A stretch of DNA of 64,000 nucleotides, taken from Candidatus Omnitrophota bacterium. Lineage in GTDB: Bacteria; Omnitrophota; Gorgyraeia; Gygaellales; Profunditerraquicolaceae. Positions 1-64,000 of this stretch are shown here, piece after piece (position 1 is the stretch's first letter; every line of letters begins with the position of its first letter). The stretch spans positions 920,359 through 984,358 of the forward strand of contig CAWDSS010000010.1 of assembly GCA_963805065.1 (NCBI GenBank). Reading direction: 5' to 3'. The notes beneath the pieces were generated by a model. The model ran no database searches. It was given only the letters and a program-made list of their open reading frames with translations, and was not told the DNA's origin. The position numbers and the translations under genes are program-made.

Positions 1-867
1 ATAACATCAAGCGTTTATGCTGCCAGGAAAAAGATGAATTTCTTGGTTATCAGCAAGGATATCGGCGGCCAGGCTGCCTGGAGCGGAGACATAGAAAATT
101 ACACCGGATACCAGTTTATTACGGGACCTGAGCTTGCAGAAAAGTTTGCAGAGCATATGCGCAGGTACAATGTCGGGGTGAAAGAAAATGAAACCGTACT
201 TGAAATAAGGAAGCCCGGTAATAGCGTTTTGGTTACAACCGATAAAGCCAAATATGAAGCCCGAAGCGTAATTATTGCTTCGGGAAAAAGGACGCGTGAA
301 TTGAATGTCCCGGGAGAAAAGGAATTCAAGAACAAAGGGTTAACTTACTGTGCTACCTGCGATGGGCCGTTATTTGCCGGCAGGGACGTGGCAGTTATCG
401 GAGGAGGAAATTCCGCATTAGACGCGTCCTTACAGCTTATGAATATAGCCAGGCATATTTATGTGATTAATATTACAGAGAAGTTAGGCGGAGATGCAAT
501 AATGCGCGAGAAAGTCGAACATAACAAAATAACAACCGTCTTTAATGACACTGCGGTAACCGCGGTAATCGGCGATAAGATGGTTAATGCCATTAAAATA
601 AACGTTAAGGGCAAGGAAGAAACGCTTGCGGTCCAGGGGGTGTTTGTGGAAGTAGGCCTTATGCCCAATAGCGAATTCGCAAAAGACATCGAAAAGAATC
701 AATGCGGGGAAATTAAGGTAAATTTACGCAATGAAACAAATATTGCGGGGATTTTTGCTGCCGGTGATGTTTCAGATGTGCCTGAGAAACAGATAATTAT
801 TGCTGCCGGAGAGGGTTCAAAAGCCTGCCTTAGCGCATTCAGATATTTAGCCGAACACAATTTTTAG
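1..867 (+). CDS. trxB: Thioredoxin-disulfide reductase (5' end lies outside the window)
   Basis: Frame is open from base 1 (ITSSVYAARKK precedes the first Met at 34). Redox-active CATCDG motif, GGGNSALD NAD(P)H motif, C-terminal AAGD FAD motif. Confidence 0.85.
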   Translation: MTSSVYAARKKMNFLVISKDIGGQAAWSGDIENYTGYQFITGPELAEKFAEHMRRYNVGVKENETVLEIRKPGNSVLVTTDKAKYEARSVIIASGKRTRELNVPGEKEFKNKGLTYCATCDGPLFAGRDVAVIGGGNSALDASLQLMNIARHIYVINITEKLGGDAIMREKVEHNKITTVFNDTAVTAVIGDKMVNAIKINVKGKEETLAVQGVFVEVGLMPNSEFAKDIEKNQCGEIKVNLRNETNIAGIFAAGDVSDVPEKQIIIAAGEGSKACLSAFRYLAEHNF

Positions 868-3665
868 AATTTAGCGCTCAAGAACTTTTCCAGTTTACTT
901 CTGTTGGTTTCAATTTCCTGGATTATCTTCTCAACTTGCTCTTGGGCAATTACGTTTCCATCTTGAGTGACATACCAGATATACCCGCCTGCGTCTACCT
1001 GCCAATATGGCTTGTAAGGCGAAGCAGAGTATGCGTTGGGTTGCCAGACGAGTTTAGCAGTTGCTGCACTAATGTCTCTAAGTAGCTTAGAATAGGCAAG
1101 AAGCTGTCCGTTTGAATATTTCTTCTTGGAAAGATTATTTAAAACATATTTTTGAATTAACTGTATTGCATGAGCTATATCTACCTTTAAAAGTATTTCC
1201 GGTGTCTTAGTCCAGCTCGCTTCTTTAAAATGCCCGTCTTTAGCATCAAGGATTATCACCCCCGAAGCTAAAAATTCCTTTCCTTTCTTCGTCTTTCCAA
1301 AAGGCACAAGATAATAATCGCTAAAATCTTTGTCCAGGCGCTTTACAAATATGGGGTTACCGGCAGTTGTGCCGTTGAAAGCGTCAACCGCACTTTGATC
1401 AGATAGCAGGTATGAGTCAACGATATCGCGCCAGCCCAGTTTCTTTAGGTGAGATTTTTTTAATTTTGCCGAAGTAAGTTTTATGCCTATAAACTCTAGG
1501 TTGCCAAAATCCTCTTCGGGTATTTTAATTTTCACTTTTGCATGGCCGGAATAATACGGGGGTTCTGCTACCTGGACAAACTCGCCGTTATAGGCATCAG
1601 TTGAAACCAGGGGCATAAAATAAGTTGACCCGCATTCTGCCGCGGTTTTATAAGTATCCGTTCCTATGCCGTTAATTACAGGGTCTTTTACCCATAATCC
1701 GTATACTGTAAAGTCAGGCGTATAAGTCGGGTTTGTGCGCGGCTCAGGGCAGGGATTGGCGCTGGTGGCATATCCTTTTACTGCAACCCAATGGTTGTAG
1801 TTTCCGTATATAGGCACTGCTGCCGGAGTATTAGGCCGGGCAACTAAAGCGCTGTCAGTTTTCCACCATTCCTCCTGTGTAACTAAATAAGCCATCCAGT
1901 GGCAGATATCGCGCATATAATTATTAAACGCATTGGAATCTAAATTCGGGTCATAAGTATCTACGGCATAGTTATAACCCTTATAAGGATTTCCGTCAGG
2001 TAGGCTGTCATAAACGTCAGCCCAGTCTGAGACCAAAGAATCATAAGGATCAAAATGCCCCAGAACTTTATCCATTTCATCGGCAGTTAAATCAGGGCCG
2101 AAGGCGCCAGGAGAACGCGCGTATTGATAAATTGTATTCTGGTCCAGTAATGCCGCGCCTGCGCCCTGGCGGACATAATTTAATAGCATTTGGGCTACAG
2201 CTGCACCTGTTGAATTGTAAGCGGTATTCTGATACCAGGGCATCTCTGTCATATTCAAGGTACAGGAAGTAGCCGGTATTCCTACTCCACCTCCCAGCTT
2301 GGTGGGATCAAACCCTGCTTTTGCAAAGGCATAATAGCAGGACGCAAGAGCAGCCTGGCAATTATAAGTATAGTATCCTGTACCCGTAGGAACGTTTCCT
2401 GCCACTGTTGCGTTAAGATAAGATGCGTAGGGAGCGACTTTTGCATTTGCGTCATCAGACGGGTTTACAAAAAAATTGTCCAGAGAAGAAACCAGAGTAT
2501 TATATTTATTCAGGTAGCCTTGAGATTTTATTTGGTTTCCCAGAGAGTAATGGATTTGAGCTGCCCTTAAATAGGCCAGCGCCATCTGTGAGGACATTTC
2601 TACCGAGCCGTAATCTCCGGTTTCTGATACGGAGAATCTAAAAAATATCGGGCTTGCGTCTGTGTTCAGGAAAGCAGTCCGGCTTTCTATAGCCGAAAAC
2701 ATAGCGTCAATTTCAGCATCTCTTTGCTCCTGTGTGTTCCCGAAGAAAGTATCCTGGGACATCATGGCTAGCGGCGCAAATGCCATTACGTCTGTAGCAA
2801 CATAACTGAAGTCACTCTTTATCCATGCTGTGCCGCTAAAAGTAGCTGAAGAGCTATACAGATGGACCGAAGTATCATACATACTTTTAAGCCAATTATC
2901 TATTTGGGTTGCTGCCTGGTTGTATTTTGTATCCGAAGTTACCTGATACAATGCCTCGAATGCGTAAAGCGCCCGTTCATTCTGTTCGCTAGATTTAAGG
3001 TTCCAGTAGAAATCTGATTGCGGTTCAGGATCATGATACATGCCCCTTGGCCCGTAGCGTATGCCGCCGTCTGTATCCTGCAACCTCAAGAGATAATCGC
3101 CCAAGAGCACAGCCATATTCCTGTAATCCTGATTGTTGGTTTTTTGGTATGCCTCAAGGGAGTCAATTATCAGGCAGGCGCTTGCTCCGGTGTCCACAAG
3201 CCAATCCCAGGTAGGCCACCAGTTTGTTTGGTCGCGGCCTAATATTCTTACCAGGCGGTACAGGCCGTTTGTTAAAGGAGTTCCATTAGCATCGTAGTAA
3301 TTGCCGTTTGTGTTAAACAAAGGGTTATTGGAATTGGTTAGTTGTGTCTTAAAATAATTAACATAAGTATCTAAAATAGTAGTAATCCCGCCGTTTAAAC
3401 AGATTCTTGCTAATATTGACTGATCGTAGCTTACTGCCCCGTAATTTATAAAAGCCTGGTCAGCAGTTGATTGTCCGCCAAGATAAATCTGGAAGCTTGG
3501 GGTTAGGCCCTGGAATCCGGAAGTATTGTCAACTGCCCTGTCAGTAAAGTACTTTATATAAGGTAAGGCAGTTTGATAAAGTCGTTGATCGCTACTCTGG
3601 GCTTGTAGACTTAGGGGAGAGAGAAGGCAAACAATTAATGCAATGGTTGAAATTCTGAATTTCAT
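864..3665 (-). CDS. Large secreted multidomain protein (933 aa), function unknown
   Basis: Long ORF with an N-terminal signal peptide (LSPLSLQA-QS). The N-terminal half has alpha/alpha-toroid-like segments (LQDTDGGIRYGPRG). The central part resembles a papain-like C39-type fold (NHWVAVKGY, VYGLWVKDP), but the nucleophile position reads STGAAVAQM. Confidence 0.6.
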   Translation of the reverse strand: MKFRISTIALIVCLLSPLSLQAQSSDQRLYQTALPYIKYFTDRAVDNTSGFQGLTPSFQIYLGGQSTADQAFINYGAVSYDQSILARICLNGGITTILDTYVNYFKTQLTNSNNPLFNTNGNYYDANGTPLTNGLYRLVRILGRDQTNWWPTWDWLVDTGASACLIIDSLEAYQKTNNQDYRNMAVLLGDYLLRLQDTDGGIRYGPRGMYHDPEPQSDFYWNLKSSEQNERALYAFEALYQVTSDTKYNQAATQIDNWLKSMYDTSVHLYSSSATFSGTAWIKSDFSYVATDVMAFAPLAMMSQDTFFGNTQEQRDAEIDAMFSAIESRTAFLNTDASPIFFRFSVSETGDYGSVEMSSQMALAYLRAAQIHYSLGNQIKSQGYLNKYNTLVSSLDNFFVNPSDDANAKVAPYASYLNATVAGNVPTGTGYYTYNCQAALASCYYAFAKAGFDPTKLGGGVGIPATSCTLNMTEMPWYQNTAYNSTGAAVAQMLLNYVRQGAGAALLDQNTIYQYARSPGAFGPDLTADEMDKVLGHFDPYDSLVSDWADVYDSLPDGNPYKGYNYAVDTYDPNLDSNAFNNYMRDICHWMAYLVTQEEWWKTDSALVARPNTPAAVPIYGNYNHWVAVKGYATSANPCPEPRTNPTYTPDFTVYGLWVKDPVINGIGTDTYKTAAECGSTYFMPLVSTDAYNGEFVQVAEPPYYSGHAKVKIKIPEEDFGNLEFIGIKLTSAKLKKSHLKKLGWRDIVDSYLLSDQSAVDAFNGTTAGNPIFVKRLDKDFSDYYLVPFGKTKKGKEFLASGVIILDAKDGHFKEASWTKTPEILLKVDIAHAIQLIQKYVLNNLSKKKYSNGQLLAYSKLLRDISAATAKLVWQPNAYSASPYKPYWQVDAGGYIWYVTQDGNVIAQEQVEKIIQEIETNRSKLEKFLSAKF

Positions 3666-3780
3666 TTTCTTCTTAACTCTAAATAAGGTAAAGGGTTTTA
3701 GCTCTATGGTAATTTAAGTAATAAAGTATAACACATAGGACATAAGAAATCAACTAAAAAACAAAAAATCAAGATTTTAC

Positions 3781-3809
3781 TTGACAAAATGGCAAATATA
3801 ATTTATACT
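3781..3809 (+). promoter_or_regulatory. Sigma70-type promoter candidate for the Rrf2-led operon
   Basis: TTGACA (3781-3786), 17-nt spacer, TATACT (3804-3809), 34 nt upstream of the Rrf2 start codon. Confidence 0.45.
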
Positions 3810-3842
3810 CTACTATAATGATAGAGATTATAGAGAAAAGCC

Positions 3843-4283
3843 ATGCATATAACTTATAGAGGCGATTACGCCTTAAAGACAATCCTGGATTTAGCCTTAC
3901 ACTACGGCAATAACCCTGTAACCATATCTGATTTAGCAAAACGGGCAGATATACCCATAAAATTTCTTGAGCAGATACTTTTGGATTTAAAGCGCGGCGG
4001 ATTTGTAGAAAGCAGGCGCGGCAAAATCGGCGGTTATCTTTTGGCAAGAGCGCCCTCTGAGATTAAACTGGGAGAAGTCATCAGGTTTATTGACGGTCCT
4101 ATTGAGGCAGTGGCTTGTGTGCATAATAATTACGCAGGGTGCCGTGATATATACAAATGTATTTTTAGAAGCATTTGGGAACAAGTAGCAGATTCTACTT
4201 CGGCAATCGTTGACAATATTACGTTTGAAGATTTAGTAAATAGGCTGAACAATGCAACGCCGGTATTTGCCTATCAAATTTAA
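3843..4283 (+). CDS. Rrf2-family transcriptional regulator (IscR/CymR-like)
   Basis: Rrf2 winged-helix signature (YALKTILDLA, ISDLAKRADIPIKFLEQILLDLKRGGFVESRRG). Three Cys spaced C-X7-C-X5-C sit where IscR-type Fe-S ligands lie. Confidence 0.85.
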   Translation: MHITYRGDYALKTILDLALHYGNNPVTISDLAKRADIPIKFLEQILLDLKRGGFVESRRGKIGGYLLARAPSEIKLGEVIRFIDGPIEAVACVHNNYAGCRDIYKCIFRSIWEQVADSTSAIVDNITFEDLVNRLNNATPVFAYQI

Positions 4284-4293
4284 TTTATACTAA

Positions 4294-5214
4294 ATGAAAA
4301 TAGCCAAAGACATTACTAAGCTTATCGGAAATACGCCGTTAGTGCAGTTAAACAGGGTTACCAGCGAATGTGTTGCTAATCTGGCTGCGAAATTGGAATT
4401 TTTTAACCCTTGTTCATCGGTAAAAGACAGAATCGGCTTAAGCATGATTGAGGCGGCGGAAAAAGAAGGTAAAATTAGAAAAGATACGATAATCTTGGAA
4501 CCTACTTCCGGAAACACTGGCATTGCTTTGGCTTTTGTGTGTGCGGTTAAGGGTTATAAATTGGTCTTGGCAATGCCTGAAACTATGAGCCTGGAAAGGC
4601 GCCAGGTATTGAAAGCTCTGGGTGCTGAAATTATTCTTACGCCGGGTACTGAAGGAATGACTGGAGCGCTAAAAAAGGCAGAAGAATTGTTAAAAAGCGA
4701 TAAACGTTATTTTATGCCGCAGCAATTTAAGAATAAAGCAAACCCGGAAATCCATCGCTGCACTACTGCCAAAGAAATTTGGGACGATACCGAAGGCAAT
4801 ATAGATATTTTGGTTGCGGGAGTAGGAACCGGTGGTACAATTACAGGAGTAGGAGAGGAAATTAAAAAGAAAAAACCTTCTTTGAGGGTAATTGCTGTTG
4901 AGCCAAAAGATTCTGCGGTCTTGTCCGGAGGAAAACCTGGGCCGCATAAAATTCAGGGAATCGGCGCAGGGTTTATCCCCGAAGTCTTAAATAGAGAAAT
5001 AATAGATGAGGTCATACAGGTTTCTAACGAAGATGCTTTTCTAACAGCCAGGAGACTTGCCAGTGAAGAAGGCATATTAGTAGGGATTTCTTCGGGTGCC
5101 GCGACTTTTGCTGCATTGGAAGTGGCGAGGAGAAAAGAAAATAAAGGTAAGCTTATCGTGGTAATATTGCCTGATACTGGCGAGCGTTATCTAAGCACGG
5201 AATTATTCAAGTAA
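4294..5214 (+). CDS. cysK: Cysteine synthase A (O-acetylserine sulfhydrylase)
   Basis: PLP-lysine motif SVKDR, TSGNTG loop and GVGTGGT loop; 306 aa. Confidence 0.9.
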
Positions 5215-5226
5215 GGAGGAATAAAG

Positions 5227-5448
5227 ATGAAAGAAAAAGTAGAACAGGCTTTGGAAAAAATTCGTCCCATGCTTATGGCTGACGGAGGAAACGTGGAATT
5301 GGTAGAAATCACTGATGACGGAGTCGTGAAACTGAAGCTTACAGGAGCTTGTGGCTCTTGTCCCATGAGCTCAATGACTCTAAAGATGGGCATAGAGAGG
5401 ATTTTAAAAAAGGAAATCCCGGAGATTAAAGAGGTCGTTGCATTATAA
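5227..5448 (+). CDS. NifU C-terminal (Nfu-type) Fe-S assembly domain protein
   Basis: 73 aa with the [13 protein letters not shown] motif typical of Nfu domains. Confidence 0.8.
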
Positions 5449-5459
5449 GGATGTAGCCA

Positions 5460-6671
5460 ATGAAAACCATAAAAGAAATAAATGACAAAATCAAAAAAGG
5501 CGAAGTTGTAGTTGTGACTGCCGAGGAACTAATTGAGCTGGTAGACAAAAATGGGGCAAAGAAATGCGCCGAGGAAATCGATGTTGTTACCACCGGCACT
5601 TTCGGCCCGATGTGCTCATCCGGAGCATACTTCAATATCGGCCATTCTAAGCCGCGGATTAAACTGGGAGGCGGGGTTTGCAAGCTTAATGACGTGCCCT
5701 GCTACACCGGCTTTGCGGCAGTGGATATTTACCTGGGAGCCACCGCCATTCCTGATGATGACCCCAGGAATAAAGTTTATCCCGGCGAATTTAAGTACGG
5801 CGGAGCACACGTCCTACAAGAATTAGTCAGCGGTAAGGACGTGCGCCTCGAAGCAACTGCTTATGGAACAGATTGTTACCCTCGTAAAAAACTTGAAACT
5901 TACGTAAATCTTAAGGATCTAAATGAAGCGGTATTATTTAATATCCGTAATTGTTACCAGAATTACAATGTAGCAGTGAATTTATCCGATAAAATGATTT
6001 ATACCTACATGGGTGCTTTAAAGCCTCATATAGGAAATGCAAATTATTGCTCTGCGGGACAATTGTCTCCGCTGTTAAAGGATCCGCTTTATAAAACCAT
6101 AGGCGTGGGAACAAAGATTTTCTTAGGCGGAGGCATTGGGTTTGTAGCCTGGCATGGTACACAACACAATCCTTCTGTAGCCAGGAAAGAAAACTCCACC
6201 CCAAAAATGCCTGCAGGCACAATTGCTGTAATCGGAGATTTAAAACAGATGAAACCCCAGTGGCTTGTGGGAACCAGTATGTTTGGTTACGGGGTGAGCC
6301 TTACCGTTGGTATAGGTGTTCCTATACCCATATTGAATGAAGAGATACTCAAAGGAGCTTCGCTTTCCGATAAAGAACTCTTTACGCAAATAGTTGATTA
6401 CAGTAATGCCTATCCTCAATGTGTGCCGGGTTCTTTAGGCGAAGTAACTTATGCGCAGCTTAAATCCGGTAAAATTATTGTGCAGGATAAAGAAGTGCCT
6501 ACCGGTAATTTATCCAGCTATTCCAAGGCACGTGAGATTGCCGAAGAATTAAAATTCTGGATAAAGAAGGGTAATTTTCTTTTGACAGAGCCTGTTTCGC
6601 CTTTGCCTTCAGCTGAATCCGGGTATAGTTTTAAGCCTTTAAAAGAAAGGCCGATTATAATAGAGGAGTAA
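5460..6671 (+). CDS. DUF39/COG1900 homocysteine-biosynthesis (sulfur incorporation) protein
   Basis: 403 aa. The N-terminus (INDKIKKGEVVVVTAEE ... DVVTTGTFGPMCSSGAYFN) matches my recollection of the COG1900 family. It sits directly upstream of a NIL-ferredoxin gene. Confidence 0.7.
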   Translation: MKTIKEINDKIKKGEVVVVTAEELIELVDKNGAKKCAEEIDVVTTGTFGPMCSSGAYFNIGHSKPRIKLGGGVCKLNDVPCYTGFAAVDIYLGATAIPDDDPRNKVYPGEFKYGGAHVLQELVSGKDVRLEATAYGTDCYPRKKLETYVNLKDLNEAVLFNIRNCYQNYNVAVNLSDKMIYTYMGALKPHIGNANYCSAGQLSPLLKDPLYKTIGVGTKIFLGGGIGFVAWHGTQHNPSVARKENSTPKMPAGTIAVIGDLKQMKPQWLVGTSMFGYGVSLTVGIGVPIPILNEEILKGASLSDKELFTQIVDYSNAYPQCVPGSLGEVTYAQLKSGKIIVQDKEVPTGNLSSYSKAREIAEELKFWIKKGNFLLTEPVSPLPSAESGYSFKPLKERPIIIEE

Positions 6672-6675
6672 AGCC

Positions 6676-7083
6676 ATGGTATCAAAAAGAATTGTACTGC
6701 ATTTTCCGCATCGTCTGGTGGACCAGCCGATTATTTATAAACTGGTCAAGGAATTTGACCTGCAGTTCAATATATTAAAAGCCTTTGTCACGCCCCAGGA
6801 AGAAGGGCTGATGGTCCTGGAATTAAGCGGAAAGAGGGAGAATTTTAACAAAGGCGTTGAATATCTGCAGTCCTGCGGAGTGAAGATTCAGCCATTGAGC
6901 CAGGATGTTATACGCAATGAAAGCAAGTGCACAAACTGCGGGGTATGTGTTCCTATATGCCCAACGGGGGCATTGGTAGTTGACCAGCAAACCCGCAAGG
7001 TAATTTTCTATGATAAAAAATGTATTGCCTGCGAGCTGTGCGTAAAGATTTGCCCTCCCCGGGCAATGGAGGTTAGTTTTTAA
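6676..7083 (+). CDS. NIL-domain / 2x[4Fe-4S] ferredoxin protein
   Basis: N-terminal NIL-like domain, then two CX2CX2CX3CP motifs (CTNCGVCVPICP, CIACELCVKICP). Confidence 0.75.
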   Translation: MVSKRIVLHFPHRLVDQPIIYKLVKEFDLQFNILKAFVTPQEEGLMVLELSGKRENFNKGVEYLQSCGVKIQPLSQDVIRNESKCTNCGVCVPICPTGALVVDQQTRKVIFYDKKCIACELCVKICPPRAMEVSF

Positions 7084-7085
7084 AT

Positions 7086-7943
7086 TTGAACCCGAAGTTA
7101 AGGAAATTAAAAAAAATAATTGCCGGATACGGTTCTTGTTTGGTTGCTTTTTCAGGCGGAGTTGACAGCACCCTACTTTTAAAAATCGCATCGGGGGTTT
7201 TGCCGAAGAACAGGCTGCTGGCAGTTACTGCTAATTCCGCAACTTTTCCCCAGGAGGAACTTAAAGCAGCTAAAGATATTGCCAGGAGCCTGGGTGTAAG
7301 GCATAAGGTAATAATTACGCCTGAGTTAAAAAACAAGAATTTTATTGCCAATCCGGTTAACCGTTGCTATTTCTGTAAAAAAGAACTTTTCGGCAGGCTT
7401 AAAAGTATCGCCAAAAAATCCAGATTAAATTTTGTAATTGAAGCAGGCAACATCTCTGATGAAAAGGATTTTCGGGCAGGTAGCATCGCAAAGAAAGAAT
7501 TAGGAATCCTTTCTCCGCTTTGCGAAGCAGGTTTGACAAAACAAGAAATCCGCATCCTTAGCAAAAAACTAAAGCTAGAAACCTGGGATAAGCCAAGCTT
7601 GGCTTGCCTTGCCTCAAGGATTCCTTACGGGGTAAGAATTTCAAAGCCGTTGTTGGACCGTGTTCATCGGGCAGAATTGTATTTGAAAGGCCTTGGGTTT
7701 AAGCAGGTAAGAGTCAGGCATTATAACGGCTTGTGCCGTATAGAAGTTTTAAAAAACGATATTGCTAAGTTAATGGACAAGCGCGTCCAGGTCGCTAGTA
7801 AATTAAGGAGACTCGGGTATAATTACATCACTATAGATTTAGAAGGTTACCGCACCGGAAGCTTAAACCCCGTTAGAAACGCCAAGGCTATTAAATGTAA
7901 AAATAAGTTTTCTAACGGGGTAAATGAGGTGATTGGGCAATGA
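7086..7943 (+). CDS. PP-loop ATP pyrophosphatase, LarE-like sulfur transferase family
   Basis: SGGVDS PP-loop and a conserved ACLASR cysteine segment. TTG start; 4-nt overlap with the next gene. Confidence 0.7.
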   Translation: MNPKLRKLKKIIAGYGSCLVAFSGGVDSTLLLKIASGVLPKNRLLAVTANSATFPQEELKAAKDIARSLGVRHKVIITPELKNKNFIANPVNRCYFCKKELFGRLKSIAKKSRLNFVIEAGNISDEKDFRAGSIAKKELGILSPLCEAGLTKQEIRILSKKLKLETWDKPSLACLASRIPYGVRISKPLLDRVHRAELYLKGLGFKQVRVRHYNGLCRIEVLKNDIAKLMDKRVQVASKLRRLGYNYITIDLEGYRTGSLNPVRNAKAIKCKNKFSNGVNEVIGQ

Positions 7944-9103
7944 AAAGAGTATATCTGGATTATGCCGCAACTACGCCTTGCGACCCCGAAGTCTTAAAGG
8001 CCATGGAGCCGTATTTCTTTAAAGAATTCGGCAATGCTTCCAGCCTGCATGCTTTTGGGCAAGAGGCAAAGCATGCAATTGAGGATTCCCGCGAGAAACT
8101 CGCTGCATTCATCGGCGCTAAACCCGATGAAATAGTGTTTACTTCGGGAGGCACCGAATCCAATAATTTTGCCATTAAAGGCGCAGCCTTTGCCCTGGAA
8201 AATAAGGGAAACCACATCATTACTACTGATATCGAACATCATGCCGTAACAGAACCCTGTAAATTCCTTGAGAAAAGAGGCTTTAAGGTTACTTTTGTCG
8301 GCGTGGATAAATACGGCATGGTTTCTGCACAGGATATTAAAAAAGCAATTACCGATAAAACTATTCTCATTTCTGTTATGCATGCCAATAATGAAATCGG
8401 TACGATTCAACCTATAGCTGAAATAGGAGAAATTGCCAGAGAAAAAGGCATTTGTTTTCATACCGATGCAGTGCAGACCTTAGGGCATATCCCGGTGAAT
8501 GTAGATGAGTTGAATGTCAGTCTCCTCTCGCTTTCAGCGCATAAATTCTATGGGCCCAAAGGCGTAGGCGCCTTGTACATCCGTAAAGGCACGCGCATAG
8601 AAACATTTCTGCATGGCGGAGACCAGGAAAAGGGAAGGCGCGCATCCACTCATAATACTCCCGGGATAGTGGGCTTGGGTGAGGCTATAGAATTATGCCG
8701 GGATAAAATGGCAGAAGAAGCAAAATACCAGATAAGTTTACGCGATAAATTCATAAAGGCAGCGGCTAAAGAAATTCCCGAAAGTTACCTGAATGGCCAT
8801 CCGCTAAAAAGGCTGCCTAATAATGTCAATATTTCCATAAGGTACATCGAAGGAGAATCTATCTTGCTCAACCTGGATATGCTGGGTATTGCTGTTTCAA
8901 CCGGCTCAGCATGTACCTCAAGTTCTCTTGAGCCTTCGCATGTATTATTGGCTATCGGATTAACGCATGAGGTTGCCCACGGCTCATTAAGAGTGACTTT
9001 GGGCAGATGGACAAAAGAAGAAGATATCAATTATCTTTTGGAATGCCTTCCTAAAATCGTGGAAAAATTACGCGCAATGTCCCCCCTCTACGAGAAGAAA
9101 TAA
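7940..9103 (+). CDS. Cysteine desulfurase (NifS/IscS class)
   Basis: Class-V aminotransferase. PLP-lysine context SAHKFYGPKG; active-site loop STGSACTSSSLEPSHVL. Confidence 0.9.
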   Translation: MKRVYLDYAATTPCDPEVLKAMEPYFFKEFGNASSLHAFGQEAKHAIEDSREKLAAFIGAKPDEIVFTSGGTESNNFAIKGAAFALENKGNHIITTDIEHHAVTEPCKFLEKRGFKVTFVGVDKYGMVSAQDIKKAITDKTILISVMHANNEIGTIQPIAEIGEIAREKGICFHTDAVQTLGHIPVNVDELNVSLLSLSAHKFYGPKGVGALYIRKGTRIETFLHGGDQEKGRRASTHNTPGIVGLGEAIELCRDKMAEEAKYQISLRDKFIKAAAKEIPESYLNGHPLKRLPNNVNISIRYIEGESILLNLDMLGIAVSTGSACTSSSLEPSHVLLAIGLTHEVAHGSLRVTLGRWTKEEDINYLLECLPKIVEKLRAMSPLYEKK

Positions 9104-9104
9104 C

Positions 9105-10061
9105 ATGATAGAAAAGATCATCGAATTGTTGAGAAAGAAACCTGATTATGTTTCAGGCGACCAGATTGCCACGCGCTTAGGCGTAACGCGCCAGGCGTTA
9201 TGGAAACATATCCAGGAGTTAAAAGAGCTGGGTTATGACATTGTAGCAGTGCCGCATTTAGGCTACAGGCTTGAATCCGGGCCTGACAGGCTGTTTAGTT
9301 TTGAAGTTTCCCGCGACCTGAACACTAAATTCATCGGGAAGAAAATTTATTATTTTGACGCAATCGCTTCCACAATGGAAGCTGCCATGCAATTGGGAAT
9401 TCAGGGCGCTAATGAAGGGACAATAATCTTAGCCGAATCCCAGACCAAAGGCAAGGGAAGGCTGGGAAGGAATTGGTTCTCTCCCAAATATAAAGGCATT
9501 TATTTATCCCTGATTTTAAGGCCAAAGATATTGCCGTCGCAAGCTTCAATTCTTACTTTTTTAAGCGCTATTAGCGTGTGCGAAGCAATAAAAGAAATAA
9601 CCGGCATGGATACGCAGATAAAGTGGCCGAATGATATAATGCTGGCAAATAAAAAAGCAGGCGGCATATTGACAGAGCTGAACGCCGAAATGGATAAGGT
9701 TAATTTTGTAATTATCGGTATAGGTTTAAACATTAATAATGACAAAAAGACACTACTTAGCCTAGCAACTTCCCTGAGAGAGCACAAAAAAGAACCGGTA
9801 AGCCGCATCGGCATTTTACAGGAACTTTTACGCAAAATTGAAGCAAATTATTTACTCCTGCAACACAAGGGCTCCCGGCCGATTGTTGAGAAATGGCGCG
9901 AACATAGTATTACCCTGGGCAAAAGAGTCAAGGTCTATTGCCAGAAGGAGCATGTAGAGGGAGAGGCGCTAGACGTAGATATAGACGGAGGCCTGCTGAT
10001 CAGAAAAGATTCCGGCATCACCGAGAAGGTCATGGCTGGAGACGTGGTGCATTCCAGATAA
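9105..10061 (+). CDS. birA: Bifunctional biotin operon repressor / biotin-protein ligase
   Basis: N-terminal HTH (DQIATRLGVTRQALWKHIQEL) and ligase motif GKGRLGRNW. Confidence 0.9.
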   Translation: MIEKIIELLRKKPDYVSGDQIATRLGVTRQALWKHIQELKELGYDIVAVPHLGYRLESGPDRLFSFEVSRDLNTKFIGKKIYYFDAIASTMEAAMQLGIQGANEGTIILAESQTKGKGRLGRNWFSPKYKGIYLSLILRPKILPSQASILTFLSAISVCEAIKEITGMDTQIKWPNDIMLANKKAGGILTELNAEMDKVNFVIIGIGLNINNDKKTLLSLATSLREHKKEPVSRIGILQELLRKIEANYLLLQHKGSRPIVEKWREHSITLGKRVKVYCQKEHVEGEALDVDIDGGLLIRKDSGITEKVMAGDVVHSR

Positions 10062-10063
10062 GA

Positions 10064-10232
10064 CCCCCACTGCTTCGCTTTGCGAAGCAAAGCGTGGGGG
10101 TTAATTCGCGCATATAACTTACTCACACTTACGTGTTCGTAAGTTTATTGTTTGAAGATCCCCTCTCAAGCAAGAGAACCGAGGGGATTAATTCGCACAA
10201 TGGCTTACTCACACTTACATGTTCGTAAGTCA
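10064..10232 (+). repeat. Two tandem hairpin-plus-box modules
   Basis: Each unit is a GC-rich hairpin (CCCCCAC...GTGGGGG; ATCCCCTC...GAGGGGAT) followed by TTAATTCGCRCA and CTTACTCACACTTACRTGTTCGTAAGT (itself a hairpin, ACTTAC/GTAAGT). Confidence 0.6.
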
Positions 10233-10269
10233 TGTGCTCATTAATTGTAAACCAGAAATACTAATTAAG

Positions 10270-10297
10270 TTGACAATTCCCCCGGCATTTATATAAT
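10270..10297 (+). promoter_or_regulatory. Consensus sigma70-type promoter upstream of the TonB-dependent receptor leader
   Basis: TTGACA (10270-10275), 16-nt spacer, TATAAT (10292-10297). Confidence 0.6.
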
Positions 10298-10306
10298 AAA
10301 TGTCGG

Positions 10307-10492
10307 GTTTTTATTTTGTGGGTCCTGCCGAGGCTTGTTTTCGCAGCATCGCTCGATTTTCCCCAGCGTGGAAAATCTTCGCTCAAGCGGAAGCCTTCGC
10401 TCTTGGATACTTTTCTAACGAGGCAAACCATACCCGCTCCGGCTTCCTTATGTGCTGCTCAAATCAAGCCTCGTCACCCACAAAATAAAAAC
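10307..10492 (+). repeat. Structured palindromic element, copy 1 (candidate ncRNA or leader element)
   Basis: The termini are reverse complements over ~30 nt. Internal 8-bp hairpin GATTTTCC-CCAGCGT-GGAAAATC (10355-10377) and stem GGAAGCC...GGCTTCC. Homologous copies at 12370-12556 and 37616-37877. Confidence 0.7.
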
Positions 10493-10518
10493 TTGTCCAT
10501 AGATTATTTACTAAAATT

Positions 10519-12342
10519 ATGGCTATAATTATTAATTTATTATTGGTTTTTGTTTTTGTGGCGAAGGGGTTTTGCGATGAAGCGCAAGATTTAGGCAAGA
10601 TTGTTGTGAAATCGGCAGGAACAAATTACGAGAGAGCCGATTCGCTCAAAAATAACTATAGCCTGCAGACGGTGGATGGCTCTGAAATAAAAGAAAATAA
10701 TCCTGAATCTGTGGCGGATGTATTAAATTATGTTTCGGGCATGGATTTACGTTACAGGTCAGGCATGGGGGTGCAGGGGGACTTATCTTTAAGGGGTTCA
10801 ACTTACGAACAGGTAGCGGTTTTAATAGACGGCGTGGCAGTAAATGACCCGCAGACCGGCCACTACAGTTTGGATATACCACTCACTGCTTTTGATGTTG
10901 AAAAGGTGGAAGTATTGAAAGAGCCGGCTAGCAGCCTATATGGCCCTAATGCTTTGGCGGGAAGCGTAAATATTATTACTAAGAAGCCTGATAAACAAAG
11001 TTTGCAGTTGGATTCTTCTTTTGGCCAGCATGCGTTATTCGGGCAGGCATTTTCTCTAAGCATTCCTAATGATAATTTATCAGGCAGGTTATCGTTCGAT
11101 CACGATATATCCCAGGCTGCCAGGCCGAATACGGATTTCCAATATTATACGACATCGCTGTATTTAAACAGGAAATTGGATAACTTGGAATTAGATACTT
11201 TATTTGGCTATCAGAAAAAAGATTACGGCGCAGATAGTTTTTATTCCAACCTGTTTAACGAGGAAGAGGAGCACACCGAAACTATTTTTATAAAAACCGG
11301 TTTTAACCTTACCGAAGAATTCGGGTCGCTAGAGAACAATTTATTTTTACGCAGGCACAAGGATAAATTTATCCTGGAAAGAAATGACCCCACCTCTGTG
11401 AATTATCACACTACGTATGTATACGGCTTTAATTCAAATTTAGATTCTCCGCTTGAATATGGCGATTTGTTATGCGGCCTTGACTTGGGAGAAGAAGAAA
11501 TTAACTCCACTAATTTAGGCCAGCACCAAAGACCCCATGGGGCAGGTTCTGCAGGATTTGTTCCGTATTTGGGGGATAGGTTAAGCCTGGATTCCAGGGC
11601 GAGATTAGATTATTACCAAGATCGGGGATGGAATGAGTCATTTAATCTTGGTGCAGGATACGTAATCATAGACCAGAAGTTAAAACTAAAAAGCTCATTA
11701 GCCAGGAGTTTTAGAATTCCCAGCTTTACGGAATTATATTATTCTGACCCGGCGAATATAGGTAATCCTAATCTTAAGACAGAGAAGACCGATAGCGTAA
11801 GTTTAGGCATAAACTTTATCCAGGATTTTCTTGATTTCCAAATTAACGGCTTCTACCGAAGGGGAAAGAATTTGATTGATTGGGTAAGGCAATCTACCTC
11901 CGATCCCTGGAGCGCTACCAATTTAGGCAGGGTTGATTATCGGGGCATAGAGTTCAGTTCCAAAATAAATACGGACTTAAATTTCAGGTATTTTAATTTA
12001 CAAGACGCCGTATTTTCCTATAACTATATCAGCCCTGATGAAAAAGCAACCGGTTTCATTTCCAAGTATGCCTTGGATGTGTTGCAACACCAGTATATTT
12101 TAGACCTGAATTCTAGACTTATGGGCCTGAATTTCAATTGGCAATTGTCTTATAACCAGAGGTATTATGGCGAGACATACTTTATCGGCAACCTATATAT
12201 AGGTAAGAGATTCCCGGTAAGGGATTTTATTTTCGAGCCCTATATAAAGATCGATAATTTAACCAATACAAAATATTCGCAAATTTCAGGCGTGCTTGAA
12301 CCGGGGAGGTGGATCAAGGGGGGCTTGAAATTCGAATGGTAA
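10519..12342 (+). CDS. TonB-dependent outer-membrane receptor
   Basis: Signal peptide; plug-domain motifs (DLSLRGS, VLIDGVAVND); long beta-barrel region ending GGLKFEW. Confidence 0.85.
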   Translation: MAIIINLLLVFVFVAKGFCDEAQDLGKIVVKSAGTNYERADSLKNNYSLQTVDGSEIKENNPESVADVLNYVSGMDLRYRSGMGVQGDLSLRGSTYEQVAVLIDGVAVNDPQTGHYSLDIPLTAFDVEKVEVLKEPASSLYGPNALAGSVNIITKKPDKQSLQLDSSFGQHALFGQAFSLSIPNDNLSGRLSFDHDISQAARPNTDFQYYTTSLYLNRKLDNLELDTLFGYQKKDYGADSFYSNLFNEEEEHTETIFIKTGFNLTEEFGSLENNLFLRRHKDKFILERNDPTSVNYHTTYVYGFNSNLDSPLEYGDLLCGLDLGEEEINSTNLGQHQRPHGAGSAGFVPYLGDRLSLDSRARLDYYQDRGWNESFNLGAGYVIIDQKLKLKSSLARSFRIPSFTELYYSDPANIGNPNLKTEKTDSVSLGINFIQDFLDFQINGFYRRGKNLIDWVRQSTSDPWSATNLGRVDYRGIEFSSKINTDLNFRYFNLQDAVFSYNYISPDEKATGFISKYALDVLQHQYILDLNSRLMGLNFNWQLSYNQRYYGETYFIGNLYIGKRFPVRDFIFEPYIKIDNLTNTKYSQISGVLEPGRWIKGGLKFEW

Positions 12343-12369
12343 TTAATGAATCTTTCATTTCCTCGCTTG

Positions 12370-12556
12370 ATTGATTTTTTGCGGGTCCTGCCGAGGCACG
12401 TTCCTCGCGTCATCGCTCGCAATTCCCCAGCGTGGAATTGCTTCGCTCAAGCGGAAGCCTTCGCTCTTGGATACTTGTTTAACGAGGCAAACCATGCCCG
12501 CTTCGGCTTCCTTATGTGCCGCTCGTAACATGCCTCGTCACCCGCAAAAAATCAAT
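12370..12556 (+). repeat. Structured palindromic element, copy 2
   Basis: Same orientation as copy 1. Hairpin GCAATTCC-CCAGCGT-GGAATTGC (12419-12441). The termini ATTGATTTTTTGCGGGT and ACCCGCAAAAAATCAAT are mutually complementary. Confidence 0.7.
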
Positions 12557-12675
12557 TTTAATGCTCGAAGGTAAGTCAGATTCATTTACAGTACATTACA
12601 ACTACTTTTCAAGCGCCTTGTATATTAGCAAGGCTCTTCGCTTCGCTCAGAGTTAAATTTTCTTGCAACTACGTT

Positions 12676-12867
12676 AATGAAAATTTAAGTGTCTTGGAGT
12701 GATGCCAAGCGGGCTTCTATAGGGGTCCCCGCGAGGGGTGTGTGCTAGGAAAATTTGACGAGCACACACCCCGAAGCAGGGGAAACTTTCGCCCCGCGAC
12801 AAACACTCCAAGTCAGGCCCCGCGTAGTGTAGGGCGCGAGAAGAATAAATAACTTTAAATTTTCATT
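12676..12867 (+). ncRNA. GC-rich nested-stem domain (candidate structured RNA, class unknown)
   Basis: Closing stem 12676-12689 / 12853-12867; 9-bp stem CTTGGAGTG (12693-12701) / CACTCCAAG (12804-12812); 12-bp stem GGGGTGTGTGCT (12735-12746) / AGCACACACCCC (12761-12772); several G4/C4 tracts. Confidence 0.35.
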
Positions 12868-12904
12868 TTTATAGATATAATATTTGTAGCAAAGGAGAGA
12901 ATGA

Positions 12905-13195
12905 ATGTTTATACATGCGGTGTTATTTGAAATGCAGGCTAAGGAAGTAAGGGATTACCGTAATGACAGCTTGATGTGGGCAAGATTCGTTAAGAAATCA
13001 AAGGGATTCATTGTCTATTATACCATGAAGCGCTACGGCCATAAAAACCAGTATGTTTCCATTTATGAATGGAAGGCCAAAATTGACCATGACCGCTTCA
13101 TGAATAAGTATCACGATTGGCTGGAGGCTAAATCCAAGGCAAGGGTAACAGTCTTAGGCTATTATAATCTTAAGGAAGTTGATAAGGTTAAGTAA
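12905..13195 (+). CDS. Small protein, weak ABM/Dabb-like resemblance
   Basis: 96-aa ORF with an SD (AAAGGAGAG) just upstream and a GATATAAT -10 element at 12874-12881. The fold assignment is weak. Confidence 0.5.
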   Translation: MFIHAVLFEMQAKEVRDYRNDSLMWARFVKKSKGFIVYYTMKRYGHKNQYVSIYEWKAKIDHDRFMNKYHDWLEAKSKARVTVLGYYNLKEVDKVK

Positions 13196-13202
13196 AAAAA
13201 AG

Positions 13203-13231
13203 TTGACAAACCCGTAAATTTAGTGTATATT
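13203..13231 (+). promoter_or_regulatory. Promoter of csp gene 1
   Basis: TTGACA (13203-13208), 17-nt spacer, TATATT (13226-13231). This gives a ~120-nt leader. Confidence 0.6.
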
Positions 13232-13267
13232 TTATCCTGTAGTAAATAAGGGAGTAGAAATCTTGGG

Positions 13268-13304
13268 CCGTAAGGTAGAGAGTAACTCACCTTACGGTTT
13301 TTTT
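13268..13304 (+). terminator. Terminator-like hairpin plus U-run inside the csp 5' leader (possible attenuator)
   Basis: CCGTAAGGT (13268-13276) pairs with ACCTTACGG (13289-13297), followed by 7 T. It lies 50 nt upstream of the csp ATG. Confidence 0.6.
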
Positions 13305-13354
13305 CTGCCATTATTTACTATTAAAAATTATAGTAGAAAGGAGGGTAGTAAGTA

Positions 13355-13555
13355 ATGGCAAGAGGTAAAGTAAAGTGGTTCTCAAACCAAAAAGGTTATG
13401 GGTTTATTACTCCTGAGTCTGGAAGTGATGTATTCGTGCATCACACAGCGATCCAGGGTGATGGCTATAAGACTTTAGAGGAAGGCCAGGAAGTCGAGTT
13501 TGAAATCGAAAAAGGCCCTAAAGGCGAACAAGCTACAAAAGTAGTTAAGTTATAA
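13355..13555 (+). CDS. cspA: Cold-shock protein (CspA family)
   Basis: 66 aa with RNP1 KGYGFI and RNP2 VFVHH motifs. Confidence 0.95.
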
Positions 13556-13573
13556 CCTAAAAAGTAAACAGAT

Positions 13574-13605
13574 AAGGCCTAAGCTTTGCTTGGGCCTTAT
13601 TTCTT
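13574..13605 (+). terminator. Rho-independent terminator after csp
   Basis: AAGGCCTAAGC / GCTTGGGCCTT stem with a TTT loop, followed by a T-rich tract. Confidence 0.7.
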
Positions 13606-13767
13606 AAAGAATTATCAAAGGTATCCTTAAGTAAAGGGGGTACCTTTTTTATTATTAAGGCAGTAACATTATGATATAATTATAGATATGAACCCCGCAC
13701 CTTTTAAGAATTTAGTGATTTATAAAATAACAGGTGCAGGGTTAGTGAATAGGAAAGAAGGCGCGGG

Positions 13768-14832
13768 GTGAAGAAACGGGTTGTTGTGGCAATGAGTGGC
13801 GGAGTGGATTCTTCTGTAGCAGCTGCTTTGCTGAGAAGTGCGGGTTATGAAGTCATAGGAATAACCATGTGTTTTAACCTGCCTGATTCTAAACGCAAAA
13901 GACCTAACTGTTGTTCAGTGTCCAGCATAGATGATGCCTCCCGCGTGGCTCATAAATTAGGCATAAAGCATTATACGCTAAACTTACAAAAGGCCTTGCA
14001 AGAAAACGTAATAAAGGAATTCTGCCTGGAATATTTGAATGGCCGCACTCCTAACCCCTGCGTAAGGTGCAACCAGTATATTAAGTTTGACTGCTTGTTA
14101 AACAAGGCGCTGTCCCTTGATGCGGATTTTCTTGCCACGGGGCATTACGCGCGGATAACTAAAGGCGATGATTATGTACTCAAAAAAGGCAGGGATAAAT
14201 TTAAAGACCAGTCATATTTTTTATATAGATTAGGGCAGAAACAGCTTAAGCACATTTTATTTCCCCTCGGTAATTACACCAAGCCGCAGGTGCGGGGCTT
14301 GGCAAATAATTTTGGCCTTCCTGTGGCTGACAAATTAGCCAGCCAGGAAATCTGTTTTTTAGCAGGTACGGATTACCGAGCCTTTTTAAAGGCGAGGATT
14401 AGCAAAAAGATAAAACCCGGTAAGGTTATTGATAAAGACGGCAATATCCTTGGCAAACACCAGGGCATTGCATTTTACACTATCGGCCAGAGGGAAGGCC
14501 TGGGTATTGCCAAAGGATTCCCCTTATACATAACCAAAATAGACCCTCTGAAAAATCAGATTACTGTTGGGCCAAAAGAAGAAGTTTTAAAGCAGGAATT
14601 TTTGGTTAAGGATTTGAATTTTATCCTTACTCCCATAAAAAAGAAGGTTGTCCTTAAAGTCAAGATAAGGTATAATCACAAAGAAGCAAAAGCCCAGTTA
14701 ATTCCCGTAAAGGATGGAATTAGAGTTAAATTCACTCGGGCACAGTTTGCCATTACCCCCGGACAATCAGCAGTATTCTATGATAAAGAAACCTTGGTAG
14801 GCGGAGGAATAATCGAAAGGGTGTGGGATTAG
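13768..14832 (+). CDS. mnmA: tRNA-specific 2-thiouridylase
   Basis: PP-loop SGGVDSS, 354 aa, typical MnmA C-terminal barrel region. GTG start. Confidence 0.9.
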   Translation: MKKRVVVAMSGGVDSSVAAALLRSAGYEVIGITMCFNLPDSKRKRPNCCSVSSIDDASRVAHKLGIKHYTLNLQKALQENVIKEFCLEYLNGRTPNPCVRCNQYIKFDCLLNKALSLDADFLATGHYARITKGDDYVLKKGRDKFKDQSYFLYRLGQKQLKHILFPLGNYTKPQVRGLANNFGLPVADKLASQEICFLAGTDYRAFLKARISKKIKPGKVIDKDGNILGKHQGIAFYTIGQREGLGIAKGFPLYITKIDPLKNQITVGPKEEVLKQEFLVKDLNFILTPIKKKVVLKVKIRYNHKEAKAQLIPVKDGIRVKFTRAQFAITPGQSAVFYDKETLVGGGIIERVWD

Positions 14833-15750
14833 ATGGTAAAGAAATTCGAAGAATTGGCAGTTAAGATAAAGGAATTAAAGAGGAAACGTAACGCCGTAAT
14901 ACTGGCGCATAATTATCAGCTTCCTGAAGTCCAGGAAGTAGCTGATTACCGCGGCGATTCTCTGGAGCTAAGCCGCATTGCCGCAAAAACAGAGGCAAAA
15001 GTAATTGTTTTCTGCGGTGTGCATTTCATGGCAGAGACAGCTTCGATTCTTAGCCCGGAAAAATTAGTCATCGTGCCGGATATTTTTGCAGGCTGCCCTA
15101 TGGCCAATATGATTACTGCCCAAGATTTACGGAAACTAAAACAGGAACATCCCAAGGCAGCAGTCGTAGGCTATGTGAATACTTCAGCAGAGGTAAAAGC
15201 AGAATTAGATTATTGCTGTACTTCTACGAACGCCATAGCAGTAGTCAATGCATTAAAGGACAGAGAAGAAATAATTTTCGTGCCTGACAAATACCTTGCC
15301 GATTATGTGTCAAAAGAGACGGGAAGGAAATTAATTTCCTGGAATGGCTATTGCCCTACGCACGTAAAGATTCTGCCCGAGGATATCAAAAGAGAAAAGA
15401 AATTTCATCCTAAGGCTAAAGTGATTGTGCATCCAGAGTGCTTATCCCAGGTAGCTGCCCTCGCGGATGCAGTTCTTTCTACCAGCCAAATGTCCAAATT
15501 TGCCAGGGAAACAAATGCCAAAGAAATAATCGTGGGCACCGAAGTCGGCCTTATTTACCGTTTGAAAAAAGATAATCCTACAAAAGAGTTCTATCCGGCT
15601 TCTGAGCGCGCGGTTTGCCCGAACATGAAACGCACAACCCAGGAGAAAATTCTCTGGGCTTTGGAAGAGTTGAAAGAGGAAGTCAGAGTGCCTGACGACA
15701 TTAGAACGAAAGCCAGACTTGCTATAGACAGGATGCTTCAAATAGTTTAA
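14833..15750 (+). CDS. nadA: Quinolinate synthase
   Basis: 305 aa; NadA-type sequence (ILAHNYQ, GVHFMAETA, VHPEC). Confidence 0.9.
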   Translation: MVKKFEELAVKIKELKRKRNAVILAHNYQLPEVQEVADYRGDSLELSRIAAKTEAKVIVFCGVHFMAETASILSPEKLVIVPDIFAGCPMANMITAQDLRKLKQEHPKAAVVGYVNTSAEVKAELDYCCTSTNAIAVVNALKDREEIIFVPDKYLADYVSKETGRKLISWNGYCPTHVKILPEDIKREKKFHPKAKVIVHPECLSQVAALADAVLSTSQMSKFARETNAKEIIVGTEVGLIYRLKKDNPTKEFYPASERAVCPNMKRTTQEKILWALEELKEEVRVPDDIRTKARLAIDRMLQIV

Positions 15751-15763
15751 AAGAAGGTGCGGG

Positions 15764-16390
15764 GTGAACATCCCTGTTATTTACGAAGATGATTGGCTGT
15801 TAGTTGTGGACAAACCTGCCGGGCTTCTTGTGGTACCAACTCCCAGGAATGAATCGCGCACCTTAAGCAGCATACTGGATGAGGAGTACAAAAATAGAGG
15901 TTTTACTTATAATTTATACCCCTGCCACAGGATTGACCGCGAAACCTCAGGCCTGGTTATTTATGCCAAAGGAAAATCTATCCAGCAAAAAATGATGGAA
16001 TTATTCAGGCAGAAGAAAATTAAAAAAACCTACGTTGCATTCGTTCAAGGCAATATTTCCCGAATGCAGGGAGAGATTGCTAAGCCTATTGAGGGCGCAC
16101 CTTCTGTAACCAAATACAGGGCTTTGGAAAACAGGAAAGATTTCAGTATCCTGGAATTAAACCCCTTGACTGGGCGCACAAACCAGATCAGGCTTCACCT
16201 TAAAAGCATCGGCCATCCGATCGTCGGGGAAACGCGGTTTGCTTTTAGAAAAGATTTTGCGCTGAAGGCAAAGAGGATGTGCCTGCACGCAAAATCTTTA
16301 GAATTTATTCATCCTAAAACCAATAGGCCCCTACTAATAACCTCTGAGCTGGCAGGGGATTTAAAAGAATTCTTGCATAAACACTCCTGA
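15764..16390 (+). CDS. RluA-family pseudouridine synthase
   Basis: Catalytic motif HRIDRETSG and conserved RTNQIRLH. GTG start. Confidence 0.85.
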   Translation: MNIPVIYEDDWLLVVDKPAGLLVVPTPRNESRTLSSILDEEYKNRGFTYNLYPCHRIDRETSGLVIYAKGKSIQQKMMELFRQKKIKKTYVAFVQGNISRMQGEIAKPIEGAPSVTKYRALENRKDFSILELNPLTGRTNQIRLHLKSIGHPIVGETRFAFRKDFALKAKRMCLHAKSLEFIHPKTNRPLLITSELAGDLKEFLHKHS

Positions 16391-16394
16391 TAAT

Positions 16395-18215
16395 ATGAAG
16401 ATAACCCTTAAAGAATGGATTTTATTTATTTCGATTGCGCTTTTGTGCGCAGGCACCTGGTTTAAATTTGGCTACCGTCAGTTATCTTTTGTGGATTTAA
16501 CCGTAAACAGGCAGGAAGCCCTGAACAAGGCTGAATCTAAGGTCCGTTCATTGGGAGTGAACCCCGGGGAATATTCCAAAGCTGTTGTATTCCAAAGCGA
16601 CGAGTGGGCAGATAGGTACCTGCAAAAGACAGCCGGCGAAAATTACGAAGAAGCATTTATAAAACAGCACGGCTTTGATTTATTTTTCTGGAAGATAAGG
16701 TTGTTTAAGGATTTTCAGAAAGAAGAATACATTATCAAAGTCAGCTCTGCTTCAGGCAAGATCATAAGTTTTGAGCACCTTTTAGATGACGTTGCCCCAG
16801 GCAATATTATCGATAAAGACACTGCCAAAAATAATGCCCGGGAATTCCTGAAACAAACATTCCGGATTAATTTTGATGAGTTCGATTTCCATGAAGAAAA
16901 GGTAAAGCGTTACGATAAGCGCACTGATTATACTTTTTCCTGGGAAAAGAAGGGTGTATATATCCCGTGGAAGAAAGATGAAGGAGGAGCCAAGCTTCTT
17001 GTGGGAGCCACCATCTCGGGAGACAAGGTGGAACAGTTCTATAAAAACAAGCTTGATGTGCCTGAGAAATTCCGCCGCTACGTAGAAAAACAGCTGGGCT
17101 TCGGCGAATACCTTTACAGTTTTTATTTTATCGTATTTATGCTTTTGGTTATCGTATCGACATTCATCGTTGTGAGGAAAAGGTCCGATGTAATTATGCG
17201 CTCCTGTAAAAGATGGTTTTTATATTTGGCGGCATTTATTGTATTGGCTAATTTTGTGTTCGTGTTCAACAATATCCAGAGCGTATTGATTTATTATTAC
17301 ACCAGCGTATCTTTGGTATCGTTTATGGGCACCTATTTTGTAAAAGAGCTGATTAATTCTTTATTGCTGGGGGCAACGCTTGTAATTGCGGGGCTTGCGG
17401 GAGAATCAATACGCAATGATGTGTTTAAGTCCAAACCCCACATTTCATTTTTACACTATTTGAGATCGACTTTTTATTGCCGGACAGTCAGCAGGGCAAT
17501 TTTCCTGGGTTATATTTTGTTTGTGATATTGATAGGGATACAGGCTGTCCTGTTTCATATCGGCCAAAAGTACCTCGGTGTTTGGAAAGAATGGTTTCGC
17601 ATGGCGCAATTCTCCTCGGCGTATCTTCCTTTTTTAAGCGCCTGCGCAATAGGCCTAAATGCAAGTTTTAACGAGGAAATAATGTACCGGCTGTTTGGCA
17701 TAACTTGGGGGAAAAAATACCTTAAGAATACGGCTCTGGTAATTATATTGACTTCTGTGATCTGGGGGTTCGGGCATGCGCAATATGCGGTATTCCCGGT
17801 GTGGTTTCGGGGAATTGAAGTAAGCACGCTCGGCCTGCTATACGGTTTTATATTCATAAAGTACGGGCTGATACCTTTGCTTGTGTCGCATTACCTGTTT
17901 GATGTTTTCTGGGGTGTGGCAGCGTACTTACTGGGGCATACTACAACTTATCTATTTACCAGTTCTCTATTAATCTTTGCTATTCCCTTTATATTTGCCT
18001 GCATTGCTTATTTCATGAATAAAGATGAACGGGAAAAAGACATCAGTATTTTGCTTAACAATGAACAAAGGTATAATTTAGGGATTCTGCTAACCTATAT
18101 ACGCGCCAGGAAATCCGAAGGGTATGGTGCTTCGGCAATCAAGAATGAGCTTATAAAAAATAATTGGGATGCGGAGCTTGTAGCATTAGCCATAGGCGAG
18201 GTCTTTAATGCCTGA
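16395..18215 (+). CDS. CPBP-family (CAAX/Abi) intramembrane metalloprotease with an N-terminal extracytoplasmic domain
   Basis: Multi-TM protein with EEIMYR (EExxxR), FGHAQY (FxxxH) and HYLFD (HxxxD/N) motifs. Confidence 0.7.
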   Translation: MKITLKEWILFISIALLCAGTWFKFGYRQLSFVDLTVNRQEALNKAESKVRSLGVNPGEYSKAVVFQSDEWADRYLQKTAGENYEEAFIKQHGFDLFFWKIRLFKDFQKEEYIIKVSSASGKIISFEHLLDDVAPGNIIDKDTAKNNAREFLKQTFRINFDEFDFHEEKVKRYDKRTDYTFSWEKKGVYIPWKKDEGGAKLLVGATISGDKVEQFYKNKLDVPEKFRRYVEKQLGFGEYLYSFYFIVFMLLVIVSTFIVVRKRSDVIMRSCKRWFLYLAAFIVLANFVFVFNNIQSVLIYYYTSVSLVSFMGTYFVKELINSLLLGATLVIAGLAGESIRNDVFKSKPHISFLHYLRSTFYCRTVSRAIFLGYILFVILIGIQAVLFHIGQKYLGVWKEWFRMAQFSSAYLPFLSACAIGLNASFNEEIMYRLFGITWGKKYLKNTALVIILTSVIWGFGHAQYAVFPVWFRGIEVSTLGLLYGFIFIKYGLIPLLVSHYLFDVFWGVAAYLLGHTTTYLFTSSLLIFAIPFIFACIAYFMNKDEREKDISILLNNEQRYNLGILLTYIRARKSEGYGASAIKNELIKNNWDAELVALAIGEVFNA

Positions 18216-18235
18216 TTTGGGATTAAAATATTAAA

Positions 18236-19135
18236 ATGAGCATAATCGTTTTGGGAACAGTTGCGCTGGATTCGGTAAAGACGCCATTTGGCCAGAGAAA
18301 GCATATGCTGGGAGGCTCTGCGGTGCATTTTGCCATGGCTGCCCGCCTGTTTACCAACGTCAACCTCGTAGCCATTGTGGGAAGGGATTTTCCGGCTGAG
18401 CATATAAATTTCCTGCGTAAGAAAGGAATCATCCTGACTTCTTTAATCAAAGACAAAGGAAAGACTTTCAGGTGGGAAGGCCGATACGAAGGTGATTTAA
18501 ACTCAGCACTAACCTTAAGCACGGAATTAGGCGTGCTTTCGGCGTTTAAGCCGAGTGTGTCTTGGGAGCAGAGAAAAATAAAAAACATATTTTTGGCCAA
18601 TGTTGATCCCGACATTCAAAGGCATCTTTTAGCCAGCATGCATTCTCCTGCGTTGGTAGGTTTAGACAGCATGAATTACTGGATAAGCCATAAGCGTAGG
18701 TCCTTATTAAATTTACTAAAGCAGGTGCATATTTACGTAGCCAACGACCAGGAAGCCAGGGTTTTGTCGGGGGAAGTTAATCTTATCAAGGCTGCTAAAC
18801 GCCTGTATACTTACGGCCCCAGGATGATATTGATTAAAAAGGGCGAACACGGCGTCCTATTTTTTAGCGATAAATTTATCTTTTCTTTACCGGCTTACCC
18901 AACGGATAAAGTTATTGATCCAACAGGCGCGGGTGATACATTTGCCGGTGCATTTATGGGGTATCTTGCCAGGCCTAAGAAAATAAATGAAACTGTCCTT
19001 AAGAAAGCCGTTGCCTATGGAACAGTAGCAGCTTCTTTTAACGTAGAAGATTTCGGCCTGAATAAAACAGCCAGGCTTACTATGGGCGATTTGGAAAACC
19101 GGCTCAAAGGTTTTAAGAAAATAGTTTCATTTTAA
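18236..19135 (+). CDS. PfkB-family carbohydrate/nucleoside kinase
   Basis: C-terminal DPTGAGDTFAGAF motif; 299 aa. Confidence 0.8.
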   Translation: MSIIVLGTVALDSVKTPFGQRKHMLGGSAVHFAMAARLFTNVNLVAIVGRDFPAEHINFLRKKGIILTSLIKDKGKTFRWEGRYEGDLNSALTLSTELGVLSAFKPSVSWEQRKIKNIFLANVDPDIQRHLLASMHSPALVGLDSMNYWISHKRRSLLNLLKQVHIYVANDQEARVLSGEVNLIKAAKRLYTYGPRMILIKKGEHGVLFFSDKFIFSLPAYPTDKVIDPTGAGDTFAGAFMGYLARPKKINETVLKKAVAYGTVAASFNVEDFGLNKTARLTMGDLENRLKGFKKIVSF

Positions 19136-19156
19136 AAAACAAAATAGGGGGCTAAG

Positions 19157-19615
19157 ATGATGGAAGAAAAAATACTCAATGATTACAAAGAGGCGATGAA
19201 GGCAAGAGACGCCATTAAAAGTTCTATGTTGAGTTTACTGCGGGCGGATATGATGAATGCAGCAGTGGCAAAGAAGAAAAAAAACTTAGACGATGCGGAA
19301 GTTATGGCCGTAATCAAGAAACAAATCAAGCAGCACCAGGATTCCATTGAGCAGTTTACCAAAGGCAATCGCCTTGATATGGTTGATAAGGAGAAAAAGG
19401 AGCTGGAAATTTTAAAAACTTACCTTCCGCCGGAGCTTCCAGAAATAGAAATTAACAAGATTATTGAAGAGGCAATTATCACTACCGAGGCCAAAGACGC
19501 CAAAGACATGGGTAAGGTTATGAAAGAGGTTAATGCCAAAATAGCAGGCCAGGCCGACGGGAAACTGGTAAGCGATTTGGTAAGGGCGCGCCTTTCCCCG
19601 AAACCCAGCGCGTAA
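19157..19615 (+). CDS. GatB/YqeY domain protein
   Basis: 152 aa with typical YqeY sequence (YKEAMKARD, KKQIKQHQDSIEQF, LKTYLP). Confidence 0.85.
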   Translation: MMEEKILNDYKEAMKARDAIKSSMLSLLRADMMNAAVAKKKKNLDDAEVMAVIKKQIKQHQDSIEQFTKGNRLDMVDKEKKELEILKTYLPPELPEIEINKIIEEAIITTEAKDAKDMGKVMKEVNAKIAGQADGKLVSDLVRARLSPKPSA

Positions 19616-19705
19616 TTTATATAGACAATAATATTTAACTGTGTTAATATACTGCTTCTTCCTGTTTATAATCCTTAATCAATATTAGTAAGCTCGCGTT
19701 TTGTT

Positions 19706-20803
19706 ATGGAAACTTATTTTCTCCTTCACGAAGACATCTTCAAATTCTATGAGCGCATAGCTTCACAGTTCCAACTATATGTCCCTGTCCGCATAAAATC
19801 TGTTATTGAAGTAAAGTGCGATTATGGATTTAACCAGCCTGGCGAAGATTACCTGCTTAAGAAATATTCCGACGTCAATAAAGATACAATAGTCTTTAAT
19901 GAATACCGCGGCATTGACCCCGTAGCCCGTAATTTCTTTACCCATTTAAAGGAAGAGATTTGTGAATATTTCCAGCCGCAAGACGCCAAGAGGAAAGAAA
20001 AACCGGTTGCTATAAGTGGAGTGAAAAATTGCGATTTATTTTCCTCTAAGATTCAGGACTTTGTTTTTCTGCAAGGCAAAGAAGAAGACCAAGTTTATAA
20101 AACCAGAAGAGAAAACGCACTGATAATTTCCAGCGACTGCCCGAATTTCAAAGAAGTTTGTTTTTGCAGGGCATTTGATATAAATCCGCATGCAACAGAA
20201 GGTTTTGACTTTAATTTATCTCCCTTGAACAATGGCTACCTGGTTGATGTTGCTTCTCTAAAGGCAAAAAAAATAGCCGATTCTCTTAAAAATATCTTTA
20301 CCCCTGCAACTGCCGCCCAGCTTTCAGGAAGAAAAGCCAAAAGAGAATCTGTGATACGGCGCATGGAAGAGCATTTGGCCTGCCATAAAATCCCCAAGAA
20401 AGAGACCTTACAGGAAATAGTTTTATCAGGCTACAATTCCGCAATCTGGAAGGAACAGATGAAGACTTGTGTTGAATGCGCAGGCTGTATTTTTATCTGC
20501 GATACCTGTCATTGTTTCCTGTTGAGCGATGAGCAGTCAGCCAAAGATTCCCAGAGGCTGCGCCTTTGGGACGGCTGTTTGCTGAAGAATTTTACCAGGG
20601 TTGCCGGCGGTGCAAACCCCCTTAAGATGCGTTATATGAGGCTGCGTAACCGCTACCTTAAAAAATTTGATTTTTTTATTAGCAATGTAGGGTTTCAGGC
20701 CTGCTGCGGCTGCGGCAGGTGCATAGAAGTCTGCCCGGGAAAAATTGATATCCGTTATATATTAAGAAAGTTACATGACGAAAAATATCTACCAGCCGCT
20801 TGA
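19706..20803 (+). CDS. 4Fe-4S protein, sulfhydrogenase beta (HydB) / anaerobic sulfite reductase AsrA-like
   Basis: 365 aa with C-terminal cluster motifs CVECAGCIFICDTCHC and CCGCGRCIEVCP. RLWDGC...AGGANP...RNRYLKK matches the HydB/AsrA family as I recall it. Confidence 0.75.
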   Translation: METYFLLHEDIFKFYERIASQFQLYVPVRIKSVIEVKCDYGFNQPGEDYLLKKYSDVNKDTIVFNEYRGIDPVARNFFTHLKEEICEYFQPQDAKRKEKPVAISGVKNCDLFSSKIQDFVFLQGKEEDQVYKTRRENALIISSDCPNFKEVCFCRAFDINPHATEGFDFNLSPLNNGYLVDVASLKAKKIADSLKNIFTPATAAQLSGRKAKRESVIRRMEEHLACHKIPKKETLQEIVLSGYNSAIWKEQMKTCVECAGCIFICDTCHCFLLSDEQSAKDSQRLRLWDGCLLKNFTRVAGGANPLKMRYMRLRNRYLKKFDFFISNVGFQACCGCGRCIEVCPGKIDIRYILRKLHDEKYLPAA

Positions 20804-21593
20804 GGCTGTTATAGAAGACATCATCCAGGAAACCCCCACCATAAAGACATTTGTCTTAAAGCCGGAGTCTAACTTTTCATTCCAGACGGGTCAATTCATT
20901 GAAATGACTGTCCCGGGTTTAGGAGAAGCTCCTTTTACGCCCTCCTCCGATCCGGGTAGAAACGAAAAAATTGCTCTAACCATAATGAATGTGGGAACAG
21001 TGACTGCTAAATTACACATGATGAAAGTAGGCGAATCCATCGGTATCCGCGGGCCATACGGAAAAGGTTATCCCTTGAATGAATTTAAAGGCAAAGATGT
21101 CTTAATCGTAGGCGGAGGAGTGGGCCTGGCGCCTTTAAGGTCTTTACTCTTCGCGCTATTTTCCGACATTGATAATTATAATAAAGTAGTGTTGCGCTAC
21201 GGCTCACGTTCGCCTACAGACATAGTTTATAAGGCCTTGATACCTGAATGGGCAAAAAAAAGCAAAGTAGATGTAGTTACTTCGGTTGACGTAGGAGATC
21301 CCAGCTGGAAAGGTAATGTCGGTTTAGTAACCACCGTATTAAAGGATTTGCCGGTTGATTTAAACAATGCGGTTTGCATTGTCTGCGGCCCTCCCATAAT
21401 GATGAAATTCGTAACCTTAAAATTAATTGAATTGGGTTTCAAACCCAAAGACATATACTTGTCCATGGAAAAAAGCATGTCCTGCGGACTGGGGAAGTGC
21501 GGGCACTGCCGTATCGGGAAATACTATGCCTGTAAAGACGGCCCGGTGTTTCGCTATGAGGATTTATTGGATATATACGATATCTGGGAGTAA
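20775..21593 (+). CDS. FAD/NAD(P)-binding oxidoreductase with a C-terminal 2Fe-2S site, sulfhydrogenase gamma (HydG) / AsrB-like
   Basis: 272 aa. FNR-like fold (GQFIEMTVPG, GPYG, IVGGGVGLAPL, CGPPIM) and a C-terminal CGLGKCGHC motif. Overlaps the upstream gene by 29 nt. Confidence 0.8.
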   Translation: MTKNIYQPLEAVIEDIIQETPTIKTFVLKPESNFSFQTGQFIEMTVPGLGEAPFTPSSDPGRNEKIALTIMNVGTVTAKLHMMKVGESIGIRGPYGKGYPLNEFKGKDVLIVGGGVGLAPLRSLLFALFSDIDNYNKVVLRYGSRSPTDIVYKALIPEWAKKSKVDVVTSVDVGDPSWKGNVGLVTTVLKDLPVDLNNAVCIVCGPPIMMKFVTLKLIELGFKPKDIYLSMEKSMSCGLGKCGHCRIGKYYACKDGPVFRYEDLLDIYDIWE

Positions 21594-21685
21594 AGAACGT
21601 AAAACGCAAAACGAAAAACGCAAAACTAAGGTTCATCCTGTATAATATTTAAAACGCAAAACTGCAACGCAAAACTAAAAACGTT

Positions 21686-22195
21686 TTGAGTTTAACCTAT
21701 ATGAAACGGCTATTCATCGACTTAGATATTTGCAACAAATGCCAAGAGTGCAAGGTATGTTGCGATTATTTTTATCATCCGCAAAATAACGGAATTACGT
21801 CTTTGCGCGAGTATGCTACGTTTGCCACTATTTGCCGGCATTGCGAAGAAGCGCCCTGCGTAAACTCCTGTTATCATAATGCGCTGGAGCGTGCATCCGA
21901 CGGGCATATTAAACGTTACAAAATGCGCTGTACGAGTTGCAAATCTTGTTCTGTGGCTTGCCCCTTCGGGATAATCTTTCAGGATTTTATACCATATCTG
22001 GATTCCAGTTGCGATTATTGCGTAGGTATCAGTGATACTCTACCTAAATGCATAGCAACTTGTCCTGAAAAGGCAATAGACTTAAGGGAAGTAGAAGAGA
22101 GCCTGGAAAAAAATATATTTCTGGTAGGCGAACATCTGGCAGTACATTCTATCAAATGGTCAAGAGAGGATGCCCAGCCTCCTAAAAAGAGATGA
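21686..22195 (+). CDS. HycB/CooF-like poly-[4Fe-4S] ferredoxin subunit
   Basis: Cys motifs CRHCEEAPCVNSC, CTSCKSCSVACP and CDYC...CIATCP. The TTG start is predicted (alternative ATG at 21701). 4-nt overlap with the NuoH-like gene. Confidence 0.75.
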   Translation: MSLTYMKRLFIDLDICNKCQECKVCCDYFYHPQNNGITSLREYATFATICRHCEEAPCVNSCYHNALERASDGHIKRYKMRCTSCKSCSVACPFGIIFQDFIPYLDSSCDYCVGISDTLPKCIATCPEKAIDLREVEESLEKNIFLVGEHLAVHSIKWSREDAQPPKKR

Positions 22196-23103
22196 AATTA
22201 CTGTTAAATTATTTTATTTTTCCCGGTTTTTTATTCAGTTTAATTGTGGGATTAATTTTAGGCTGGATTGACAGGAAAGTTACAGCGCGCCTGCAGTGGA
22301 GAAAGGGGCCACCCTGGCATCAAAACTTTACCGATATCTTAAAGTTGCTGGGCAAAGAAACCATTGTCCCGCAAGGAGCAAGTGTAGCATTCTTGCTTTA
22401 CCCTTACATTGGCTTAATCGGTTTGGTTTTGGCTACCACTATCCTGGGCGCTAGTGTCCGCTCGCCATTGGGGAGTTTTAGCGCCGACTTAATAGTAGTT
22501 TTGTATTTTTTGACCATACCTGCGCTGGCTATGATTCTGGGGGCATCCAGTTCCCGTAACCCCCTGGCTTCTGTAGGCGCTTCACGGGAGATGAAAATGC
22601 TTTTGGCATATGAGTTGCCTTTTCTTCTTTGTATAATTGTGGTGATTATCAAGAGCCAGGCAACAATAAGGCTGGGCCAAATTATTGACCATCAGTTGAG
22701 GCTGGGTTCTAATCTTGCTTCTTATTCGGGAGCACTTGCATTTATTGTGGCGGTCGTGTGCATGCAGGCAAAGTTGTGTTTTGTGCCTTTTGATGCCTCT
22801 GAGGCGGAGCAGGAGATAATGGCGGGCGTATTGATAGAATATTCGGGATTGCCTTTGGCTGTATTTAAATTAACCAAGGCAATTATGTTATACACCATGC
22901 CCTTGTTCATTATCATTTTATTCTGGGCGCATGATTTAAGTCCATTGGCTTTAATCGCGAAATTTGCGGTTTTACTACTGGTTATGATTCTGATTAAGAA
23001 TACTAATCCTAGGTTACGCATTGACCAGGCATTAAGATTCTTCTGGCGCATACCAACTGTTTTAGCATTAATAGCTGTTGTACTGGCACTGTTGGGAAGA
23101 TAA
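22192..23103 (+). CDS. Hydrogenase membrane subunit, NuoH/HycD/MbhM-like
   Basis: Polytopic, 303 aa. N-terminal DRKVTARLQWRKGPPW motif of the NuoH family. Confidence 0.8.
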   Translation: MKLLLNYFIFPGFLFSLIVGLILGWIDRKVTARLQWRKGPPWHQNFTDILKLLGKETIVPQGASVAFLLYPYIGLIGLVLATTILGASVRSPLGSFSADLIVVLYFLTIPALAMILGASSSRNPLASVGASREMKMLLAYELPFLLCIIVVIIKSQATIRLGQIIDHQLRLGSNLASYSGALAFIVAVVCMQAKLCFVPFDASEAEQEIMAGVLIEYSGLPLAVFKLTKAIMLYTMPLFIIILFWAHDLSPLALIAKFAVLLLVMILIKNTNPRLRIDQALRFFWRIPTVLALIAVVLALLGR

Positions 23104-23129
23104 TGACAAATGACAAAAACCAAAGCACA

Positions 23130-23318
23130 AGCTAAATTCCAAACACCAAGCACCAAATTCCAAATAATATCCAAATTCCAATTTCCGAAAATAAAGGGGA
23201 CGTTTCTATTTTTCCTCTGCTTAGGAAACGTTAAAAATAGAAACGTCCCCTTTTCTTTCTGGAATTTTGGTAATTGGGATTTATTTGATGTTTGGGATTT
23301 GAGATTTGGAATTTAAAT
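23130..23318. repeat. Long imperfect palindrome with a perfect 21-bp core stem, filling an intra-operon gap
   Basis: Core AAAGGGGACGTTTCTATTTTT (23193-23213) pairs with AAAAATAGAAACGTCCCCTTT (23233-23253). The outer arms are rich in AAATTCCAAA / TTTGGAATTT. Confidence 0.7.
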
Positions 23319-23319
23319 T

Positions 23320-23742
23320 ATGAACTTTAAACTAAAGGCATTAACTAAATCTATTTGGATTTTTCACGTAAGCGCGGGTTCTTGCAATAACTGCGATATC
23401 GAGATCTTAGACTGCTTTACTCCCAGGCATGACGTAGAGCGTTTTGGCATTCAGCTCATAGGCTCAGTAAGGCACGCGGATGCACTTTTGGTCACAGGCA
23501 TTGTGAACAAAAAGAACATCTCCAGGCTAAAAAAAATTTATGAACAAGCACCCCAGCCCTGCCTGGTCGTAGCAGTAGGGCAATGCGCCATGTCGCAGCA
23601 TATGTTTAGGTTCAGTTACAATGCCTATCAGCCGCTGGACAAAGTTTTGCCCGTAGATTTATATATTCCGGGTTGTCCTCCTAAGCCAGAGGCAATCATC
23701 GACGGTATAGTTAAGTTAGTAACCAAATTAAGAAAGAGCTAA
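23320..23742 (+). CDS. [NiFe]-hydrogenase small subunit, NuoB/MbhJ/HycG-like
   Basis: Proximal-cluster Cys pattern (SCNNCDIE, GQCAMS, PGCPPKP); 140 aa. Confidence 0.9.
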   Translation: MNFKLKALTKSIWIFHVSAGSCNNCDIEILDCFTPRHDVERFGIQLIGSVRHADALLVTGIVNKKNISRLKKIYEQAPQPCLVVAVGQCAMSQHMFRFSYNAYQPLDKVLPVDLYIPGCPPKPEAIIDGIVKLVTKLRKS

Positions 23743-23746
23743 TGCA

Positions 23747-24172
23747 ATGGACGTAAAGTACCGCATTAAAGAAGAGCTGGGCCAGAAGATTACCCACTGG
23801 CATGAGGCCTCCAGCAGGAGAATATATTTTAACGTAGATAAAAAAGATATTTTCCGCACGGTAGAGTTTTTATTCAAAGAGCTGGGGTTAAGATTTTCCA
23901 CTGCTTCGGGTATCCAAGTTCCGCAAGGTTTTGAAATTATATATCACTTTAGTTATGACGAAGCAGGCGAGGTTTATTCCGTGAGGGTTTTAATAGAAGA
24001 TAAACAAAATCCCGAAATAGATGCCATTACGCCTATTTTTCCCGGAGCAGAATGGATGGAAAGGGAAATGTGGGAAATGTTGGGAATAAAATTTAAAGGC
24101 CATCCTAATTTGAAACGCCTGCTTTTAGCTGACGATTGGCCGGATGGCGAATTCCCCTTGAGGAACAAGTAA
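23747..24172 (+). CDS. NuoC/MbhK-like hydrogenase subunit
   Basis: 141 aa; NuoC-type C-terminal region (GAEWMEREMWEMLGIKFKGHP). Confidence 0.85.
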   Translation: MDVKYRIKEELGQKITHWHEASSRRIYFNVDKKDIFRTVEFLFKELGLRFSTASGIQVPQGFEIIYHFSYDEAGEVYSVRVLIEDKQNPEIDAITPIFPGAEWMEREMWEMLGIKFKGHPNLKRLLLADDWPDGEFPLRNK

Positions 24173-24250
24173 ATTCAAAAGGTAAAAGTAAAAAGGCAAA
24201 ACTGAGGTTCATTCTGAATAAAACTTATAAATAAAATCAGGAGTTAGATA

Positions 24251-25453
24251 ATGTCACATAAGGTTATAGTCCCAATAGGGCCGTATCATCCTTTACAGGA
24301 AGAGCCGGAATTTTTCCAGCTTTATGTCGATGGAGAAAAAGTAACTGATATAGATATCATTATCGGCTACAATCACCGGGGCATTGAGAAACTCGCGGAA
24401 TCGAAACACTATGATCAAATTGCTTATCTGGTTGAGCGTATCTGCGGGATTTGCTCTTCCAGCCACCCCTATGCTTATTGTTTGGCAGTGGAGGATATTT
24501 TAGGAGGAGAAAAAAAGGTGGTTCCAGAGAGGGCGCTTTACATACGCACTATAATTGATGAGTTGCAGCGCATTCACAGCCACCTTTTGTGGCTGGGTTT
24601 GGCAAGCCACTTCATCGGATACAATACAGTATGGATGTGGGCATGGAAATACCGCGAGCCTGTCCTGGATATGTTTGAGATGATTACCGGTAACAGGAAT
24701 AATTACGCCATGTTTAAGATTGGAGGCGTGCGCCGGGACTTAAGGGACGAAGATATTCCCATATTAAAGAAGGCATTGGATGAATTGGTGCCTGCGCTGA
24801 ATTTATTTAAAGGCGCTGTAATGGATGATCCGGTGATTCAGGCAAGGCTAAAGGGAGTAGGGATTTTAACCAAGCAGCAGGCAATTGACTGGTGTTTGGT
24901 TGGGCCGACTGCAAGGGCTTCAGGAGTAAACATTGATATCAGGCGCGATGAGCCATACGGAGCAAGCGACACTATTAACTGGAATGTCATAGTTGAGAAG
25001 GACGGAGACATATTTGCCAAAACAGTCTTAAGGATTTTGGAATTATACGAAAGTGTGAGCATGATCAGGCAGTGCCTGAATAAAATACCTAAGGGCCCTA
25101 TTGATTCCGATGTAAAAGAAATTCCTCCGGGAGAAGGAATCGGAAGAGTAGAGGCTCCGCGCGGAGAATGCATACATTATATAAAAAGTGACGGCACAAA
25201 CCGCCCCATCAGGCATAAAATACGCGCTCCCAGTTTCATGAACGTGGCTTCCAACAAGGTTTCCTGTATAGGTGGGACAATTTCAGACGCAACTATCACC
25301 CTGGCAGCAGTTGATCCTTGTTATTGCTGCACAGAGCGGGTGGCAGTGATAAAAAAATCCGATAATAAGAAAATTATGAACGGCTGGGACTTGATTAAAT
25401 TATCCCAGGAAAAAACCGCTAGCCTAAAAAAGCGAATGCATTTAAATGATTAA
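24251..25453 (+). CDS. Group-4 [NiFe]-hydrogenase large (catalytic) subunit, NuoD/MbhL/HycE-like
   Basis: N-terminal Ni-Fe ligand motif RICGICSSSH and C-terminal DPCYCCTER, followed by a 37-aa C-terminal extension. Confidence 0.9.
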   Translation: MSHKVIVPIGPYHPLQEEPEFFQLYVDGEKVTDIDIIIGYNHRGIEKLAESKHYDQIAYLVERICGICSSSHPYAYCLAVEDILGGEKKVVPERALYIRTIIDELQRIHSHLLWLGLASHFIGYNTVWMWAWKYREPVLDMFEMITGNRNNYAMFKIGGVRRDLRDEDIPILKKALDELVPALNLFKGAVMDDPVIQARLKGVGILTKQQAIDWCLVGPTARASGVNIDIRRDEPYGASDTINWNVIVEKDGDIFAKTVLRILELYESVSMIRQCLNKIPKGPIDSDVKEIPPGEGIGRVEAPRGECIHYIKSDGTNRPIRHKIRAPSFMNVASNKVSCIGGTISDATITLAAVDPCYCCTERVAVIKKSDNKKIMNGWDLIKLSQEKTASLKKRMHLND

Positions 25454-27131
25454 TATTTCTTTCCTTTATCCTTGGTTTCGATTAGACAACCTTAATTTGT
25501 TTGTGGTCTTGGCCATCCTGTTATTTACGCTGTTAACTCTCATATATTCTTTTAGTTTTATGAAAGGCAAACCCAGGCTGCCCCAATATTACTCCTGCAT
25601 TATTTTAACTGCAATTGCCTCTATTGCAGCGGTAATCGCCAACAACCTCATTTTATTGGTAGTGTTCTGGGGGTTTTTAGGATTAACCCTGTTCCTTTTG
25701 ATTAATATAGCAGATAATGCAGAGGCAGCAGCAAAGAAGGCATTAATAATTGTCGGCGGCTCAGATGCATTGATGATATTAGGCATAGCAATAATTCACC
25801 ACCTCACAGGAACATTCCAGATGGATAAGGTCAAGTTAGAATTTAACAACTGGATTATAATACTTGCCTACCTTTGTATTGTTATTGCCTGTTTTGCCAA
25901 GGCAGGTGCAATGCCGTTTCACTCCTGGGTTCCTGACTGTGCAAAAAGCGCTCCGCTTCCGGTTACGGCTTTTTTGCCGGCATCCCTCGATAAATTATTA
26001 GGTATTTATTTGTTGAGCCGAATATCCTTAGATTTGTTTGTAATGAATAACCTTATGAATTCTTTTCTGATGTTCGTAGGGGCCTTAACCATAATTGCTG
26101 CGGTTATGATGGCTTTGGTTCAGCATAATATGAAGAGCCTGCTAGGTTATCATGCTGTTTCGCAAGTAGGCTACATGGTTTTAGGTATTGGCAGTGGTAA
26201 TCTTCTCGGTATCGCCGGCGGTTTATTCCACATGCTTAACCACGCTATCTACAAATCCTGTTTGTTTTTTAGCGCCGGAAACGTAGAATACCGCACCAAA
26301 ACTACAGAACTGGATGAGCTGGGCGGATTAGGTAAACTGATGCCTTTTACTTATATCTCCTGTATGTTTGCCAGTTTCTCTATATCCGGTATCCCGCCTT
26401 TTAACGGTTTTGTCTCCAAATGGCTGATTTATCAAGGGTTGATTTTAAATATATCATCTTCAACTTCTATATGGCAATCGCTTTTTAACGTATTATGCCT
26501 AGTGGCAGCTATTTTTGGCTCAACCCTTACCTTAGCTAGTTTTATGAAATTGCTCCACGCTGTATTTTTAGGACAGCGCCTCAGTTTCGCTCGGAGTAAA
26601 AAGATTCAGGAAGTGTCCATCGGAATGTGGACGCCTGGTATTGTATTAGCTGGTCTTTGTATTTTATTTGGCGTGTTTGCATTTTCTATACCTTTAAAAT
26701 ATTTTATTTTCCCAGCGGCATCTTTCAATCAGGCTCTAAACGCATCGGCTCTTTTAGGTAGTTGGTCTCCGGCTTCGGCTACTTTGTTAATTATTCTAGG
26801 CTTGGTCTTAGGCTGGTTAATATTTAAATTAGGCAAATTAAAGCTTTCGCTGCGACAGGATGAGGCTTTTGTGGGCGCAGAAATAACTCAACCGCAACCG
26901 GAAAATATGGTAACAGGCATAGATTTTTATAACAGCATCAAAGAGATGAAGCCTCTAACCATTATTTACCAAAAGGCCCAAGAAGGTTACTTCGATATTT
27001 ATGAACAAGGAAAAAAGTTGGTCTTTGCGATAAGTAAATTTCTCCAATTTCTACATAACGGAGTTTTACCTAGTTATTTGGTTTGGATGCTCTTAGGGAT
27101 GGTAGGTCTATTTTTAGTATTTTTCAAGTAG
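25446..27131 (+). CDS. MrpA N-terminal / NuoL-like antiporter subunit
   Basis: 561-aa polytopic protein with NuoL/M/N family motifs (WVPDCAKSAPLPVTAFL, YHAVSQVGYM, NHAIYKSCLFF). Confidence 0.85.
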   Translation: MINISFLYPWFRLDNLNLFVVLAILLFTLLTLIYSFSFMKGKPRLPQYYSCIILTAIASIAAVIANNLILLVVFWGFLGLTLFLLINIADNAEAAAKKALIIVGGSDALMILGIAIIHHLTGTFQMDKVKLEFNNWIIILAYLCIVIACFAKAGAMPFHSWVPDCAKSAPLPVTAFLPASLDKLLGIYLLSRISLDLFVMNNLMNSFLMFVGALTIIAAVMMALVQHNMKSLLGYHAVSQVGYMVLGIGSGNLLGIAGGLFHMLNHAIYKSCLFFSAGNVEYRTKTTELDELGGLGKLMPFTYISCMFASFSISGIPPFNGFVSKWLIYQGLILNISSSTSIWQSLFNVLCLVAAIFGSTLTLASFMKLLHAVFLGQRLSFARSKKIQEVSIGMWTPGIVLAGLCILFGVFAFSIPLKYFIFPAASFNQALNASALLGSWSPASATLLIILGLVLGWLIFKLGKLKLSLRQDEAFVGAEITQPQPENMVTGIDFYNSIKEMKPLTIIYQKAQEGYFDIYEQGKKLVFAISKFLQFLHNGVLPSYLVWMLLGMVGLFLVFFK

Positions 27132-27141
27132 GGTAAATAAA

Positions 27142-27663
27142 ATGGAATTACACCTGATATTATTATTTATGATTTGCGCTAGTATCGTGGCAGTAGAAAT
27201 AAAAGATTTAATTTCCAGCGTAATAGCTTTAAGCGCAGCAGGCATTGGCCTATGCCTGGCTTTTCTCATTCTTAAGGCACCGAGCCTTGCAATCACGCAG
27301 TTAGTGGTAGAGATTCTTTGCGTGATTATACTTATCCGCGCCACGATAAATAAGGACTTGCCCTTAGTTAGAGACGGGCGCTGGTTTTTTAATACTGTTG
27401 CTACACTCTTATTTATAGCAGTCTTTTTACTCTGTAGTTATTTTGCCTTGAGAGAATTGCCTAGGTTCGGTGAGCCTCTGATGCGCGTTTCGCAGGAATA
27501 TATTGCAGGCGGGCTTGAAAAAACCGGCTCAACTAATTTGGTTAGCGCCATAACCTTGAATTTTAGAAACTATGATGCACTAGGTGAGGTAGGGGTATTA
27601 TTTTGCGCAACAGTAGCGGTATTAGCGATTATTAGAAAGAAAGGCAAGGTTAATGAACAATAA
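27142..27663 (+). CDS. MrpA C-terminal-like (MnhB-domain/DUF4040) membrane subunit
   Basis: 173 aa, 4-5 TM. The APSLAITQLVVE segment is typical of this domain. Confidence 0.7.
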   Translation: MELHLILLFMICASIVAVEIKDLISSVIALSAAGIGLCLAFLILKAPSLAITQLVVEILCVIILIRATINKDLPLVRDGRWFFNTVATLLFIAVFLLCSYFALRELPRFGEPLMRVSQEYIAGGLEKTGSTNLVSAITLNFRNYDALGEVGVLFCATVAVLAIIRKKGKVNEQ

Positions 27664-28090
27664 TCAGCCAGGGATGAGTTTAATTGTTAAAACCATAACC
27701 CGCCTTACCGTAGGTTTGATTCTTATTTATGGTATCTACATTGTCCTGCAAGGCCATATTAGCCCTGGTGGAGGATTTGCTGGCGGAGTAATCATTGCTC
27801 TCTCTTTTATTCATTTGATACTCGCTTTCGGAAAAGAGCCGGTTTTGAAAAAAATGAGCCAAGCTAGAATGCTATTTTTAATGATGGCCGGAGGCGTAAT
27901 ATTTTTATTTCTGGTTAGTTTGGGTTTCATCGGTAGGGCTCATTATTTGGAATCCTCCCGTAATTTTAAACTTTTTGCTGCCGGGCTTATACCCATCGAA
28001 GATATTTTTATATCTTTATTAGTAAGTATGGGCTTATTAATTATATTTTTAACCCTGATCTCATTAGCAGAGGAGGCAGAAAAAAGATGA
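27653..28090 (+). CDS. MrpB/MnhB-like subunit
   Basis: 145 aa with the GHISPGGGFAGGV motif. Confidence 0.75.
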   Translation: MNNNQPGMSLIVKTITRLTVGLILIYGIYIVLQGHISPGGGFAGGVIIALSFIHLILAFGKEPVLKKMSQARMLFLMMAGGVIFLFLVSLGFIGRAHYLESSRNFKLFAAGLIPIEDIFISLLVSMGLLIIFLTLISLAEEAEKR

Positions 28091-28425
28091 GTTTGTATTT
28101 CTTATGTTTCATTTTATTTTCAATTGGGCTTTATTGCATACTGCGCAAAAGAAACATCATTAAGATTATCATCGGGTTGGGGATTGTTGAATACGCTGTA
28201 AATTTATTTTTAGTTCTTACGGGTTATCGTATACATGGCAGGGCGCCTATTTTAGCTAAAGACCAGCAGATACTGAATATGGTTGATCCTCTGCCGCAGG
28301 CAATGGTGCTTACGACAATAGTTATAGGCCTGGCTGTTACGGTAGTGGTAGTAAGCCTGGCGATAAAGATTTTTGAAAAATACGGCACCTTTGATATCAC
28401 TAAGATTCGGAGATTAAAAGGATGA
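28087..28425 (+). CDS. MrpC/MnhC (NuoK-like) subunit
   Basis: 112 aa, 3 TM, NuoK-like (IIGLGIVEYAVNLFLV). Confidence 0.85.
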   Translation: MSLYFLCFILFSIGLYCILRKRNIIKIIIGLGIVEYAVNLFLVLTGYRIHGRAPILAKDQQILNMVDPLPQAMVLTTIVIGLAVTVVVVSLAIKIFEKYGTFDITKIRRLKG

Positions 28426-29912
28426 GGTTTTTGCTTCTCTTCACAATTATCCCCTTTGCCGCCAGTTTCCTAATTGCACTCTTGGGAAAGAAAATAAAAA
28501 ACCTTAGCGATATAGTTGCTAATTTAGCAACTATGGCGCTTCTCGCACTTTCTTTATTTTCTGTTAATGCCCTAAATAGTAGTAAGATTCTGGTTTATAA
28601 AATAGGCGGCTGGATGCCTGCGTTAGGAATTTGTCTTGCGGTAGATGGCTTGGCTAGTTTTATGTTGGTAACCACAAACTTGCTAAGTTTTTTAGTCATG
28701 GTTTATAGCATAAGTTATATGCGCATCTACACTGACAAATGGAAATTCCATGTCCTGTTTATGGCTATGTTAGCTGGAATGAACGGCGTTATCACGAGTA
28801 ACGATTTATTTAATCTCTATATTTTTCTAGAAGTAGCTTCAATCTCAGGTTATGCCCTGGTTGCTTTTGGGGTTGAGCCGCAAGACCTAGAGGCATCCTT
28901 TAAATATGCCATTATGGGAGCGTTGGCTTCGATTTTTATACTTTTAGGCATAGGGCTTCTTTATAGTTATACTTCTACGCTAAATATGGCGGATATTTCT
29001 TCAGTATTAGCCAATAGCCCTAAGGGATTGCTTGTTGGTTTTGTCTCAGTATTATTTTTAGCTGGTTTTGGCCTGAAGGCAGCATTAATTCCTTTTCATG
29101 CCTGGTTGCCCGACGCGCATTCTTCTGCTCCTACTCCGGTTTCAGCAACGCTTTCCGGAATACTCATAAAGGTATTGGGAGTTTATACGCTAGCAAGGGT
29201 ATTCTTTAATATACTCGGTACCAATAATAATATCCTATCAATAATTATGTTTTTAGGGGGTCTCTCAATGCTGGTGGGTGTATTTTTAGCCGTGGGGCAA
29301 TGGGACTTAAAAAGACTTCTGGCGTATCACTCTATAAGCCAAATCGGTTATGTAGTTTTAGGATTAGGATTGGCAACGCCCTTAGGTATTTTAGGCGGAT
29401 TATTTCATTTGTTTAATCATTCTATATTTAAATCTTTGCTTTTTTTAAATTCCGGAGCCATAGAGCATTCTACAGGTACAAGGGATTTACAGAAGATGGG
29501 AGGGTTGCAGGAAAGAATGCCTCTTACTGCCAACGCTAATTTGATTGCCTCTATGTCTATTGCAGGCGTTCCTCCTTTTAATGGCTTTTGGAGCAAATTG
29601 ATTATTATTCTTGCTTGTGTTCAGGCAAACCGTTTTGGTTATGCCTTATTAGCTGTGGCAGCAAGTATTTTAACCTTGGTTTCCTTTGCGAAAGTGCATA
29701 AATATGCCTTTTTCGGAAAACTAAACGAAAAATGGCAGAATATAAAAGAAGCTCCCTGGACTATGAAGTTCTCCATGGTAGTCCTGGCAGGTATTTGCAT
29801 TACAGGAGGATTTTTACTTATATTTCCATTTAAGCCATTTTTACAATCGGCATCCGATGTTTTATTATCAGGTACTAACTATAAAGATGTGTTTTTCATG
29901 ACGGTAAAGTGA
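28422..29912 (+). CDS. MrpD/MnhD (NuoM/N-like) antiporter subunit
   Basis: 496-aa polytopic protein (HAWLPDAHSSAPTPVSA, YHSISQIGYV, NHSIFKSLLFL). Confidence 0.9.
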   Translation: MRFLLLFTIIPFAASFLIALLGKKIKNLSDIVANLATMALLALSLFSVNALNSSKILVYKIGGWMPALGICLAVDGLASFMLVTTNLLSFLVMVYSISYMRIYTDKWKFHVLFMAMLAGMNGVITSNDLFNLYIFLEVASISGYALVAFGVEPQDLEASFKYAIMGALASIFILLGIGLLYSYTSTLNMADISSVLANSPKGLLVGFVSVLFLAGFGLKAALIPFHAWLPDAHSSAPTPVSATLSGILIKVLGVYTLARVFFNILGTNNNILSIIMFLGGLSMLVGVFLAVGQWDLKRLLAYHSISQIGYVVLGLGLATPLGILGGLFHLFNHSIFKSLLFLNSGAIEHSTGTRDLQKMGGLQERMPLTANANLIASMSIAGVPPFNGFWSKLIIILACVQANRFGYALLAVAASILTLVSFAKVHKYAFFGKLNEKWQNIKEAPWTMKFSMVVLAGICITGGFLLIFPFKPFLQSASDVLLSGTNYKDVFFMTVK

Positions 29913-30406
29913 TGAGGACGCGTGCGGTTTTATTTTTAGCTGCTTTTTTAATTTGGATACTGCTAAGTTGGTCAGTAGATTCCCATCATCTTATAGTGGG
30001 AATCATAGTCGGAATTCTTATCTCTTGGTTATTAGATGATATATTCCCGAGAGAACCCAGGGTGTTTAAGAATATTAAACGTTATTTTTGGTTTTTTTAT
30101 TATATTCCTGTATTTATCTGGGAGTGTATCAAGGCTAATATTGACGGGTTGTACCGGGTGGCACATCCAGCCTTGCCTATTAATCCTGGTATTGTCAGGG
30201 TTAAAACACGCCTGCGTTCGGATATGGGTTTAACCTTTTTAGCAAACTCTCTTACCTTAACACCGGGCACCATGACGGTAGATATAGACCGTGGAAACGG
30301 CATTTTATACATACACTGGAATGATGTAAAAAGCACGGACATTGAGGAGGCTACTGAACTTATTGTTCGCAAATTCGAGGACATATTAATGAGGATTTTT
30401 GAATGA
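29909..30406 (+). CDS. MrpE/MnhE-like subunit
   Basis: 165 aa with two N-terminal TM helices and the MnhE-type core (LTFLANSLTLTPGTMTVD). Confidence 0.8.
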   Translation: MMRTRAVLFLAAFLIWILLSWSVDSHHLIVGIIVGILISWLLDDIFPREPRVFKNIKRYFWFFYYIPVFIWECIKANIDGLYRVAHPALPINPGIVRVKTRLRSDMGLTFLANSLTLTPGTMTVDIDRGNGILYIHWNDVKSTDIEEATELIVRKFEDILMRIFE

Positions 30407-30762
30407 AGTATTTACGTTGGTTGATAGGGGCAATTATTTTACTAATGCTGATAGGCGTAATTATGATTTTACCCCTGCCTTCTCTTTTGGAATGGCAGTC
30501 AGTTCTACTTAAGCGGGCATTCTTTATTTTAATTATTTGCGCTGGATTTTGCCTATGGAGGATTTTGCGGGGCCCGACCTCTGCTGACCGCGCCGCAGCA
30601 CTGGATATATTAGGCATACTTATTATCGGGTTTTGCGCTATTCTGGGTATTCCTACAGGCAGAGATTGGTATATTGATATAGGAATTGCCTGGGCTTTGC
30701 AAAGTTTTATTTCCATTCTTGCACTCGGTAAATATTTGGAAGGAAAAAATTTCGATGAATGA
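30403..30762 (+). CDS. MrpF/MnhF-like subunit
   Basis: 119 aa, 3 TM, with LRGPTSADRAAALD motif. Confidence 0.8.
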   Translation: MKYLRWLIGAIILLMLIGVIMILPLPSLLEWQSVLLKRAFFILIICAGFCLWRILRGPTSADRAAALDILGILIIGFCAILGIPTGRDWYIDIGIAWALQSFISILALGKYLEGKNFDE

Positions 30763-31081
30763 AATAATCGGAATTGTATTTATCGTCATCGGACTGATTT
30801 TTGATTTTTTTGCGTCTTTAGGACTAATCAGATTACCAGACGTTTATAATCGGCTGCACTCTTCAATAAAGTGCGTGACATTAGGTACCTCAAGTATACT
30901 GTTTGGATTATTTTTGTTTAAAGGGATTAGTGCCACAGGCATCAAAGCGCTTTTATGTATTGTCTTTTTATTTTTGACTGCCCCAGTTTCTGCGCATGTC
31001 TTAGCCAGGGCAGCACACAAAAGCAAAGTTAAGCTTTGGGAAAAATCTGTTTGCGATAAATACGCAGAGGATAACAAGTGA
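30755..31081 (+). CDS. MrpG/MnhG-like subunit
   Basis: The start is placed at the internal ATG (MNEIIGIVFIV), overlapping the mrpF-like stop by 8 nt. GLIRLPDVYNRLHSS motif. Confidence 0.8.
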   Translation: MNEIIGIVFIVIGLIFDFFASLGLIRLPDVYNRLHSSIKCVTLGTSSILFGLFLFKGISATGIKALLCIVFLFLTAPVSAHVLARAAHKSKVKLWEKSVCDKYAEDNK

Positions 31082-31677
31082 AATTTCCGAAATTAAGAGA
31101 GCTTAGGGAAGCTATCAGGGCGCTGATAAAAGGCCCCTATACTGCAAAATTCCCTTATGAGCCCCATAAGCCTTTTGAGCGGTTCAGGGGACGTCCTTAT
31201 TTTCATGAAGAATATTGTATCGGCTGCACTGCCTGCGCCCAGGTTTGTCCTGCTCAGGCCATAGAAGTGGAAGACAAAAAAGACAAAAGAGTTTTAACCG
31301 TGCATTGGGATATCTGTATATTCTGCGGGCTGTGCCAGGCGAATTGCCCTACTGAAAAAGGGATAGTGCTTTCACAGGAGTTTGATTTTGCCACCACGCA
31401 AAATAGGCAAGATTTGAAAAACGCTGTTGAGAAAGAATTTGTATTGTGCGAATGTTGCCAGGAACCGGTTGTCCCCCATGACCAGTATGTGTGGATAGCA
31501 AAAAGATTAGGGCCGCTGGTTTTTTCCAATTCTTCATTATTGCTGCATTATCTAAGGTTAACCGGGTTAGCCTTAAAAGAGAAACTCTCAAGGAAGAAAG
31601 AAGCTGAATTTTTACGCGCGGACCGCATCAGGGTCATCTGTCCGCGTTGCCGCCGCGAAGCGGTAATTAAATCATAG
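31078..31677 (+). CDS. NuoI/MbhN/HycF-like 2x[4Fe-4S] subunit
   Basis: CIGCTACAQVCP and CIFCGLCQANCP motifs. GTG start overlaps the upstream stop. Confidence 0.8.
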   Translation: MKFPKLRELREAIRALIKGPYTAKFPYEPHKPFERFRGRPYFHEEYCIGCTACAQVCPAQAIEVEDKKDKRVLTVHWDICIFCGLCQANCPTEKGIVLSQEFDFATTQNRQDLKNAVEKEFVLCECCQEPVVPHDQYVWIAKRLGPLVFSNSSLLLHYLRLTGLALKEKLSRKKEAEFLRADRIRVICPRCRREAVIKS

Positions 31678-31749
31678 ATTGTATTTGATTTTTTAAAAGT
31701 TTTTGTTACAATTTAAAGGTATGAGAGACAGATAAGAGAGGAGAGTGGT

Positions 31750-32217
31750 ATGAGAAAATATTTACTTGTTGTAGTAGTGGCAGCTTTTGGTGTTTATATG
31801 TTCGGCTGCGGCAAAAAACAGGCTGCAGAGGAGCAGGAACCTTTGTCCATGGAAGCATTGAGTTCAGCGAATACCTCAACCCCGGCCCCTGCTGTAACGC
31901 CTGAAGCAGCTAAAATGCCGGAAACTAAACCTCAAGCAATGCCAACACAGGCCGTGCCTGTGAAGCTGGAATCTTTACCGCCAGCCGGCCCCTATAAGCC
32001 TACTGCCCTTGAAATTCAAACAGCATTAAAGAATGCAGGCTTTTATATGGGTGAGTTGGACGGAAGGATAGGAGCAATGACAAAGAAAGCAGTTGAGGCA
32101 TTTCAAAAAGCAAATAACCTGGTGGCAGACGGTAAAATCGGCCCTAAAACCTGGGCAGCCTTAAGCAGATATCTTAATCCATCTGTAGCTGCTACCTCTA
32201 CTAAAAAGAAAAGATAA
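31750..32217 (+). CDS. Lipoprotein with a C-terminal peptidoglycan-binding (PG_binding_1) domain
   Basis: Lipobox YMFGC, a Pro/Ala-rich linker, then LKNAGFYMGELDGRIGAMTKKAVEAFQKANNLVADGKIGPKTW. Confidence 0.75.
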   Translation: MRKYLLVVVVAAFGVYMFGCGKKQAAEEQEPLSMEALSSANTSTPAPAVTPEAAKMPETKPQAMPTQAVPVKLESLPPAGPYKPTALEIQTALKNAGFYMGELDGRIGAMTKKAVEAFQKANNLVADGKIGPKTWAALSRYLNPSVAATSTKKKR

Positions 32218-32242
32218 TAAATCTAATCCTTTAAGACAATAA

Positions 32243-32272
32243 AAAATCCCGACATTCTTGTTGGGATTTTTT
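32243..32272 (+). terminator. Rho-independent terminator
   Basis: AAAATCCCGAC / GTTGGGATTTT stem (one G-U pair) followed by a T-run. Confidence 0.75.
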
Positions 32273-32288
32273 ATACTTTCGCGGACAA

Positions 32289-34301
32289 ATGATACTAAGC
32301 AAAGACTTAATATTGGGAGAAATACCCTTATTTTCAGGTTTATCTACTACAGAGCGCAGTATAATTAAAGAGCGTTCTAGTATCCAGGCTTTTAAAAAGC
32401 AAGATATAATCTATGAAGAAGGTTCTGCCCCAAGCGCTTTATACTGCCTTGTGCTGGGAAGGGTAGAGATATACACCAAAGACCAGCAGGGAAACAAAAA
32501 AATATTGGAATATCTGCACCGCGGTAAATATTTCGGTATTATCTCGCTTTTGACCAACGAACCCCATTCTGTCAGTGCGCAGGCGCTTAATGATTGCGCA
32601 GTCCTTGTAATCAAAAAAGAAGATTTTGACTTTGTGTTAAAGAGGATTCCCCGCATTGCCGTTGATTTAAGCCGCACGCTTTCTCAAAGGCTTAAAAATA
32701 AAGACATACACCGTAAAACAATTTTCGAAAGCACGATAATTTCTGTTTTTAGCTCTTATTCTCAGGCAGGAAAGACCGTTTATGCCTTAAATCTCTCCCT
32801 TAGCCTGGCCAAAGAGACGCATAAATCATTAATTATATTGGATATTGCCCCAAACGATAAAATCCATAGCCTGCCCAACAGATTGGGGATAAACAACCCT
32901 TTTATTTTTGACCTCTCGAAGCAAGAAGGAGTAAACTCTTCCCGGCTGAAAGAATTTATTTTTAAGAATAATTACGGGGTAGATTTAATCTGTTTTCATT
33001 ACGCCCCCGATGATGAAAGCTGCGTAGGGAATTTACTGGGGATTTTAAGTATTTTGGTCAATGATTATAATTACCTGGTTTTGGATTTACCGTCTTTAAT
33101 GGACCGCATAATCTTTAGCATACTTAATCAATCGGATTTAATCCATATCTTAAGCAGCCCCGAGCCGGTGGATTTAAAACGCACGAACAATCTCATCGCC
33201 AGGCTAAAAGAGGGTTTTAGTTTTCATGAAGAAAAAATAAAGATAATCATAAATGAATACAAGTTTTCAAAATTAGATTACGAGGAGCAATCGCAAATAT
33301 TAAAAAACAAGATATTTGCTACTTTGCCCAAGATTGACTTTGAATCAGGGGATAAACAAATTTTAAGCGAGCCGGAAAGCGAATATTCTAAGGCCGTAAG
33401 AAGGATTTCCCGGCAGTTAGGCGATTGCCAGGTGGGTTTGGTCTTGGGGGTCGGGGTAGCCTACGGGTTTTGCCATATAGGAATCCTTAGGGTAATCGAA
33501 GAGCAAAAAATCCCCATTGATATCATAGCGGGTTCCAGTATCGGCGCATTCATCGCAAGCCTCTGGGCATTGGGCAAGTCTAGCGAAGAAATATTGGAAA
33601 TTGCCTGTGAATTCAAAGAGCCAAAGCATATCTGGGGGTTGATTGATTTGACCTTCCCGCTCCTGGGGTTTATCAAAGGCAATAAGCTCCAGAAGTTCCT
33701 GAACAAACATATCGGGAATAAGACGTTTTACGACGTTAAAATACCGCTGAAAATTATTGCCAGCGATGTTAAAAGGAAAGAGCCGAAAGTTTTTGACAGG
33801 GGGCCGCTTGTAGATGCGATTATGGCCAGCTGCTCCATGCCGGGTGTATTTCCCCCATTTAGGTTTAAGGGTGAAATGCTGTTTGACGGCGGGGTAACCA
33901 ACCCTCTTCCTACCGAAGCCTTATGGAAAAGCGGCATAAAAAAACTTATCGCCATAAATGTCACGCCTTCTCGGGAAGACGTGTTGCGGCAGTATGAATT
34001 AATCAAAGAAGAAATCACTACTTCTATTCAGGAAGACTACAAACACAAGGGCTTGTTTAGCTTAGGCAGGCATTTCAGGAATAATTTCAAAACCAATATC
34101 CTTGATATAATATTCAGCAGTATTGAAATATTGCAGTCAGAGGTGGCAAATACGGAAGCGCAGCTTGCGGATGTGGTATTGCATCCGGATACCTCAGGTT
34201 TATACTGGCTGGAATTGCACCGCGCCAGGGAATTTGCCAAGAGGGGAGAAGAAGAAGCACGCAGGAATTTAAACAAGATTTTGCAGCTTGTAAACGAATG
34301 A
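32289..34301 (+). CDS. cNMP-binding / ParA-like / patatin-like phospholipase fusion protein
   Basis: N-terminal cyclic-nucleotide-binding domain. The central ParA/MinD-like region has a degenerate P-loop (SSYSQAGKT). The C-terminal patatin domain has GVGVAYG, GSSIG and DGGV motifs. Confidence 0.8.
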   Translation: MILSKDLILGEIPLFSGLSTTERSIIKERSSIQAFKKQDIIYEEGSAPSALYCLVLGRVEIYTKDQQGNKKILEYLHRGKYFGIISLLTNEPHSVSAQALNDCAVLVIKKEDFDFVLKRIPRIAVDLSRTLSQRLKNKDIHRKTIFESTIISVFSSYSQAGKTVYALNLSLSLAKETHKSLIILDIAPNDKIHSLPNRLGINNPFIFDLSKQEGVNSSRLKEFIFKNNYGVDLICFHYAPDDESCVGNLLGILSILVNDYNYLVLDLPSLMDRIIFSILNQSDLIHILSSPEPVDLKRTNNLIARLKEGFSFHEEKIKIIINEYKFSKLDYEEQSQILKNKIFATLPKIDFESGDKQILSEPESEYSKAVRRISRQLGDCQVGLVLGVGVAYGFCHIGILRVIEEQKIPIDIIAGSSIGAFIASLWALGKSSEEILEIACEFKEPKHIWGLIDLTFPLLGFIKGNKLQKFLNKHIGNKTFYDVKIPLKIIASDVKRKEPKVFDRGPLVDAIMASCSMPGVFPPFRFKGEMLFDGGVTNPLPTEALWKSGIKKLIAINVTPSREDVLRQYELIKEEITTSIQEDYKHKGLFSLGRHFRNNFKTNILDIIFSSIEILQSEVANTEAQLADVVLHPDTSGLYWLELHRAREFAKRGEEEARRNLNKILQLVNE

Positions 34302-34313
34302 AAGGGGAGCTAA

Positions 34314-34772
34314 ATGCGTAAATTAAAGATCCAAAATTCAGGTCTTGTCATTTTTACTTTGGTGTTTGTTATTTTAATCAGCGGGTGCTCGTCGCTAAAA
34401 GAGGCATTCAGGGGTTTCAGGGGAGTTTCTACTAAAATACTAGAAGAGGGCAGGGCTCAAGCCATAGTAAAAACTTTTAATTACGATTATTTCACGGTTT
34501 TTACCAAATCCCTGGACAGCCTGAAGATTATGAAATCCTATGTTTATGCGCAGGACGTAAAAAAGCACATGATTGCAATTTATGTGTCAGAAGAAGATAC
34601 GACTCCCGTGGGTATATTCTTTAAAGAAACAGGCGCATCAAGTACGCAGGTTGAGGTTGCCTCTCCCAGTACTTATGCCAAGGAAATCATATCTGCGAAA
34701 CTTTTTAAAGCACTGGGCACTGAACCAGAAGCTAGTCAGAAAAAGAAAGGCGAAATCGATGCAAAAAAATAA
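34314..34772 (+). CDS. Lipoprotein, function unknown
   Basis: Lipobox LISGC; 152 aa. Confidence 0.6.
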   Translation: MRKLKIQNSGLVIFTLVFVILISGCSSLKEAFRGFRGVSTKILEEGRAQAIVKTFNYDYFTVFTKSLDSLKIMKSYVYAQDVKKHMIAIYVSEEDTTPVGIFFKETGASSTQVEVASPSTYAKEIISAKLFKALGTEPEASQKKKGEIDAKK

Positions 34773-35067
34773 TCAGGGTATAAGTTGGTACATCGAAGAA
34801 TGCCACCGCATTGCCAGGGAAAAAGGCTGGTGGGACAGCGAACGTAACGACGGAGAGCTCATTGCCCTTATGCATTCGGAATTATCCGAAGCCCTGGAGG
34901 CAATGCGTAACCACGGCAAGAAAGAAGATATAGCCGAAGAGCTGGCAGATTGCTGCATCCGCATATTCGATTATTGCGGGCAAAGGAATGTTGATTTAGA
35001 AACAGCCCTGCTTAAGAAAATAGAATACAATAAAACTCGGCCTTACCGTCACGGCAAGAAATTCTAA
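34759..35067 (+). CDS. MazG-like nucleotide pyrophosphohydrolase
   Basis: The start is placed at the internal ATG 34759 (MQKNNQGISWY). All-alpha NTP-PPase motifs (MHSELSEALEA, EELADCCIRIFD). Confidence 0.7.
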   Translation: MQKNNQGISWYIEECHRIAREKGWWDSERNDGELIALMHSELSEALEAMRNHGKKEDIAEELADCCIRIFDYCGQRNVDLETALLKKIEYNKTRPYRHGKKF

Positions 35068-35076
35068 CGCTTATAT

Positions 35077-35556
35077 ATGTTATCCCATCTTAAACTGCAT
35101 TTGACAGGAAAAGTTGTCATCTTGGGGATGGGCAATACTCTGCGAAGCGATGATGGAGTAGGGTCAATTCTTGCCAGCCGCATAAAAGATAAAGTGCCGT
35201 ATTTAGTCTATGATGCCGGGCCGACGCCTGAAAATTACCTTGGGAAAATTATACAGAATAAGCCCGATAATATCGTAATTATAGATGCTGTTGATTTTGG
35301 CGGCAAACCCGCTGAATTCAGGGTAGTAGAAGGCGAAGATTTAAAAACCGTGAATTTATTTTCTACCCACAATGCCTCCATATCTTTAACCATTAACTAC
35401 TTGCAAAACAATTTGAAGGCAGATATAATAATTTTAATTATTCAGCCCAAGAATATTGCTTTCGGGGATATCTTAAGCCCGGAAATTAGAGAAACCATTA
35501 ACAAATTGGAAAATTGGTTTTCCCGCATCGCCAATGAAACTAAATACAGTCTTTAA
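35077..35556 (+). CDS. Hydrogenase maturation endopeptidase (HycI/HyaD family)
   Basis: VVILGMGNTLRSDDGVGS motif; 159 aa. Confidence 0.8.
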   Translation: MLSHLKLHLTGKVVILGMGNTLRSDDGVGSILASRIKDKVPYLVYDAGPTPENYLGKIIQNKPDNIVIIDAVDFGGKPAEFRVVEGEDLKTVNLFSTHNASISLTINYLQNNLKADIIILIIQPKNIAFGDILSPEIRETINKLENWFSRIANETKYSL

Positions 35557-35568
35557 AAAGGAGGTCAA

Positions 35569-35952
35569 ATGAGGAAGTTAATAGCTTCTTTGGTTTTGCC
35601 TTTCATGCTCTTAAATATTTTAGGCTGTGCGCCTTTAATTGTAGGGGCTGCTGTAGGAGCTTTAGGCGGTTATGCCGCCAGTAAAGATACGATAGAAGGG
35701 GCAACAGACATACCTTATGATCAGGTTTGGAATTCTAGCCTTATGGTAAGTAAGATTCGTGGTGTAATAAGGATAGAGGATTATACAAAAGGCTATATTG
35801 CATTGGATGTAAAACCGACTAAAGTGGATATCAGGCTGATAAGATTAACTCAAGCCACAACCAGAGTAAAGGTTTCTGCGCGTAAATATCATCTTCCCGA
35901 TTTAGCCCTGGCCCAAGATATTTATGTGAAAATCATGGAACAGGCAAAATAA
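35569..35952 (+). CDS. Lipoprotein, function unknown
   Basis: Lipobox NILGC followed by a Gly/Ala-rich segment; 127 aa. Confidence 0.6.
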   Translation: MRKLIASLVLPFMLLNILGCAPLIVGAAVGALGGYAASKDTIEGATDIPYDQVWNSSLMVSKIRGVIRIEDYTKGYIALDVKPTKVDIRLIRLTQATTRVKVSARKYHLPDLALAQDIYVKIMEQAK

Positions 35953-36034
35953 GCATTTGGCTTATTTTTGCCAGTGTTTTTATCTTCTTGCATTTTTTTC
36001 CATTTGTGGTAAAAAAGATAACATAGCGAACGAC

Positions 36035-36106
36035 GCCGAAGTAGCTCAGTGGTAGAGCGCGGCCCTGAAAAGGCCGGCGTGGGGGGTCCGATTCCCTCCC
36101 TCGGCA
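36035..36106 (+). tRNA. tRNA-Phe (GAA)
   Basis: Manual cloverleaf: acceptor GCCGAAG/CCTCGGC (one A-C mismatch), D arm GCTC-AGTGGTA-GAGC, anticodon stem CGGCC/GGCCG, loop CTGAAAA, T arm GGGGG-TCCGATT-CCCTC. No encoded CCA. Confidence 0.8.
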
Positions 36107-36166
36107 CTTAATTTTAGTTCAACTGCCGATCCTGAACGAAGTGAAGGATCTCGGTACTTAATTTTA
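36100..36166 (+). repeat. Direct duplication of the tRNA-Phe 3' end plus 10 nt (50-bp period)
   Basis: CTCGGCACTTAATTTTA (36100-36116) and CTCGGTACTTAATTTTA (36150-36166) flank the hairpin GATCCT-GAACGAAGTGA-AGGATC (36128-36150). Confidence 0.65.
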
Positions 36167-36178
36167 CTTGTTTCTGCT

Positions 36179-36197
36179 GTGCGCAAAATGTGCCCAT
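36179..36197 (-). promoter_or_regulatory. GGCACATTTTGCGCAC box, inverted copy of the island box family
   Basis: The minus-strand sequence reads ATGGGCACATTTTGCGCAC. No downstream minus-strand gene is evident. Confidence 0.3.
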
Positions 36198-36203
36198 TCA
36201 ATG

Positions 36204-36282
36204 GAGAAACATCGGGCTGGACTTAAAACGTTTCAGCCCTTTTTGTTTACTATTACCATTTTGAAATGGAAGTGGTATAATT
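36204..36282 (+). repeat. 79-bp perfect direct repeat, copy A (terminator hairpin plus extended -10 promoter)
   Basis: Identical to 54631-54709. Contains GGGCTG...CAGCCC plus TTTTT and TGGTATAAT. Confidence 0.9.
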
Positions 36283-36318
36283 GATGAAAATAAAGGAGCG
36301 GGTCAGTCCGCATAGCTT

Positions 36319-36876
36319 ATGGCCAATATGAAGAAAATTATAATAGCTGCAATAGTGCTTGTTTTTATTTTATGTTACAATTTTTGTATTGCGGGTGAGG
36401 TTGACATCGATTTGTTCGGGTTTTCCTTTCATTTCAACAAACTTGGTGCTTATAGGGAAGCTTCGCTTAAGTTGGATAACAATGGGAAATGGGTATTCAA
36501 TCCAGGCATAGGTTTGGGTTATGATTTTCGCAGCAGCATAAAAAGCGAAGGATTTTCACCAATTGTCCAGGGAGGATTTTTCGAGAACTGCTCCAGTAAA
36601 CCTTTTTTGTTCGGCGGTGCAGGGGTAAGATACAGGAAGTTCATACTTGGAAAACTATTTTGGGAGGCAAATGCGCTTGGGATGCTTACCTATGCAAGGG
36701 ACTGGGATGATGAAAGGCCTCAATTTAGTGTTTTGCCTTATGGGAACATGGGCATTGGTTATGATTTTGGAAATAATCTTGTAACATTTTCAGTCAGCTA
36801 TGTGCCCCAGAATGGTAGCACTGCTATAGGAAACGATACAGACATGTTGTTTATAAATTTGGCAGTTTCTTTTTAA
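36319..36876 (+). CDS. Putative outer-membrane beta-barrel protein
   Basis: Signal peptide, alternating beta-strand pattern, and C-terminal ...NLAVSF ending in Phe. Confidence 0.5.
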   Translation: MANMKKIIIAAIVLVFILCYNFCIAGEVDIDLFGFSFHFNKLGAYREASLKLDNNGKWVFNPGIGLGYDFRSSIKSEGFSPIVQGGFFENCSSKPFLFGGAGVRYRKFILGKLFWEANALGMLTYARDWDDERPQFSVLPYGNMGIGYDFGNNLVTFSVSYVPQNGSTAIGNDTDMLFINLAVSF

Positions 36877-37093
36877 AAGAAAAAATATGAGCATTAGGAC
36901 TTTGCTCACTAAATTGCTTACAATTTTGTAATTTGTGATAGAATGTATTGCAGACTAATGCTTTTATTCTGTAACGCAAAAAGTTATTCCCGCCAAAAAG
37001 AGGCGGGATTTCGCTAGATAAAAGATTAAGGTTCTCAAAAACTCGTCTACGAGGGGAGATTATAATTTCAAAAATAAGGGGGGTGAAAAAGAT

Positions 37094-37538
37094 ATGAAGA
37101 AGGCATTTCTTGCATTATTTGCTGTTGCGTTCGTTACTTCTATGTGTTTTGCCGAAGAGCCGGTCATCAGCGATTATCCACTCAAGCTTCCAGCAATGCT
37201 GCTGCTCCAGCGCAAGTTCCCAGCGCTACTGCTGCTCCAACCCAACCGCCAGCCAGCACTACTTCTACGGCCTCGGCTAAAACCACTACTTTTACCGGTA
37301 AAGTAGATTCTGTATCGAGCGGGATAGTATGGGGTAAATCCGCAGATTATCGTCAAAGATGATAATGGACAGGGGACGACCTTTACGGTAGCAAGTGACG
37401 CTACTGTCATTGGTAAAGATGGAAATTCGACTACTGTAGATTGGATAAACAAGGATGATAAAGTCAGCATAGACTACATTGCGAATCACGGACGGTAGCA
37501 AAACGGCTAAATCCATTAAAGTGTCAGCAGGTTGGTAG
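37094..37538 (+). pseudogene. Small secreted protein gene disrupted by at least 3 frameshifts
   Basis: The signal peptide (frame of 37094), the Ala/Pro/Thr linker (frame of 37144), the beta-rich body (IIVKDDNGQGTTFTV...) and the tail (DGSKTAKSIKVSAGW) lie in different frames. It is related in design to the intact gene at 47568-47903. Confidence 0.6.
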
Positions 37539-37615
37539 AAAAAGATAAACTAGTCTAAAATGAGCAGACGGCTTACAGAGCGCAAGCGATGTAAGCCGTA
37601 GCTGTTTATACAAAG

Positions 37616-37877
37616 AAATCTTCTCGCTGAGTCGCGTCTGTCTTGTCTGTGTTTCTCGGGAACGCTCGCATTTCCCCAGCGTGGAAATGCTTCGCTCAGG
37701 TCGGCTGCGTCGCTCTCCCGCATCCGGGCCGTATATAAATCCGTTTTTTTAATTTAGGAGCCGGATGCGGGAACCGTGCCCGCTCCTTGCCTCCATGTCC
37801 CTCGAAATCACAGCCAAGCCAGCCGCTCATAACTATGTTAGCTCGAAACATGCCTCGTCACCCGCTGGCGAGAATTT
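37616..37877 (+). repeat. Structured palindromic element, diverged copy 3
   Basis: Shares ACGCTCGCATTTCC-CCAGCGT-GGAAATGCTTCGCTCAG and the 3' end CTCGAAACATGCCTCGTCACCCGC with copy 2. The middle is replaced by an 11-bp stem CCCGCATCCGG...CCGGATGCGGG. Confidence 0.6.
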
Positions 37878-38031
37878 ATAGTTGAATAACCCACCAATTA
37901 GCAGTAGAATATCCTTGACAATGGATTGAATATAATGTATAAAATAGACAATAATTCAGTGTGGTATGTTTCGAAGGGGGAACTGCCACGTTAAAATAAC
38001 TAAAACCTTCGCTCATAAGGCGGAGGTTTTT

Positions 38032-38817
38032 ATGTTTAATGACATGAAAGAAAGCATAAGTCTTCTAGAAATTAAACTCCCAAAAGAATTTGTAAATAAA
38101 ATAATTTGTGGTGATGCCATTGAGGTTATGAAGAAGATCTCTACCGGGTCGATAGATTTAGTCGTTACCTCTCCTCCTTATAATCTCAAGAATTCTACCG
38201 GAAATGGCATGAAAGATGGAAGAGGGGGAAAATGGGCAAATGCTGCTTTGCAGAAGGGATATACTCATCATAATGATTGTATGCCTCATGATGAATATGT
38301 AAGATGGCAACGAGATTGTTTAGTAGAAATGATGAGGATTATTCCCGATACTGGAGCCATATTCTATAACCATAAACGCAGGGTTCAAGGTGGTTTATTA
38401 CAGGATCGACAGGATATTATTGAAGGTTTTCCTGTTAGGCAAATCATCATCTGGAAGCGTAAAGGGGGTTTAAACTTTAATGCAGGCTATTTTCTCCCAA
38501 CCTACGAAGTTATTTATTTGATAGCAAAGCCAAAATTTAAACTTGTGCCTAAAGCCAATGCGTATGGCGATGTTTGGGAATTTACTCAAGAAATGAATAA
38601 TGATCATCCCGCAGCATTTCCAGTTAATCTGATTGAAAGGATTGTCTCATCTACAAATGCAAAAATTGTTCTTGATCCATTTATGGGCTCTGGTACTACA
38701 GCAATCGCCGCTATAAATTTCAAGAGAAATTTTGTCGGTATTGATATTTCTCCCGAATATTGTGAGATGGCAAGAAAAAGAATTAAGCAGCATCAAGCCC
38801 AAGGTAAACTTTGGTAA
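38032..38817 (+). CDS. Beta-class DNA methyltransferase, probably N4-cytosine-specific
   Basis: Motif IV TSPPYN lies N-terminal to motif I DPFMGSGTT (beta order). GGAGG SD 5 nt before ATG 38032; the ORF is also open from 37966. Confidence 0.85.
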   Translation: MFNDMKESISLLEIKLPKEFVNKIICGDAIEVMKKISTGSIDLVVTSPPYNLKNSTGNGMKDGRGGKWANAALQKGYTHHNDCMPHDEYVRWQRDCLVEMMRIIPDTGAIFYNHKRRVQGGLLQDRQDIIEGFPVRQIIIWKRKGGLNFNAGYFLPTYEVIYLIAKPKFKLVPKANAYGDVWEFTQEMNNDHPAAFPVNLIERIVSSTNAKIVLDPFMGSGTTAIAAINFKRNFVGIDISPEYCEMARKRIKQHQAQGKLW

Positions 38818-38821
38818 TCCT

Positions 38822-39604
38822 ATGGTAAAGAAAACAGTTGTTTATACTAAACAAAATATAATAGATAGGCTTAAGGAAATTAGTGCGTTAGGTTGGATTA
38901 AAAACGCTCGTCCTGGCAATGCTGGCGGTGTTGGGAATACATTAGAAGACTTGTTAGGTATAGAAGAAAATAATTTGCCTATTCCTAATGCAGCAGAATG
39001 GGAATTAAAATGCCAAAGGATAGGTACGGATTCTTTAACGACACTTTTTCACATGGAACCTTCTCCGCGCGCTATAGGGTTTGTACCTAAGGTGCTTTTG
39101 CCACTTTATGGATGGAAGCACCAAACAATACCAGGAGAAAAGAGCTTTAGACAGACTATAAATGGTTTGTCTTGCTCCGATAGAGGCTTTAAAGTTGTTG
39201 TTGATCGGGCTGCTCGTAAGGTGCTGATTTCTTTTAATGCTAAATGCGTATCCGATAAACATAGAAAATGGCTTAATTCTGTAGAAAAGAAAATAGGCTT
39301 GGCTGAATTGAATCCTCAACCATACTGGGGATTTGATGATCTTTTCCATAAGGCAGGAACAAAGCTGCTGAATTGTTTTTACATACGTGCTGAAGCGAAA
39401 ACTGAAAAAAGAAAAGAATATTTTTGGTATAAAGAAATTATGATTTTGCAAAAGTTTAGTCTGGATAAATTTATAAAGGCTATTGAAGACGGCTTTATTC
39501 TCGTAGATTTCGATGCTCGCACAGGCCATAACCACGGGACAAAATTTAGACTTAGACAAGATAGAATGCCAGAATTATATGAAGATGTAAGGAGGATTGA
39601 ATAG
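38822..39604 (+). CDS. Type II restriction endonuclease, MvaI/BcnI (MutH-like) family candidate
   Basis: Starts 4 nt after the methylase stop. GGVGNTLEDLLGIEENNLPIPNAAEWELKCQR matches the MutH/Sau3AI/BcnI-type G..lE..lG..ENN...D/E.ElK core as I recall it. Confidence 0.65.
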   Translation: MVKKTVVYTKQNIIDRLKEISALGWIKNARPGNAGGVGNTLEDLLGIEENNLPIPNAAEWELKCQRIGTDSLTTLFHMEPSPRAIGFVPKVLLPLYGWKHQTIPGEKSFRQTINGLSCSDRGFKVVVDRAARKVLISFNAKCVSDKHRKWLNSVEKKIGLAELNPQPYWGFDDLFHKAGTKLLNCFYIRAEAKTEKRKEYFWYKEIMILQKFSLDKFIKAIEDGFILVDFDARTGHNHGTKFRLRQDRMPELYEDVRRIE

Positions 39605-39682
39605 AAATACTATTGTCATAGTGCAAATTCTTGTATTGGAGTGAGCAATGAGGTTAAAGTAGATTAAATTCAAAGGCAACTT

Positions 39683-39710
39683 AAAAAACCAGGCAAATGC
39701 CTGGTTTTTT
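39683..39710 (+). terminator. Rho-independent terminator after the R-M pair
   Basis: AAAAAACCAGG-CAAATG-CCTGGTTTTTT. Confidence 0.8.
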
Positions 39711-39853
39711 AATCCTGAGCGGAGCGAAGGATCTTTCTAGAAGATAGGGGGTTGCCTTTTTTATTCCTACCTTGTAGATGAGCATGTGGATAAGGCGGTG
39801 GAGAAATTGGAGTTTTAAAATATTGAGAGTGTTCTAGTTATAAGGAGGATTTA

Positions 39854-40519
39854 ATGAATGACTTATTTAAATTATCTGTTTCAATCATTTTAATTTCTAT
39901 TGGAATATTTTTTGGGTTTCCTCCATTAATAAAAATATTCTCAGCAATATTTAAAGTGACAATCTCGGAATCCACAAGCATTATCACAGTGTTAATCAAC
40001 TTTATAATGATTTTTATAATGATAATTACAATTTTTATAAGCAATAAATCTTCGCAAGAAGAAATAAAGAGTATTAAGGAGTCGACTCAAAGTTACATAA
40101 ATAAAACAGAAGAATTTAATAAAAAAACTAAAAGTGCTCTTCTGTCTGCCTTATTGCTAGAATTTAAAGAAAACATAAGGCTCGTCCGAGACACAGTTGC
40201 TGACCGCGATCTTTATATAAACCAAGCAGCAGCGTATTCTCCTTCAATTGCCTTTTCTTTCGAAACTTATCAGGCTAACCTGAATAATGCAACCATAGAT
40301 AATTATGAATTATTAGATCAAATAGTTAAGGTTTATAGCTCCTTCAGAATATTCCAAGGAATTTTTGAAATTAATAAGTTGCCCCACCAAACCAAAGAAT
40401 TTAGGGAGAAGAATATTAAGAAAGTTATAGAGAATATGGAAGTTAATTTAAACGAATACACGAAAATAGAACAAGAGATAGCTAGCTATAAGAAATCTAA
40501 TTATGATACAAATAATTAA
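39854..40519 (+). CDS. Membrane-anchored protein, function unknown (low GC)
   Basis: Two N-terminal TM helices and a helical cytoplasmic domain. SD AAGGAGG upstream. I recognise no family. Confidence 0.6.
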   Translation: MNDLFKLSVSIILISIGIFFGFPPLIKIFSAIFKVTISESTSIITVLINFIMIFIMIITIFISNKSSQEEIKSIKESTQSYINKTEEFNKKTKSALLSALLLEFKENIRLVRDTVADRDLYINQAAAYSPSIAFSFETYQANLNNATIDNYELLDQIVKVYSSFRIFQGIFEINKLPHQTKEFREKNIKKVIENMEVNLNEYTKIEQEIASYKKSNYDTNN

Positions 40520-40545
40520 GAATCTGTTTTATTGTATAAAATATT

Positions 40546-40563
40546 TGGGCACATTTTGGGCAC
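40546..40563 (+). promoter_or_regulatory. Box TGGGCACATTTTGGGCAC (sigma54-like GG-N10-GC, or an 11-bp-phased direct repeat)
   Basis: GG at 40548-40549 and GC at 40560-40561. Also readable as GGCACAT-TTTG-GGCACAG. 115 nt upstream of the ATG at 40679. Confidence 0.4.
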
Positions 40564-40621
40564 AGTGCTACGCGCATTAGATCATAACCGCTAGCAACGC
40601 AATAAATAATACATATCAGGT

Positions 40622-40640
40622 GTAGAACGAGGTGTTCTAA
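40622..40640 (+). promoter_or_regulatory. Inverted repeat GTAGAAC-N5-GTTCTAA in the leader
   Basis: A 7-5-7 inverted repeat lying 38 nt upstream of the start codon and ~60 nt downstream of the box. Confidence 0.4.
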
Positions 40641-40678
40641 TCTAAAAGAATCATATCAACTTGTTAGGAGGAATAAAT

Positions 40679-41806
40679 ATGGATTCTAAAGAAAAACATG
40701 AATGGGCGCGTCATTACGATGGTTTATCTTGGTCAGTAGCCACTATAATGTCTACGGCTATAGGTGGTCTTCTGTTATATCTCAGCTCTGTATTTAATCT
40801 AATATTAGCGTTTACAGTAATAAATTTAATAATTTTATCAGTTTATTTCGCTGCAAGTTTTAGAGAACTAAGATTCATATTTCAGGATATCGAGAACGAT
40901 GATATTAAAATATTCGTTGATCATAGATCATTCCTTCAATGGTGGCCGTACCTCTTTATTTTTATGTTTTTATGTTTAATTTGGGTAGGCATATTGTTTA
41001 AAAATCTCCCGGAAGGTAAAATTTATTGGCTAATAATTGCACTTGTTAATCTTATTTTTATTATAGCTGTGGGTTTTAGAGCAAACGGAAACAACTTAAA
41101 AGACCGCATTAAGAATATTCGAGAAAAGAAAAAGTTTAATAAGTTAGATCGTCATTTTTGGTTGATTATTATTACAGTCATTATGGCTCTAGAAGTCTTA
41201 TTGGTTTCTTTGTTTTTTTCTAGAAAGGACATAAAAGTGAAAAATAGCTCGTGGATTCATTTAAGTATAAATCTTGATAATTACGAAAAGACGATAATGA
41301 AATTACATAATGATGCAATTCAGGAGAAGCCCACAGGCATTTATAAAGACTTAATATGTTACCTTGAAGATGTAGTTAATTCATCAAAAGAGTTAATAAA
41401 TAGATATTTTTATCTTTTTGAACCTAACCCACATCTTTTCTTAGCGTTAGAAGTAAAAGATGAGAAGAATATCGAGTTGATTAAGAATAAAATTAAAGAT
41501 ATAAAAAAGCCAAATTTTATTGCTTCGATTACAATTGATATAAATACTAAAGATGAATCAAATGGACAAGCCGCTGTCGATTTCTTTTATGCAGGAACTA
41601 AGTATGCATTCTTTAGAGTAAGCGATAATTATAAACCGGGATATACGAATAATAATGAAGTGAAATTAGTTCATTGTTTTGCTAACCAATTATTCGTTAC
41701 TAATATTAACGAAATAAAATTTTATGTAAGATGTTTGCAACATAGAGGTGTTTCTATAGAAAAGAAAACAATAGAAAGTGAGTTGATCAATCAGAGCAAG
41801 AAATAA
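40679..41806 (+). CDS. Polytopic membrane protein with a C-terminal soluble domain, function unknown (low GC)
   Basis: AGGAGG SD 7 nt before ATG 40679. About 5 TM helices. The C-terminal segment RYFYLFEPNPHLFLALEV faintly resembles the F.RY.DP.PHLRLR signature of Lant_dehydr_C/SpaB_C domains. Confidence 0.6.
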   Translation: MDSKEKHEWARHYDGLSWSVATIMSTAIGGLLLYLSSVFNLILAFTVINLIILSVYFAASFRELRFIFQDIENDDIKIFVDHRSFLQWWPYLFIFMFLCLIWVGILFKNLPEGKIYWLIIALVNLIFIIAVGFRANGNNLKDRIKNIREKKKFNKLDRHFWLIIITVIMALEVLLVSLFFSRKDIKVKNSSWIHLSINLDNYEKTIMKLHNDAIQEKPTGIYKDLICYLEDVVNSSKELINRYFYLFEPNPHLFLALEVKDEKNIELIKNKIKDIKKPNFIASITIDINTKDESNGQAAVDFFYAGTKYAFFRVSDNYKPGYTNNNEVKLVHCFANQLFVTNINEIKFYVRCLQHRGVSIEKKTIESELINQSKK

Positions 41807-41831
41807 TAGTCGCTTGGTGGCCGTAATATAT

Positions 41832-41850
41832 TTAGGCACATTTTGGGCAC
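41832..41850 (+). promoter_or_regulatory. Box TTAGGCACATTTTGGGCAC (second copy)
   Basis: GG at 41835-41836 and GC at 41847-41848. 124 nt upstream of the ATG at 41974. Confidence 0.4.
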
Positions 41851-41906
41851 AGTTTTCTTCTTTGAGTTGATAACTATTTACTAAGCAATAACTAACATAA
41901 AGTGAG

Positions 41907-41925
41907 TTAGAACAGTATATTCTAA
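41907..41925 (+). promoter_or_regulatory. Inverted repeat TTAGAAC-AGTAT-ATTCTAA
   Basis: Identical 19-mer at 44371-44389. Starts 59 nt after the GC of the box. Confidence 0.4.
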
Positions 41926-41973
41926 TACAGACTAAGAACAAGGTGATGTATACCTTATTTTGCAGGAGGGGGC

Positions 41974-42537
41974 ATGAAAAAATCTATCGGAGCTAAAACT
42001 ATTGTTTTTCCAACGCCGGTTTTTATTATAGGAACATATGATAAATCTGGTAAGCCAAATGCCATGGTCGTTGCTTGGGGTGGAATATGTTGTTCTGATC
42101 CTCCATGCGTTAGCATTTCTTTGCGAGAGGCCACATACACTTATGGTAATATTCTGGAAAGAAGGGCTTTTACCGTCAGTATCCCTTCAGAAAAATACAT
42201 AAAAGAAGCTGATTACTTTGGCATTGTTTCAGGCAGGACAGAAGATAAGTTTTCTTCGACAGGACTTACTCCTGTAAAGAGTGAACTCGTGGATGCTCCT
42301 TATATCAAAGAGTTTCCTTTCATTTTAGAATGTAGTCTTCTGCAATCTGTTAAAATCGGATTGCATACACTGTTCATCGGCCAAATCAAAGATGCGAAAA
42401 CAGATGAAGAAGTGTTAGTAAAAGGAGAGTTTCCTGATATTGAAAAAATAAAACCAATGATTTTTAATCCTGCAAATCGCACTTATTATGGCGTAGGTAA
42501 ATATCTTAGCAATGCATTTTCTGTTGGAAAAAAGTAA
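41974..42537 (+). CDS. Flavin reductase-like (FMN-binding split-barrel) protein
   Basis: 187 aa ([33 protein letters not shown]), typical of the flavoredoxin/flavin reductase family. Confidence 0.8.
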
Positions 42538-42561
42538 AAAGAAATACAAGACGCTTTACTC

Positions 42562-42586
42562 AACTCATTACAAATTAATGAGTTTT
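42562..42586 (+). terminator. Rho-independent terminator
   Basis: AACTCATTA-CAAAT-TAATGAGTT followed by TTTT. Confidence 0.7.
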
Positions 42587-42708
42587 GCAACAAATCTATG
42601 ACCATTTGACAAAAAGGCAGAATAGCCAAAAGATTTGTTTCCTAACTCGTTATTCGGGATATAATTAGATAAAGCGTCTTGTAAACGTATAAAGGAGAAG
42701 GTGAAACC

Positions 42709-43251
42709 ATGGAATATAGAAAGAATATGACAGAGCAGGAAGTTCGGGATGCCCTTGAATACGCCGAAAACATCATAGACGCCGTGCGTGAACCCTTAGT
42801 AGTCCTGGATGGGGATTTAAGGGTAATTTCAGCCAGTAATTCGTTCTACGATTTTTTTAAGGTCAAGCCAGAGGAAACTGAGAAGCAATTAATCTATAGC
42901 TTGGGAAACCGTCAATGGGATATTCCTAAGCTGCGAGAACTACTGGAAGAAATCATTCCCAATAATGCAGCCTTTTATGACTTTGAAGTTAAGCATGGTT
43001 TTCCGAATATCGGTGAACGGATAATGATGCTAAATGCCAGGCGGATACCCAGGCCTCCAGAAAAGCCACGGGTGATCCTCCTTGCCATTGAAGATATTAC
43101 CGGCAGCAGGATGTTGCAGAACATTCACGAGAAGATGCATGATTTAGAGATACACATTAAAGCATCATTGGGCAGGGAATTAAAGATTGTAGGGTTGGAG
43201 GAGAAGATAGAAGAATTACGAGCAGATTTAGATAAAATCCGCAAACTTTAA
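42709..43251 (+). CDS. Stand-alone PAS-domain protein with a C-terminal coiled coil
   Basis: PAS of the type found N-terminal in CheR/CheB-PAS-kinase fusions (ALEYAENIIDAVREPLVVLDGDLRVISASNSFYDFF, GNRQWDIPKLRELLEE, LLAIEDIT). Confidence 0.8.
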   Translation: MEYRKNMTEQEVRDALEYAENIIDAVREPLVVLDGDLRVISASNSFYDFFKVKPEETEKQLIYSLGNRQWDIPKLRELLEEIIPNNAAFYDFEVKHGFPNIGERIMMLNARRIPRPPEKPRVILLAIEDITGSRMLQNIHEKMHDLEIHIKASLGRELKIVGLEEKIEELRADLDKIRKL

Positions 43252-43302
43252 GTTTTTTAAAATGGAGCGGACATGGTATAATTAGAACAAAAGGAGCGAG
43301 AA

Positions 43303-43413
43303 ATGGCACAGCCTAAAAATAAAAAATCAAGATGGAAAACACTTATACACAAGAAGCACAGCGTAGAATTTGTTGGTGTATTAAAGAAAGGTAAAAAATG
43401 CTCAACAAAATGA
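43303..43413 (+). CDS. Possible 36-aa basic small protein
   Basis: AAGGAG SD 7 nt upstream and a TGGTATAAT extended -10 at 43274-43282. Sequence MAQPKNKKSRWKTLIHKKHSVEFVGVLKKGKKCSTK. No homology evidence. Confidence 0.3.
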   Translation: MAQPKNKKSRWKTLIHKKHSVEFVGVLKKGKKCSTK

Positions 43414-43473
43414 AAAAATGTAAATATACTCATTTAACAGTTTCCTCCCTTTACTAATGAATGGGGTGAAACC

Positions 43474-44232
43474 ATGCAGGATAATAAGCAAAGCAAAGAA
43501 TTCCTTAAGGGAAAAAAGTTTTTTGAAGGAATAAAGTTTTGGCAGAAACAGATAGCAGGTATCGAAAATTTAAAATCTAACCTCAAGCGTAGTAAGGCAG
43601 AATCGAAAAAATTCCCCCAAAAACTCCATAATCAGGTAGAAATCCGCACCGCCGCAGAAAGAATAGTTATTAAACAACTTCACCAAGAAATTGAACATCG
43701 CAAGGAAGCAGAGCAAATAACTCAGGACGCCCTTGAATACGCCGAGAATATTGTAGCTACCGTGCATCAAGTTTTAATAGTCTTGGATGGAGATTTAAGG
43801 GTGGTCTCAGCCAGTCGTTCTTTCTATGAGGTCTTTAAGGTAAAACCTAAGGATACCGAGAAGCAACATATCTATGATTTAGGAAATCACCAATGGGATA
43901 TCCCGAAACTGCGAGAATTGCTGGAGGATATCCTTCCCAAAACCACAAGTTTTGATAACTTTGAGGTTGAACATGATTTTCTGGGCCTAGGCAAGCGAAT
44001 AATGCTGCTGAATGCTCGGCAAATTTACCAAAAGGAGTCCAACCGGGAAAAGCTAATCCTAATTGCTATAGAAGACATTACTGAGGCTAAGAAGATATTA
44101 GACGGACTACGCGATAAAATTGGGCAGTTAGAGATATCCCCGAGAGCAGTAGATAGTAAAGACCATACGATAGCGGAGCTAAAAGGGATGGTGGATGAAT
44201 TACAGAGACAGCTATTACGCAAAGGCGGATAA
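43474..44232 (+). CDS. PAS-domain protein, paralog of 42709-43251 with an N-terminal extension
   Basis: ALEYAENIVATVHQVLIVLDGDLRVVSASRSFYEVF, GNHQWDIPKLRELLED, LIAIEDIT. Confidence 0.8.
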   Translation: MQDNKQSKEFLKGKKFFEGIKFWQKQIAGIENLKSNLKRSKAESKKFPQKLHNQVEIRTAAERIVIKQLHQEIEHRKEAEQITQDALEYAENIVATVHQVLIVLDGDLRVVSASRSFYEVFKVKPKDTEKQHIYDLGNHQWDIPKLRELLEDILPKTTSFDNFEVEHDFLGLGKRIMLLNARQIYQKESNREKLILIAIEDITEAKKILDGLRDKIGQLEISPRAVDSKDHTIAELKGMVDELQRQLLRKGG

Positions 44233-44295
44233 CTTTGTTTCTGAATCTATTCATTTCCTAGGATATAATTATATCTAATATTTGCACGAAACGGT

Positions 44296-44314
44296 TTAGG
44301 CACATTTTGGGCAC
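44296..44314 (+). promoter_or_regulatory. Box TTAGGCACATTTTGGGCAC (third copy)
   Basis: GG at 44299-44300 and GC at 44311-44312. Preceded by the 27-bp repeat shared with 47001-47027. Confidence 0.4.
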
Positions 44315-44370
44315 AAAACTCTATGTAATGTCTGCAACCCGCTGTATTTCATAAAGTAAATAAGGACGAT

Positions 44371-44389
44371 TTAGAACAGTATATTCTAA
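44371..44389 (+). promoter_or_regulatory. Inverted repeat TTAGAAC-AGTAT-ATTCTAA
   Basis: Identical to 41907-41925. Starts 59 nt after the box GC and lies 29 nt upstream of the ATG at 44419. Confidence 0.4.
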
Positions 44390-44418
44390 TTCCATTAGAA
44401 GTAGAATGAGGTGTTATT

Positions 44419-44640
44419 ATGTTTCAATTTGGGAATTTTAGCCCGTCAAATTTATTCGCCGGTCTTATTTTTGGTTCCATTGGTCTTGGTGCGTTTATCT
44501 ATGGAAAGAAAAATGTATTATGGCGGCCTATGATTATAGGGATTGCTTTAATGGCGTATCCCTATTTCTTCTCAGCGACGCTGCTTATTTATCTTATCGG
44601 TATTATCCTTACCGCAGCACTATATTTCTGGCGAGAGTAA
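44419..44640 (+). CDS. Small membrane protein (2 TM)
   Basis: 73-aa hydrophobic ORF. Confidence 0.55.
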   Translation: MFQFGNFSPSNLFAGLIFGSIGLGAFIYGKKNVLWRPMIIGIALMAYPYFFSATLLIYLIGIILTAALYFWRE

Positions 44641-44666
44641 AAATTCTTAAGGGCATTTTGGGGAAA

Positions 44667-44870
44667 ATGAATAGAAGACAATTAATAGTTGTTTTAGGTT
44701 TAGGGGCATATGTCATTGGGGGATTATTTGTGGTAATTTTTAATTTAGAAACATTTCTTAAAATCCTTCAATCACAAATAAATCTTTTAATTCCTATACT
44801 ACAAGTATATATTCCCATTTTAATTTTAGGTATTTTAATAATCTATTTTTTGAGAGATAAGAAAAGATAA
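44667..44870 (+). CDS. Small membrane protein (2 TM)
   Basis: Start placed at the internal ATG (MNRRQLIVVLGLG); 67 aa. Confidence 0.5.
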   Translation: MNRRQLIVVLGLGAYVIGGLFVVIFNLETFLKILQSQINLLIPILQVYIPILILGILIIYFLRDKKR

Positions 44871-45006
44871 ATAGCAAGTCCAATAGCATCAACCTTTAAG
44901 GCAGGCGGATTCTTTCCTTCAATCCTCCGGATATAGTTATATTCTAATCTGTGTTATAGTATAAAGGGCTTAGCTTGTGACTTTGCAGGGTTATTTTAAA
45001 ACTCCC

Positions 45007-45076
45007 TTGACAAACCCGATTTTTATTGTATACTTTAATACAGAAAGTTGTATAATACAATACAATATATTGTATG
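45007..45076 (+). promoter_or_regulatory. Promoter plus phased TTGTAT operator-like repeats
   Basis: TTGACA (45007-45012), 16-nt spacer, TATACT (45029-45034). TTGTAT occurs at 45026, 45048 and 45070 (22-bp period). Palindromes TTGTATAATACAA (45048-45060) and ACAATATATTGT (45062-45073). Confidence 0.5.
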
Positions 45077-45575
45077 AAATATCGGATAGATAAACAAGGT
45101 TTATTGGATAGGATAAGTGCTTGGGATAGCTTTCTAAAGAGGAAGGTACATTTGATTGCTTGCGGTGGAACCGCGTTGACTCTTTTAGGTGTTAAGGCTT
45201 CAACTAAAGATATAGACTTGCTTGTTCCTAATGAAGATGAGCATGATTATTTGGTCAATATTTTAAAGCAGCTTGGGTATAAACCGGCAAGCGGATGGGG
45301 ATGGTCAAGGAATGATGGATTTATCTTTGATTTATTCAGAGGCAACTTTGTCAGTACGACTCAATTATTACGACATAATAATAAGCAAATTATTCAGGGG
45401 TACGGATATAGATAATGAAGATTGTTTGGTTTTGCTGAAGGCCAAAAAAAGCGAGGGAGACCTGATTAAACTGGAAAAGCGATTCCGGGAAACAGCTTCT
45501 TGTGACGTATCGGAAGAATCTGTTGTTAAGAATTGGGAGCATTTCTTAAGATTGGTTAAAAAGGAAGTGGTATAA
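45074..45575 (+). pseudogene. Nucleotidyltransferase-fold protein gene split by a frameshift
   Basis: ORF 45074-45415 carries CGGTALTLLG...TKDIDLLV (hG[GS] plus DxD). The C-terminal part (IISKLFRGTDIDNEDC...) continues in the +1 frame (ORF 45273-45575). Confidence 0.55.
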
Positions 45576-45577
45576 AA

Positions 45578-46255
45578 ATGGACAAAGATAACCTTCTGAA
45601 AAGATTAGCGGCATTAGGATTTCCGCTCTTAGAGGCCGAGAAAGATGAAGAGGCTAATTCGGCCCTTGCAGATTTAGTTGAATCTCATGACCTTAGGCTT
45701 TGGGAAGGATTCCCGGTAGTCCTGGCCAATAGTGCTGAAAAGGGCATGTTTGATTATGATAGGGTGGAAGAACATCTTAAATCACCCTCTGATAAGTTAA
45801 ATCTTGCCTTATTGGTAGAATTCTCACTTGCGCTATATAAAACGTTGGGCTTAAAATTTGCATGGGCGGATAAGCTGTATGTGCTGTTTGACAATGAAGA
45901 TATGAAGCAGCAGTACGAGAAGTACTCGGCGGCCTTAAAAAGTAACCAAGATCTCGTTGTCCAGGGCGGCGTTATGTCCAGTCAAAGAGTAAAGGCGACA
46001 TTCGATAATTATTTTAGACAGACGCAAGCGCATCTTGACGATCTTCTTTCAGTTAAAGAGGTGATGGGGGTTGAATATTCGCTCTCTCAGGTTTTCTCCC
46101 CAAAACAAAAGGAATTGTTTTTGAAGAAACTACGTAATGAGAAGTTAACAAAAACTGAAAAAGAGTATTTCTCACGGGTAGTAAAAAAACGAGTTTTAGC
46201 TCTCGCTAATCCTGAATTGCATCGTTTAGCACAAAAATTACTTCAGAGTTTATAA
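45578..46255 (+). CDS. Hypothetical protein, possible partner of the nucleotidyltransferase
   Basis: 225-aa ORF starting 2 nt after the upstream stop. I recognise no family. Confidence 0.6.
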   Translation: MDKDNLLKRLAALGFPLLEAEKDEEANSALADLVESHDLRLWEGFPVVLANSAEKGMFDYDRVEEHLKSPSDKLNLALLVEFSLALYKTLGLKFAWADKLYVLFDNEDMKQQYEKYSAALKSNQDLVVQGGVMSSQRVKATFDNYFRQTQAHLDDLLSVKEVMGVEYSLSQVFSPKQKELFLKKLRNEKLTKTEKEYFSRVVKKRVLALANPELHRLAQKLLQSL

Positions 46256-46280
46256 AAATTTAAGATTGTGATAAAAAAAT

Positions 46281-46943
46281 ATGAAAGAAAAAATTATCTT
46301 TTGCTGGAGTACGGGTAAGGATAGCGCGCTGGCTTTGTATAGGATTTTAAAGAGCGGAAAATACGAGGTTTCCTGTTTACTTACTACTATAACCGAAGGC
46401 TATGAAAGAGTGGGTATGCACGGTGTACGCAGGGATCTTTTTAAGAAGCAGGTAACAGAGTTAGGCCTTGTTTCAGAGGAGGTATTTATCCCGCGGGACT
46501 CTTCTAACGGTGCTTATGAGATTAGAATGCAGGCAGCGCTTCTTGAGTGTTTGGGAAAAGGCATAAAAACAGTTGCCTTTGGAGATATCTTTCTTGAGGA
46601 TTTAAAGAATTACCGGCTGGCTAACTTAGCAAAAATAGGGATGAACGGCATATTTCCCTTATGGAAAGAGCCCAGTTTAGCACTGGCTAATGAATTTATT
46701 GACCGGGGATTCAAGGCAATTATAACCTGCGTTGATACGCAGGTTCTGGGGCGGGAATTTTGCGGAAGAGAATTTAATCGGGATTTTCTGGCTGATTTAC
46801 CGGAAAACGTCGACCCTTGCGGAGAAAACGGCGAATTCCATTCCTTTGCCTTTGCCGGGCCGCTTTTTAATAAGAATATCGAATTTAAAAAAGGCAAAAT
46901 TGTTTTAAGGAATAACCGTTTCTATTATTGCGATCTTAAGTAA
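46281..46943 (+). CDS. Dph6-related (MJ0570-like) ATP pyrophosphatase domain protein
   Basis: N-terminal CWSTGKDS PP-loop variant, GDIFLEDLKNYR, FPLW, EFHSF. Confidence 0.75.
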   Translation: MKEKIIFCWSTGKDSALALYRILKSGKYEVSCLLTTITEGYERVGMHGVRRDLFKKQVTELGLVSEEVFIPRDSSNGAYEIRMQAALLECLGKGIKTVAFGDIFLEDLKNYRLANLAKIGMNGIFPLWKEPSLALANEFIDRGFKAIITCVDTQVLGREFCGREFNRDFLADLPENVDPCGENGEFHSFAFAGPLFNKNIEFKKGKIVLRNNRFYYCDLK

Positions 46944-47037
46944 TTATAGGCTAAAAATGGTTGATTTTCCTAAACTTCCTTGATATTGAGGTAATTTACT
47001 ATATAATTATATCTAATATTTGCACGAGGGAGGCAAA

Positions 47038-47514
47038 ATGAAAAGAATCTTTTTTTTGTTTGCTCTATTTATCTTCAGCGGCTGCGCGAACGTACAGGTA
47101 ACGATGTATAATAAGAATGTCCATTATCCTGCGACGGATCCGAAGACTATCGAGGTCTTCCAGAAAAAACCGGAAGACAGGAAATTTGTTGAGATTGGAG
47201 AAATAACCGTTGATAGAGCATCGAGCATGGATCAGGTTGAGCAAATATTCAGGACTAAAGCCGCAGAATACGGAGGTGATGCAGTATATGTATATAGTAT
47301 TACACAACAAACCAGTACATATGTAGATTCTCCTCGCGTAGCCTACTCTCACGAAGGTTTTTCTTATCCTCGTGGACGCTATTCTTCTCGCACGCATTAT
47401 CATCCTCATTACGCTCATCATTTCCAGCATTATTATTACTGTTGTGGCTATAATGTTGAGACCGTTAGTTATCTAACCGTTGTAGGCATTGTCATAAGAT
47501 ATGCTCAGCCTTAA
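47038..47514 (+). CDS. Lipoprotein with a His/Tyr/Cys-rich C-terminal region
   Basis: Lipobox IFSGC. The tail reads SRTHYHPHYAHHFQHYYYCCGYN. Promoter TTGATA-N16-TATAAT lies upstream. Confidence 0.6.
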   Translation: MKRIFFLFALFIFSGCANVQVTMYNKNVHYPATDPKTIEVFQKKPEDRKFVEIGEITVDRASSMDQVEQIFRTKAAEYGGDAVYVYSITQQTSTYVDSPRVAYSHEGFSYPRGRYSSRTHYHPHYAHHFQHYYYCCGYNVETVSYLTVVGIVIRYAQP

Positions 47515-47567
47515 TATTTGCGCATGCAGGATATAGTTATTGCCTATGATTTGAAAAGGAGTCAAAA

Positions 47568-47903
47568 ATGCTTAAAACTAAAGCAATCGCCTTTGCCTTG
47601 TTAATGGTAACGTTTATAGCTACTTTTGCCTATTCTCAGGAAAAAGTAGAAAATAGGCAGATAATAACTATTGTTGGGACAGTAACTAAAGTGGATTCTG
47701 TGAGCAACATCATTGTGGTAAAAACAGACAACGGACAAATGGTGCTTTCGGTCCCGGATGATATCATAGTTACTCAGGGCACGGATGAAATATGGCTTGA
47801 GGATATCTTAGATAATGATCCCGTAACTGTACAATATTACAGCCCTTCCCCCGGGAAATATGTCGTGGTCAGTATCGCTGATAATAACATGAGTGAGGAA
47901 TAG
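47568..47903 (+). CDS. Small secreted protein
   Basis: Signal peptide (ATFAYS-QE); 111 aa. Confidence 0.6.
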   Translation: MLKTKAIAFALLMVTFIATFAYSQEKVENRQIITIVGTVTKVDSVSNIIVVKTDNGQMVLSVPDDIIVTQGTDEIWLEDILDNDPVTVQYYSPSPGKYVVVSIADNNMSEE

Positions 47904-47929
47904 GATAAAATAAACAGAATGCAGAATTC

Positions 47930-49087
47930 ATGAAGATATCCAGCCGGCATAAAAAAGGCGCTCTCAGGACGAGAGTCGTTAGGAAAATAGAACAAGTTTC
48001 TCCTGAGGCATGGAATAGGGTTTTCCCGAACGTTCTGGAGGGTTATCACTTTTTTAAGACATTAGACGAATCCGGGTTCGATCAGTTCTCTTTCTATTAT
48101 ATTCTCGTCTATGAGGCCAAACGGCTTGTAGGGGCAGCGCCGTGTTTCTTCGTAGACTATCCTCTTGACACTAGTATCAACGGGCACCTGCGCCGTATCT
48201 CGAATGCTTTTAGGAAAGTTATGCCGAAGCTCTTTAGCATAAAAACGCTGGTGTGCGGCATTCCGATGGAGCAGGGGCATATTGGTATCGCAAGCGATCC
48301 TCCTCAGGCGGTGCTCGAGGCGATTCTGCGCCGTATGGAGCAGCTTGCGCGAAAGATGCGCGCTCACCTTATTGCGTTCAAAGACTTTGACCAGTCTTAT
48401 ACGGCGACTTTTGCTTTACTTCAGAATAATGGTTTTTTAAAAGTTGACGGCCTGCCATCAACAGAGCTTGCCATATCCTTTTCCAATTTTGAAGAATATC
48501 TAAAAACTTTAAGCGGGGCTACACGCTATGACCTTAGGAGGAAGCTTAAGAAAAGCTCAACTGTGAACATCGAGAAAACGATCGTAGATGCGCTCGATGA
48601 CAGAACCCTGGATGATGTATACCGGTTGTACTCTCAAATGGTTGAGAGGCACGAAATGGGCTTTGAAATCATTCCCGCCAAATTCTTTAAGCTCATTTCG
48701 CAAAATATGCCCCATCAGGTAAAATACTTTCTTTGGAGAATCGACGGAAAGCTTGTTGCCTTCCTTTTTTGCCTCGTTTCGGACACTCTCTTGATTGACT
48801 ATTTTTTAGGGCTTGATTACGCAGTGGCCCATCAGTATCATCTCTATTTCGTCAAATTTCATGACGTGATGAATTGGTGTCTTGCCCACGGCATCAAGAG
48901 ATACGAAATGGGCGTTACCGGATACGAACCAAAACGGAGATTAGGGTTTAATTTCGTGCCCCGCTATCTTTATGTCAAGATGCGATACCGGTGGCTGCGC
49001 CCTTTTTTCAGGGGCATTTGCATACTTCTTAAGTTTGAAAATTTTGATCCGGAGCTCAAACAGTGGCGCAGGAGAAGAGAATCATGA
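47930..49087 (+). CDS. FemAB-like / GNAT-fold acyltransferase family protein
   Basis: 385 aa. The organisation resembles BioF2-like/FemAB-type acetyltransferase proteins (RYDLRRKLKK, YFLGLDY, RYEMGVTG). Assignment is moderate. Confidence 0.55.
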   Translation: MKISSRHKKGALRTRVVRKIEQVSPEAWNRVFPNVLEGYHFFKTLDESGFDQFSFYYILVYEAKRLVGAAPCFFVDYPLDTSINGHLRRISNAFRKVMPKLFSIKTLVCGIPMEQGHIGIASDPPQAVLEAILRRMEQLARKMRAHLIAFKDFDQSYTATFALLQNNGFLKVDGLPSTELAISFSNFEEYLKTLSGATRYDLRRKLKKSSTVNIEKTIVDALDDRTLDDVYRLYSQMVERHEMGFEIIPAKFFKLISQNMPHQVKYFLWRIDGKLVAFLFCLVSDTLLIDYFLGLDYAVAHQYHLYFVKFHDVMNWCLAHGIKRYEMGVTGYEPKRRLGFNFVPRYLYVKMRYRWLRPFFRGICILLKFENFDPELKQWRRRRES

Positions 49088-49470
49088 AAATAGGCCAAAT
49101 TGCTCTAAGGATATTTTTTCTCATTATTGCCAATGACGTGCTGGATACCGGAGCGCAGCTTTTGATGAAGCGAGGGCTCGCCTCGGGATTCAATCTCTTT
49201 CATTTGGGTTCGCCCGACATGATCTTCTTGTGGCTTGGTGTCTTGGTCTTTGCCTTAACCTTTTTCATCTGGATGGTCATTTTACGCGAGGTTGACCTCA
49301 GCGTGGCGCTTCCGATTGGCAGCATGAGCTATATTATTATACCGGTGGTGGCCGTATTAATTTTGCACGAGCACGTGAATATTTTCAGGTGGGTGGGTAT
49401 CGTATTTATCGTGCTCGGGATATGTTTCGTATCGCAGACTAAAATGCGAAAGCGTGAGCACAATGTATAA
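49084..49470 (+). CDS. Small EamA-like 4-TM protein (ArnE/ArnF-like half transporter)
   Basis: ATGA start/stop overlap with the upstream gene; 4 TM helices. Confidence 0.6.
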   Translation: MKIGQIALRIFFLIIANDVLDTGAQLLMKRGLASGFNLFHLGSPDMIFLWLGVLVFALTFFIWMVILREVDLSVALPIGSMSYIIIPVVAVLILHEHVNIFRWVGIVFIVLGICFVSQTKMRKREHNV

Positions 49471-49834
49471 AATCATACTGCTGGTTTTATTGGCGGAAGT
49501 TTGCATGGGCACAGGCCAGATTTGCTTTAAGAAAAGCGTAAATAATCTGGGTGGTAACAGCAGCCGGTCTCTAGATGCGAAGCCGTTTTTTTTCAGGAAA
49601 TTGCTTGTAAAGCCTCTGTTGTGGGCCGGTATCGTTTCCATGGCACTGGGCCTTACCTTCTGGATCTCTGCTTTGTCCTTGGGAGATTTAAGTATTGTCT
49701 ATCCGCTCGGCAGCATGCAGTATGTTTTTGTCCTATTTGCCTCACATTTCTTTCTTGGTGAGGCTGTCGACAGAACGAAATTAATAGGAACAGCTTTGGT
49801 GATCCTGGGTATCGTTTTTATTACCCTAAGCTGA
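49454..49834 (+). CDS. Small EamA-like 4-TM protein (second half of the pair)
   Basis: Overlaps the previous gene by 17 nt; 4 TM helices (YPLGSMQYVFV). Confidence 0.6.
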   Translation: MSTMYKIILLVLLAEVCMGTGQICFKKSVNNLGGNSSRSLDAKPFFFRKLLVKPLLWAGIVSMALGLTFWISALSLGDLSIVYPLGSMQYVFVLFASHFFLGEAVDRTKLIGTALVILGIVFITLS

Positions 49835-49880
49835 AGACAGATAGCGTCCTGGGTGGACTCAATTTTAAAGGAGGAATAAA

Positions 49881-50471
49881 ATGAAAAAGATATCCCTGGT
49901 TATATTAGGCTTCCTTTTTCTTACCTCGCTATGTTTTGCTAAAGCACAAAATGCTTACCATAATAAGGAAGGGCACTTCTCATTTACTGTTCCTGGAGGG
50001 TGGAAAGAATATTCTCAAAGCGAATCGGATGCATTGGGTAGATATACAAGCCAAAAGACAGGCATAACTATAAGCTATATTGCAGCATTCAGTAAGCATG
50101 TTAAAGGCGGGCTTGCGGCTATAACTATACAAATGAATAACCGTAAGAAATATTCCGGGGAGGGGATAAAACAATTCGTAACTCCTACAAATCAACAAGC
50201 AACTGTTCCACATGCGGTGAAAGAACTTGTAAAAAATATCCCTATGGATTTTGGAAAGTATGTATATGACAAAGAGAGGAATATCGCTTTTCGCAAATCC
50301 GAATCGTATGCCGGCGGCAAAAAAATTATTGGCGTTGACGCGGTGATATTCAGCAATTACGGATTTATTACCCTGAATTTTAATACAAAGGAAGAAAATT
50401 TTGCTACCGCTTCAAACGATTTTAATCAAATTATGGATTCATTTAAGTTTGATAAAGGTTACGGATATTAA
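49881..50471 (+). CDS. Secreted protein, function unknown
   Basis: Signal peptide (SLCFA-KA); 196 aa. Confidence 0.6.
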   Translation: MKKISLVILGFLFLTSLCFAKAQNAYHNKEGHFSFTVPGGWKEYSQSESDALGRYTSQKTGITISYIAAFSKHVKGGLAAITIQMNNRKKYSGEGIKQFVTPTNQQATVPHAVKELVKNIPMDFGKYVYDKERNIAFRKSESYAGGKKIIGVDAVIFSNYGFITLNFNTKEENFATASNDFNQIMDSFKFDKGYGY

Positions 50472-50503
50472 GTAGAAAACCATGCCTGAATGGAATCCGC
50501 CTG

Positions 50504-50815
50504 ATGAATAAAAAACAATTAATAGCTGCCTGGGCATTAAGTATCTTAATAAGCATTACATCCTGCGGCAGTGCCTATTCTTATGTTAAAACCGTTAATC
50601 CCGTAAAATCCTATCATAAAGAAAATCTTTTTGATAAAATGCTATATAAAAAAGTTGTCCTGCCCGGAGGCGACAACAGGCCAGTATTAGTAAACCGCAT
50701 AACGGGGGAAGTTAAATATATATTGGTGAATAATAACCAATGGATACTCCTTACGGGCATGTGGAAGAAACAATGCCAAGCGAGGTATGACGCGCAAGTT
50801 GCCTCTAAAAAATAA
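50504..50815 (+). CDS. Small secreted protein or lipoprotein
   Basis: Signal/lipobox-like SITSC; 103 aa. Confidence 0.5.
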   Translation: MNKKQLIAAWALSILISITSCGSAYSYVKTVNPVKSYHKENLFDKMLYKKVVLPGGDNRPVLVNRITGEVKYILVNNNQWILLTGMWKKQCQARYDAQVASKK

Positions 50816-50854
50816 GCAAAGACAGTCAAGAGGCAGAAAAGAAATGAAGTATAA

Positions 50855-51199
50855 ATGAAAATGAAAGGATGGTATGAAATGAAAATGCTGTTTGTAGTAT
50901 TATTATGTTTAGGATTGGCAGGCTGCGCTTCAAATCATTATTTGTTAGAAACCGACCCTGCCCGGCTTTCCGATGCCAAGCTATTGGAATATTTTCATAA
51001 GCTTGATGCAGAAATAAGCCGGTTAGAAACAAATGTCAATCAGTATTCTTCTCCTGAACAATATAAATCTGCAGAGCACGGCACTGTAAATTTGATGCTT
51101 TTAACCAAAGGCAGTGCAAGCGACCTGAATGCGTTAAGGCTAAGAAGGACAGCTGTGCGCCTGGAATTGGAAAAAAGAGGCCTGCAAGTAAGAAAATAA
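50855..51199 (+). CDS. Lipoprotein
   Basis: Lipobox LGLAGC. An alternative start at 50879 (MKMLFVV) is likely. Confidence 0.55.
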   Translation: MKMKGWYEMKMLFVVLLCLGLAGCASNHYLLETDPARLSDAKLLEYFHKLDAEISRLETNVNQYSSPEQYKSAEHGTVNLMLLTKGSASDLNALRLRRTAVRLELEKRGLQVRK

Positions 51200-51352
51200 G
51201 AGTATAGCAAATCTTATAGTGGTATCCTACCAGGCGTATCCTTAGCTTTCTCTAAAAAATTTAACTTTTTATGTTTTAAAACACGATTTAACCATAACAA
51301 TTAGGCACAAAATAAAAGATGTAGTCTATATAATTATCTTAAAAGGTAAAAA

Positions 51353-52090
51353 ATGGGTTATTCTATAAAGAAATTATCTCTAATCATTGTCTCCCTTGTT
51401 TTGGTATTGTTTTTTTCTTTCATTGCGCTGTCTTTATTCTTTGACGAGGCAGTTTTTGTACGAAAAGGGACTTTTTACCATTTAAAGCTACACGATAAAA
51501 TTGTTGCATTGACTTTTGATGATGGGCCTAGTCCTATCTGGACCCCTAAAATATTAGATGAACTCAAAAAAGAGGAAATTAAAGCGACCTTCTTTATGCT
51601 TGGTAATCATGTAGAAAGATACCCCGAGGTCGCCAGACGAGTTTTAGCAGAAGGGCATGAGATAGGCAACCATACATATGACCACCATGTTTTACTTTGT
51701 TATACAATGGATGAGCTTGAAAAAGAAATAAAGCAGGCAGAAACGGCTATCAGGAATGCCACCGGTCGAACAACCACTTATTTTAGGCCTCCAAAGGCCT
51801 GGCTTACTGGGGCTGAAAAGCAGAAAATTAAAGATATGGGGTATAAGGTAGTGTTATGGTCGTTAAACTCTAAAGACTGGGTGACATTCCACGATAAACA
51901 GATTACTTCTTACATTTTAAGGCACATTCAGCCCGGGGATATTATTTTATTCCATGATAGTGGAGGGGCTTTTACTACTGAAGGCGGTGACCGCAGCCAA
52001 ACAGTTAAAACTATCCCGCGATTAGTCAGAAAATTAAGAGAAAGAGGCTATAGATTTGTAACAATAAGCGAGCTTTTAAGGCAACAATAG
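51353..52090 (+). CDS. Polysaccharide deacetylase (NodB homology domain)
   Basis: N-terminal TM helix; TFDDGP motif, HEIGNHTYDH, LFHD. Confidence 0.85.
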   Translation: MGYSIKKLSLIIVSLVLVLFFSFIALSLFFDEAVFVRKGTFYHLKLHDKIVALTFDDGPSPIWTPKILDELKKEEIKATFFMLGNHVERYPEVARRVLAEGHEIGNHTYDHHVLLCYTMDELEKEIKQAETAIRNATGRTTTYFRPPKAWLTGAEKQKIKDMGYKVVLWSLNSKDWVTFHDKQITSYILRHIQPGDIILFHDSGGAFTTEGGDRSQTVKTIPRLVRKLRERGYRFVTISELLRQQ

Positions 52091-52136
52091 ATTTTTAGGC
52101 AACTTTATTGTACAACGGCATATTTCAAAAAGCGCA

Positions 52137-52934
52137 ATGATACATAAAAACCGGATAGATTCAGGAATCCATCGTCATATGATAAAGTTACTGTGTTTTT
52201 GCTTATTAACTTCCTTAGCGATTTTTTTGAGTTCTTGCGCTACGGTTAGTAATCCTCCTATGCAGCAGGTGCCACAAGTCGGGAAACCTATTTGCAGCGT
52301 GGTAGGTAACAACATCATCCATATAGTAGCTCCCGGGGAAACGCTTTGGCACATAAGCAAGACCTACGGTATCCCAATGATAGATATAATACAGGCAAAT
52401 AATTTAAGGAAAGCTTCTCAGTTGGAAAAGGGGCAGCGGCTTGTAATACCGAATGCTGCCACGACAAAAGCGGTAATCCCTTTATACCAAGGCAGAAAAT
52501 GGAAGTATATTATAATCCATCACAGTGCAACCGATACAGGAGACGCATATTATTTTAATATATTGCATAGGCGTAGAGGTTGGAATGAGATAGGCTACGA
52601 TTTTGTTATAGATAATGGAACAAAAGGTAAGCAGGACGGCGCGATTGAAGTCTCGCCACGCTGGATAAACCAGGAAGACGGGGCTCATTGTCATGCCTCA
52701 GATATGAATTCCCAAGGAATCGGTATCTGCCTCGTAGGGAATTTTAGCAAAGAGCAAGTTTCTGAAAAACAGATGGATTCATTGGTATATTTGGTAAATG
52801 TTTTAAAGAAATATTATAGTATTCCCATGAGTCATATTCTGGGGCACGGCCAAGTTCCGGGAGCAAGGACAGAATGTCCTGGAAAATACTTCCCATGGCG
52901 AGAATTCAGGGATAAATTAAAGAATTGCGGATAA
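52137..52934 (+). CDS. LysM-domain N-acetylmuramoyl-L-alanine amidase (Amidase_2/PGRP type)
   Basis: Lipobox FLSSC; LysM (HIVAPGETLWHISKTYGI...LVIP); amidase motifs IIIHHSAT, GYDFVID, TECPG. Confidence 0.85.
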   Translation: MIHKNRIDSGIHRHMIKLLCFCLLTSLAIFLSSCATVSNPPMQQVPQVGKPICSVVGNNIIHIVAPGETLWHISKTYGIPMIDIIQANNLRKASQLEKGQRLVIPNAATTKAVIPLYQGRKWKYIIIHHSATDTGDAYYFNILHRRRGWNEIGYDFVIDNGTKGKQDGAIEVSPRWINQEDGAHCHASDMNSQGIGICLVGNFSKEQVSEKQMDSLVYLVNVLKKYYSIPMSHILGHGQVPGARTECPGKYFPWREFRDKLKNCG

Positions 52935-53061
52935 TACGTTAACAAGGATTAAATGAAACATTATAAAATAATAATAGTAATTATTTTTCTTACAATAATT
53001 TCCTTTTGGATATTTCACAATTTAATAAGCCTAAAAAGCTATTAAAGCATAAAGTTAAGCC

Positions 53062-53754
53062 GTGTCAGCGGCAGTTAGGGGCCGTATAGCTATAGTGCTT
53101 GATGATTGGGGTTATAATATGACCAATATTCCCGCCCTTTCTGATATAAAGGATCCTATAACGATATCCATCCTCCCTAATTTGCCATACTCAAAGCAAG
53201 TTGCTGAAGATGTTAAGAAAAGGGGTTATCAAGTCATACTGCATCTTCCTTTGGAATCTAAAGGTAATGAGCATCCGGAAAAAGATACGCTTTATTGCAA
53301 TATGGGTGAACGTGAAATAACCGAAAAGCTTAAACAAATGTTAACGAGTATTCCGGGTATATCAGGCGTAAATAACCACCAGGGTTCTAAAGCCACTGAA
53401 GATGCAAGAATGATGAGTATTGTATTATCAGAATTAAAGAGGGAAGGGCTATTCTTTTTGGATAGTTTTAGTACCAATAAATCAGTTTGTTCAAAAGTCG
53501 CAAAGGCAATAGGAATAAGATATGCCAAAAGAGATATTTTTATGGATATGCCACCCTCTAAATTACAAGATAGTGAACTTCGTGTCTATATACAAGGACA
53601 ATTAGATAAATTGTGTGGAATTGCGATAAAAAAAGGATATGCTATTGGTATAGGACATAGCCGGAAGGTGACGTTGGATGTATTGAGAAATGTTATCCCT
53701 CAATTGAAAAAGAAAGGGATAAAGTTTGTTTTTGTTTCGGAATTGGTAAGATGA
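53062..53754 (+). CDS. Divergent polysaccharide deacetylase (YibQ-like)
   Basis: RIAIVLDDWGYN, NNHQGS. GTG start. A 30-aa TM mini-ORF (52953-53045) in another frame may be its displaced N-terminus. Confidence 0.7.
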   Translation: MSAAVRGRIAIVLDDWGYNMTNIPALSDIKDPITISILPNLPYSKQVAEDVKKRGYQVILHLPLESKGNEHPEKDTLYCNMGEREITEKLKQMLTSIPGISGVNNHQGSKATEDARMMSIVLSELKREGLFFLDSFSTNKSVCSKVAKAIGIRYAKRDIFMDMPPSKLQDSELRVYIQGQLDKLCGIAIKKGYAIGIGHSRKVTLDVLRNVIPQLKKKGIKFVFVSELVR

Positions 53755-53782
53755 CCTTGAAGGAGCTAATGAGGTAGAAAAA

Positions 53783-54607
53783 ATGTCCATAAAACAAAAG
53801 AAGATTCTAAAAATAGTTGCAAAAACAACTGTAGGGTTATTGATATGTATAGCAGGTTTTTATTTCTTTTGGCTTTACCCGAGATATACGGTTCCCATAC
53901 TTACTTATCATAGCTTTGATTATGCAAAAGGATTGTTATCCGTTTCCCCGGAAAACTTTGAAAGACAGATGCGCTATCTTAAAGATGAGGGCTTCAGAGT
54001 TATCCCCTTAGATGAATTGGTTGAGGGTATAAAAAATAAGAAAAAGTTTGCACATAATGCCGTTGTTATTACCATAGACGACGGTTATGAAAATAACTTT
54101 ACTTACGCCTATCCCATCTTGGAAAAATATGGTTTTCCAGCGGTAATATTCTTAATTACTAATAACATGGGAACCAATGCAGGTTTTTTGAATTGGGACG
54201 AAGTTAAAGAGATGTCTAAGCATAACATTTCTTTTGGCGGGCATACAAAAAACCATGTTTATTTGCCTTCAGTAAAGAAAGAAGATATTCTATGGGATGA
54301 AATAGCCGGCTGTAAAAAAGCTATTGAAGAGCACACCGGAATACCGGTTGATTATTTTTGTTATCCCTTGGGCGGGTTTACAGAAGAAGCGGAAATGGTG
54401 GCTAAGAGAGCAGGATATAAAGGAGCTTGTGTAACTAACCGTGGCGACGATATATTGAATAAGTATAATGTTTATGAATTAAATAGAGTTTCCGTGAGAA
54501 ATGGTAATCCGTATTTTTCATTCTCTAACTTTTTTGCTCCAATTAGATTCCGGGCTAAATTAACAGGTTATTACAATATTTTCAGAAAAGAGAAAAGGGG
54601 AGAATAA
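53783..54607 (+). CDS. Polysaccharide deacetylase (NodB domain) with an N-terminal TM anchor
   Basis: VVITIDDGYEN, GGHTKNHV. Confidence 0.85.
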   Translation: MSIKQKKILKIVAKTTVGLLICIAGFYFFWLYPRYTVPILTYHSFDYAKGLLSVSPENFERQMRYLKDEGFRVIPLDELVEGIKNKKKFAHNAVVITIDDGYENNFTYAYPILEKYGFPAVIFLITNNMGTNAGFLNWDEVKEMSKHNISFGGHTKNHVYLPSVKKEDILWDEIAGCKKAIEEHTGIPVDYFCYPLGGFTEEAEMVAKRAGYKGACVTNRGDDILNKYNVYELNRVSVRNGNPYFSFSNFFAPIRFRAKLTGYYNIFRKEKRGE

Positions 54608-54630
54608 ACAATCGTAGCAAGTTCATTACA

Positions 54631-54709
54631 GAGAAACATCGGGCTGGACTTAAAACGTTTCAGCCCTTTTTGTTTACTATTACCATTTTGAAATGGAAGT
54701 GGTATAATT
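54631..54709 (+). repeat. 79-bp perfect direct repeat, copy B
   Basis: Identical to 36204-36282. Confidence 0.9.
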
Positions 54710-54740
54710 AATATTCGCACTGTCGGCAGGAGCTTATAAT

Positions 54741-55925
54741 ATGAAAAGCAGAATATCTGTAATTCTTTTATTCACTTTCGCGCTGATTTTTTCCGTAGTC
54801 AACCTTTCATATAGCAAAGAAGATGCCTCAAATTTACCTACCTTAATTGTTTTTTACTCTCCCGGTTGCCATAGTTGTATCCATATCAGAAATGAAATAA
54901 TGCCGGGTATCGAATTAAAGTTTAAGGGCAAAATTACCGTAGAATACCGCGATATCGATAATATCGAAAATTATAAGCTGCTTTTGAGCCTCGAAGAAAA
55001 ATACCACTCTACTATTACCAATGATCTCCCTGTTTTTTTCTTTTCCGGTAAGTTTGTAAACGGTAAGGGTAATATTAAGGAGAACTTAAATTCGCTGCTT
55101 GCGAATTTACCAAACGCAGCTAATGTTCAAAAGGAATCACTGCCAAGGGTTGATTTGATTCAGCGTTTTAAAGCTTTTACTCCTGCTGCAATCATCGCCG
55201 TAGGATTAATTGATGGCATAAACCCCTGCGCGGTTACGGTTATCGTTTTCTTCATGTCTTTTCTGGCTTTCCAGGGTTACAGGAAGCGCGAAATAGTGGT
55301 CATCGGCCTGATTTTTATATTCTCGGTGTATCTGACTTATGTATTAATCGGCTTGGGGATTTTTGAGTTTCTCTATAAGCTGAAGGGGTTCTGGCTACTC
55401 ACAAAAATAATCAATATTACGGTTGGCGTTATCAGTATTACCTTTAGCATATACGCACTTTATGATTTTATTCAATACAAAAAGACAAAGTCAACCGATG
55501 ACATGCTTTTATCTTTGCCTAAGGGCATAAAGAATCAGATACATAAGGTTATCGGAGTGCATTATCGGGCACATAATAAGCCTCAAGACAGCACTTTTAA
55601 GAAACATCTTCTCGGCCTGGCCTTAAGCGCTCTGATTACCGGATTTTTAGTTTCAGTGTTGGAGGCGGTTTGCGTTGCCAAGATTTATCTACCTACCATA
55701 ATTTTTGTTTTAAAGACTACCGAGCCTTAAATTAAAAGCCCTGTCTTATCTTTTGTTGTATAACCTCTTGTTTGTCCTGCCTTTATTTATAATATTTCTT
55801 TTTGCGCTTTTCGGTACGACTTCCGAGCGTTTTTCAGCCATATTAAAGGGGCATCTGGGAACGATTAAGATATTGATGGGAATTATGTTTCTTGGCTTAG
55901 GGTTATTCCTGATTTTGCGGGCGTA
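54741..55925 (+). pseudogene. Thioredoxin-fold / DsbD(CcdA)-like membrane protein gene interrupted by a frameshift near 55715-55730
   Basis: ORF 54741-55730 (CHSC thioredoxin-like motif, GINPCAV TM motif) stops at TAA. The expected C-terminal TM region (LKALSYLLLYNLLFVLPLFIIF...) continues in the +1 frame to 55925. Confidence 0.6.
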
Positions 55926-55937
55926 GAGGCTATAACT

Positions 55938-56330
55938 ATGCGCAGGCTTAAGTTAAGGTATTTTTTTCTTATATTTGTATGTATCTTCGCTCTTTCATGT
56001 TCTCAAAGAGATACCTCAACGGCTTCGCTTCCGGAATCCAATAAAAGTTATGTCAGTGACGTTCAGGCAGGGGACTTTGCTCCAGGCCAGCTTGAGGCGC
56101 ATTATCTTAAGCACGGGTATCAGTTTGGCAATATCACCCAAGAAGAGTATTTAGAAAACGCAAGGGCGCTTTTAAATACTCCGGCAGGAAAGGATGTCTT
56201 AGAAAAAACAAGATCTAATGGCGATGTTTTGCATTATAGGCTAAGCACAGGAGAATTTGCAGTTATGGCTAGAGATGGCCGGATCAGGACATATTTTAAA
56301 ACGGATTATCAGTACTGGATGAGACAATGA
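55938..56330 (+). CDS. Lipoprotein with a C-terminal domain resembling small secreted RNase-type toxin domains
   Basis: Lipobox FALSC. The C-terminus (LEAHYLKHGYQFGNITQEEYLENARALL...GDVLHYRLSTGEFAVMARDGRIRTYFK) follows a pattern I associate with CdiA-CT/BECR-like toxin domains. Unverified. Confidence 0.45.
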   Translation: MRRLKLRYFFLIFVCIFALSCSQRDTSTASLPESNKSYVSDVQAGDFAPGQLEAHYLKHGYQFGNITQEEYLENARALLNTPAGKDVLEKTRSNGDVLHYRLSTGEFAVMARDGRIRTYFKTDYQYWMRQ

Positions 56331-56599
56331 GCGAAGAGCATCATATATGTCCGGTATGCGGATTCGATAAATTAAAGGACCCTCCTTATAACAAGTTAAA
56401 CGAACCTTCTTATGAAATCTGTCCGTGTTGCGGTTTTGAGTTTGGGCTTGATGGGGTTAATAACCAAATAGCCTTCACTGATTTTCGCCAGCGCTGGATT
56501 AAAAGCGGTGCTAATTGGTTTATGCCAAAATTAAAACCGAAAAGTTGGGATCTCAAGAGACAATTGAGTAACCTCAATAAAGATAAAATAATCAGGTAA
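56327..56599 (+). CDS. CPCC-type cysteine-rich (zinc-ribbon) small protein
   Basis: ATGA overlap with the upstream gene. CPVCG...YEICPCCGFEFG pattern. Confidence 0.6.
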   Translation: MSEEHHICPVCGFDKLKDPPYNKLNEPSYEICPCCGFEFGLDGVNNQIAFTDFRQRWIKSGANWFMPKLKPKSWDLKRQLSNLNKDKIIR

Positions 56600-56633
56600 C
56601 ATTTGTTTCCTTGGGCAAATAGGAGAATACGGA

Positions 56634-58301
56634 ATGTGCAGCAACGAAAGTCAACAGTCTAAAAGGCCGCCTTTTCTAATCCCCGCACTTATTATATCTA
56701 TTATTGGCATAACGGCATTTGTCTATTCTTTGTCTCTGTCTGCTGGTTTTGTAAACTGGGACGACCTTGACATAGTTGTTAACAATGTATTTATCCGTTC
56801 ATTTAATGCTTCATCACTAAAATGGATGTTTACTACCTTTGATAGCGGTAACTGGATTCCCCTGACATGGGTTACGCATGCAGCGGTATATCATTTCTGG
56901 AAGCTTAATCCTGAAATGCACCATTTGATAAACGTGGTTATCCATTGTTGCAATGCAATCCTGGTATTTTATATATTTTCTACTATCCTTTCTTTAATAA
57001 GAAAGAAAGAGCAAGAGCCTGCGATATACTCCCAAAGGGCAATTTTAATGACCGCTTGGCTTGCCGCCACAATATGGAGCATCCATCCTTTAAATGTTGA
57101 ATCTGTGGCCTGGGTTACCGAGGTTAAAGGCCTGGGTTGTGCTTTTTTCTTTTTCCTGAGCATACTGGTATACCTGCAGTATTGCACATCCGTTTCAAAA
57201 AGATTTCTGGCCCTGTCGCTTTCATTCGGCTGCTTTATCCTCTCCTTGTTATTTAAGCCCATGAGTATTACACTCCCCCTGGTCCTTGTTTTGCTTGATG
57301 TGTGGCCGTTAAGAAGGTTAATTAAAGGCTCAGGGCTACGGATATTTCTTGAAAAACTACCCTTCTTTTTAACATCGCTGGTATTCAGTTTGGTAGTAGT
57401 TAGGGCTCAGGCTTCGCTAAACGCTGTTGCCGGAATTGAGAGGCTGCCGTTTCCCTATAGAATCATGAATGCTTTTCATTCCATTGCGTTTTATTTACAA
57501 AAGATATTTATGCCTTTAAGACTTGTGCCATTTTATCCCTATCCTGGCTTTGACAAAGTATTGCATTCTTTCGGATACGTGGCTGCGCCTCTGGTTGTCA
57601 TTATTATTACCTTGGCTTGCATTGCCTGGAGCGGAAAGAAAAAGGCCTATATGTTGACAGCTTGGGTATTCTTTATCGTGACATTGATTCCCGTGCTGGG
57701 AATAATACAAGTAGGAAGCCAGGCTGCAGCAGACAGGTATACTTATATTCCCAGCACAAGCATCATATTGTTATTTAGCGCCTGGTTTATATCTAGGTCA
57801 AGAGAGTTGTTAAAACCGGTATCCCTGATACCCGTTGCCATTATAATCTTCTTCGGGTTTTCCACGATGAAACAGATAGGCATTTGGAAAGATTCACTTA
57901 CTCTCTGGCAGTATGTTGCTAAAATATATCCCAATTCTTCAAGGATAATCACGGGAAATTTAGGCTTGGCGTATTTGGAGGTTGGGGACAAGGAAGAAGC
58001 CATAGCAATGTTTGACAAGACGCTTGAGCTTAGCCCCGATGATGTTTTGGCTTATAATAACCTAGGGCTGGTTTATCAAAGCAAGGGAGATTATGACAAA
58101 GCTATGTATTATCTCAACAGGGCAATTAAGATTAGCCCTGATTATGCCAATGCCTACTACAATCGGGCAATCGTTTACTATTTAAAACAAGAGTATGCTT
58201 TAGCGAAGGTTGATGCCTATAAAGCTGAAGAACTGGGCTATGAAGTTGACCCTAAATTCCTTGAAGGCCTAATGAAGAAAACTTCCGGAAGAGAAAAATA
58301 A
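56634..58301 (+). CDS. GT-C-type (PMT/TMTC-like) membrane glycosyltransferase with C-terminal TPR repeats
   Basis: About 11 TM helices, first-loop FVNWDD acidic motif, C-terminal TPR units. Confidence 0.65.
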   Translation: MCSNESQQSKRPPFLIPALIISIIGITAFVYSLSLSAGFVNWDDLDIVVNNVFIRSFNASSLKWMFTTFDSGNWIPLTWVTHAAVYHFWKLNPEMHHLINVVIHCCNAILVFYIFSTILSLIRKKEQEPAIYSQRAILMTAWLAATIWSIHPLNVESVAWVTEVKGLGCAFFFFLSILVYLQYCTSVSKRFLALSLSFGCFILSLLFKPMSITLPLVLVLLDVWPLRRLIKGSGLRIFLEKLPFFLTSLVFSLVVVRAQASLNAVAGIERLPFPYRIMNAFHSIAFYLQKIFMPLRLVPFYPYPGFDKVLHSFGYVAAPLVVIIITLACIAWSGKKKAYMLTAWVFFIVTLIPVLGIIQVGSQAAADRYTYIPSTSIILLFSAWFISRSRELLKPVSLIPVAIIIFFGFSTMKQIGIWKDSLTLWQYVAKIYPNSSRIITGNLGLAYLEVGDKEEAIAMFDKTLELSPDDVLAYNNLGLVYQSKGDYDKAMYYLNRAIKISPDYANAYYNRAIVYYLKQEYALAKVDAYKAEELGYEVDPKFLEGLMKKTSGREK

Positions 58302-58371
58302 ATAGAATATATTGCAGATAATTTTATTTTGGAGTAAAATAATAAAAAGGTTAATCATAAGCAGGAGGGTA

Positions 58372-59031
58372 ATGATGAATATCCGGCCGCAAAATCTAAG
58401 AAGCGCAGGTATTCTGGTTTTATTGATAATATTCTTGTCTTCGTGTGATTTTTTCAATAAAGAAACTGCAGGAGAAGCCATGGCTAAAGGGCTTGACTAT
58501 TATAATAACGGCAAATATAGCCAGGCTATCCTGGAATTTAGCAAAGTGATTAAAATTATTCCTAAGTATGTTGTCGCCTACAATAATCGGGGCATTGCTT
58601 ACAGCAATAGGGGTGATTTTAACCAGGCCATCTTGGATTTTGACAAGGTCATCGCACTTGAGCCTAAATATGCCGAAGCCTACAATAATCGGGGCATTGC
58701 TTACAGCAATCAAGGAAACTTTGACAAAGCCATTATTGATTTCAACAAAGCCATTGAACTTAATCCTAAGCTTAGCGCCCAAGCCTACTACAACCGCGGC
58801 CTAGCCTATGTTAACAAAAACAACTTAGACCAGGCAATTTCAGACTTCAGCAAAGCCATTGAACTCAGCCCCAAGTTTTCTGATACCTATGGTAACCGGG
58901 CAATCGCTTATCTTGCCAAGAAAGAATATGACAAATCCTGGCTAGATGTGCATAAGGTAGAAGAGCTGGGAGGCATAGTTAATCCTCGATTCCTCGAAAA
59001 TCTAAAGAAAGCTTCAGGAAAAGAAAAATAA
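58372..59031 (+). CDS. TPR-repeat lipoprotein
   Basis: Start placed at the internal ATG (MMNIRPQ). Lipobox FLSSC and five or more TPR units (AYNNRGIAYSN...). Confidence 0.75.
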   Translation: MMNIRPQNLRSAGILVLLIIFLSSCDFFNKETAGEAMAKGLDYYNNGKYSQAILEFSKVIKIIPKYVVAYNNRGIAYSNRGDFNQAILDFDKVIALEPKYAEAYNNRGIAYSNQGNFDKAIIDFNKAIELNPKLSAQAYYNRGLAYVNKNNLDQAISDFSKAIELSPKFSDTYGNRAIAYLAKKEYDKSWLDVHKVEELGGIVNPRFLENLKKASGKEK

Positions 59032-59069
59032 TCCCATTTGTATAATATTAAAGTAAACTAGAGATTATT

Positions 59070-60212
59070 ATGGAAGCGCTTAGTGCGTTATGGACATTTC
59101 CGGCAATAATCTTAGCTGCCATGTTTATTACTTGGGCAGCTGAGTGCGGCCAATTTTTTATTTCACAGGGCCTGGCTTTGGCTGTTCTGGCATGGATACA
59201 GACGCTGCCGGAATTTGCGGTTGAAGCTGTGATTGCATTTACAGCAGCCAAAGATCCGTCCAAGGTGCATCTGATTACTGCTAACTATACGGGTTCTTTA
59301 AGGCTGTTCGTGGGCTTAGGATGGCCTATGGTTTATTTCGTAGCATTCTTTTTTGCCAAAAAGCGCGCAGGTAAGAATAAGGGGCCCTGGGCTATAGAAA
59401 TGGAAGATGAAGATTCTACGGCAATTCTTTCGCTTTTGCCGGCATTGCTTTACTTTTTGGTGATTTATTTCAAAGGCAGTTTGAATATTTTCGACGGGTT
59501 GGTGCTTAGTGCCATATATTTTACTTACCTGTATCTTTTATCAAAAATACCCCCTCATGATAAGGAGGAGATAGAAGACTTAGGCAGGATTCCCAAGTAC
59601 ATCATGCGTTTCAAGCCCCCTGTTAACATCCTATGGATATGCGTTTTCTTTGCCGTAGGCGCGGTTATTTTGTATTTTTCCGCCCACCCGTTTCTTAATT
59701 CCATGCTTGCTTTGGCAGTTTCCTTCGGGATTTCGCAATTTATTTTTGTGCAGTGGGTGGCGCCGTTCTTAAGCGAGTTTCCCGAGAAACTCTCGGCATT
59801 TTACTGGGCAAGAAAAGTAACCAAGGCGCCTATGGCGCTTTCTAATTTTGTTTCCTCATCTATCAACCAATGGACAATTCTTGTGGCGATGATTCCCTTT
59901 ATTTATTCTTTCGCTTCGGGCAGGGTCTGTCCGGTTATTTTTGACGAACATCAGAAGCTGGAAATACTTTTGACTATTATGCAGTCGTATCTGGGTTTTC
60001 TTTTACTAGTGAGTATGGATTTTCAGTTGTGGGAAGCCGCTGCCTTATTTATATTATGGCTTACCCAATTCTTAATGCCTTGGACACGTAATGGAATAAC
60101 CTGGGTTTATGGAGCCTGGGCCCTGATTGAAACATTAAGGTTAGCCGGGAATTTCCGGAAAAGAAACGCATTTCAAGCCTTCCTAAAATTAAGCAAAAAG
60201 CCTGCCAACTAA
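59070..60212 (+). CDS. Polytopic membrane protein, possible CaCA-type cation antiporter
   Basis: About 10 TM helices. TLPEFAVE and SEFPEK segments resemble alpha-repeat motifs. Weak call. Confidence 0.5.
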   Translation: MEALSALWTFPAIILAAMFITWAAECGQFFISQGLALAVLAWIQTLPEFAVEAVIAFTAAKDPSKVHLITANYTGSLRLFVGLGWPMVYFVAFFFAKKRAGKNKGPWAIEMEDEDSTAILSLLPALLYFLVIYFKGSLNIFDGLVLSAIYFTYLYLLSKIPPHDKEEIEDLGRIPKYIMRFKPPVNILWICVFFAVGAVILYFSAHPFLNSMLALAVSFGISQFIFVQWVAPFLSEFPEKLSAFYWARKVTKAPMALSNFVSSSINQWTILVAMIPFIYSFASGRVCPVIFDEHQKLEILLTIMQSYLGFLLLVSMDFQLWEAAALFILWLTQFLMPWTRNGITWVYGAWALIETLRLAGNFRKRNAFQAFLKLSKKPAN

Positions 60213-60213
60213 A

Positions 60214-60269
60214 ATCCCCGCAACAATTAGGAATTTACATTAGAGTAATATTCCAATTAGTGCGGGGAT
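60214..60269. terminator. Possible bidirectional terminator between convergent genes
   Basis: ATCCCCGCA (60214-60222) pairs with TGCGGGGAT (60261-60269), with a large loop. Confidence 0.35.
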
Positions 60270-60291
60270 ATTCTTTAAGAAGTCGCTAACC

Positions 60292-60492
60292 TTATGCCTT
60301 GGTTACGTTTGTTGCTTGTTCGCCTTTTGGGCCTTGCGTAATTTCGAATTCTACTTCATCACCCTCTGCCAGAGATTTATAACCGTCTCCTGTAATAGCG
60401 CTAAAGTGCACGAATACGTCCTTACCGGTGTCAGAAGTGATAAAGCCATAACCTTTTTGATTGCTAAACCACTTTACTTTTCCTTTTGCCAT
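60292..60492 (-). CDS. cspA: Cold-shock protein (CspA family), second paralog
   Basis: 66 aa with KGYGFI and VFVHF motifs. Confidence 0.95.
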
Positions 60493-60518
60493 TTGTTACT
60501 ATTTCACCCCCTTTGCAA

Positions 60519-60563
60519 TAAAAAACCGCAAAGCTTTTTAAGTTACTTCCTTAGCTTTACGGT
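60519..60563 (-). terminator. Terminator-like hairpin plus U-run inside the csp-2 leader
   Basis: On the minus strand, AACCGTAAAGCT...AGCTTTGCGGTT is followed by TTTTTT, ~27 nt upstream of the ATG. The promoter TTGACA-N17-TAGACT lies further upstream on the minus strand. Confidence 0.55.
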
Positions 60564-60658
60564 TTTAGTTAACACTTGCAAAATCGTTACTTCTCCTTGC
60601 ATCTTAACTAATGGCAGTCTACCATGTTTTTGGGTTTTGTCAACTGATTTTTAACGGG

Positions 60659-60686
60659 TTGACTATCCCTGAAAAATTGATATAAT
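60659..60686 (+). promoter_or_regulatory. Promoter of tRNA-Thr
   Basis: TTGACT (60659-60664), 16-nt spacer, TATAAT (60681-60686). Confidence 0.7.
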
Positions 60687-60700
60687 TATCTAGCATTGAT

Positions 60701-60776
60701 GCCGATGTAGCTCAGCTGGTAGAGCAGGACTTTCGTAAAGTCAAGGTCGGTGGTTCGATTCCACTCATCGGCTCCA
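60701..60776 (+). tRNA. tRNA-Thr (CGT)
   Basis: Manual cloverleaf: acceptor GCCGATG/CATCGGC, D arm GCTC-AGCTGGTA-GAGC, anticodon loop TTCGTAA, T arm GGTGG-TTCGATT-CCACT, encoded CCA. Confidence 0.9.
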
Positions 60777-60783
60777 TATAAAA

Positions 60784-60813
60784 AGAGAGGGTTTTTATAA
60801 CCCTCTCTTTTTG
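60784..60813 (+). terminator. Rho-independent terminator after tRNA-Thr
   Basis: AGAGAGGGTT-TTTAT-AACCCTCTCT followed by TTTTT. Confidence 0.85.
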
Positions 60814-61083
60814 TTGTAGTTGGGCGTAATTGCTTGATATTTAAAGCAGTTACGCCTTTTTGTTTATTTAGAAATATTTGTAAGGTTTTGTAGGGTTTTG
60901 ATTCTTATTGGCGTCTTATTGGCTTGAAAGTGCACGGTAGAGATAAAGCGTAGTTAAACAGTTGTTTATATACACCCTCTAGCCTATACCTACTTATCAG
61001 TGCAGGCAGGCATTTTTCCCTTGGTAAGTAATGGCTAGCTGGTTCTGGGAATCCATCTCAAAAGGATGGGACTAGTATAAACT

Positions 61084-61692
61084 ATGCCTGCATTACCTAC
61101 CTTAACAAGATATGTTGAACTGGAGGACTTTATGAATGATATACAAAAAGAGATGAGTCAAGCTTATGCTGAACAGATGAATGTAGCAAATGCTGATTTA
61201 GATGCAATGATTACCTGTAGGTATGAAAGGAAGGACTTCTTTGAGCTACTGAAAGAGCTGAAGCATTTCCTGAAGTATCTGCACAAATACGGTATATTCG
61301 TGTATAAGCAACTGTTTTGCTGGGTTTACTTTGAGCAAGACTGGGAATGGGATTCTGTTGAACATATAAAATACAGATACGGATTTCATATACACCTCAT
61401 AGTTCAAGGTATCCCTTCTTCACTTGCTAAGCTATTTGAAAAAGCCTGTGCAAACAGGTTCGGGTTCTCTAAGGTTAAGCCTTATGACCATAGCCTAGAT
61501 TACGCTTTGAGCAACTATATTGCTGATAAATGCGTAAAGATAGGCACTGAAACCTGGTTTCGTTTCAGAGTAAACAACAGCTTACGCAAACTACCGAAAT
61601 ACTATTACGAGCACAAATTAATCAGGGATAAGAAAACAGGCAAGTTCAAGCCTGTAAAAAATTATGCAAAGCCACTCCTAACCCACCTTTAA
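61084..61692 (+). CDS. HUH-type rolling-circle Rep-like protein (candidate)
   Basis: YGFHIHLIVQG matches HUHUUU. LSNYIADKCVK is a possible catalytic Tyr motif. 202 aa, with no clear motif I. Confidence 0.45.
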   Translation: MPALPTLTRYVELEDFMNDIQKEMSQAYAEQMNVANADLDAMITCRYERKDFFELLKELKHFLKYLHKYGIFVYKQLFCWVYFEQDWEWDSVEHIKYRYGFHIHLIVQGIPSSLAKLFEKACANRFGFSKVKPYDHSLDYALSNYIADKCVKIGTETWFRFRVNNSLRKLPKYYYEHKLIRDKKTGKFKPVKNYAKPLLTHL

Positions 61693-62285
61693 ACTTGGTT
61701 AGCAGTGGTCTAGGAAGTGAACACAGGCTGAACCAATCTCTACCAAGTTAAGACTGGAAACTGGCGGGAGATGGCCTATTTTGACCAAAAACCAGGCACT
61801 TTTACTTTAACTGTAGTAAAACTACGAAGACTTAATAAGACAGACTTGGGTCTAGCTGATTTAACCTAAAGGATATTAAGAAGTTAGCTAAAAAACCTTC
61901 GTAGTTAATTGACAGTAATTCTATGACAGATTTTTTTCTAAGGAAATTAAACAGTTGAATTTAGTAAAATTGAGCACTAATCAAGCAAGTGTATGATGAC
62001 CTTTTCTGTCGGTATAATTCAAGGTCAATAACTCCTAAATTAGAACTATAGGCAAAGGTTCACTGCTACCACCAGTATAGTTTTACCGTTACGGAAGGTT
62101 ATATTATTAGCACGTTGTGAACGCAATGTGATTGAGTATAAGCTGGTAGCTACCCTGCCGTAACTTGTGTTTTAAATTGACTAAAGAAAAGAAAGCAGGG
62201 GTAATAGGGTTCTCTATAAGATACAGATACAAATTTATTATCATTTCAGAAAAGTTCGAGTCCTTGCGGGGGAGTAAATTTCCTG

Positions 62286-62325
62286 AACTCCTTGCAGCAA
62301 AATATGTTGCGAGGAGTTTTTGTTT
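62286..62325 (+). terminator. Rho-independent terminator closing a ~600-nt ORF-poor region
   Basis: AACTCCTTGC...GCGAGGAGTT followed by TTTT. Confidence 0.6.
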
Positions 62326-62353
62326 GTAGTATAATAATAAAAAAGGAGGCAAG

Positions 62354-63070
62354 ATGAAACTATTATTTATGATTGGTCTGGTAATAGGTATTTTTAATCT
62401 CTATTACAGCCTGTATTGTTTTGTGCGTTACATGAGAACAAAGGAGAATATTTATAAACGAACTGGTGCGCTGTGTCTTTTAATATCTATACCGATTCTA
62501 CTTTTGGTATTTAAAGATTTATTACCGATTCCTTCATATATTATATGGTTTGTTATTGTTATCAGTGCCTTCGCTGCTATTTCAATATATAATAAAAAAA
62601 TACGTCTTCAACCAAGCTATGAAGTCTCTATCAAAGGGAAAAATTATTTAATATTAAATATTATAATTATTTTAACCTTACTCTTCTTGTCTATTTTTGT
62701 CTTTGCGGGCATTACAATGAAATCTCAGTATGATTTATTAATTAATAAGGGTAGAGTAATTTCGGCTGTTGTTGTGGATAATGCTAAACTCGGTTCGTAC
62801 AATATTATTTACTATCAGTTTAATGATAATGGCGTTTTAGTCAGAGATAATAAATCATTTGAATCATCACGCAGAACAATCATTCAGGGTAAAAATGTGA
62901 AAGAGTTTAAGAAAGGCGATAGGATTGAAGTATTGTTTTATAATGGCAAAAGCATGATAAAAGGCTGGTATGAACAGCATTCTAAGTCCGTAATTTTCGT
63001 TATAGTAGGTTTATTGATACTTTTAGTTTGGGCTATTCGTAGACGTTTTGTGTTGGTAGAGAAAACCTGA
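62354..63070 (+). CDS. Membrane protein, possibly DUF3592-like
   Basis: 4 TM helices plus a beta-rich loop (GRVISAVVVD...YNIIYYQFNDNG). AAGGAGG SD. Confidence 0.5.
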   Translation: MKLLFMIGLVIGIFNLYYSLYCFVRYMRTKENIYKRTGALCLLISIPILLLVFKDLLPIPSYIIWFVIVISAFAAISIYNKKIRLQPSYEVSIKGKNYLILNIIIILTLLFLSIFVFAGITMKSQYDLLINKGRVISAVVVDNAKLGSYNIIYYQFNDNGVLVRDNKSFESSRRTIIQGKNVKEFKKGDRIEVLFYNGKSMIKGWYEQHSKSVIFVIVGLLILLVWAIRRRFVLVEKT

Positions 63071-63195
63071 TTCTTTAGTCGTATGCTCTTTATGTAATAT
63101 ATTTTATCTCAGTGCTTATCTAAGTTATTCCAAAGTAAAGGAGCAGTTTAAGTGATTTTTGGTGGTGAAAGATTTCCGAAGCAAAAGGAGGAAGG

Positions 63196-64000
63196 ATGCA
63201 TAAGACAAAGATAAATTTTTTGATAATAGCATTTTCGGGTTTTTTTCTAATACCAGTGTTTGCTGAAAATCAAAATACCCCTGGTTCTCAAGGGGTGTCA
63301 GTTGAATTTAGGTTTGTGTGCGAAAGTTCAGAGCCCAGTTGTAGTAAAATGATAAGTGAGGATACTAAAGAAGAGATGTTTTTAGAAAGTCAACCTCAAT
63401 TTACTATAAGCGATTTAGGCTTAGCGAGAATGGTTTCTACTAACCTTACAGAATTTAATAAAACACAAGATAAAAGAAACTCGCTCATTTTAAAAGGAAA
63501 AGAAGAAAACCCTGAGCCACTCGTAGGAATTACTCTCTACTTTACCGAAGAAGCAAAAGAGAAACTTGCTAAGTTGACTTCTGAAAATATGCATAGAAAG
63601 CTTGGAATTGTTATTGATGGAAAATTAATAATGGCTCCAAGAATAATGGAGCCAATAACAGAGGGTGAAATAGAGGTCCAGGGTAAAGGTATAACCAAAA
63701 AATATGCAGAAGATTTGGTGTCTCGTATAAATGCAATAACTAAAATGGATGAGAAGGGAGTTGAAGATATCTTTATGGCAGGATTGCTTTATTTGAAGAA
63801 AGGTATGTATGATGGGGCGGTAGTCCAATTTAATAGAGTGATACACGTTAATCCTAATCGTGCAGAAGCCTATGGCAACCGAGCAATAGCATATTATTAC
63901 AAAAAAGAATATACTCAATCGTGGGATGATGTGCATAAAGCAGAAGAGTTAGGTCTTACTATCCCCCCAGATTTCATTAAGGAACTAAAGAAAGCTTCTG
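63196..64000 (+). CDS. Secreted protein with a SecD-P1-head-like segment and C-terminal TPR (3' end outside the window)
   Basis: Not in the ORF track because it has no stop in the window. The frame is open from ATG 63196 (SD GGAGGAAGG). Signal peptide present. LGIVIDGKLIMAPRIMEPITEGEIEVQG resembles SecD. The TPR tail is shared with 56634 and 58372. Confidence 0.6.
   Translation, partial: MHKTKINFLIIAFSGFFLIPVFAENQNTPGSQGVSVEFRFVCESSEPSCSKMISEDTKEEMFLESQPQFTISDLGLARMVSTNLTEFNKTQDKRNSLILKGKEENPEPLVGITLYFTEEAKEKLAKLTSENMHRKLGIVIDGKLIMAPRIMEPITEGEIEVQGKGITKKYAEDLVSRINAITKMDEKGVEDIFMAGLLYLKKGMYDGAVVQFNRVIHVNPNRAEAYGNRAIAYYYKKEYTQSWDDVHKAEELGLTIPPDFIKELKKAS

Follow-up and report, generated by a model that had tools for sequence, protein, structure and literature searches.

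The window analysed here is a stretch of 64,000 nucleotides from a Candidatus Omnitrophota genome, and at three places it carries a structured intergenic element that we call E1. Copies 1 and 2 lie on either side of a TonB-dependent receptor gene, in the spacers that separate it from birA and from a 96-aa ORF, and copy 3 precedes by 136 nt a type II restriction-modification pair (methyltransferase and MvaI/BcnI-type endonuclease), at the edge of a low-GC stretch; the coordinates are collected in Table 1. The GC content of the element is 52-60%, compared with 37-48% in its surroundings, and copies 1, 2, and 3 are all much more stably folded than their dinucleotide shuffles (z = -7.5, -5.4, and -4.1).

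An earlier, sequence-only reading of this DNA had described copies 1 and 2 with the positions, orientation, and self-complementary termini that we find. In our analysis the termini are 17-bp perfect outer arms, and copy 1 has an additional 16-bp arm (88%). The compensatory differences it reported do affect both the terminal stem and the 8-bp hairpin, whose loop CCAGCGT is identical in the three copies, and its further stem GGAAGCC/GGCTTCC is present as P4 of copy 1. The third copy is a real homologue, as that reading had it, but the 262-nt extent assigned to it does not hold, as it comprises two pieces, a copy of 201 nt and the solo 3' arm of a separate type-A element. The termini of copy 3 had looked weakly paired because this solo arm is a separate piece; the copy itself has its own terminal stem.

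Table 1. Features of the window discussed in the text, numbered from its first nucleotide; stems are given as their two strands.
Feature	Position	Strand	Remarks
Promoter upstream of TonB-receptor gene, TTGACA-16-TATAAT	10270-10297	+	12/12, sigma-70-type
birA terminator hairpin	10281-10307	+	overlaps promoter
E1 copy 1 (type A)	10307-10492	+	model match 10314-10485, 156.8 bits
Copy 1, extended terminal stem P1	10307-10323 with 10476-10492	+	17 bp, perfect
Copy 1, P3 hairpin	10355-10377	+	loop CCAGCGT 10363-10369
Copy 1, P4	10389-10395 with 10441-10447	+	
E1 copy 2 (type A)	12370-12556	+	156.0 bits; 28 nt past TonB-receptor stop codon
Copy 2, outer arms	12370-12386 with 12540-12556	+	17 bp, perfect
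Copy 2, P3 hairpin	12419-12441	+	loop 12427-12433
Z, long-hairpin element, ~200 nt	12641-12877	+	~85 nt after copy 2
E1 copy 3 (type B)	37630-37830	+	201 nt; covariance model 129.6 bits, E = 6e-28
Copy 3, P1	37634-37651 with 37809-37826	+	
Copy 3, P3 hairpin	37668-37690	+	
Copy 3, long P5 hairpin	37716-37772	+	
Solo 3' arm of a type-A (copy-2-type) element	37842-37865	+	CTCGAAACATGCCTCGTCACCCGC

E1 is an undescribed family or superfamily of hairpin-forming intergenic elements in Candidatus Omnitrophota. Searches with a 26-nt core and with a covariance model built from 22 E1 sequences yielded more than 150 homologues in Omnitrophota genomes and metagenomes; the element is no accident of sequence. 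The core pattern matched 22 loci in contigs of species-representative genomes, nearly all of them Candidatus Omnitrophota MAGs (the labels Margulisiibacteriota and Planctomycetales occur once each), with 1-4 core matches per representative genome; a looser core pattern gave at least 120 loci in metagenome contigs. The covariance model returned 28 matches in the genome set and 110 among the metagenome loci listed, with a GC content ranging from 0.47 to 0.79, and within the window it finds the three E1 copies and no others. The statement that E1 belongs to no known RNA family stands: at the gathering threshold Rfam 15 reports two tRNAs in the whole window and nothing else, there is no relevant match to either strand of the three window copies even at E ≤ 10, and a scan of 18 related loci returned rRNA, tRNA, and group I introns only. 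E1 has no match in the phage, plasmid, and viral collections searched, and the looser core pattern likewise gives 0 in viral contigs; in the Omnitrophota literature we found no description of an RNA motif or other non-coding element.

The E1 unit is 160-205 nt long and is closed by a terminal stem, P1-P2, of 25-35 bp, in which P1 is interrupted by internal loops and continues as P2, the closing helix of a three-way junction from which branch hairpin P3 (8 bp, loop CCAGCGU) and an arm of variable length, P4-P5, with P5 long in type B (copy 3) and short in type A (copies 1 and 2). Strong covariation is evident from an alignment of 105 distinct sequences, in which double-sided, compensatory changes occur at 48 of 50 base pairs and standard pairs fill 86.5% of the cells; pairing falls to 38-48.5% once the 3' strands are shifted by 1-3 columns, and 0 of 500 shuffles equal the alignment on any covariation measure. 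A smaller E1 set gives the same picture. The covariation spans five helices, P3 being 99.4% paired. Around these changing stems, the 22-sequence alignment has roughly 45 invariant positions, almost all of them in the loop and joints (CGCUCG, CUUCGCUC, UCGCUCU, GAACCRUGCCCGC, ACGUGC), and the unpaired joints hold 4-5 CGCTC motifs; the loop CCAGCGT and the joints have stayed near-invariant in more than 130 copies while the stems turned over many times. No reading frame is conserved, the best being open in 42 of 108 copies (at most 39%, either strand), and the lengths modulo 3 (34, 37, 43) show no period of three; a protein-coding small ORF is thus ruled out. These results support the proposal of the sequence-only reading that selection keeps the fold of E1 and not the ORFs that overlap it, and the structural interpretation has held up in this larger alignment.

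The gene order birA, TonB-dependent receptor, 96-aa ORF, mnmA, nadA is kept in relatives, in which the receptor is 58-68% identical. This conserved synteny marks the receptor gene as resident and rules it out as cargo of copies 1 and 2. The two spacers that hold these copies, birA-TonB and TonB-96aa, measure 457 and 562 nt in the window and 76 and 50 nt in one relative (L145), where neither contains an element; two others (L143 and L147) have different contents in them. In L143 a 66-nt arms-only mini sits where copy 2 does and a full E1 lies further on; despite its place in the other spacer, this full copy shares 90.5% identity with copy 1, compared with a nucleotide identity of 69-77% for the flanking genes.

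A TTGACA-16/17-TATAAT promoter is kept upstream of the receptor gene in all four genomes compared, including relatives that lack the element, and it is preceded by TGTAAACC-N15-GTTGACA, which by comparison with the E. coli bio operator looks like a BirA operator; the receptor would apparently be under BirA control. Given this conserved promoter, copy 1 would be an insertion in the 5' UTR of the receptor gene with its plus strand transcribed; if the promoter works, copy 1 certainly lies within the 5' UTR of the TonB-receptor mRNA. It is the only copy with a strong promoter, and since that promoter belongs to the receptor gene we rejected the idea that E1 brings its own. The T-tract of the birA terminator (10308-10317) forms the outer 5' arm of copy 1, and the 3' flank of the copy, AAAATAAAAAC, is an inverted copy of this left T-tract. 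The T-tract is ancestral, as it is present in L143 and L145, and therefore the terminal stem has grown into the flank after insertion. The long-hairpin element Z, which follows copy 2, may be a degenerate inverted E1 partner; it is detected neither by the covariance model nor by the E1 HMM, and its one match is by nhmmer, at E = 8e-4, to the copy at locus L044. The arms of Z resemble the reverse complement of some E1 copies, a weak, borderline link.

Elsewhere, E1 lies among varied housekeeping genes, typically ~40 nt past a stop codon. The largest clusters of neighbours (QueH, QueA, and an ORF6N protein) account for 9 of ~140 loci each, and the commonest Pfam among the nearest-neighbour proteins, ORF6N, occurs in 6 of 137; because the neighbours are so heterogeneous, a riboswitch or leader for one gene class, the TonB receptor included, is ruled out. 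No transposase or recombinase appears among the 25 commonest families of the 137 nearest-neighbour proteins, and no RAYT-like gene was found next to E1 in this set. With respect to both neighbours, 46 of 84 copies are in sense orientation, 25 antisense, and 13 mixed; sense is thus favoured only ~2:1, and some antisense copies lie 11-50 nt from a start codon. An orientation tied to replication was rejected, as the orientation of E1 agrees with the GC skew of the flanks in only 18 of 28 copies. There is no promoter at a fixed distance from E1; promoter-like sites show no enrichment towards it on either strand and, if there is any bias, point away from it more often, while the promoters of downstream genes lie beyond it. 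Both strands of E1 end in an A-run, not a U-run. An independent small-RNA gene was rejected for want of a positional promoter or terminator, and insertion behind intrinsic terminators was rejected as well, a terminator hairpin abutting the 5' end in 10 of 113 copies.

E1 has a marked polarity. In 68 of 84 copies the neighbouring gene is closer at the 5' end than at the 3' end (median gaps 50 nt vs. 170 nt; Wilcoxon p = 1e-6), and sense and antisense copies behave alike. Long-stem elements of two further families occur nearby, X (~140 nt) and Y (~190 nt), which belong to no Rfam family. X is located 3' of E1 in 29 of 29 cases, and Y is so in 18 of 20; both keep the same relative strand, are mostly less than 150 nt away, and carry GAGCG-type motifs, the complement of the E1 CGCTC. 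GAGCG occurs 0.86 times per 245 nt in the 3' flanks of E1 vs. 0.14 in the 5' flanks. E1-X modules are found in sense (12) and antisense (8) orientation. By eye, X read backwards resembles the P2 region of E1; from this likeness we infer that X and Y may be distant inverted relatives of E1. Where two E1 copies share a locus, 12 pairs are convergent, none divergent, and two tandem, besides the tandem copies of the window, and after allowing for orthology and duplication ~7-8 of these loci are independent. Convergent pairs are spaced from ~40 nt to 3.7 kb and sometimes bracket variable defence-type genes; no transposase, recombinase, or integrase was found among the genes that E1 pairs enclose. 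Singlets make up most of the copies (111 of 157).

Comparison among relatives shows that E1 copies have been gained, lost, inverted, truncated (to solo arms and arms-only minis), and duplicated over evolutionary time; in this E1 resembles repetitive DNA that moves slowly and now and then. A 455-nt composite of a type-A copy, a spacer, and an inverted type-B copy stands at two unrelated places in one MAG (L013/L009); the homology stops exactly at the outer ends of both terminal stems, one place adds a solo 3' arm, and there is no target-site duplication at the composite ends. The flanks of copies 1 and 2 are inverted repeats, not direct ones. Solo 3' arms stand behind full copies in the window (copy 3), in L007, and in L013, L021 has a solo 5' arm ahead of its copy, and the arms-only mini of L143 recurs elsewhere in that genome, identical over 67 nt. 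The arms pair within a copy and differ between copies of one genome (GAGGCTTG, GAGGCACGTT, GTCTTGTCTGTG), from which it follows that they are not classical transposase-binding terminal repeats. These unconserved ends, together with the lack of a target-site duplication, rule against a classical MITE; the sequence-only reading had named an ordinary MITE, with target-site duplications and a cognate transposase, as the alternative to its own view; no duplication was seen, and no such transposase was found among the 137 nearest-neighbour proteins or the genes enclosed by pairs.

The malQ-ttcA spacer illustrates these dynamics: it contains one E1 in two relatives (L155 and L156), none in L154 and L149-L153, and an inverted pair in L021, L027, and L059. 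The L155 copy is closest to the inverted right-hand copy of L021, which indicates that whole elements invert. Depending on the relative, the inverted pair encloses a DUF5131-containing set, a reverse transcriptase with its partner, or two unknown genes, and in L149-L153 there is cargo at this hotspot without E1. At the site of copy 3 the gene order differs in relatives and the orthologous comparison is uninformative. Retention is also seen, with E1 kept at syntenic positions near queA/queH/tgt (9 loci) and malQ (5 loci).

The strands and stems themselves bear on whether the selected molecule is RNA or DNA, and on which strand it represents. The plus strand of E1 is C-rich with pyrimidine-rich joints, and its mismatches are mostly Y·Y; in all 25 copies compared it is the reverse complement that has the better fold, by a mean of 9.9 kcal/mol, as does its consensus, and the conserved 2x2 loop UC/UC of the plus strand would read as tandem G·A on the minus strand. 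In RNA families, G·U pairs are usually accepted much more readily than A·C. In E1 the two are about equally frequent (74 G·U vs. 85 A·C cells, ~2% each, with P4 and the last P5 pair set aside), and an excess of G·U first seen in P4 was an artefact of mis-aligned type-B sequences. This symmetry fits selection at the DNA level or hairpin-templated correction, or the use of both strands. Because G·U is no commoner than A·C, and because the orientation to genes is variable, we lean tentatively to DNA. Against the better fold of the minus strand stand the predicted transcription of copy 1 from the plus strand and the 2:1 sense preference.

Our best reading, held tentatively and with slightly less than even confidence, is that E1 is a REPIN/ERIC-like, structure-dependent, non-autonomous hairpin DNA element that is passively transcribed. 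The recognised species would be a folded single strand, most likely DNA, whose invariant loop and CGCTC repeats would be read by a trans-encoded structure-specific enzyme with a HUH/Y1-transposase-like or recombinase-like activity, as for REPINs and RAYT. Hairpin-templated copying (template switching) would maintain the complementarity of the arms and could extend them into the flanks. Wherever E1 lies inside a transcription unit it would be transcribed passively and fold as a very stable RNA; in the predicted TonB-receptor mRNA, copy 1 would belong to the 5' UTR and copy 2 to the 3' UTR. An effect of the transcribed element on mRNA processing or stability is possible, and would not be its reason for existing.

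In favour of such a DNA element are the presence or absence of E1 at the orthologous birA-TonB and TonB-96aa spacers; the solo arms, the mini, the composite duplication, and the malQ-ttcA inversion; the L143 copy, which resembles copy 1 more closely than the flanking genes resemble each other; and the inverted ancestral T-tract at the right flank of copy 1. The polarity seen in the gaps and in the placement of X and Y, the convergent doublets, the parity of G·U and A·C, the clean pairing of P3, the weak orientation bias, and the lack of promoter enrichment towards E1 also agree with it, as does a conserved fold with invariant positions. Against it stand the failure to find a transposase or recombinase among the 137 neighbours or the pair-enclosed genes, the absence of any visible target-site duplication, arms that vary between copies of one genome, and an apparent copy number of only 1-4 per representative genome. 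The ~45 loop and junction positions that are invariant across 47-79% GC are a signature usual for functional RNAs, the syntenic retention at queA/queH/tgt and malQ and the sense preference do not favour this reading, and the better reverse-strand fold of all 25 copies is an asymmetry that a pure duplex-DNA model does not need. The main rival, a serious but less probable one, is that E1 is a functional structured RNA, either a cis-acting UTR element (a 3'-end structure, a processing or stability signal, or a C-rich structured loading platform for Rho) or a processed RNA bound by a protein through the CCAGCGU loop and the CGCUC joints, with the repeat-like dynamics explained as RNA genes being gained and lost in the usual way. 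Five covarying helices with invariant joints, a GC content above that of the surroundings, conservation above that of the flanking genes, and retention at syntenic sites would all follow from an RNA, and so would the usual location past stop codons with sense copies in the majority, the scarcity of canonical terminators between gene and E1, the downstream promoters beyond it, and the position of copy 1 inside a 5' UTR if the conserved promoter works. An RNA accounts poorly for the ~30% of copies that are antisense to both neighbours and for E1-X modules in both orientations, for the absence of a conserved promoter, terminator, or consistent gene association, for G·U not being preferred to A·C, and for a transcribed strand that is C-rich and folds less well than its complement; solo arms, minis, and inverted doublets are likewise atypical of RNA genes.

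Two further readings link E1 to the movement of other genes. We think it unlikely that E1, X, and Y serve as folded ends in a novel, structure-dependent mobile system of Omnitrophota, in which T-shaped DNA hairpin ends with GCTC-type repeats and a nick-site-like loop would be read as single-stranded DNA by a nuclease or recombinase, convergent ends would bracket and move accessory and defence genes (the restriction-modification, reverse-transcriptase, and DUF5131 sets), and singlets and minis would be remnants. Quite unlikely, in our estimate, is a folded-DNA recombination site for gene cassettes (an attC- or Xer-type hairpin) with entry at its 3' boundary. Such a site would explain the polarity, with extra DNA accumulating on the 3' side, the solo 3' arms behind full copies, and the variable genes between convergent pairs, such as those that differ within the malQ-ttcA inverted pair of three relatives, and it would suit the restriction-modification pair that adjoins copy 3. 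However, cargo occurs without E1 in L149-L153 and E1 without a pair in L155 and L156, the TonB receptor between copies 1 and 2 is a conserved syntenic gene and no cassette, no integrase was found among the neighbours, and the attC core sites RYYYAAC/GTTRRRY are absent. The absent wobble asymmetry, the very clean stems, and a palindrome that reaches into its flank could also be had from a functionless, decaying palindrome whose pairing comes from hairpin-templated repair and whose conservation comes from recent descent. We regard this as very improbable, as neutral decay would erase the loop and joint sequences first, and these are the parts that are near-invariant throughout the family across its whole GC range while the stems turned over.

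The readings of E1 are not mutually exclusive, since a hairpin element that moves may at the same time affect the mRNAs it has entered, and because E1 sits in the UTRs of housekeeping mRNAs, for example that of the TonB receptor, an influence on their expression is likely. The unchanging loop and the recurring CGCTC motifs suggest that something binds E1 specifically. Should that partner prove to be a DNA enzyme, E1 would represent a novel kind of mobile element associated with defence-gene hotspots; with an RNA-binding protein as partner, or a catalytic RNA, it would represent a new RNA class, a reading that we place on a par with the unlikely new mobile system described above. For an uncultured phylum such as Omnitrophota, the E1 core and covariance model provide a well-supported and readily searchable structural marker, and the family shows that hairpin repeats of much greater complexity than REP or ERIC can persist phylum-wide at low copy number.

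Several known systems share features with E1. Like the orphan structured RNA motifs listed in Rfam as sRNA or Cis-reg candidates, it has strong covariation and is GC-rich relative to its genome; unlike them, it is repeat-like, inconsistent in strand and gene context, and not in Rfam 15. It shares with integron attC sites the covarying stems, the precedence of fold over sequence, a position at gene ends, and an association with variable cassettes; in contrast to attC, it ends in TTTTGCGGG ... CCCGCAAAA without the R''/R' core sites RYYYAAC ... GTTRRRY, its pairs are convergent whereas attC sites form same-orientation arrays, its core sequence is conserved whereas the attC interior is not, and no integrase domain was found among its neighbours. 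Hairpins read by HUH enzymes include the T-shaped terminal repeats of parvoviruses, with GAGC/GCTC motifs, and rolling-circle origins with a conserved loop and iterons. By analogy, E1 might be compared to these as a T/Y-shaped hairpin of ~150 nt with GCTC-type motifs, an invariant loop, and a variable stem, of which inverted copies can stand at the two ends of a segment; unlike them, it resides in chromosomal spacers among housekeeping genes, and no Rep/HUH gene was found near it.

The closest parallels are with short palindromic repeats. ERIC/IRU, BOX, RUP, and Correia elements are imperfect palindromes of 100-170 bp that are intergenic, often transcribed, and found in either orientation; they have internal-insertion variants, fold as RNA, and can affect flanking mRNA. 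E1 is likewise palindromic, intergenic, present in either orientation and in variant forms, and able to fold as RNA. In the ERIC, BOX, RUP, and Correia families the terminal repeats are conserved and a TA duplication is usual; copies number in the tens to hundreds, and each family stays within one genus or taxonomic family. E1, in contrast, has variable arms around an invariant core, has no duplication, and is spread over many Omnitrophota species. REPINs are extragenic and non-autonomous, their likely replicative unit being an inverted doublet that can fold in single-stranded DNA or mRNA; REP singlets and fragments look like remnants, and REPIN inheritance is mostly vertical and long-lived (PMC3116915, PMC3337134). 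Insertion of DNA into the doublets also occurs (PMC3116915). The REP unit is a simple palindrome of 20-40 nt with a GTAG/CGTC tag and REPINs number tens to hundreds per genome, whereas E1 is 160-205 nt, is built on a three-way junction with invariant loops, and was seen 1-4 times per representative genome; like REPINs, it forms inverted doublets (12 convergent, 0 divergent, 2 tandem) that can take up DNA, leaves singlet remnants, and persists vertically over long times.

Two further families of long-stem elements adjoin E1, the structured intergenic element that is present in three copies in the window. Family X, invariably located 3' of E1, is built on a long closing stem, AAAAGTTTC...GAAACTTTT, flanked by an A-run and a U-run that are terminator-like in both directions, and carries a conserved CAAGGNTTTAYGRCGAGCGAGAG; family Y is characterized by GAGCGAGC-type motifs and usually lies 30-40 nt beyond the 3' end of E1. 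No Rfam family corresponds to either X or Y. A hairpin element that follows copy 2 of E1, here called Z, has arms similar to the reverse-complemented E1 arms of three loci in other contigs (L044, L100 and L058); it is detected by neither the covariance model nor the HMM built from E1 copies, and a scan of the whole window at the gathering threshold gave no Rfam match for it.

Near copy 3 of E1, a type II restriction-modification pair marks the start of a low-GC stretch (0.30-0.38), with a tRNA-Phe gene approximately 2 kb upstream; this stretch, with the pair at its edge, was probably acquired as an island. Downstream of the endonuclease gene, a canonical terminator, AAAAAACCAGGCAAATGCCTGGTTTTTT, precedes TGAGCGGAGCGAAGG, a motif of a type that recurs in X, in Y and on the E1 reverse strand. 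Two plus-strand ORFs between the tRNA-Phe gene and copy 3 look like a single frameshift-broken gene for a small secreted Ala/Thr/Pro-rich protein.

Elsewhere, the spacer between malQ and ttcA is a hotspot in which the inserted genes differ among related Omnitrophota: they comprise a DUF5131 set, a 711-aa reverse transcriptase with a 437-aa partner, small unknown proteins and, in L149-L153, a DUF6036 pair. Group I introns occur at two loci; in L003, from an Omnitrophota MAG, the intron lies within the 23S rRNA gene.

Coordinates of features in the window and in loci of other contigs (L-numbers)
Feature	Location	Description
X	L012 652-799; L004 3778-3924; L014 1467-1612; about 25 other loci	about 140 nt
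Y	L005 4685-4872; L011 6086-6258; L112 8751-8930; about 15 other loci	about 190 nt
Z	window 12641-12877	~200 nt, hairpin-rich, very stable; between copy 2 and 96-aa ORF
tRNA-Phe	window 36035-36107	
Plus-strand ORFs	window 37094-37306, 37144-37362	region 37094-37500
Restriction-modification pair	window 37966-39604	N4/N6 methyltransferase, MvaI/BcnI-family endonuclease
Low-GC stretch	window 38 to 47 kb	
Terminator and TGAGCGGAGCGAAGG	window 39680-39735	
malQ-ttcA spacer	L021 952-3878; L027 4618-8101; L059 1559-2669	
Group I introns	L003 4882-5088; L011 3439-3638	
~55-nt units	window 10090-10144, 10177-10230	85% identical
Operator-like motif	window 10246-10275	

Between birA and the promoter of the TonB-receptor gene, a unit with the pattern GGGxTTAATTCGCxCA...ACTTAC...GTAAGT... 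occurs twice, and L147 has a related palindromic unit at the equivalent position. The -35 box of this promoter is overlapped by the motif TGTAAACC-N15-GTTGACA, whose conservation extends to L143, L145 and L147. The motif resembles a BirA (biotin) operator, which suggests that the TonB-dependent receptor of 607 aa, whose gene follows birA, is part of the biotin regulon.

Follow-up and report, generated by a model that had tools for sequence, protein, structure and literature searches.

What is the GC-rich island of nested stems that lies between a TonB-dependent receptor gene and a small ABM gene in a Candidatus Omnitrophota genome? The island is part of a 64,000-nt stretch of DNA that we analysed as a whole (the window), and its neighbourhood has the gene order NifS-like, birA, TonB-dependent receptor (10519-12342), 96-aa ABM/HmoA-like (12905-13195), cspA, mnmA and nadA. 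An earlier note on this DNA had described the stems, hairpins and G and C tracts of the island and the TATAAT of the downstream gene, and all of these are present (Table 1). The note considered an independent structured RNA, a 3'-UTR domain of the receptor transcript or a foreign insertion. We propose, with a probability of about 0.7, that the island is one of the copies of a non-autonomous, intergenic long-hairpin repeat of a Candidatus Omnitrophota clade and belongs to the same superfamily as the three D2 repeats of the window, which the earlier note had called 'element' copies. Our verdict is that it represents a new subfamily of MITE/REPIN/ERIC-like hairpin repeat and is an inserted, mobile-like element.

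The island stands out by composition and by fold. Its GC content is 0.55-0.60 against a window mean of 0.40, and the ORFs that overlap it are spurious and at most 45 aa long; the earlier description of a GC-rich island that no ORF explains is thus correct. The AT-rich arms pair over 13 bp perfectly, or over 14/15 nt with one bulge, and the CTTGGAGTG/CACTCCAAG stem inside them can be extended to 12 nt at 92%. The place of 12693-12701 is taken by ...GGCGAGG... in other copies, and it corresponds to that of the reverse-complemented right arm in the neighbouring repeat family. The island contains three GGGG and four CCCC tracts, and a CCCC-GCGA-GGGG hairpin at 12727-12738 has its GGGG in common with the 12-bp apical hairpin, so that the two pairings compete. 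The minimum free energy of the island RNA is -83.1 kcal/mol on the + strand versus -55.5 +/- 5.1 for shuffled sequences (z -5.4), and the minus-strand fold reaches z -6.7 against shuffled sequence. Furthermore, the window contains eight perfect inverted repeats of at least 13 bp with a loop of at most 250 nt, versus 0.33 expected. Three inverted repeats have the same closing-stem geometry, namely the two 'element' copies (loops of 160 and 161 nt) and the island (166 nt).

Table 1. Positions of the island, its parts and related features in the window, and neighbours of the homologous copies at other loci
Feature	Positions	Strand	Remarks
Whole palindromic unit, AT-rich closing stem and GC-rich body	12676..12867	+	superfamily profile match at 12677-12855 on +, E 9e-29
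Left AT-rich arm AATGAAAATTTAAG	12676-12689	+	same position as AT-rich terminal repeat of sister family
Right AT-rich arm CTTTAAATTTTCATT	12853-12867	+	overlaps -35 of ABM-gene promoter; aligns with ancestral L087 spacer
Family-conserved body (5' arm, apical module, 3' arm)	12690..12815	+	from metagenome homologue alignments
5' arm segment CTTGGAGTG	12693-12701	+	pairs with 12804-12812
3' arm segment CACTCCAAG	12804-12812	+	partner of 12693-12701
Inner stem GCGGG (helix 3)	12709-12713	+	pairs with CCCGC 12793-12797
Inner stem partner CCCGC	12793-12797	+	pairs with GCGGG 12709-12713
Apical module (AGGGGTCCCCGCGAGGGGTGTGTGCTAGGAAAATTTGACGAGCACACACCCCGAAGCAGGGGA), 63 nt	12721-12783	+	homologue identity 93-95%, 41 consecutive invariant bases
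Apical hairpin, 12 bp, perfect in window copy	12735-12746 / 12761-12772	+	
Terminal arm motif TCAGGCCCCGCG and local side hairpin	12813..12838	+	motif homologous to GGCAGGACCCGCG, the reverse complement of the left terminal repeat of the neighbouring family
TTAAATTTTC	12653..12662	+	direct repeat of 12855-12864; inverted partner of 12679-12688; possible target duplication
Sigma-70-like promoter of ABM gene, TTTAAA-16-TATAAT	12854..12881	+	TATAAT at 12876-12881; conserved in L087; 3' of island body
D2 copy 1 ('element copy 1')	10300..10496	-	profile E 2e-46; between BirA-operator promoter and TonB-receptor start codon
D2 copy 2 ('element copy 2')	12366..12558	-	profile E 4e-46; 5' of island; same arms, opposite orientation
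Third D2 copy	37638..37832	-	superfamily profile; upstream of restriction-modification gene pair
L092 copy			neighbour recA
L097 copy			neighbour SurA/PpiD-like gene
L091 copy			neighbour acylphosphatase; 3' half of element replaced by coding region, core kept
L094/L096 copies			convergent cspA
L088/L093 copies			convergent tRNA genes

Does the island correspond to a known RNA? The earlier note found no fit to known RNA families, and searches of the window and of eight homologous loci with Rfam 15 agree. At the gathering score, the window yielded two tRNAs and nothing on the island, and at E<=10 the region 12300-13000 gave chance matches only (rteR, mir-610 and MIR477). The eight homologous loci gave nothing on the element, that is, no riboswitch, ribozyme, 6S, SRP, RNase P, tmRNA or omega-RNA family. 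Comparison of the core by eye with SRP domain IV, RNase P CR-I, 6S, sigma-54/ECF promoters and an IHF site gave no convincing match, and a search of the literature on Omnitrophota non-coding RNAs or repeats found nothing relevant. One of the loci, L096, has a fluoride riboswitch (3447-3517; 54.5 bits) upstream of crcB, and an arsR-arsP segment between cspA and crcB at this locus replaces the ORF6N gene of the sister MAG.

The island has homologues in metagenomes, for which the earlier note had suggested a search. When these were scanned with a 19-mer from the apical hairpin (3' side), 11 loci were returned, and the eight of them with extended similarity to the island share the element. Could the island still be a chance palindrome or a degraded remnant without a family? 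The window contains a single island-type copy, with no second one found in the 64 kb by similarity search or with the core profile, which itself matches at 12706-12789 with E 6e-22. However, the eight homologous loci, the z score of the fold and the superfamily profile match already refute this explanation, and its probability is next to nil. The island was also compared by blastn with plasmid and phage collections, which gave no match, and scans of viral contigs returned a single irrelevant match. A GTDB scan with the apical-hairpin pattern returned 77 loci, none of them from Omnitrophota and most of them Chloroflexota palindromic repeats that have only an 11-bp stem in common with the island; the pattern is a poor query because the hairpin is perfect only in the window copy. 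Across these loci (L008-L084), the 11-bp stem, GGGGTGTGTGC/GCACACACCCC, forms the centre of various palindromic repeats that Chloroflexota MAGs contain in multiple copies and that have no similarity to the island beyond the stem, and it also occurs in Ignavibacteria, Acetobacteraceae and Microvirga. Its recurrence is either meaningful or a product of search ascertainment.

The tip is the most conserved part of the element. In a comparison that rests on six distinct island-type sequences, the arms are ~60-90% identical between genomes versus 41 invariant bases in the tip, and the flanks outside the tip diverge yet still fold back on each other. Seven other copies, which have the commonest form of the apical hairpin, carry three mismatches in its 5' arm, and the 5' arm of L091 is intermediate between this form and that of the window copy. 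The 3' arm of the hairpin is invariant across copies although its 5' partner varies, which indicates a constraint beyond pairing. The inner stem has compensatory variants in homologues (GCAGG/CCTGC and CAGCC/GGCTG), and purine-purine GA/GA internal loops recur beside it. In addition, the + strand folds better than the - strand by 2-9 kcal/mol in 5/5 copies tested. Given the conserved tip, the invariant 3' arm, the better fold of the + strand and the GA/GA loops, a function of the tip at the RNA level is conceivable. A small-ORF reading of the core was rejected, given that third-codon positions are equally invariant and that the frames end differently in each copy; a concatenated peptide query from the spurious ORFs returned no further copies.

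Such conservation could be expected of a family of trans-acting or protein-binding small RNAs with paralogous copies, in which the invariant tip of 41-63 nt would be a seed or binding site and the arms a scaffold. The nearly invariant core between diverging flanks, the constancy of the apical 3' arm despite a varying partner, the strand preference of the fold and the recurrent GA/GA loops would all fit this role, as would two copies that are convergent to their neighbours, one of which is followed by a shared bidirectional terminator. Nevertheless, we regard a small RNA family as unlikely. Neither a sigma-70-like nor another consensus promoter lies 5' of the island in the window, no consensus promoter was seen by eye 5' of the homologous copies, and a consistent terminator is lacking. 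The L091 copy is truncated by a coding region yet retains the core, and no complementary target was found within the window. Moreover, the arms also belong to a second repeat family, and the element is present in some genomes and absent from their sisters, as described below. The independent structured RNA of the earlier note is not supported by these observations: the element is multi-copy, neither a consensus promoter nor a consistent terminator was found for it, its loci are not conserved and it varies in presence between sister genomes.

Could the element instead act in cis, as a leader or riboswitch that regulates the downstream ABM (HmoA-like) gene or a biotin-linked operon? In the window and in L091, L092 and L097, element and downstream gene point in the same direction, and a biotin-linked context is provided by birA and a BirA-operator-like site. 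However, the neighbour genes are unrelated between loci, with ABM, recA, ppiD and acylphosphatase genes downstream, and the element is convergent with its neighbours in two contexts. The consensus promoters of the downstream genes sit 3' of the element, and orthologous ABM genes exist without it. The unrelated neighbours and the promoters 3' of the element mean that it is not a leader; this explanation is effectively refuted and very improbable. The earlier note had likewise denied that the island is the leader of the downstream gene, and the location of the ABM promoter 3' of the island and the orthologous ABM genes without the element confirm its view.

The receptor-ABM spacer indicates how the island came to its present site. 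The 96-aa ABM protein had no record in an exact look-up, and the identical protein is encoded on a 1.19-Mb contig. Its homologues are overwhelmingly from Candidatus Omnitrophota, and in relatives the receptor and ABM genes are separated by 22 nt (L002), 54 nt (L087) or 56 nt (L099-L102). The spacer in the window is ~500 nt longer and contains D2 copy 2, a spacer and the island body. The alignment of L087 to the window extends up to the receptor stop at 12342 and resumes from 12844. Given that the spacer of the relatives measures 22-56 nt without an island and that ~500 nt are extra here, the island is an insertion. Of the alternatives in the earlier note, the foreign insertion is thus supported, as the island is missing from the orthologous spacer of relatives and belongs to a dispersed repeat. 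The right AT-rich arm may be ancestral sequence outside the inserted element, as the promoter sequence that it overlaps is also found in L087.

Two direct repeats flank the inserted material, TTTCATTT (8 nt; 12353-12360/12860-12867) and TTAAATTTTC (10 nt; 12653-12662/12855-12864), and the flanks of both align to a single L087 segment, ATGAAATTTTATTT. These direct repeats may reflect target duplications from nested insertions; as candidate duplications, TTAAATTTTC (12653/12855) and TTTCATTT (12353/12860) imply boundaries other than the inverted-repeat ends. Directly adjoining the inverted repeat of the island there is no direct repeat, and no target-site duplication can be defined at that boundary. 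In another Omnitrophota genome (L006), the corresponding site just upstream of the ABM gene is taken up by a GC-rich palindromic repeat of a different kind (GTCATTGCGAGCGAG...CTCGCAATGAC; 4870-4960), and the receptor-ABM spacer thus seems to be an insertion hot spot.

No terminator-like site is predicted between 12200 and 13400, and the island is therefore probably contained in the 3'-UTR of the receptor transcript or in a receptor-ABM transcript. A 3'-UTR domain of the receptor transcript is thus plausible as passive inclusion only: no terminator is predicted between the receptor gene and the island, but at other loci the family has no link to this gene.

To which repeat does the island belong? 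Within the window, the similarity between island arms and D2 arms is weak, and the link is bridged through homologues. The 3' arm of the L097 island is 96% identical over 24 nt to the left arm of the L092 D2 repeat on the opposite strand, and its 5' arm is 93% identical over 28 nt to the right arm of the same repeat, again on the opposite strand. Likewise, the L097 3' arm matches the left arm of D2 copy 2 of the window at 90% over 29 nt on the opposite strand. As judged from these sequence comparisons, the island family carries the D2 arms as their reverse complements. The two families can be aligned over their full length, with the island type ~60 nt shorter at the tip. A joint profile recovers four window copies (10300-10496, 12366-12558, 12677-12855 and 37638-37832) and copies in several other Omnitrophota loci. 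On the basis of these alignments, the island belongs to a shorter, flipped subfamily of the same long-hairpin repeat as the neighbouring D2 copies, with arms of ~35-40 nt each and a different 63-nt apical module. The repeat family that the island matches is the one that the earlier note had flagged next door, and it corresponds to no published family.

The other D2 copies of the window have distinctive surroundings. The birA-receptor spacer (10062-10518) contains two GC hairpins, each followed by a ~50-nt direct repeat (TTAATTCGC..CTTACTCACACTTAC.TGTTCGTAAGT), and 3' of those repeats a BirA-operator-like TGTAAACC-N14-GTTGACA overlaps a promoter. D2 copy 1 is inserted between this BirA-operator-like promoter and the receptor start codon, i.e. 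in the 5'-UTR. A short-read contig with an identical receptor gene (L001, identical to window positions 10457-12405) ends inside both flanking D2 copies, which is the expected signature of a multi-copy repeat that breaks assembly. In another part of the window, an 82-nt direct repeat (99% identical; 36204-36285 / 54631-54712) brackets 18.4 kb and starts 98 nt after a tRNA gene (36035-36106). The bracketed segment contains a D2 copy, an N4/N6 DNA methylase with an MvaI/BcnI-type endonuclease, and cell-wall enzymes, and the 82-nt repeats have the appearance of attachment sites that flank an integrated island.

The two arms of each copy co-vary, as the covariation test suggested in the earlier note has revealed. 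In the superfamily alignment, the 24 arm pairs are standard in 89.9% of cells, compared with 32-46% when the partners are slid. Ten of the 24 pairs have changed on both sides, compared with 2-5 in the slid controls. At 0.39, the covariation score exceeds the 0.06-0.15 of the controls, and 0/500 shuffles reached it. In the inner stem (helix 3), three of the five pairs have changed on both sides. Compensation is also seen between two D2 copies within the window, where GTGGGT/ACCCAC in one corresponds to GCGGGT/ACCCGC in the other. This co-variation means that the folded single strand matters, and it does not distinguish DNA from RNA. Co-varying stems as proof of an RNA gene were accordingly dropped as an argument, because the stems are the shared arms of the repeat.

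Presence and absence between sister genomes further characterize the element as mobile-like. L094 and L097 come from one sample, and the closest protein homologues of both are found in a single Omnitrophica MAG that is without the element at both the L094- and the L097-type loci. In the empty-site comparisons, each of which concerns a block of D2 plus island and never the island alone, L097 (ppiD locus) contains a 444-nt block at a precise point at which L103-L106 are empty, and in L092 a comparable block lies shortly before the recA -35 box, at a site that is empty in L107-L114. Moreover, L099 is without the copy that is present in L094/L096. The L097/L103 junctions display no clear target duplication. 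A D2-type repeat lies 20-135 nt 5' of the island element in the window, L097, L092 and L090, with constant relative orientation, and the element occurs without a D2 neighbour in L094 and L088. An 80-nt miniature D2 (GAGTTTTACGGGTCCTGCCG...CCCGTAAAACT) is found in L099 (12584-12663) and L090 (2636-2718), 97.6% identical between the two loci; it stands alone in one genome and directly 5' of an island-type element in the other.

The recurrent [D2 repeat]-[spacer]-[element] block, with the element at its right end in four contexts, raises the question of whether the island is an RNA component that some mobile element uses, for example a self-cleaving ribozyme or a guide or bridge-like RNA, carried as cargo at one end of a composite transposon. 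The lack of an evident target duplication, the conservation of the core while the stems vary and an IS200-like Y1 transposase ~600 nt away in L088 would be consistent with this explanation. However, tRNA genes lie between the L088 IS200 gene and the element, no TnpB, IscB, IS110 or RT gene is present among the annotated flanking genes at any locus, and Rfam gave no ribozyme or omega-RNA match. The copies without a D2 neighbour (L094 and L088) also speak against it, and we consider such an RNA component highly unlikely. The L088 transposase, the only one nearby, was rejected as the mobilizing enzyme as well, given the intervening tRNA genes and the absence of tblastn matches to it in the window or the loci.

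How would a non-autonomous hairpin repeat of this kind spread? We propose that a trans-acting enzyme would recognize a folded single strand of the element, either DNA or possibly RNA, and copy it, as has been suggested for REPINs and for elements of the IS200/IS605 type. An enzyme of this type would account for arm changes that compensate each other, for a conserved tip and for the fact that no target duplication is clear. It would insert the copies, again with no clear target duplication, at sites immediately upstream of -35 boxes or promoters, often beside a copy of the sister subfamily. At its present site, read-through from the TonB-receptor gene probably leads to passive transcription of the island. 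Any action that it has there would be that of a stable hairpin in intercistronic RNA or in the 3'-UTR, as for ERIC and REP elements, and it could be a decay barrier or a processing site, as described for ERIC-type repeats (PMC3184786).

In addition to spreading as a repeat, the hairpin might be a chassis, a vehicle for interchangeable and strongly constrained RNA modules, namely the 63-nt tip and the GATTTTCC...GGAAAATC of the sister family, with the tip as a functional RNA. We hold this to be improbable. If it were true, the tip could be, for example, a new self-cleaving ribozyme, an sRNA that binds a protein, or the guide or recognition RNA of a recombinase, and it would spread through Omnitrophota genomes on a mobile scaffold. 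A functional tip would provide a new RNA motif that is compact and already comes with natural variants. The repeat reading that we prefer matters in its own right. It resolves a conspicuous candidate for an orphan structured RNA into a repeat family and averts a false ncRNA annotation. It also reveals a previously undescribed hairpin-repeat superfamily, with two tip modules on a single arm pair, in the little-studied uncultured phylum Omnitrophota. This superfamily probably inserts next to promoters, and it fragments short-read assemblies.

The kinds of repeat closest to the superfamily are REPINs, ERIC/Correia-type MITEs and BIME mosaics. The BIMEs of E. coli are built from REP units of ~35 nt with known IHF and gyrase binding. 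Like the present arrangement, they are mosaics of palindromic units that alternate in orientation, are separated by short spacers and are located between genes of one transcription unit.

REPINs are REP doublets that form hairpins and are mobilized by RAYT tyrosine transposases (PMC3116915). Like the island family, they are multi-copy, non-coding sequences outside genes that fold into a long hairpin as ssDNA or RNA; in both, compensatory hairpin changes are common and no classical target duplication is seen, and both persist in lineages and form higher-order clusters of neighbouring copies (PMC3116915). However, REPINs are ~70-110 nt long, compared with ~140-190 nt in the island family, and have a RAYT partner, whereas no RAYT gene is linked to the island element in the 64-kb window. 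REPINs are most conserved in their REP 16-mer ends and variable in the spacer at the tip, whereas the island family has its most conserved part at the tip, with 41 invariant bases there, and varies at the ends, with arms ~60-90% identical. Unlike REPINs, the island/D2 superfamily places two alternative tip modules on a single arm pair.

The MITEs of the ERIC, Correia and RUP type are, like the island, imperfect palindromes of 100-200 nt that are intergenic and often located at gene 3' ends or 5' regions, and like the island family they vary in presence between related strains (PMC3184786). These MITEs are co-transcribed, and their RNA hairpins can alter mRNA stability or supply promoters (PMC3184786). 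The island family has the terminal inverted repeats of a MITE, consisting of a 13-bp perfect AT-rich part and imperfect GC-rich arms. It also has the size (140-190 nt), the lack of a transposase ORF, the copy number (four superfamily copies in the window) and the empty sites. ERIC, Correia and RUP elements combine defined terminal inverted repeats with TA or short target duplications, whereas no consistent duplication was found for the island family, which resides in a different phylum and has no sequence similarity to them. In the island family, conservation is higher at the tip than at the ends, opposite to what classical MITEs and REPINs show, and this pattern suggests a function beyond mobilization.

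Follow-up and report, generated by a model that had tools for sequence, protein, structure and literature searches.

Two identical 79-bp sequences lie in direct orientation on either side of 18.4 kb of DNA in the 64,000-nucleotide stretch of an Omnitrophota genome analysed here (the window). Are they the ends of one mobile element, or do they have another origin? The perfect direct repeat described in the original prediction is real and a chance match is excluded. Positions 36204-36282 and 54631-54709 are identical at 79/79 nt and form an 82-nt match with one mismatch. Sub-patterns of 29-32 nt taken from the 79-mer were found at these two window sites only, with up to 3 mismatches tolerated, and 0/100 shuffled controls yielded any match to them. 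The two copies, referred to as cassettes, are composed as follows.

36204-36282, + strand: cassette copy A, with a box tail (36204-36213), a terminator hairpin (36214-36239) and a T-run (36240-36244)
36253-36258 and 36273-36281, + strand: promoter of copy A, -35 TTACCA and extended -10 TGgTATAAT
36256-36269, + strand: palindrome CCATTT-TG-AAATGG of copy A
54631-54709, + strand: cassette copy B, with an orphan GTGCCC-box tail (54631-54640), a hairpin (54641-54666) and a T-run (54667-54671)
54680-54685 and 54700-54708, + strand: promoter of copy B, -35 and extended -10

As had been proposed, each copy consists of a hairpin, GGGCTG..CAGCCC followed by TTTTT (36214-36244 in copy A and 54641-54671 in copy B), and an extended -10 promoter. 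As RNA, the hairpin has a predicted fold of -14.2 kcal/mol (z = -3.6); a simple terminator scan misses it because its loop is longer than 8 nt. The TG-preceded promoter, TTACCA-17 nt-TATAAT, scored 10/12 and was the top promoter-like match in both scanned regions. The 79-mer is therefore predicted to act both as a Rho-independent terminator, through the hairpin and T-run, and as a strong sigma-70-type promoter. This promoter (TTACCA, 17 nt, TGgTATAAT) overlaps the palindrome, which is imperfect and may be bound by a regulator. An intrinsic terminator followed by a sigma-70 promoter with an extended -10 element is textbook anatomy. The 79-mer shares with it the GC-rich stem and subsequent T-run, the TTACCA/17 nt/TATAAT arrangement with TG one base before the -10, and the ribosome-binding site soon downstream. 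In contrast to the cassette, however, ordinary signals of this kind do not keep every base, down to loop and spacer, at unrelated loci and in different species.

Both halves of the 79-mer were found elsewhere in Omnitrophota. The hairpin 26-mer has exact matches in 4 other MAGs, at 6 loci on 6 contigs with unrelated contexts, and at two of these loci it lies upstream of tRNA genes. The promoter core, a 27-mer, has 75 exact copies in 69 fetched loci (68 metagenome loci and L003), upstream of at least 61 distinct gene contexts, counts that are biased in that the loci were retrieved by exact match to this core. A ribosome-binding site follows the 27-mer within 25 nt in 57 contexts. The hairpin-to-promoter unit of L028 matches the window cassette at 69/70 nt (1 nt differs) and sits between unrelated genes, a small gene and a PP-loop ATPase gene; the spacer in L019 is identical to that of the L028 unit. 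Genes bracketed by 2-3 promoter copies are common (contigs L024, L028, L029, L049, L061 and L074). Presence of the cassette varies between orthologues. It accompanies the PAS gene in L016, L063 and L068, and the window holds only a diverged form at 43255-43282; the deacetylase gene has it upstream in L072 but not in the window. No canonical cassettes were found among the close relatives of the window (L075, L077, L079-L084), the modules had no match among IMG/VR viral contigs, and an Rfam scan matched no family to them. Collectively, these results show that the halves of the 79-mer are multi-copy modules at many unrelated Omnitrophota loci: Omnitrophota reuse stock modules, predicted to stop and then restart transcription, between unrelated genes. 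The original prediction had named, as evidence against itself, a multi-copy cassette at unrelated loci together with enclosed genes that are conserved core content. The former was found, for the halves, and the latter was not.

Comparable sequences have been described as putative mobile promoters that spread by "promoter propagation" (Matus-Garcia, Nijveen & van Passel 2012, Nucleic Acids Res 40:10032; PMC3488235). Like the cassette, these are highly similar sequences of 50-100 nt upstream of non-homologous genes in one genome, some of their families cross genera, and they are neither IS elements nor riboswitches. The repeat in the window is 79 nt long and 100% identical, with two unrelated genes downstream. 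The cassette differs in that its promoter travels with, or recombines among, discrete modules (the terminator hairpin, the GTGCCC box and other boxes), in that its 27-nt core is invariant, including the -35/-10 spacer, and palindromic, and in its hosts, which are uncultivated Omnitrophota. We found no paper linking Omnitrophota with such a promoter. Pneumococcal BOX elements (boxA/B/C) and the REP/BIME of E. coli are modular intergenic repeats. The cassette modules, like these, are short, multi-copy and intergenic and combine in varied order; some such elements form hairpins, and their usual place is at gene ends. The cassette modules are not known to be related to BOX or REP/BIME in sequence, they have a clear terminator and promoter anatomy, and no RAYT-type transposase was noted with them.

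The region around the repeats contains the following features.

36035-36107, + strand: tRNA-Phe(GAA), found by ARAGORN and Rfam
36113-60291: whole variable region, 24.2 kb, from tRNA-Phe to the cold-shock gene/tRNA-Thr
36319-36876, + strand: gene for a 185-aa secreted or outer-membrane-like protein with no Pfam match, downstream of copy A
37478-54630: block absent between neighbouring orthologues in L079/L080, left limit uncertain (37152-37500)
37652-37865: REP-like repeat
37966-39604: N4/N6 methyltransferase and MvaI/BcnI-type restriction enzyme (type II pair)
39854-41806: unknown membrane proteins, ~30% GC
54741-55927, + strand: gene F, thioredoxin-like/CcdA-like membrane protein, frameshifted near 55.69-55.73 kb
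55938-56599, + strand: genes D (130 aa) and E (90 aa) of the F-D-E module
60292-60492, - strand: cold-shock protein gene, conserved right flank
60701-60776: tRNA-Thr(CGT), conserved right flank with the cold-shock gene (60292-60776)

Copy A starts 97 nt past the 3' end of tRNA-Phe, close to the ~100 bp first estimated. Shared gene order with five relatives (L075, L083, L084, L046 and L010) stops at 36112-36116; all five are collinear with the window up to tRNA-Phe, and beyond it each differs. As the last feature in this shared order, tRNA-Phe marks the true left border of a variable region, which has a GC content of 0.384 compared to 0.417 to its left. The corresponding interval in L075 is 4.0 kb, after which the cold-shock gene and tRNA-Thr resume, and the right flank matches L075:20697-21296 at 80-99% nt identity. 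In two of the five relatives tRNA-Thr follows tRNA-Phe at 2.1 or 4.5 kb (~2.1 kb in L010) compared to 24.6 kb here. The right break of shared order is at the cold-shock gene/tRNA-Thr (60295), 5.6 kb past copy B. The 79-mers were considered as element borders and rejected, the breaks lying at 36112-36116 and 60295 and the insertion relative to L079/L080 beginning after the 185-aa gene.

Genomic islands and integration hotspots linked to tRNA genes are a known class. The window resembles them in that variable DNA begins exactly at the 3' end of a tRNA gene, in that the content varies by relative and includes restriction-modification, toxin-antitoxin and IS genes (window, L084, L010), and in the att-scar-like tRNA 3' fragments of L023, L039 and L046. 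In contrast to such islands, it has no integrase and no distal repeat of the tRNA end, the region has the look of an ancient mosaic in decay, several of its genes being frameshifted, and the 79-mers are internal rather than at its borders.

The genes downstream of copies A and B, at 36319 and 54741, lie under an identical predicted promoter, as anticipated, and no similarity was found between their products. Orthologues of the 185-aa protein are 78-86% identical, and in L080 and L081 the DNA upstream of them is different and has no canonical cassette. Gene F is frameshifted, as suspected of the gene just past copy B: its product is 329 aa compared to ~394 aa in homologues, and the C-terminus can be read in a different frame. 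The gene opens the conserved F-D-E module and has a different upstream neighbour in every genome examined; in L080 and L082 it is operonic. The module is collinear with L082:9777-11566 (86.9% nt identity), and the P0126 contig has the same order (395/129/94 aa). In L079/L080 the orthologues of the 185-aa gene and of D-E-F lie within 3.5 kb. Since the 185-aa gene and gene F lie 1.7 kb apart in a sixth relative, ~17.5 kb appears to have been inserted in the window between ~37.2-37.5 kb and 54.63 kb, starting after the 185-aa gene and not at copy A.

Domain and GC analysis bore out the contents listed in the original prediction, namely the restriction-modification pair, the low-GC membrane proteins and envelope-type genes. 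The enclosed segment encodes polysaccharide deacetylases, an Amidase_2/LysM protein, a FemAB-like protein and EamA proteins, and the 37478-54630 block also holds a flavin reductase, two PAS paralogues, a Dph6-like ATPase and a frameshifted DUF6036-like nucleotidyltransferase. GC is 0.379 in the enclosed DNA compared to 0.417, and within the block it is mosaic, from 0.30 to 0.46. In agreement with the earlier reading, the ORFs of at least 100 aa between 36 and 60 kb showed neither an integrase nor a transposase domain. In none of the relatives examined are the enclosed genes conserved at this locus, where the DNA between the repeats is accessory, as it had appeared.

The boxes beside the two copies bear on the direction of copying.

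36179-36213, + strand: GTGCCC box (GTGCGCAAAATGTGCCCA) with tail TTCAATGGAGAAACATC, its last 10 nt forming the left end of the 79-mer
54613-54630, + strand: truncated CATAGCAAGTTCTTTACA box (here CGTAGCAAGTTCATTACA), abutting copy B

The 10 nt GAGAAACATC are the tail of the GTGCCC box, which is intact beside copy A and also in L023 and L039, where homologous boxes have a tail ending in GTAGAAACATC. Three further GTGCCC boxes lie in reverse orientation at 40546-40563, 41833-41850 and 44297-44314. At copy B, GAGAAACATC adjoins a truncated, different box and is an orphan tail; full CATAGCAAGTTCTTTACA boxes in L030, L040, L079/L080 and L082 diverge after ..TTTA[CT]A. Of the two copies, only A stands beside the intact form of the box from which the tail of copy B derives; copy B is therefore most likely a patch of 79-82 nt copied from copy A or from another composite of the same type.

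We consider it probable that the 79-mer combines several stock intergenic modules (the 10-nt GTGCCC-box tail, the terminator hairpin with its T-run, and the promoter) rather than marking the ends of one mobile element, and that copy B is a promoter-propagation patch. This reading draws on the multi-copy modules, the predicted terminator and promoter, the order breaks, the neighbour relation in relatives and the orphan tail. The cassette would stop upstream transcription, from tRNA-Phe at copy A and from the deacetylase genes at copy B, and restart it into the 185-aa gene and the frameshifted Trx/CcdA-like gene F, respectively. The 24-kb variable region from tRNA-Phe to the cold-shock gene/tRNA-Thr, with both copies inside, would have been built through several events. 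In one of them, an insertion of ~17.5 kb of mosaic accessory DNA would have separated the 185-aa gene from the F-D-E module, its neighbour in a relative. Non-reciprocal recombination would be the likely route by which the patch reached copy B, and it may have given the displaced F-D-E module its own promoter. Set against this reading, the close relatives of the window are poor in canonical cassettes, and two perfect copies 18 kb apart are thus less expected from family conservation alone; the two copies could mark a single recent event.

A single insertion by homologous recombination is unlikely. Here an exchange between an 18.35-kb circular or linear DNA with one cassette and a cassette already upstream of gene F in the chromosome would have left the order cassette, payload, cassette. 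The repeats would truly delimit a single unit, which RecA could delete again. At 79 bp the repeat exceeds the minimal length for RecA-dependent recombination, the copies are direct and perfect, the enclosed DNA is accessory and lower in GC, and a cassette common to several genomes is possible portable homology. However, the 185-aa gene would have to be payload, yet its orthologue adjoins the F-D-E orthologues in L079/L080, which places the insertion after this gene. The block is also mosaic in GC, no relative examined has the arrangement tRNA-Phe, cassette, F, and copy B is joined on its left to a truncated box of another kind, as a short patch predicts. Deletion of the segment through the repeats would be physically possible.

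Copies A and B might instead be independent older members of the family, kept identical by strong sequence constraint with no direct copying. The L028 unit, which differs by 1 nt beside other flanking genes, and the invariant 27-nt core argue for this. We nevertheless regard it as quite unlikely, since the shared 10 nt left of the hairpin lie outside the family consensus, differ from the 5' flanks of 24 other hairpin copies and are part of the box that adjoins copy A alone. Moreover, the orthologous promoter at 43255-43282 has diverged in this lineage, and constraint is thus not absolute.

Very improbable is an assembly artefact in which a foreign 18-kb path was threaded between the identical repeats, owing to a cassette that co-occurring Omnitrophota have in common. 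The genome is metagenome-derived, the segment is lower in GC, and the Logan short-read contig L078 begins inside the cassette at 36253, as a branch point in the assembly graph would predict, and differs from the window at 37156-37185. Against this, the 185-aa gene and the F-D-E module are linked in a relative as well, the segment has GTGCCC boxes and other repeats in common with its surroundings, and the 1.19-Mb contig suggests that the repeats were spanned.

The attL/attR reading is largely refuted. In its favour, the copies have the same orientation and lie near a tRNA gene, integrative elements seem to target tRNA-Phe in this clade and a phage-type integrase lies upstream of an F homologue in one relative. 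Against it, no recombinase gene was found in the window between 36 and 60 kb, the tRNA-Phe 3' end has no distal copy there, the repeat and the tRNA do not overlap, the repeated sequence recurs at dozens of unrelated loci, and the breaks in shared order do not coincide with the repeats. A separate small repeat does adjoin the tRNA.

36100-36166, + strand: tRNA 3' end plus 10 nt (CTCGGCACTTAATTTTA), repeated 50 nt downstream with 1 mismatch

The two CTCGGCACTTAATTTTA copies bracket a small hairpin and may be an att-type scar or a native tRNA trailer. A trailer of this type follows tRNA-Phe 3' fragments, without the tRNA, in L023 and L039.

The original prediction of a perfect 79-bp direct repeat, with a terminator and an extended -10 promoter in each copy and the first copy ~100 bp after tRNA-Phe, was borne out by the follow-up analysis. 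The two copies and the genes that follow them are listed below.

Repeat copies and downstream genes (window positions)
36204-36282, copy A of the 79-bp repeat
36319-36876, gene for a 185-aa protein, after copy A
54631-54709, copy B, identical to copy A
54741-55927, gene F, the first gene of a module, F-D-E, after copy B

The match extends to 82 nt with one mismatch, and outside these 79-82 nt the flanks of the two copies diverge immediately. Sub-patterns of 29-32 nt from the 79-mer found only copies A and B in the 64-kb window with up to 3 mismatches allowed, and gave zero matches in shuffled sequence. Both copies carry the hairpin GGGCTGGACTTAAAACGTTTCAGCCC followed by TTTTT. As RNA, the hairpin is predicted to fold at -14.2 kcal/mol (z = -3.6) ahead of UUUUU, which is the make-up of a Rho-independent terminator; a simple terminator scan misses it solely because the loop exceeds the limit of the scan. 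The hairpin lies 107 nt past tRNA-Phe in copy A, the tRNA ending at 36107, 97 nt ahead of the copy, and 34 nt past the stop codon of a deacetylase gene in copy B. The top promoter-like site in both regions is TTACCA and, 17 nt on, TATAAT with TG ahead of it, a 10/12 consensus match with an extended -10. The copies end 36 nt (A) and 31 nt (B) before the start codons of genes whose products are non-homologous (BLASTP E = 1.4), and the proposed sharing of one promoter by the two flanking genes is thereby upheld as an identical predicted promoter before two unrelated genes. The hairpin and T-run would halt transcription of the upstream unit, and the promoter would restart it with a short leader.

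The sequence comparisons indicate that the 79-mer belongs to a family of terminator-promoter cassettes present in many copies. A scan with the 26-nt hairpin, covering a single genome for each species, gave exact matches in six contigs of four other MAGs, five of the six being labelled Omnitrophota and three coming from one MAG. The contexts of these matches are all unrelated, and two lie upstream of tRNA genes. Metagenome contigs were searched for exact matches to the 27-nt promoter core, ACCATTTYGWAATGGAAGTGGTATAAT, a procedure that overstates its invariance, and the core was found at 68 loci; with L003, a further locus, this makes 75 copies, which precede at least 61 different downstream sequences. 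The taxonomy of these metagenome contigs was assigned through labelled MAG hits only. A ribosome-binding site lies within 25 nt of the core in 57 of the 75 copies, and about 12 copies have the same hairpin, or a shorter-loop variant, GGGCTGGACTTAACCGTTCAGCCC, ahead of them. At locus L028 the hairpin-to-promoter unit agrees with that of the window at 69/70 nt and has a small gene on one side and a PP-loop ATPase gene on the other; a second promoter copy is found 460 nt upstream, so the small gene is itself bracketed by direct cassette repeats. The spacer at L019 is that of the window, TTTTTGTTTACTATT, and several contigs carry two or three promoter copies. Genes bracketed by direct cassette repeats are normal in these genomes.

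An imperfect 30-bp palindrome, TACTATTACCATTT-TG-AAATGGAAGTGGTA, covers the interval from -35 to -10 of the cassette promoter, and its arms CCATT/AATGG are retained in the L003 variant, CCATTTCGTAATGG. Since the core is invariant over 27 nt that include both the -35/-10 spacer and the palindrome, we suggest that the palindrome could be an operator for some regulator. Neither the hairpin nor the promoter module was found in IMG/VR viral contigs, which leaves a phage-borne origin of the modules unsupported. Apart from the two tRNAs, no Rfam family matched the whole window at gathering thresholds or the intervals 36-38 kb and 44.2-45.1 kb at a permissive E-value. The organism is a Candidatus Omnitrophota bacterium; the best homologues of a patatin-like protein encoded at 32289-34301 are 67-81% identical, and their named sources are all Omnitrophota/Omnitrophica.

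The cassette is accompanied by other short intergenic modules. At least seven recurring boxes are combined differently across loci L008-L074 and the window, between unrelated genes (for example at L050, L024 and L039).

Recurring boxes on Omnitrophota contigs and box positions in the window
Recurring box, CCCGCCCCAAAGTAAAGGAGCAGTTTARGTAA
Tandem GTGCCCA box, GTGCCCAAAATGTGCCCA, with tail TCCAATGTAGAAACATC
Recurring box, CATAGCMAGTTCTTTACA
Recurring boxes, CCCGTTAGATTTCCCCACTTCTTACGTCTATTA and CAGGATGTTGTGAACGCAATACAACA
36179-36213, GTGCCC box directly left of copy A
40546-40563, 41833-41850 and 44297-44314, GTGCCC boxes in reverse orientation
63118-63155 and 54613-30, further positions of the box system

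Several further repeats were observed. A second perfect non-coding repeat, the 27-nt ATATAATTATATCTAATATTTGCACGA, lies upstream of two unrelated genes (44263-44289 and 47001-47027), with a near-identical copy upstream of the orthologue of the 185-aa gene at L079:220-245 and L080:1417-1442, and is a further promoter or leader module that has been reused. Of a third reused promoter type, (C)TAAATTGCTTRCAATTTTGNAATTTGTGRTAGAAT, the copy at window 36904-36954 has 92% identity to L013:1275-1325 and L027:5060-5110; the type occurs also in L001, L002 and L024. A REP- or MITE-like family of ~150-210 nt with the palindrome TTTCCCCAGCGTGGAAA is present at 10339-10494, 12403-12558 and 37652-37865, the third copy lying at the left edge of the restriction-modification module. 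Finally, the stretch 44411-44639 (ORF 44419-44640, 73 aa) has 80-90% nucleotide identity to L001:1030-1234 and L022:2800-3028, far more than the genes beside it; neither Pfam nor Rfam gave a hit for it, and it may be a small conserved protein or RNA.

We compared the repeat pair with known classes of repeat. Matus-Garcia et al. (PMC3488235) use the terms putative mobile promoter and promoter propagation for a stretch of 50-100 nt found ahead of two or more genes of a genome at 80% identity or higher. The pair here is 79 nt long and 100% identical. As in their definition, the downstream genes are non-homologous rather than products of gene duplication. For the promoter that the class requires, the pair has a predicted candidate (10/12 consensus with an extended -10). 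Their class excludes IS elements, MITEs and riboswitches, and the pair has no Rfam match, terminal inverted repeats or nearby transposase. A MITE or small transposable element was rejected on two grounds: the 79-mer, with GAGAAACATC at one end and GGTATAATT at the other, does not end in inverted repeats, and a target-site duplication is lacking, a duplicated flank being seen at neither copy. The canonical promoter is present in some genomes and absent in others for the 185-aa gene, a PAS gene, the deacetylase gene at 51353 and gene F, and this variation between genomes matches the pattern of promoter propagation. The box system resembles REP/BIME or BOX elements, which likewise consist of several short intergenic modules in many copies and variable combinations. 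The pair is of an already known kind, that of mobile or reused promoters and modular repeats between genes, here at a variable locus linked to a tRNA gene; no paper pairing Omnitrophota with such a promoter was found in the literature.

The direction of copying may be read from the first 10 nt of the 79-mer, GAGAAACATC. Only this part is confined to the window pair, since 24 other hairpin copies have different 5' flanks. In copy A it forms the natural tail of an intact GTGCCC box, as seen at L023 and L039 (..GTAGAAACATC and ..ACAGAAACATC). In copy B it stands alone and abuts a truncated CATAGC box. From this anatomy, copy B appears to be a patch of 79-82 nt whose source was copy A or a different composite of the A type, and the pair offers a concrete example of probable promoter propagation in which an orphan box tail would give the direction.

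Comparison with the related loci L079 and L080, which have 84% nucleotide identity to the window in the 185-aa gene, suggests what preceded the patching. Seven entries fall there within about 4 kb, in the following order.

Gene order at L079/L080 and window counterparts
1, the 185-aa gene, window 36319-36876
2, a small gene, window 37054-37152
3, a gene for a 128-aa protein
4, genes D and E, window 55931-56623
5, VanZ
6, gene F, window 54834-55927
7, a gene weakly similar to window 37343-37477

In the window these blocks are split by ~17.5 kb that begin past the 185-aa gene, not at copy A, with break points at about 37.2-37.5 kb and 54.63 kb. The order F-D-E is kept in L082 (86.9% nucleotide identity over 1.8 kb) and on the contig of P0126, a homologous protein. 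Upstream of F, each genome has a different neighbour (DUF2062, a cation ATPase, VanZ, or HTH_17 with a phage-type integrase), and F is operonic and without the cassette in the relatives whose DNA was compared. Insertion and rearrangement would have cost F-D-E its native upstream partner, and an A-type composite copy would then have been patched ahead of the module. As predicted, the gene just past copy B is frameshifted; since this gene is F, selection for the patched promoter may have been transient or absent.

In a broader and less likely reading, the Omnitrophota would possess a phylum-wide toolkit of discrete intergenic modules that are actively copied between unrelated genes and genomes. 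The modules would work as portable units of regulation under a single regulator, and they would also supply portable homology for the shuffling of gene modules at hotspots such as the tRNA-Phe locus; the 79-bp pair would be a case caught in the act, with B patched from A. The toolkit members would include the loop-conserved terminator hairpin, the tandem GTGCCCA box, the other boxes and the invariant 27-nt promoter core with CCATTT-N2-AAATGG. An uncultivated, host-dependent-looking phylum appears to reuse a few near-invariant terminator and promoter modules. These are candidates for promoter and terminator parts, and for a regulon marker, in organisms without genetics. This family-wide invariance is the more interesting by-product of the analysis.

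Other origins of the pair were weighed. A single insertion by homologous recombination at the cassette, with the repeats as its true ends, is improbable: it needs the 185-aa gene as payload, and the L079/L080 neighbourhood argues against that. Slightly less probable still is pure conservation of the family with no copying between A and B, which is contradicted by the orphan 10-nt box tail and by the diverged orthologous promoter in this lineage. An assembly chimera threaded through shared repeats would be suggested by L078, a short-read contig that starts inside the cassette, and cassette reuse does explain why assemblies break, or are possibly mis-joined, at these sites; the conserved neighbour relation and the repeats common to the interior and exterior of the segment nevertheless make a chimera quite unlikely. 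Site-specific att sites are the least credible origin by far, as none of the defining traits of an integrase-type island was found.

The borders of the variable DNA bear on this last point. Five related genomes have the gene order of the window up to tRNA-Phe and then different DNA in each. L075, from a 385-kb contig, is collinear with window 23729-36112; its tRNA-Phe is followed by 4.0 kb (UbiA, Zip, DUF1646) and then by a cold-shock gene and tRNA-Thr(CGT) with 80-99% nucleotide identity to window 60295-60778. In L010, 2.1 kb with a promoter-driven small gene and an rve-type transposase separate tRNA-Phe from tRNA-Thr, a distance of 24.6 kb in the window. After tRNA-Phe, L083 has an iron-related cluster, L084 has PLD, AbiEii, an HsdM fragment, HTH_17 and PIN, and L046 has small TPR-type genes. 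The tRNA spacing and the breaks in the relatives delimit a variable region at 36113-60291 (~24 kb). Its borders are, on the evidence of these alignments, the tRNA 3' end and the cold-shock gene, the 79-mers being excluded; copy B sits 5.6 kb inside. The GC content is 0.384 in the variable region versus 0.417 to its left, and its spread within the region (0.30-0.46) fits a mosaic built in several steps.

The predicted accessory nature of the DNA is supported by this comparison, and the shared promoter stands; the att-like, element-bounding reading of the repeats does not. In line with the original prediction, which had seen no integrase or transposase, Pfam found neither of these, and no tyrosine or serine recombinase, among all ORFs of at least 100 aa at 36-60 kb. 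The 79-mer begins 97 nt beyond the tRNA and is not a tRNA 3'-end core, and the window has no distal copy of the tRNA-Phe 3' end, the sole repeat of that end being 50 nt away. The presence/absence borders relative to L075 (36112-36116 and 60295) lie off the repeats, and the sequence is not end-specific, both halves recurring at dozens of unrelated loci. An empty site, with tRNA-Phe, cassette and gene F in that order, was present in no relative examined. In principle, 79 bp of direct homology could mediate a RecA-dependent deletion of 18.4 kb, of which the data hold no sign. The repeats should not be annotated as island ends, and a false lead is removed.

The inventory of genes between the repeats had been given correctly, including the restriction-modification pair, the low-GC membrane proteins and the envelope-remodelling genes.

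Genes of the enclosed segment
37966-39604, type II methyltransferase and MvaI/BcnI-type endonuclease (Pfam and PADLOC)
Two membrane proteins of unknown family, ~30% GC
Flavin reductase and two PAS paralogues
Split DUF6036-like nucleotidyltransferase
FemAB-like protein, EamA proteins, three polysaccharide deacetylases and an Amidase_2/LysM protein

PADLOC recognised the type II restriction-modification pair alone; the membrane proteins of unknown family, both PAS paralogues and the DUF6036-like pair had zero hits. The methyltransferase matches positions 10-243 and the endonuclease positions 245-508 of one PADLOC profile, PDLC03305 (513 residues); fused versions therefore occur elsewhere, the genes being separate and adjacent in the window. 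A small secreted-protein gene (37094-37500, compared with L078:833-955) looks frameshifted in the window. In L078, from sample ERR10755942, the gene is in frame and 8 nt shorter at 37156-37185, a difference that reflects either polymorphism between strains or an error in the local assembly.

Some observations were made at the flanks. A 210-nt inverted repeat with 72% identity, at 13346-13555 (+) and 60292-60501 (-), corresponds to two cold-shock protein paralogues; the paralogue at 60.3 kb forms the conserved flank to the right of the variable region. Between HycI/DUF3568 and tRNA-Phe, L046, L075, L083 and L084 encode an SNF-family transporter as well as a CDP-alcohol phosphatidyltransferase, and both are missing from window 35556-36035. 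Matches to the tRNA-Phe 3' end with the window-type trailer hairpin (window 36100-36166) are found as fragments without the full tRNA at L046:4378-4445, L023:~1010-1091 and L039:1368-1440 (minus strand), and in L046 the tRNA-Phe is followed, 8 nt on, by a second CCCTCCCTCGGCA. These end fragments resemble att scars left by elements with tRNA-Phe as their target.
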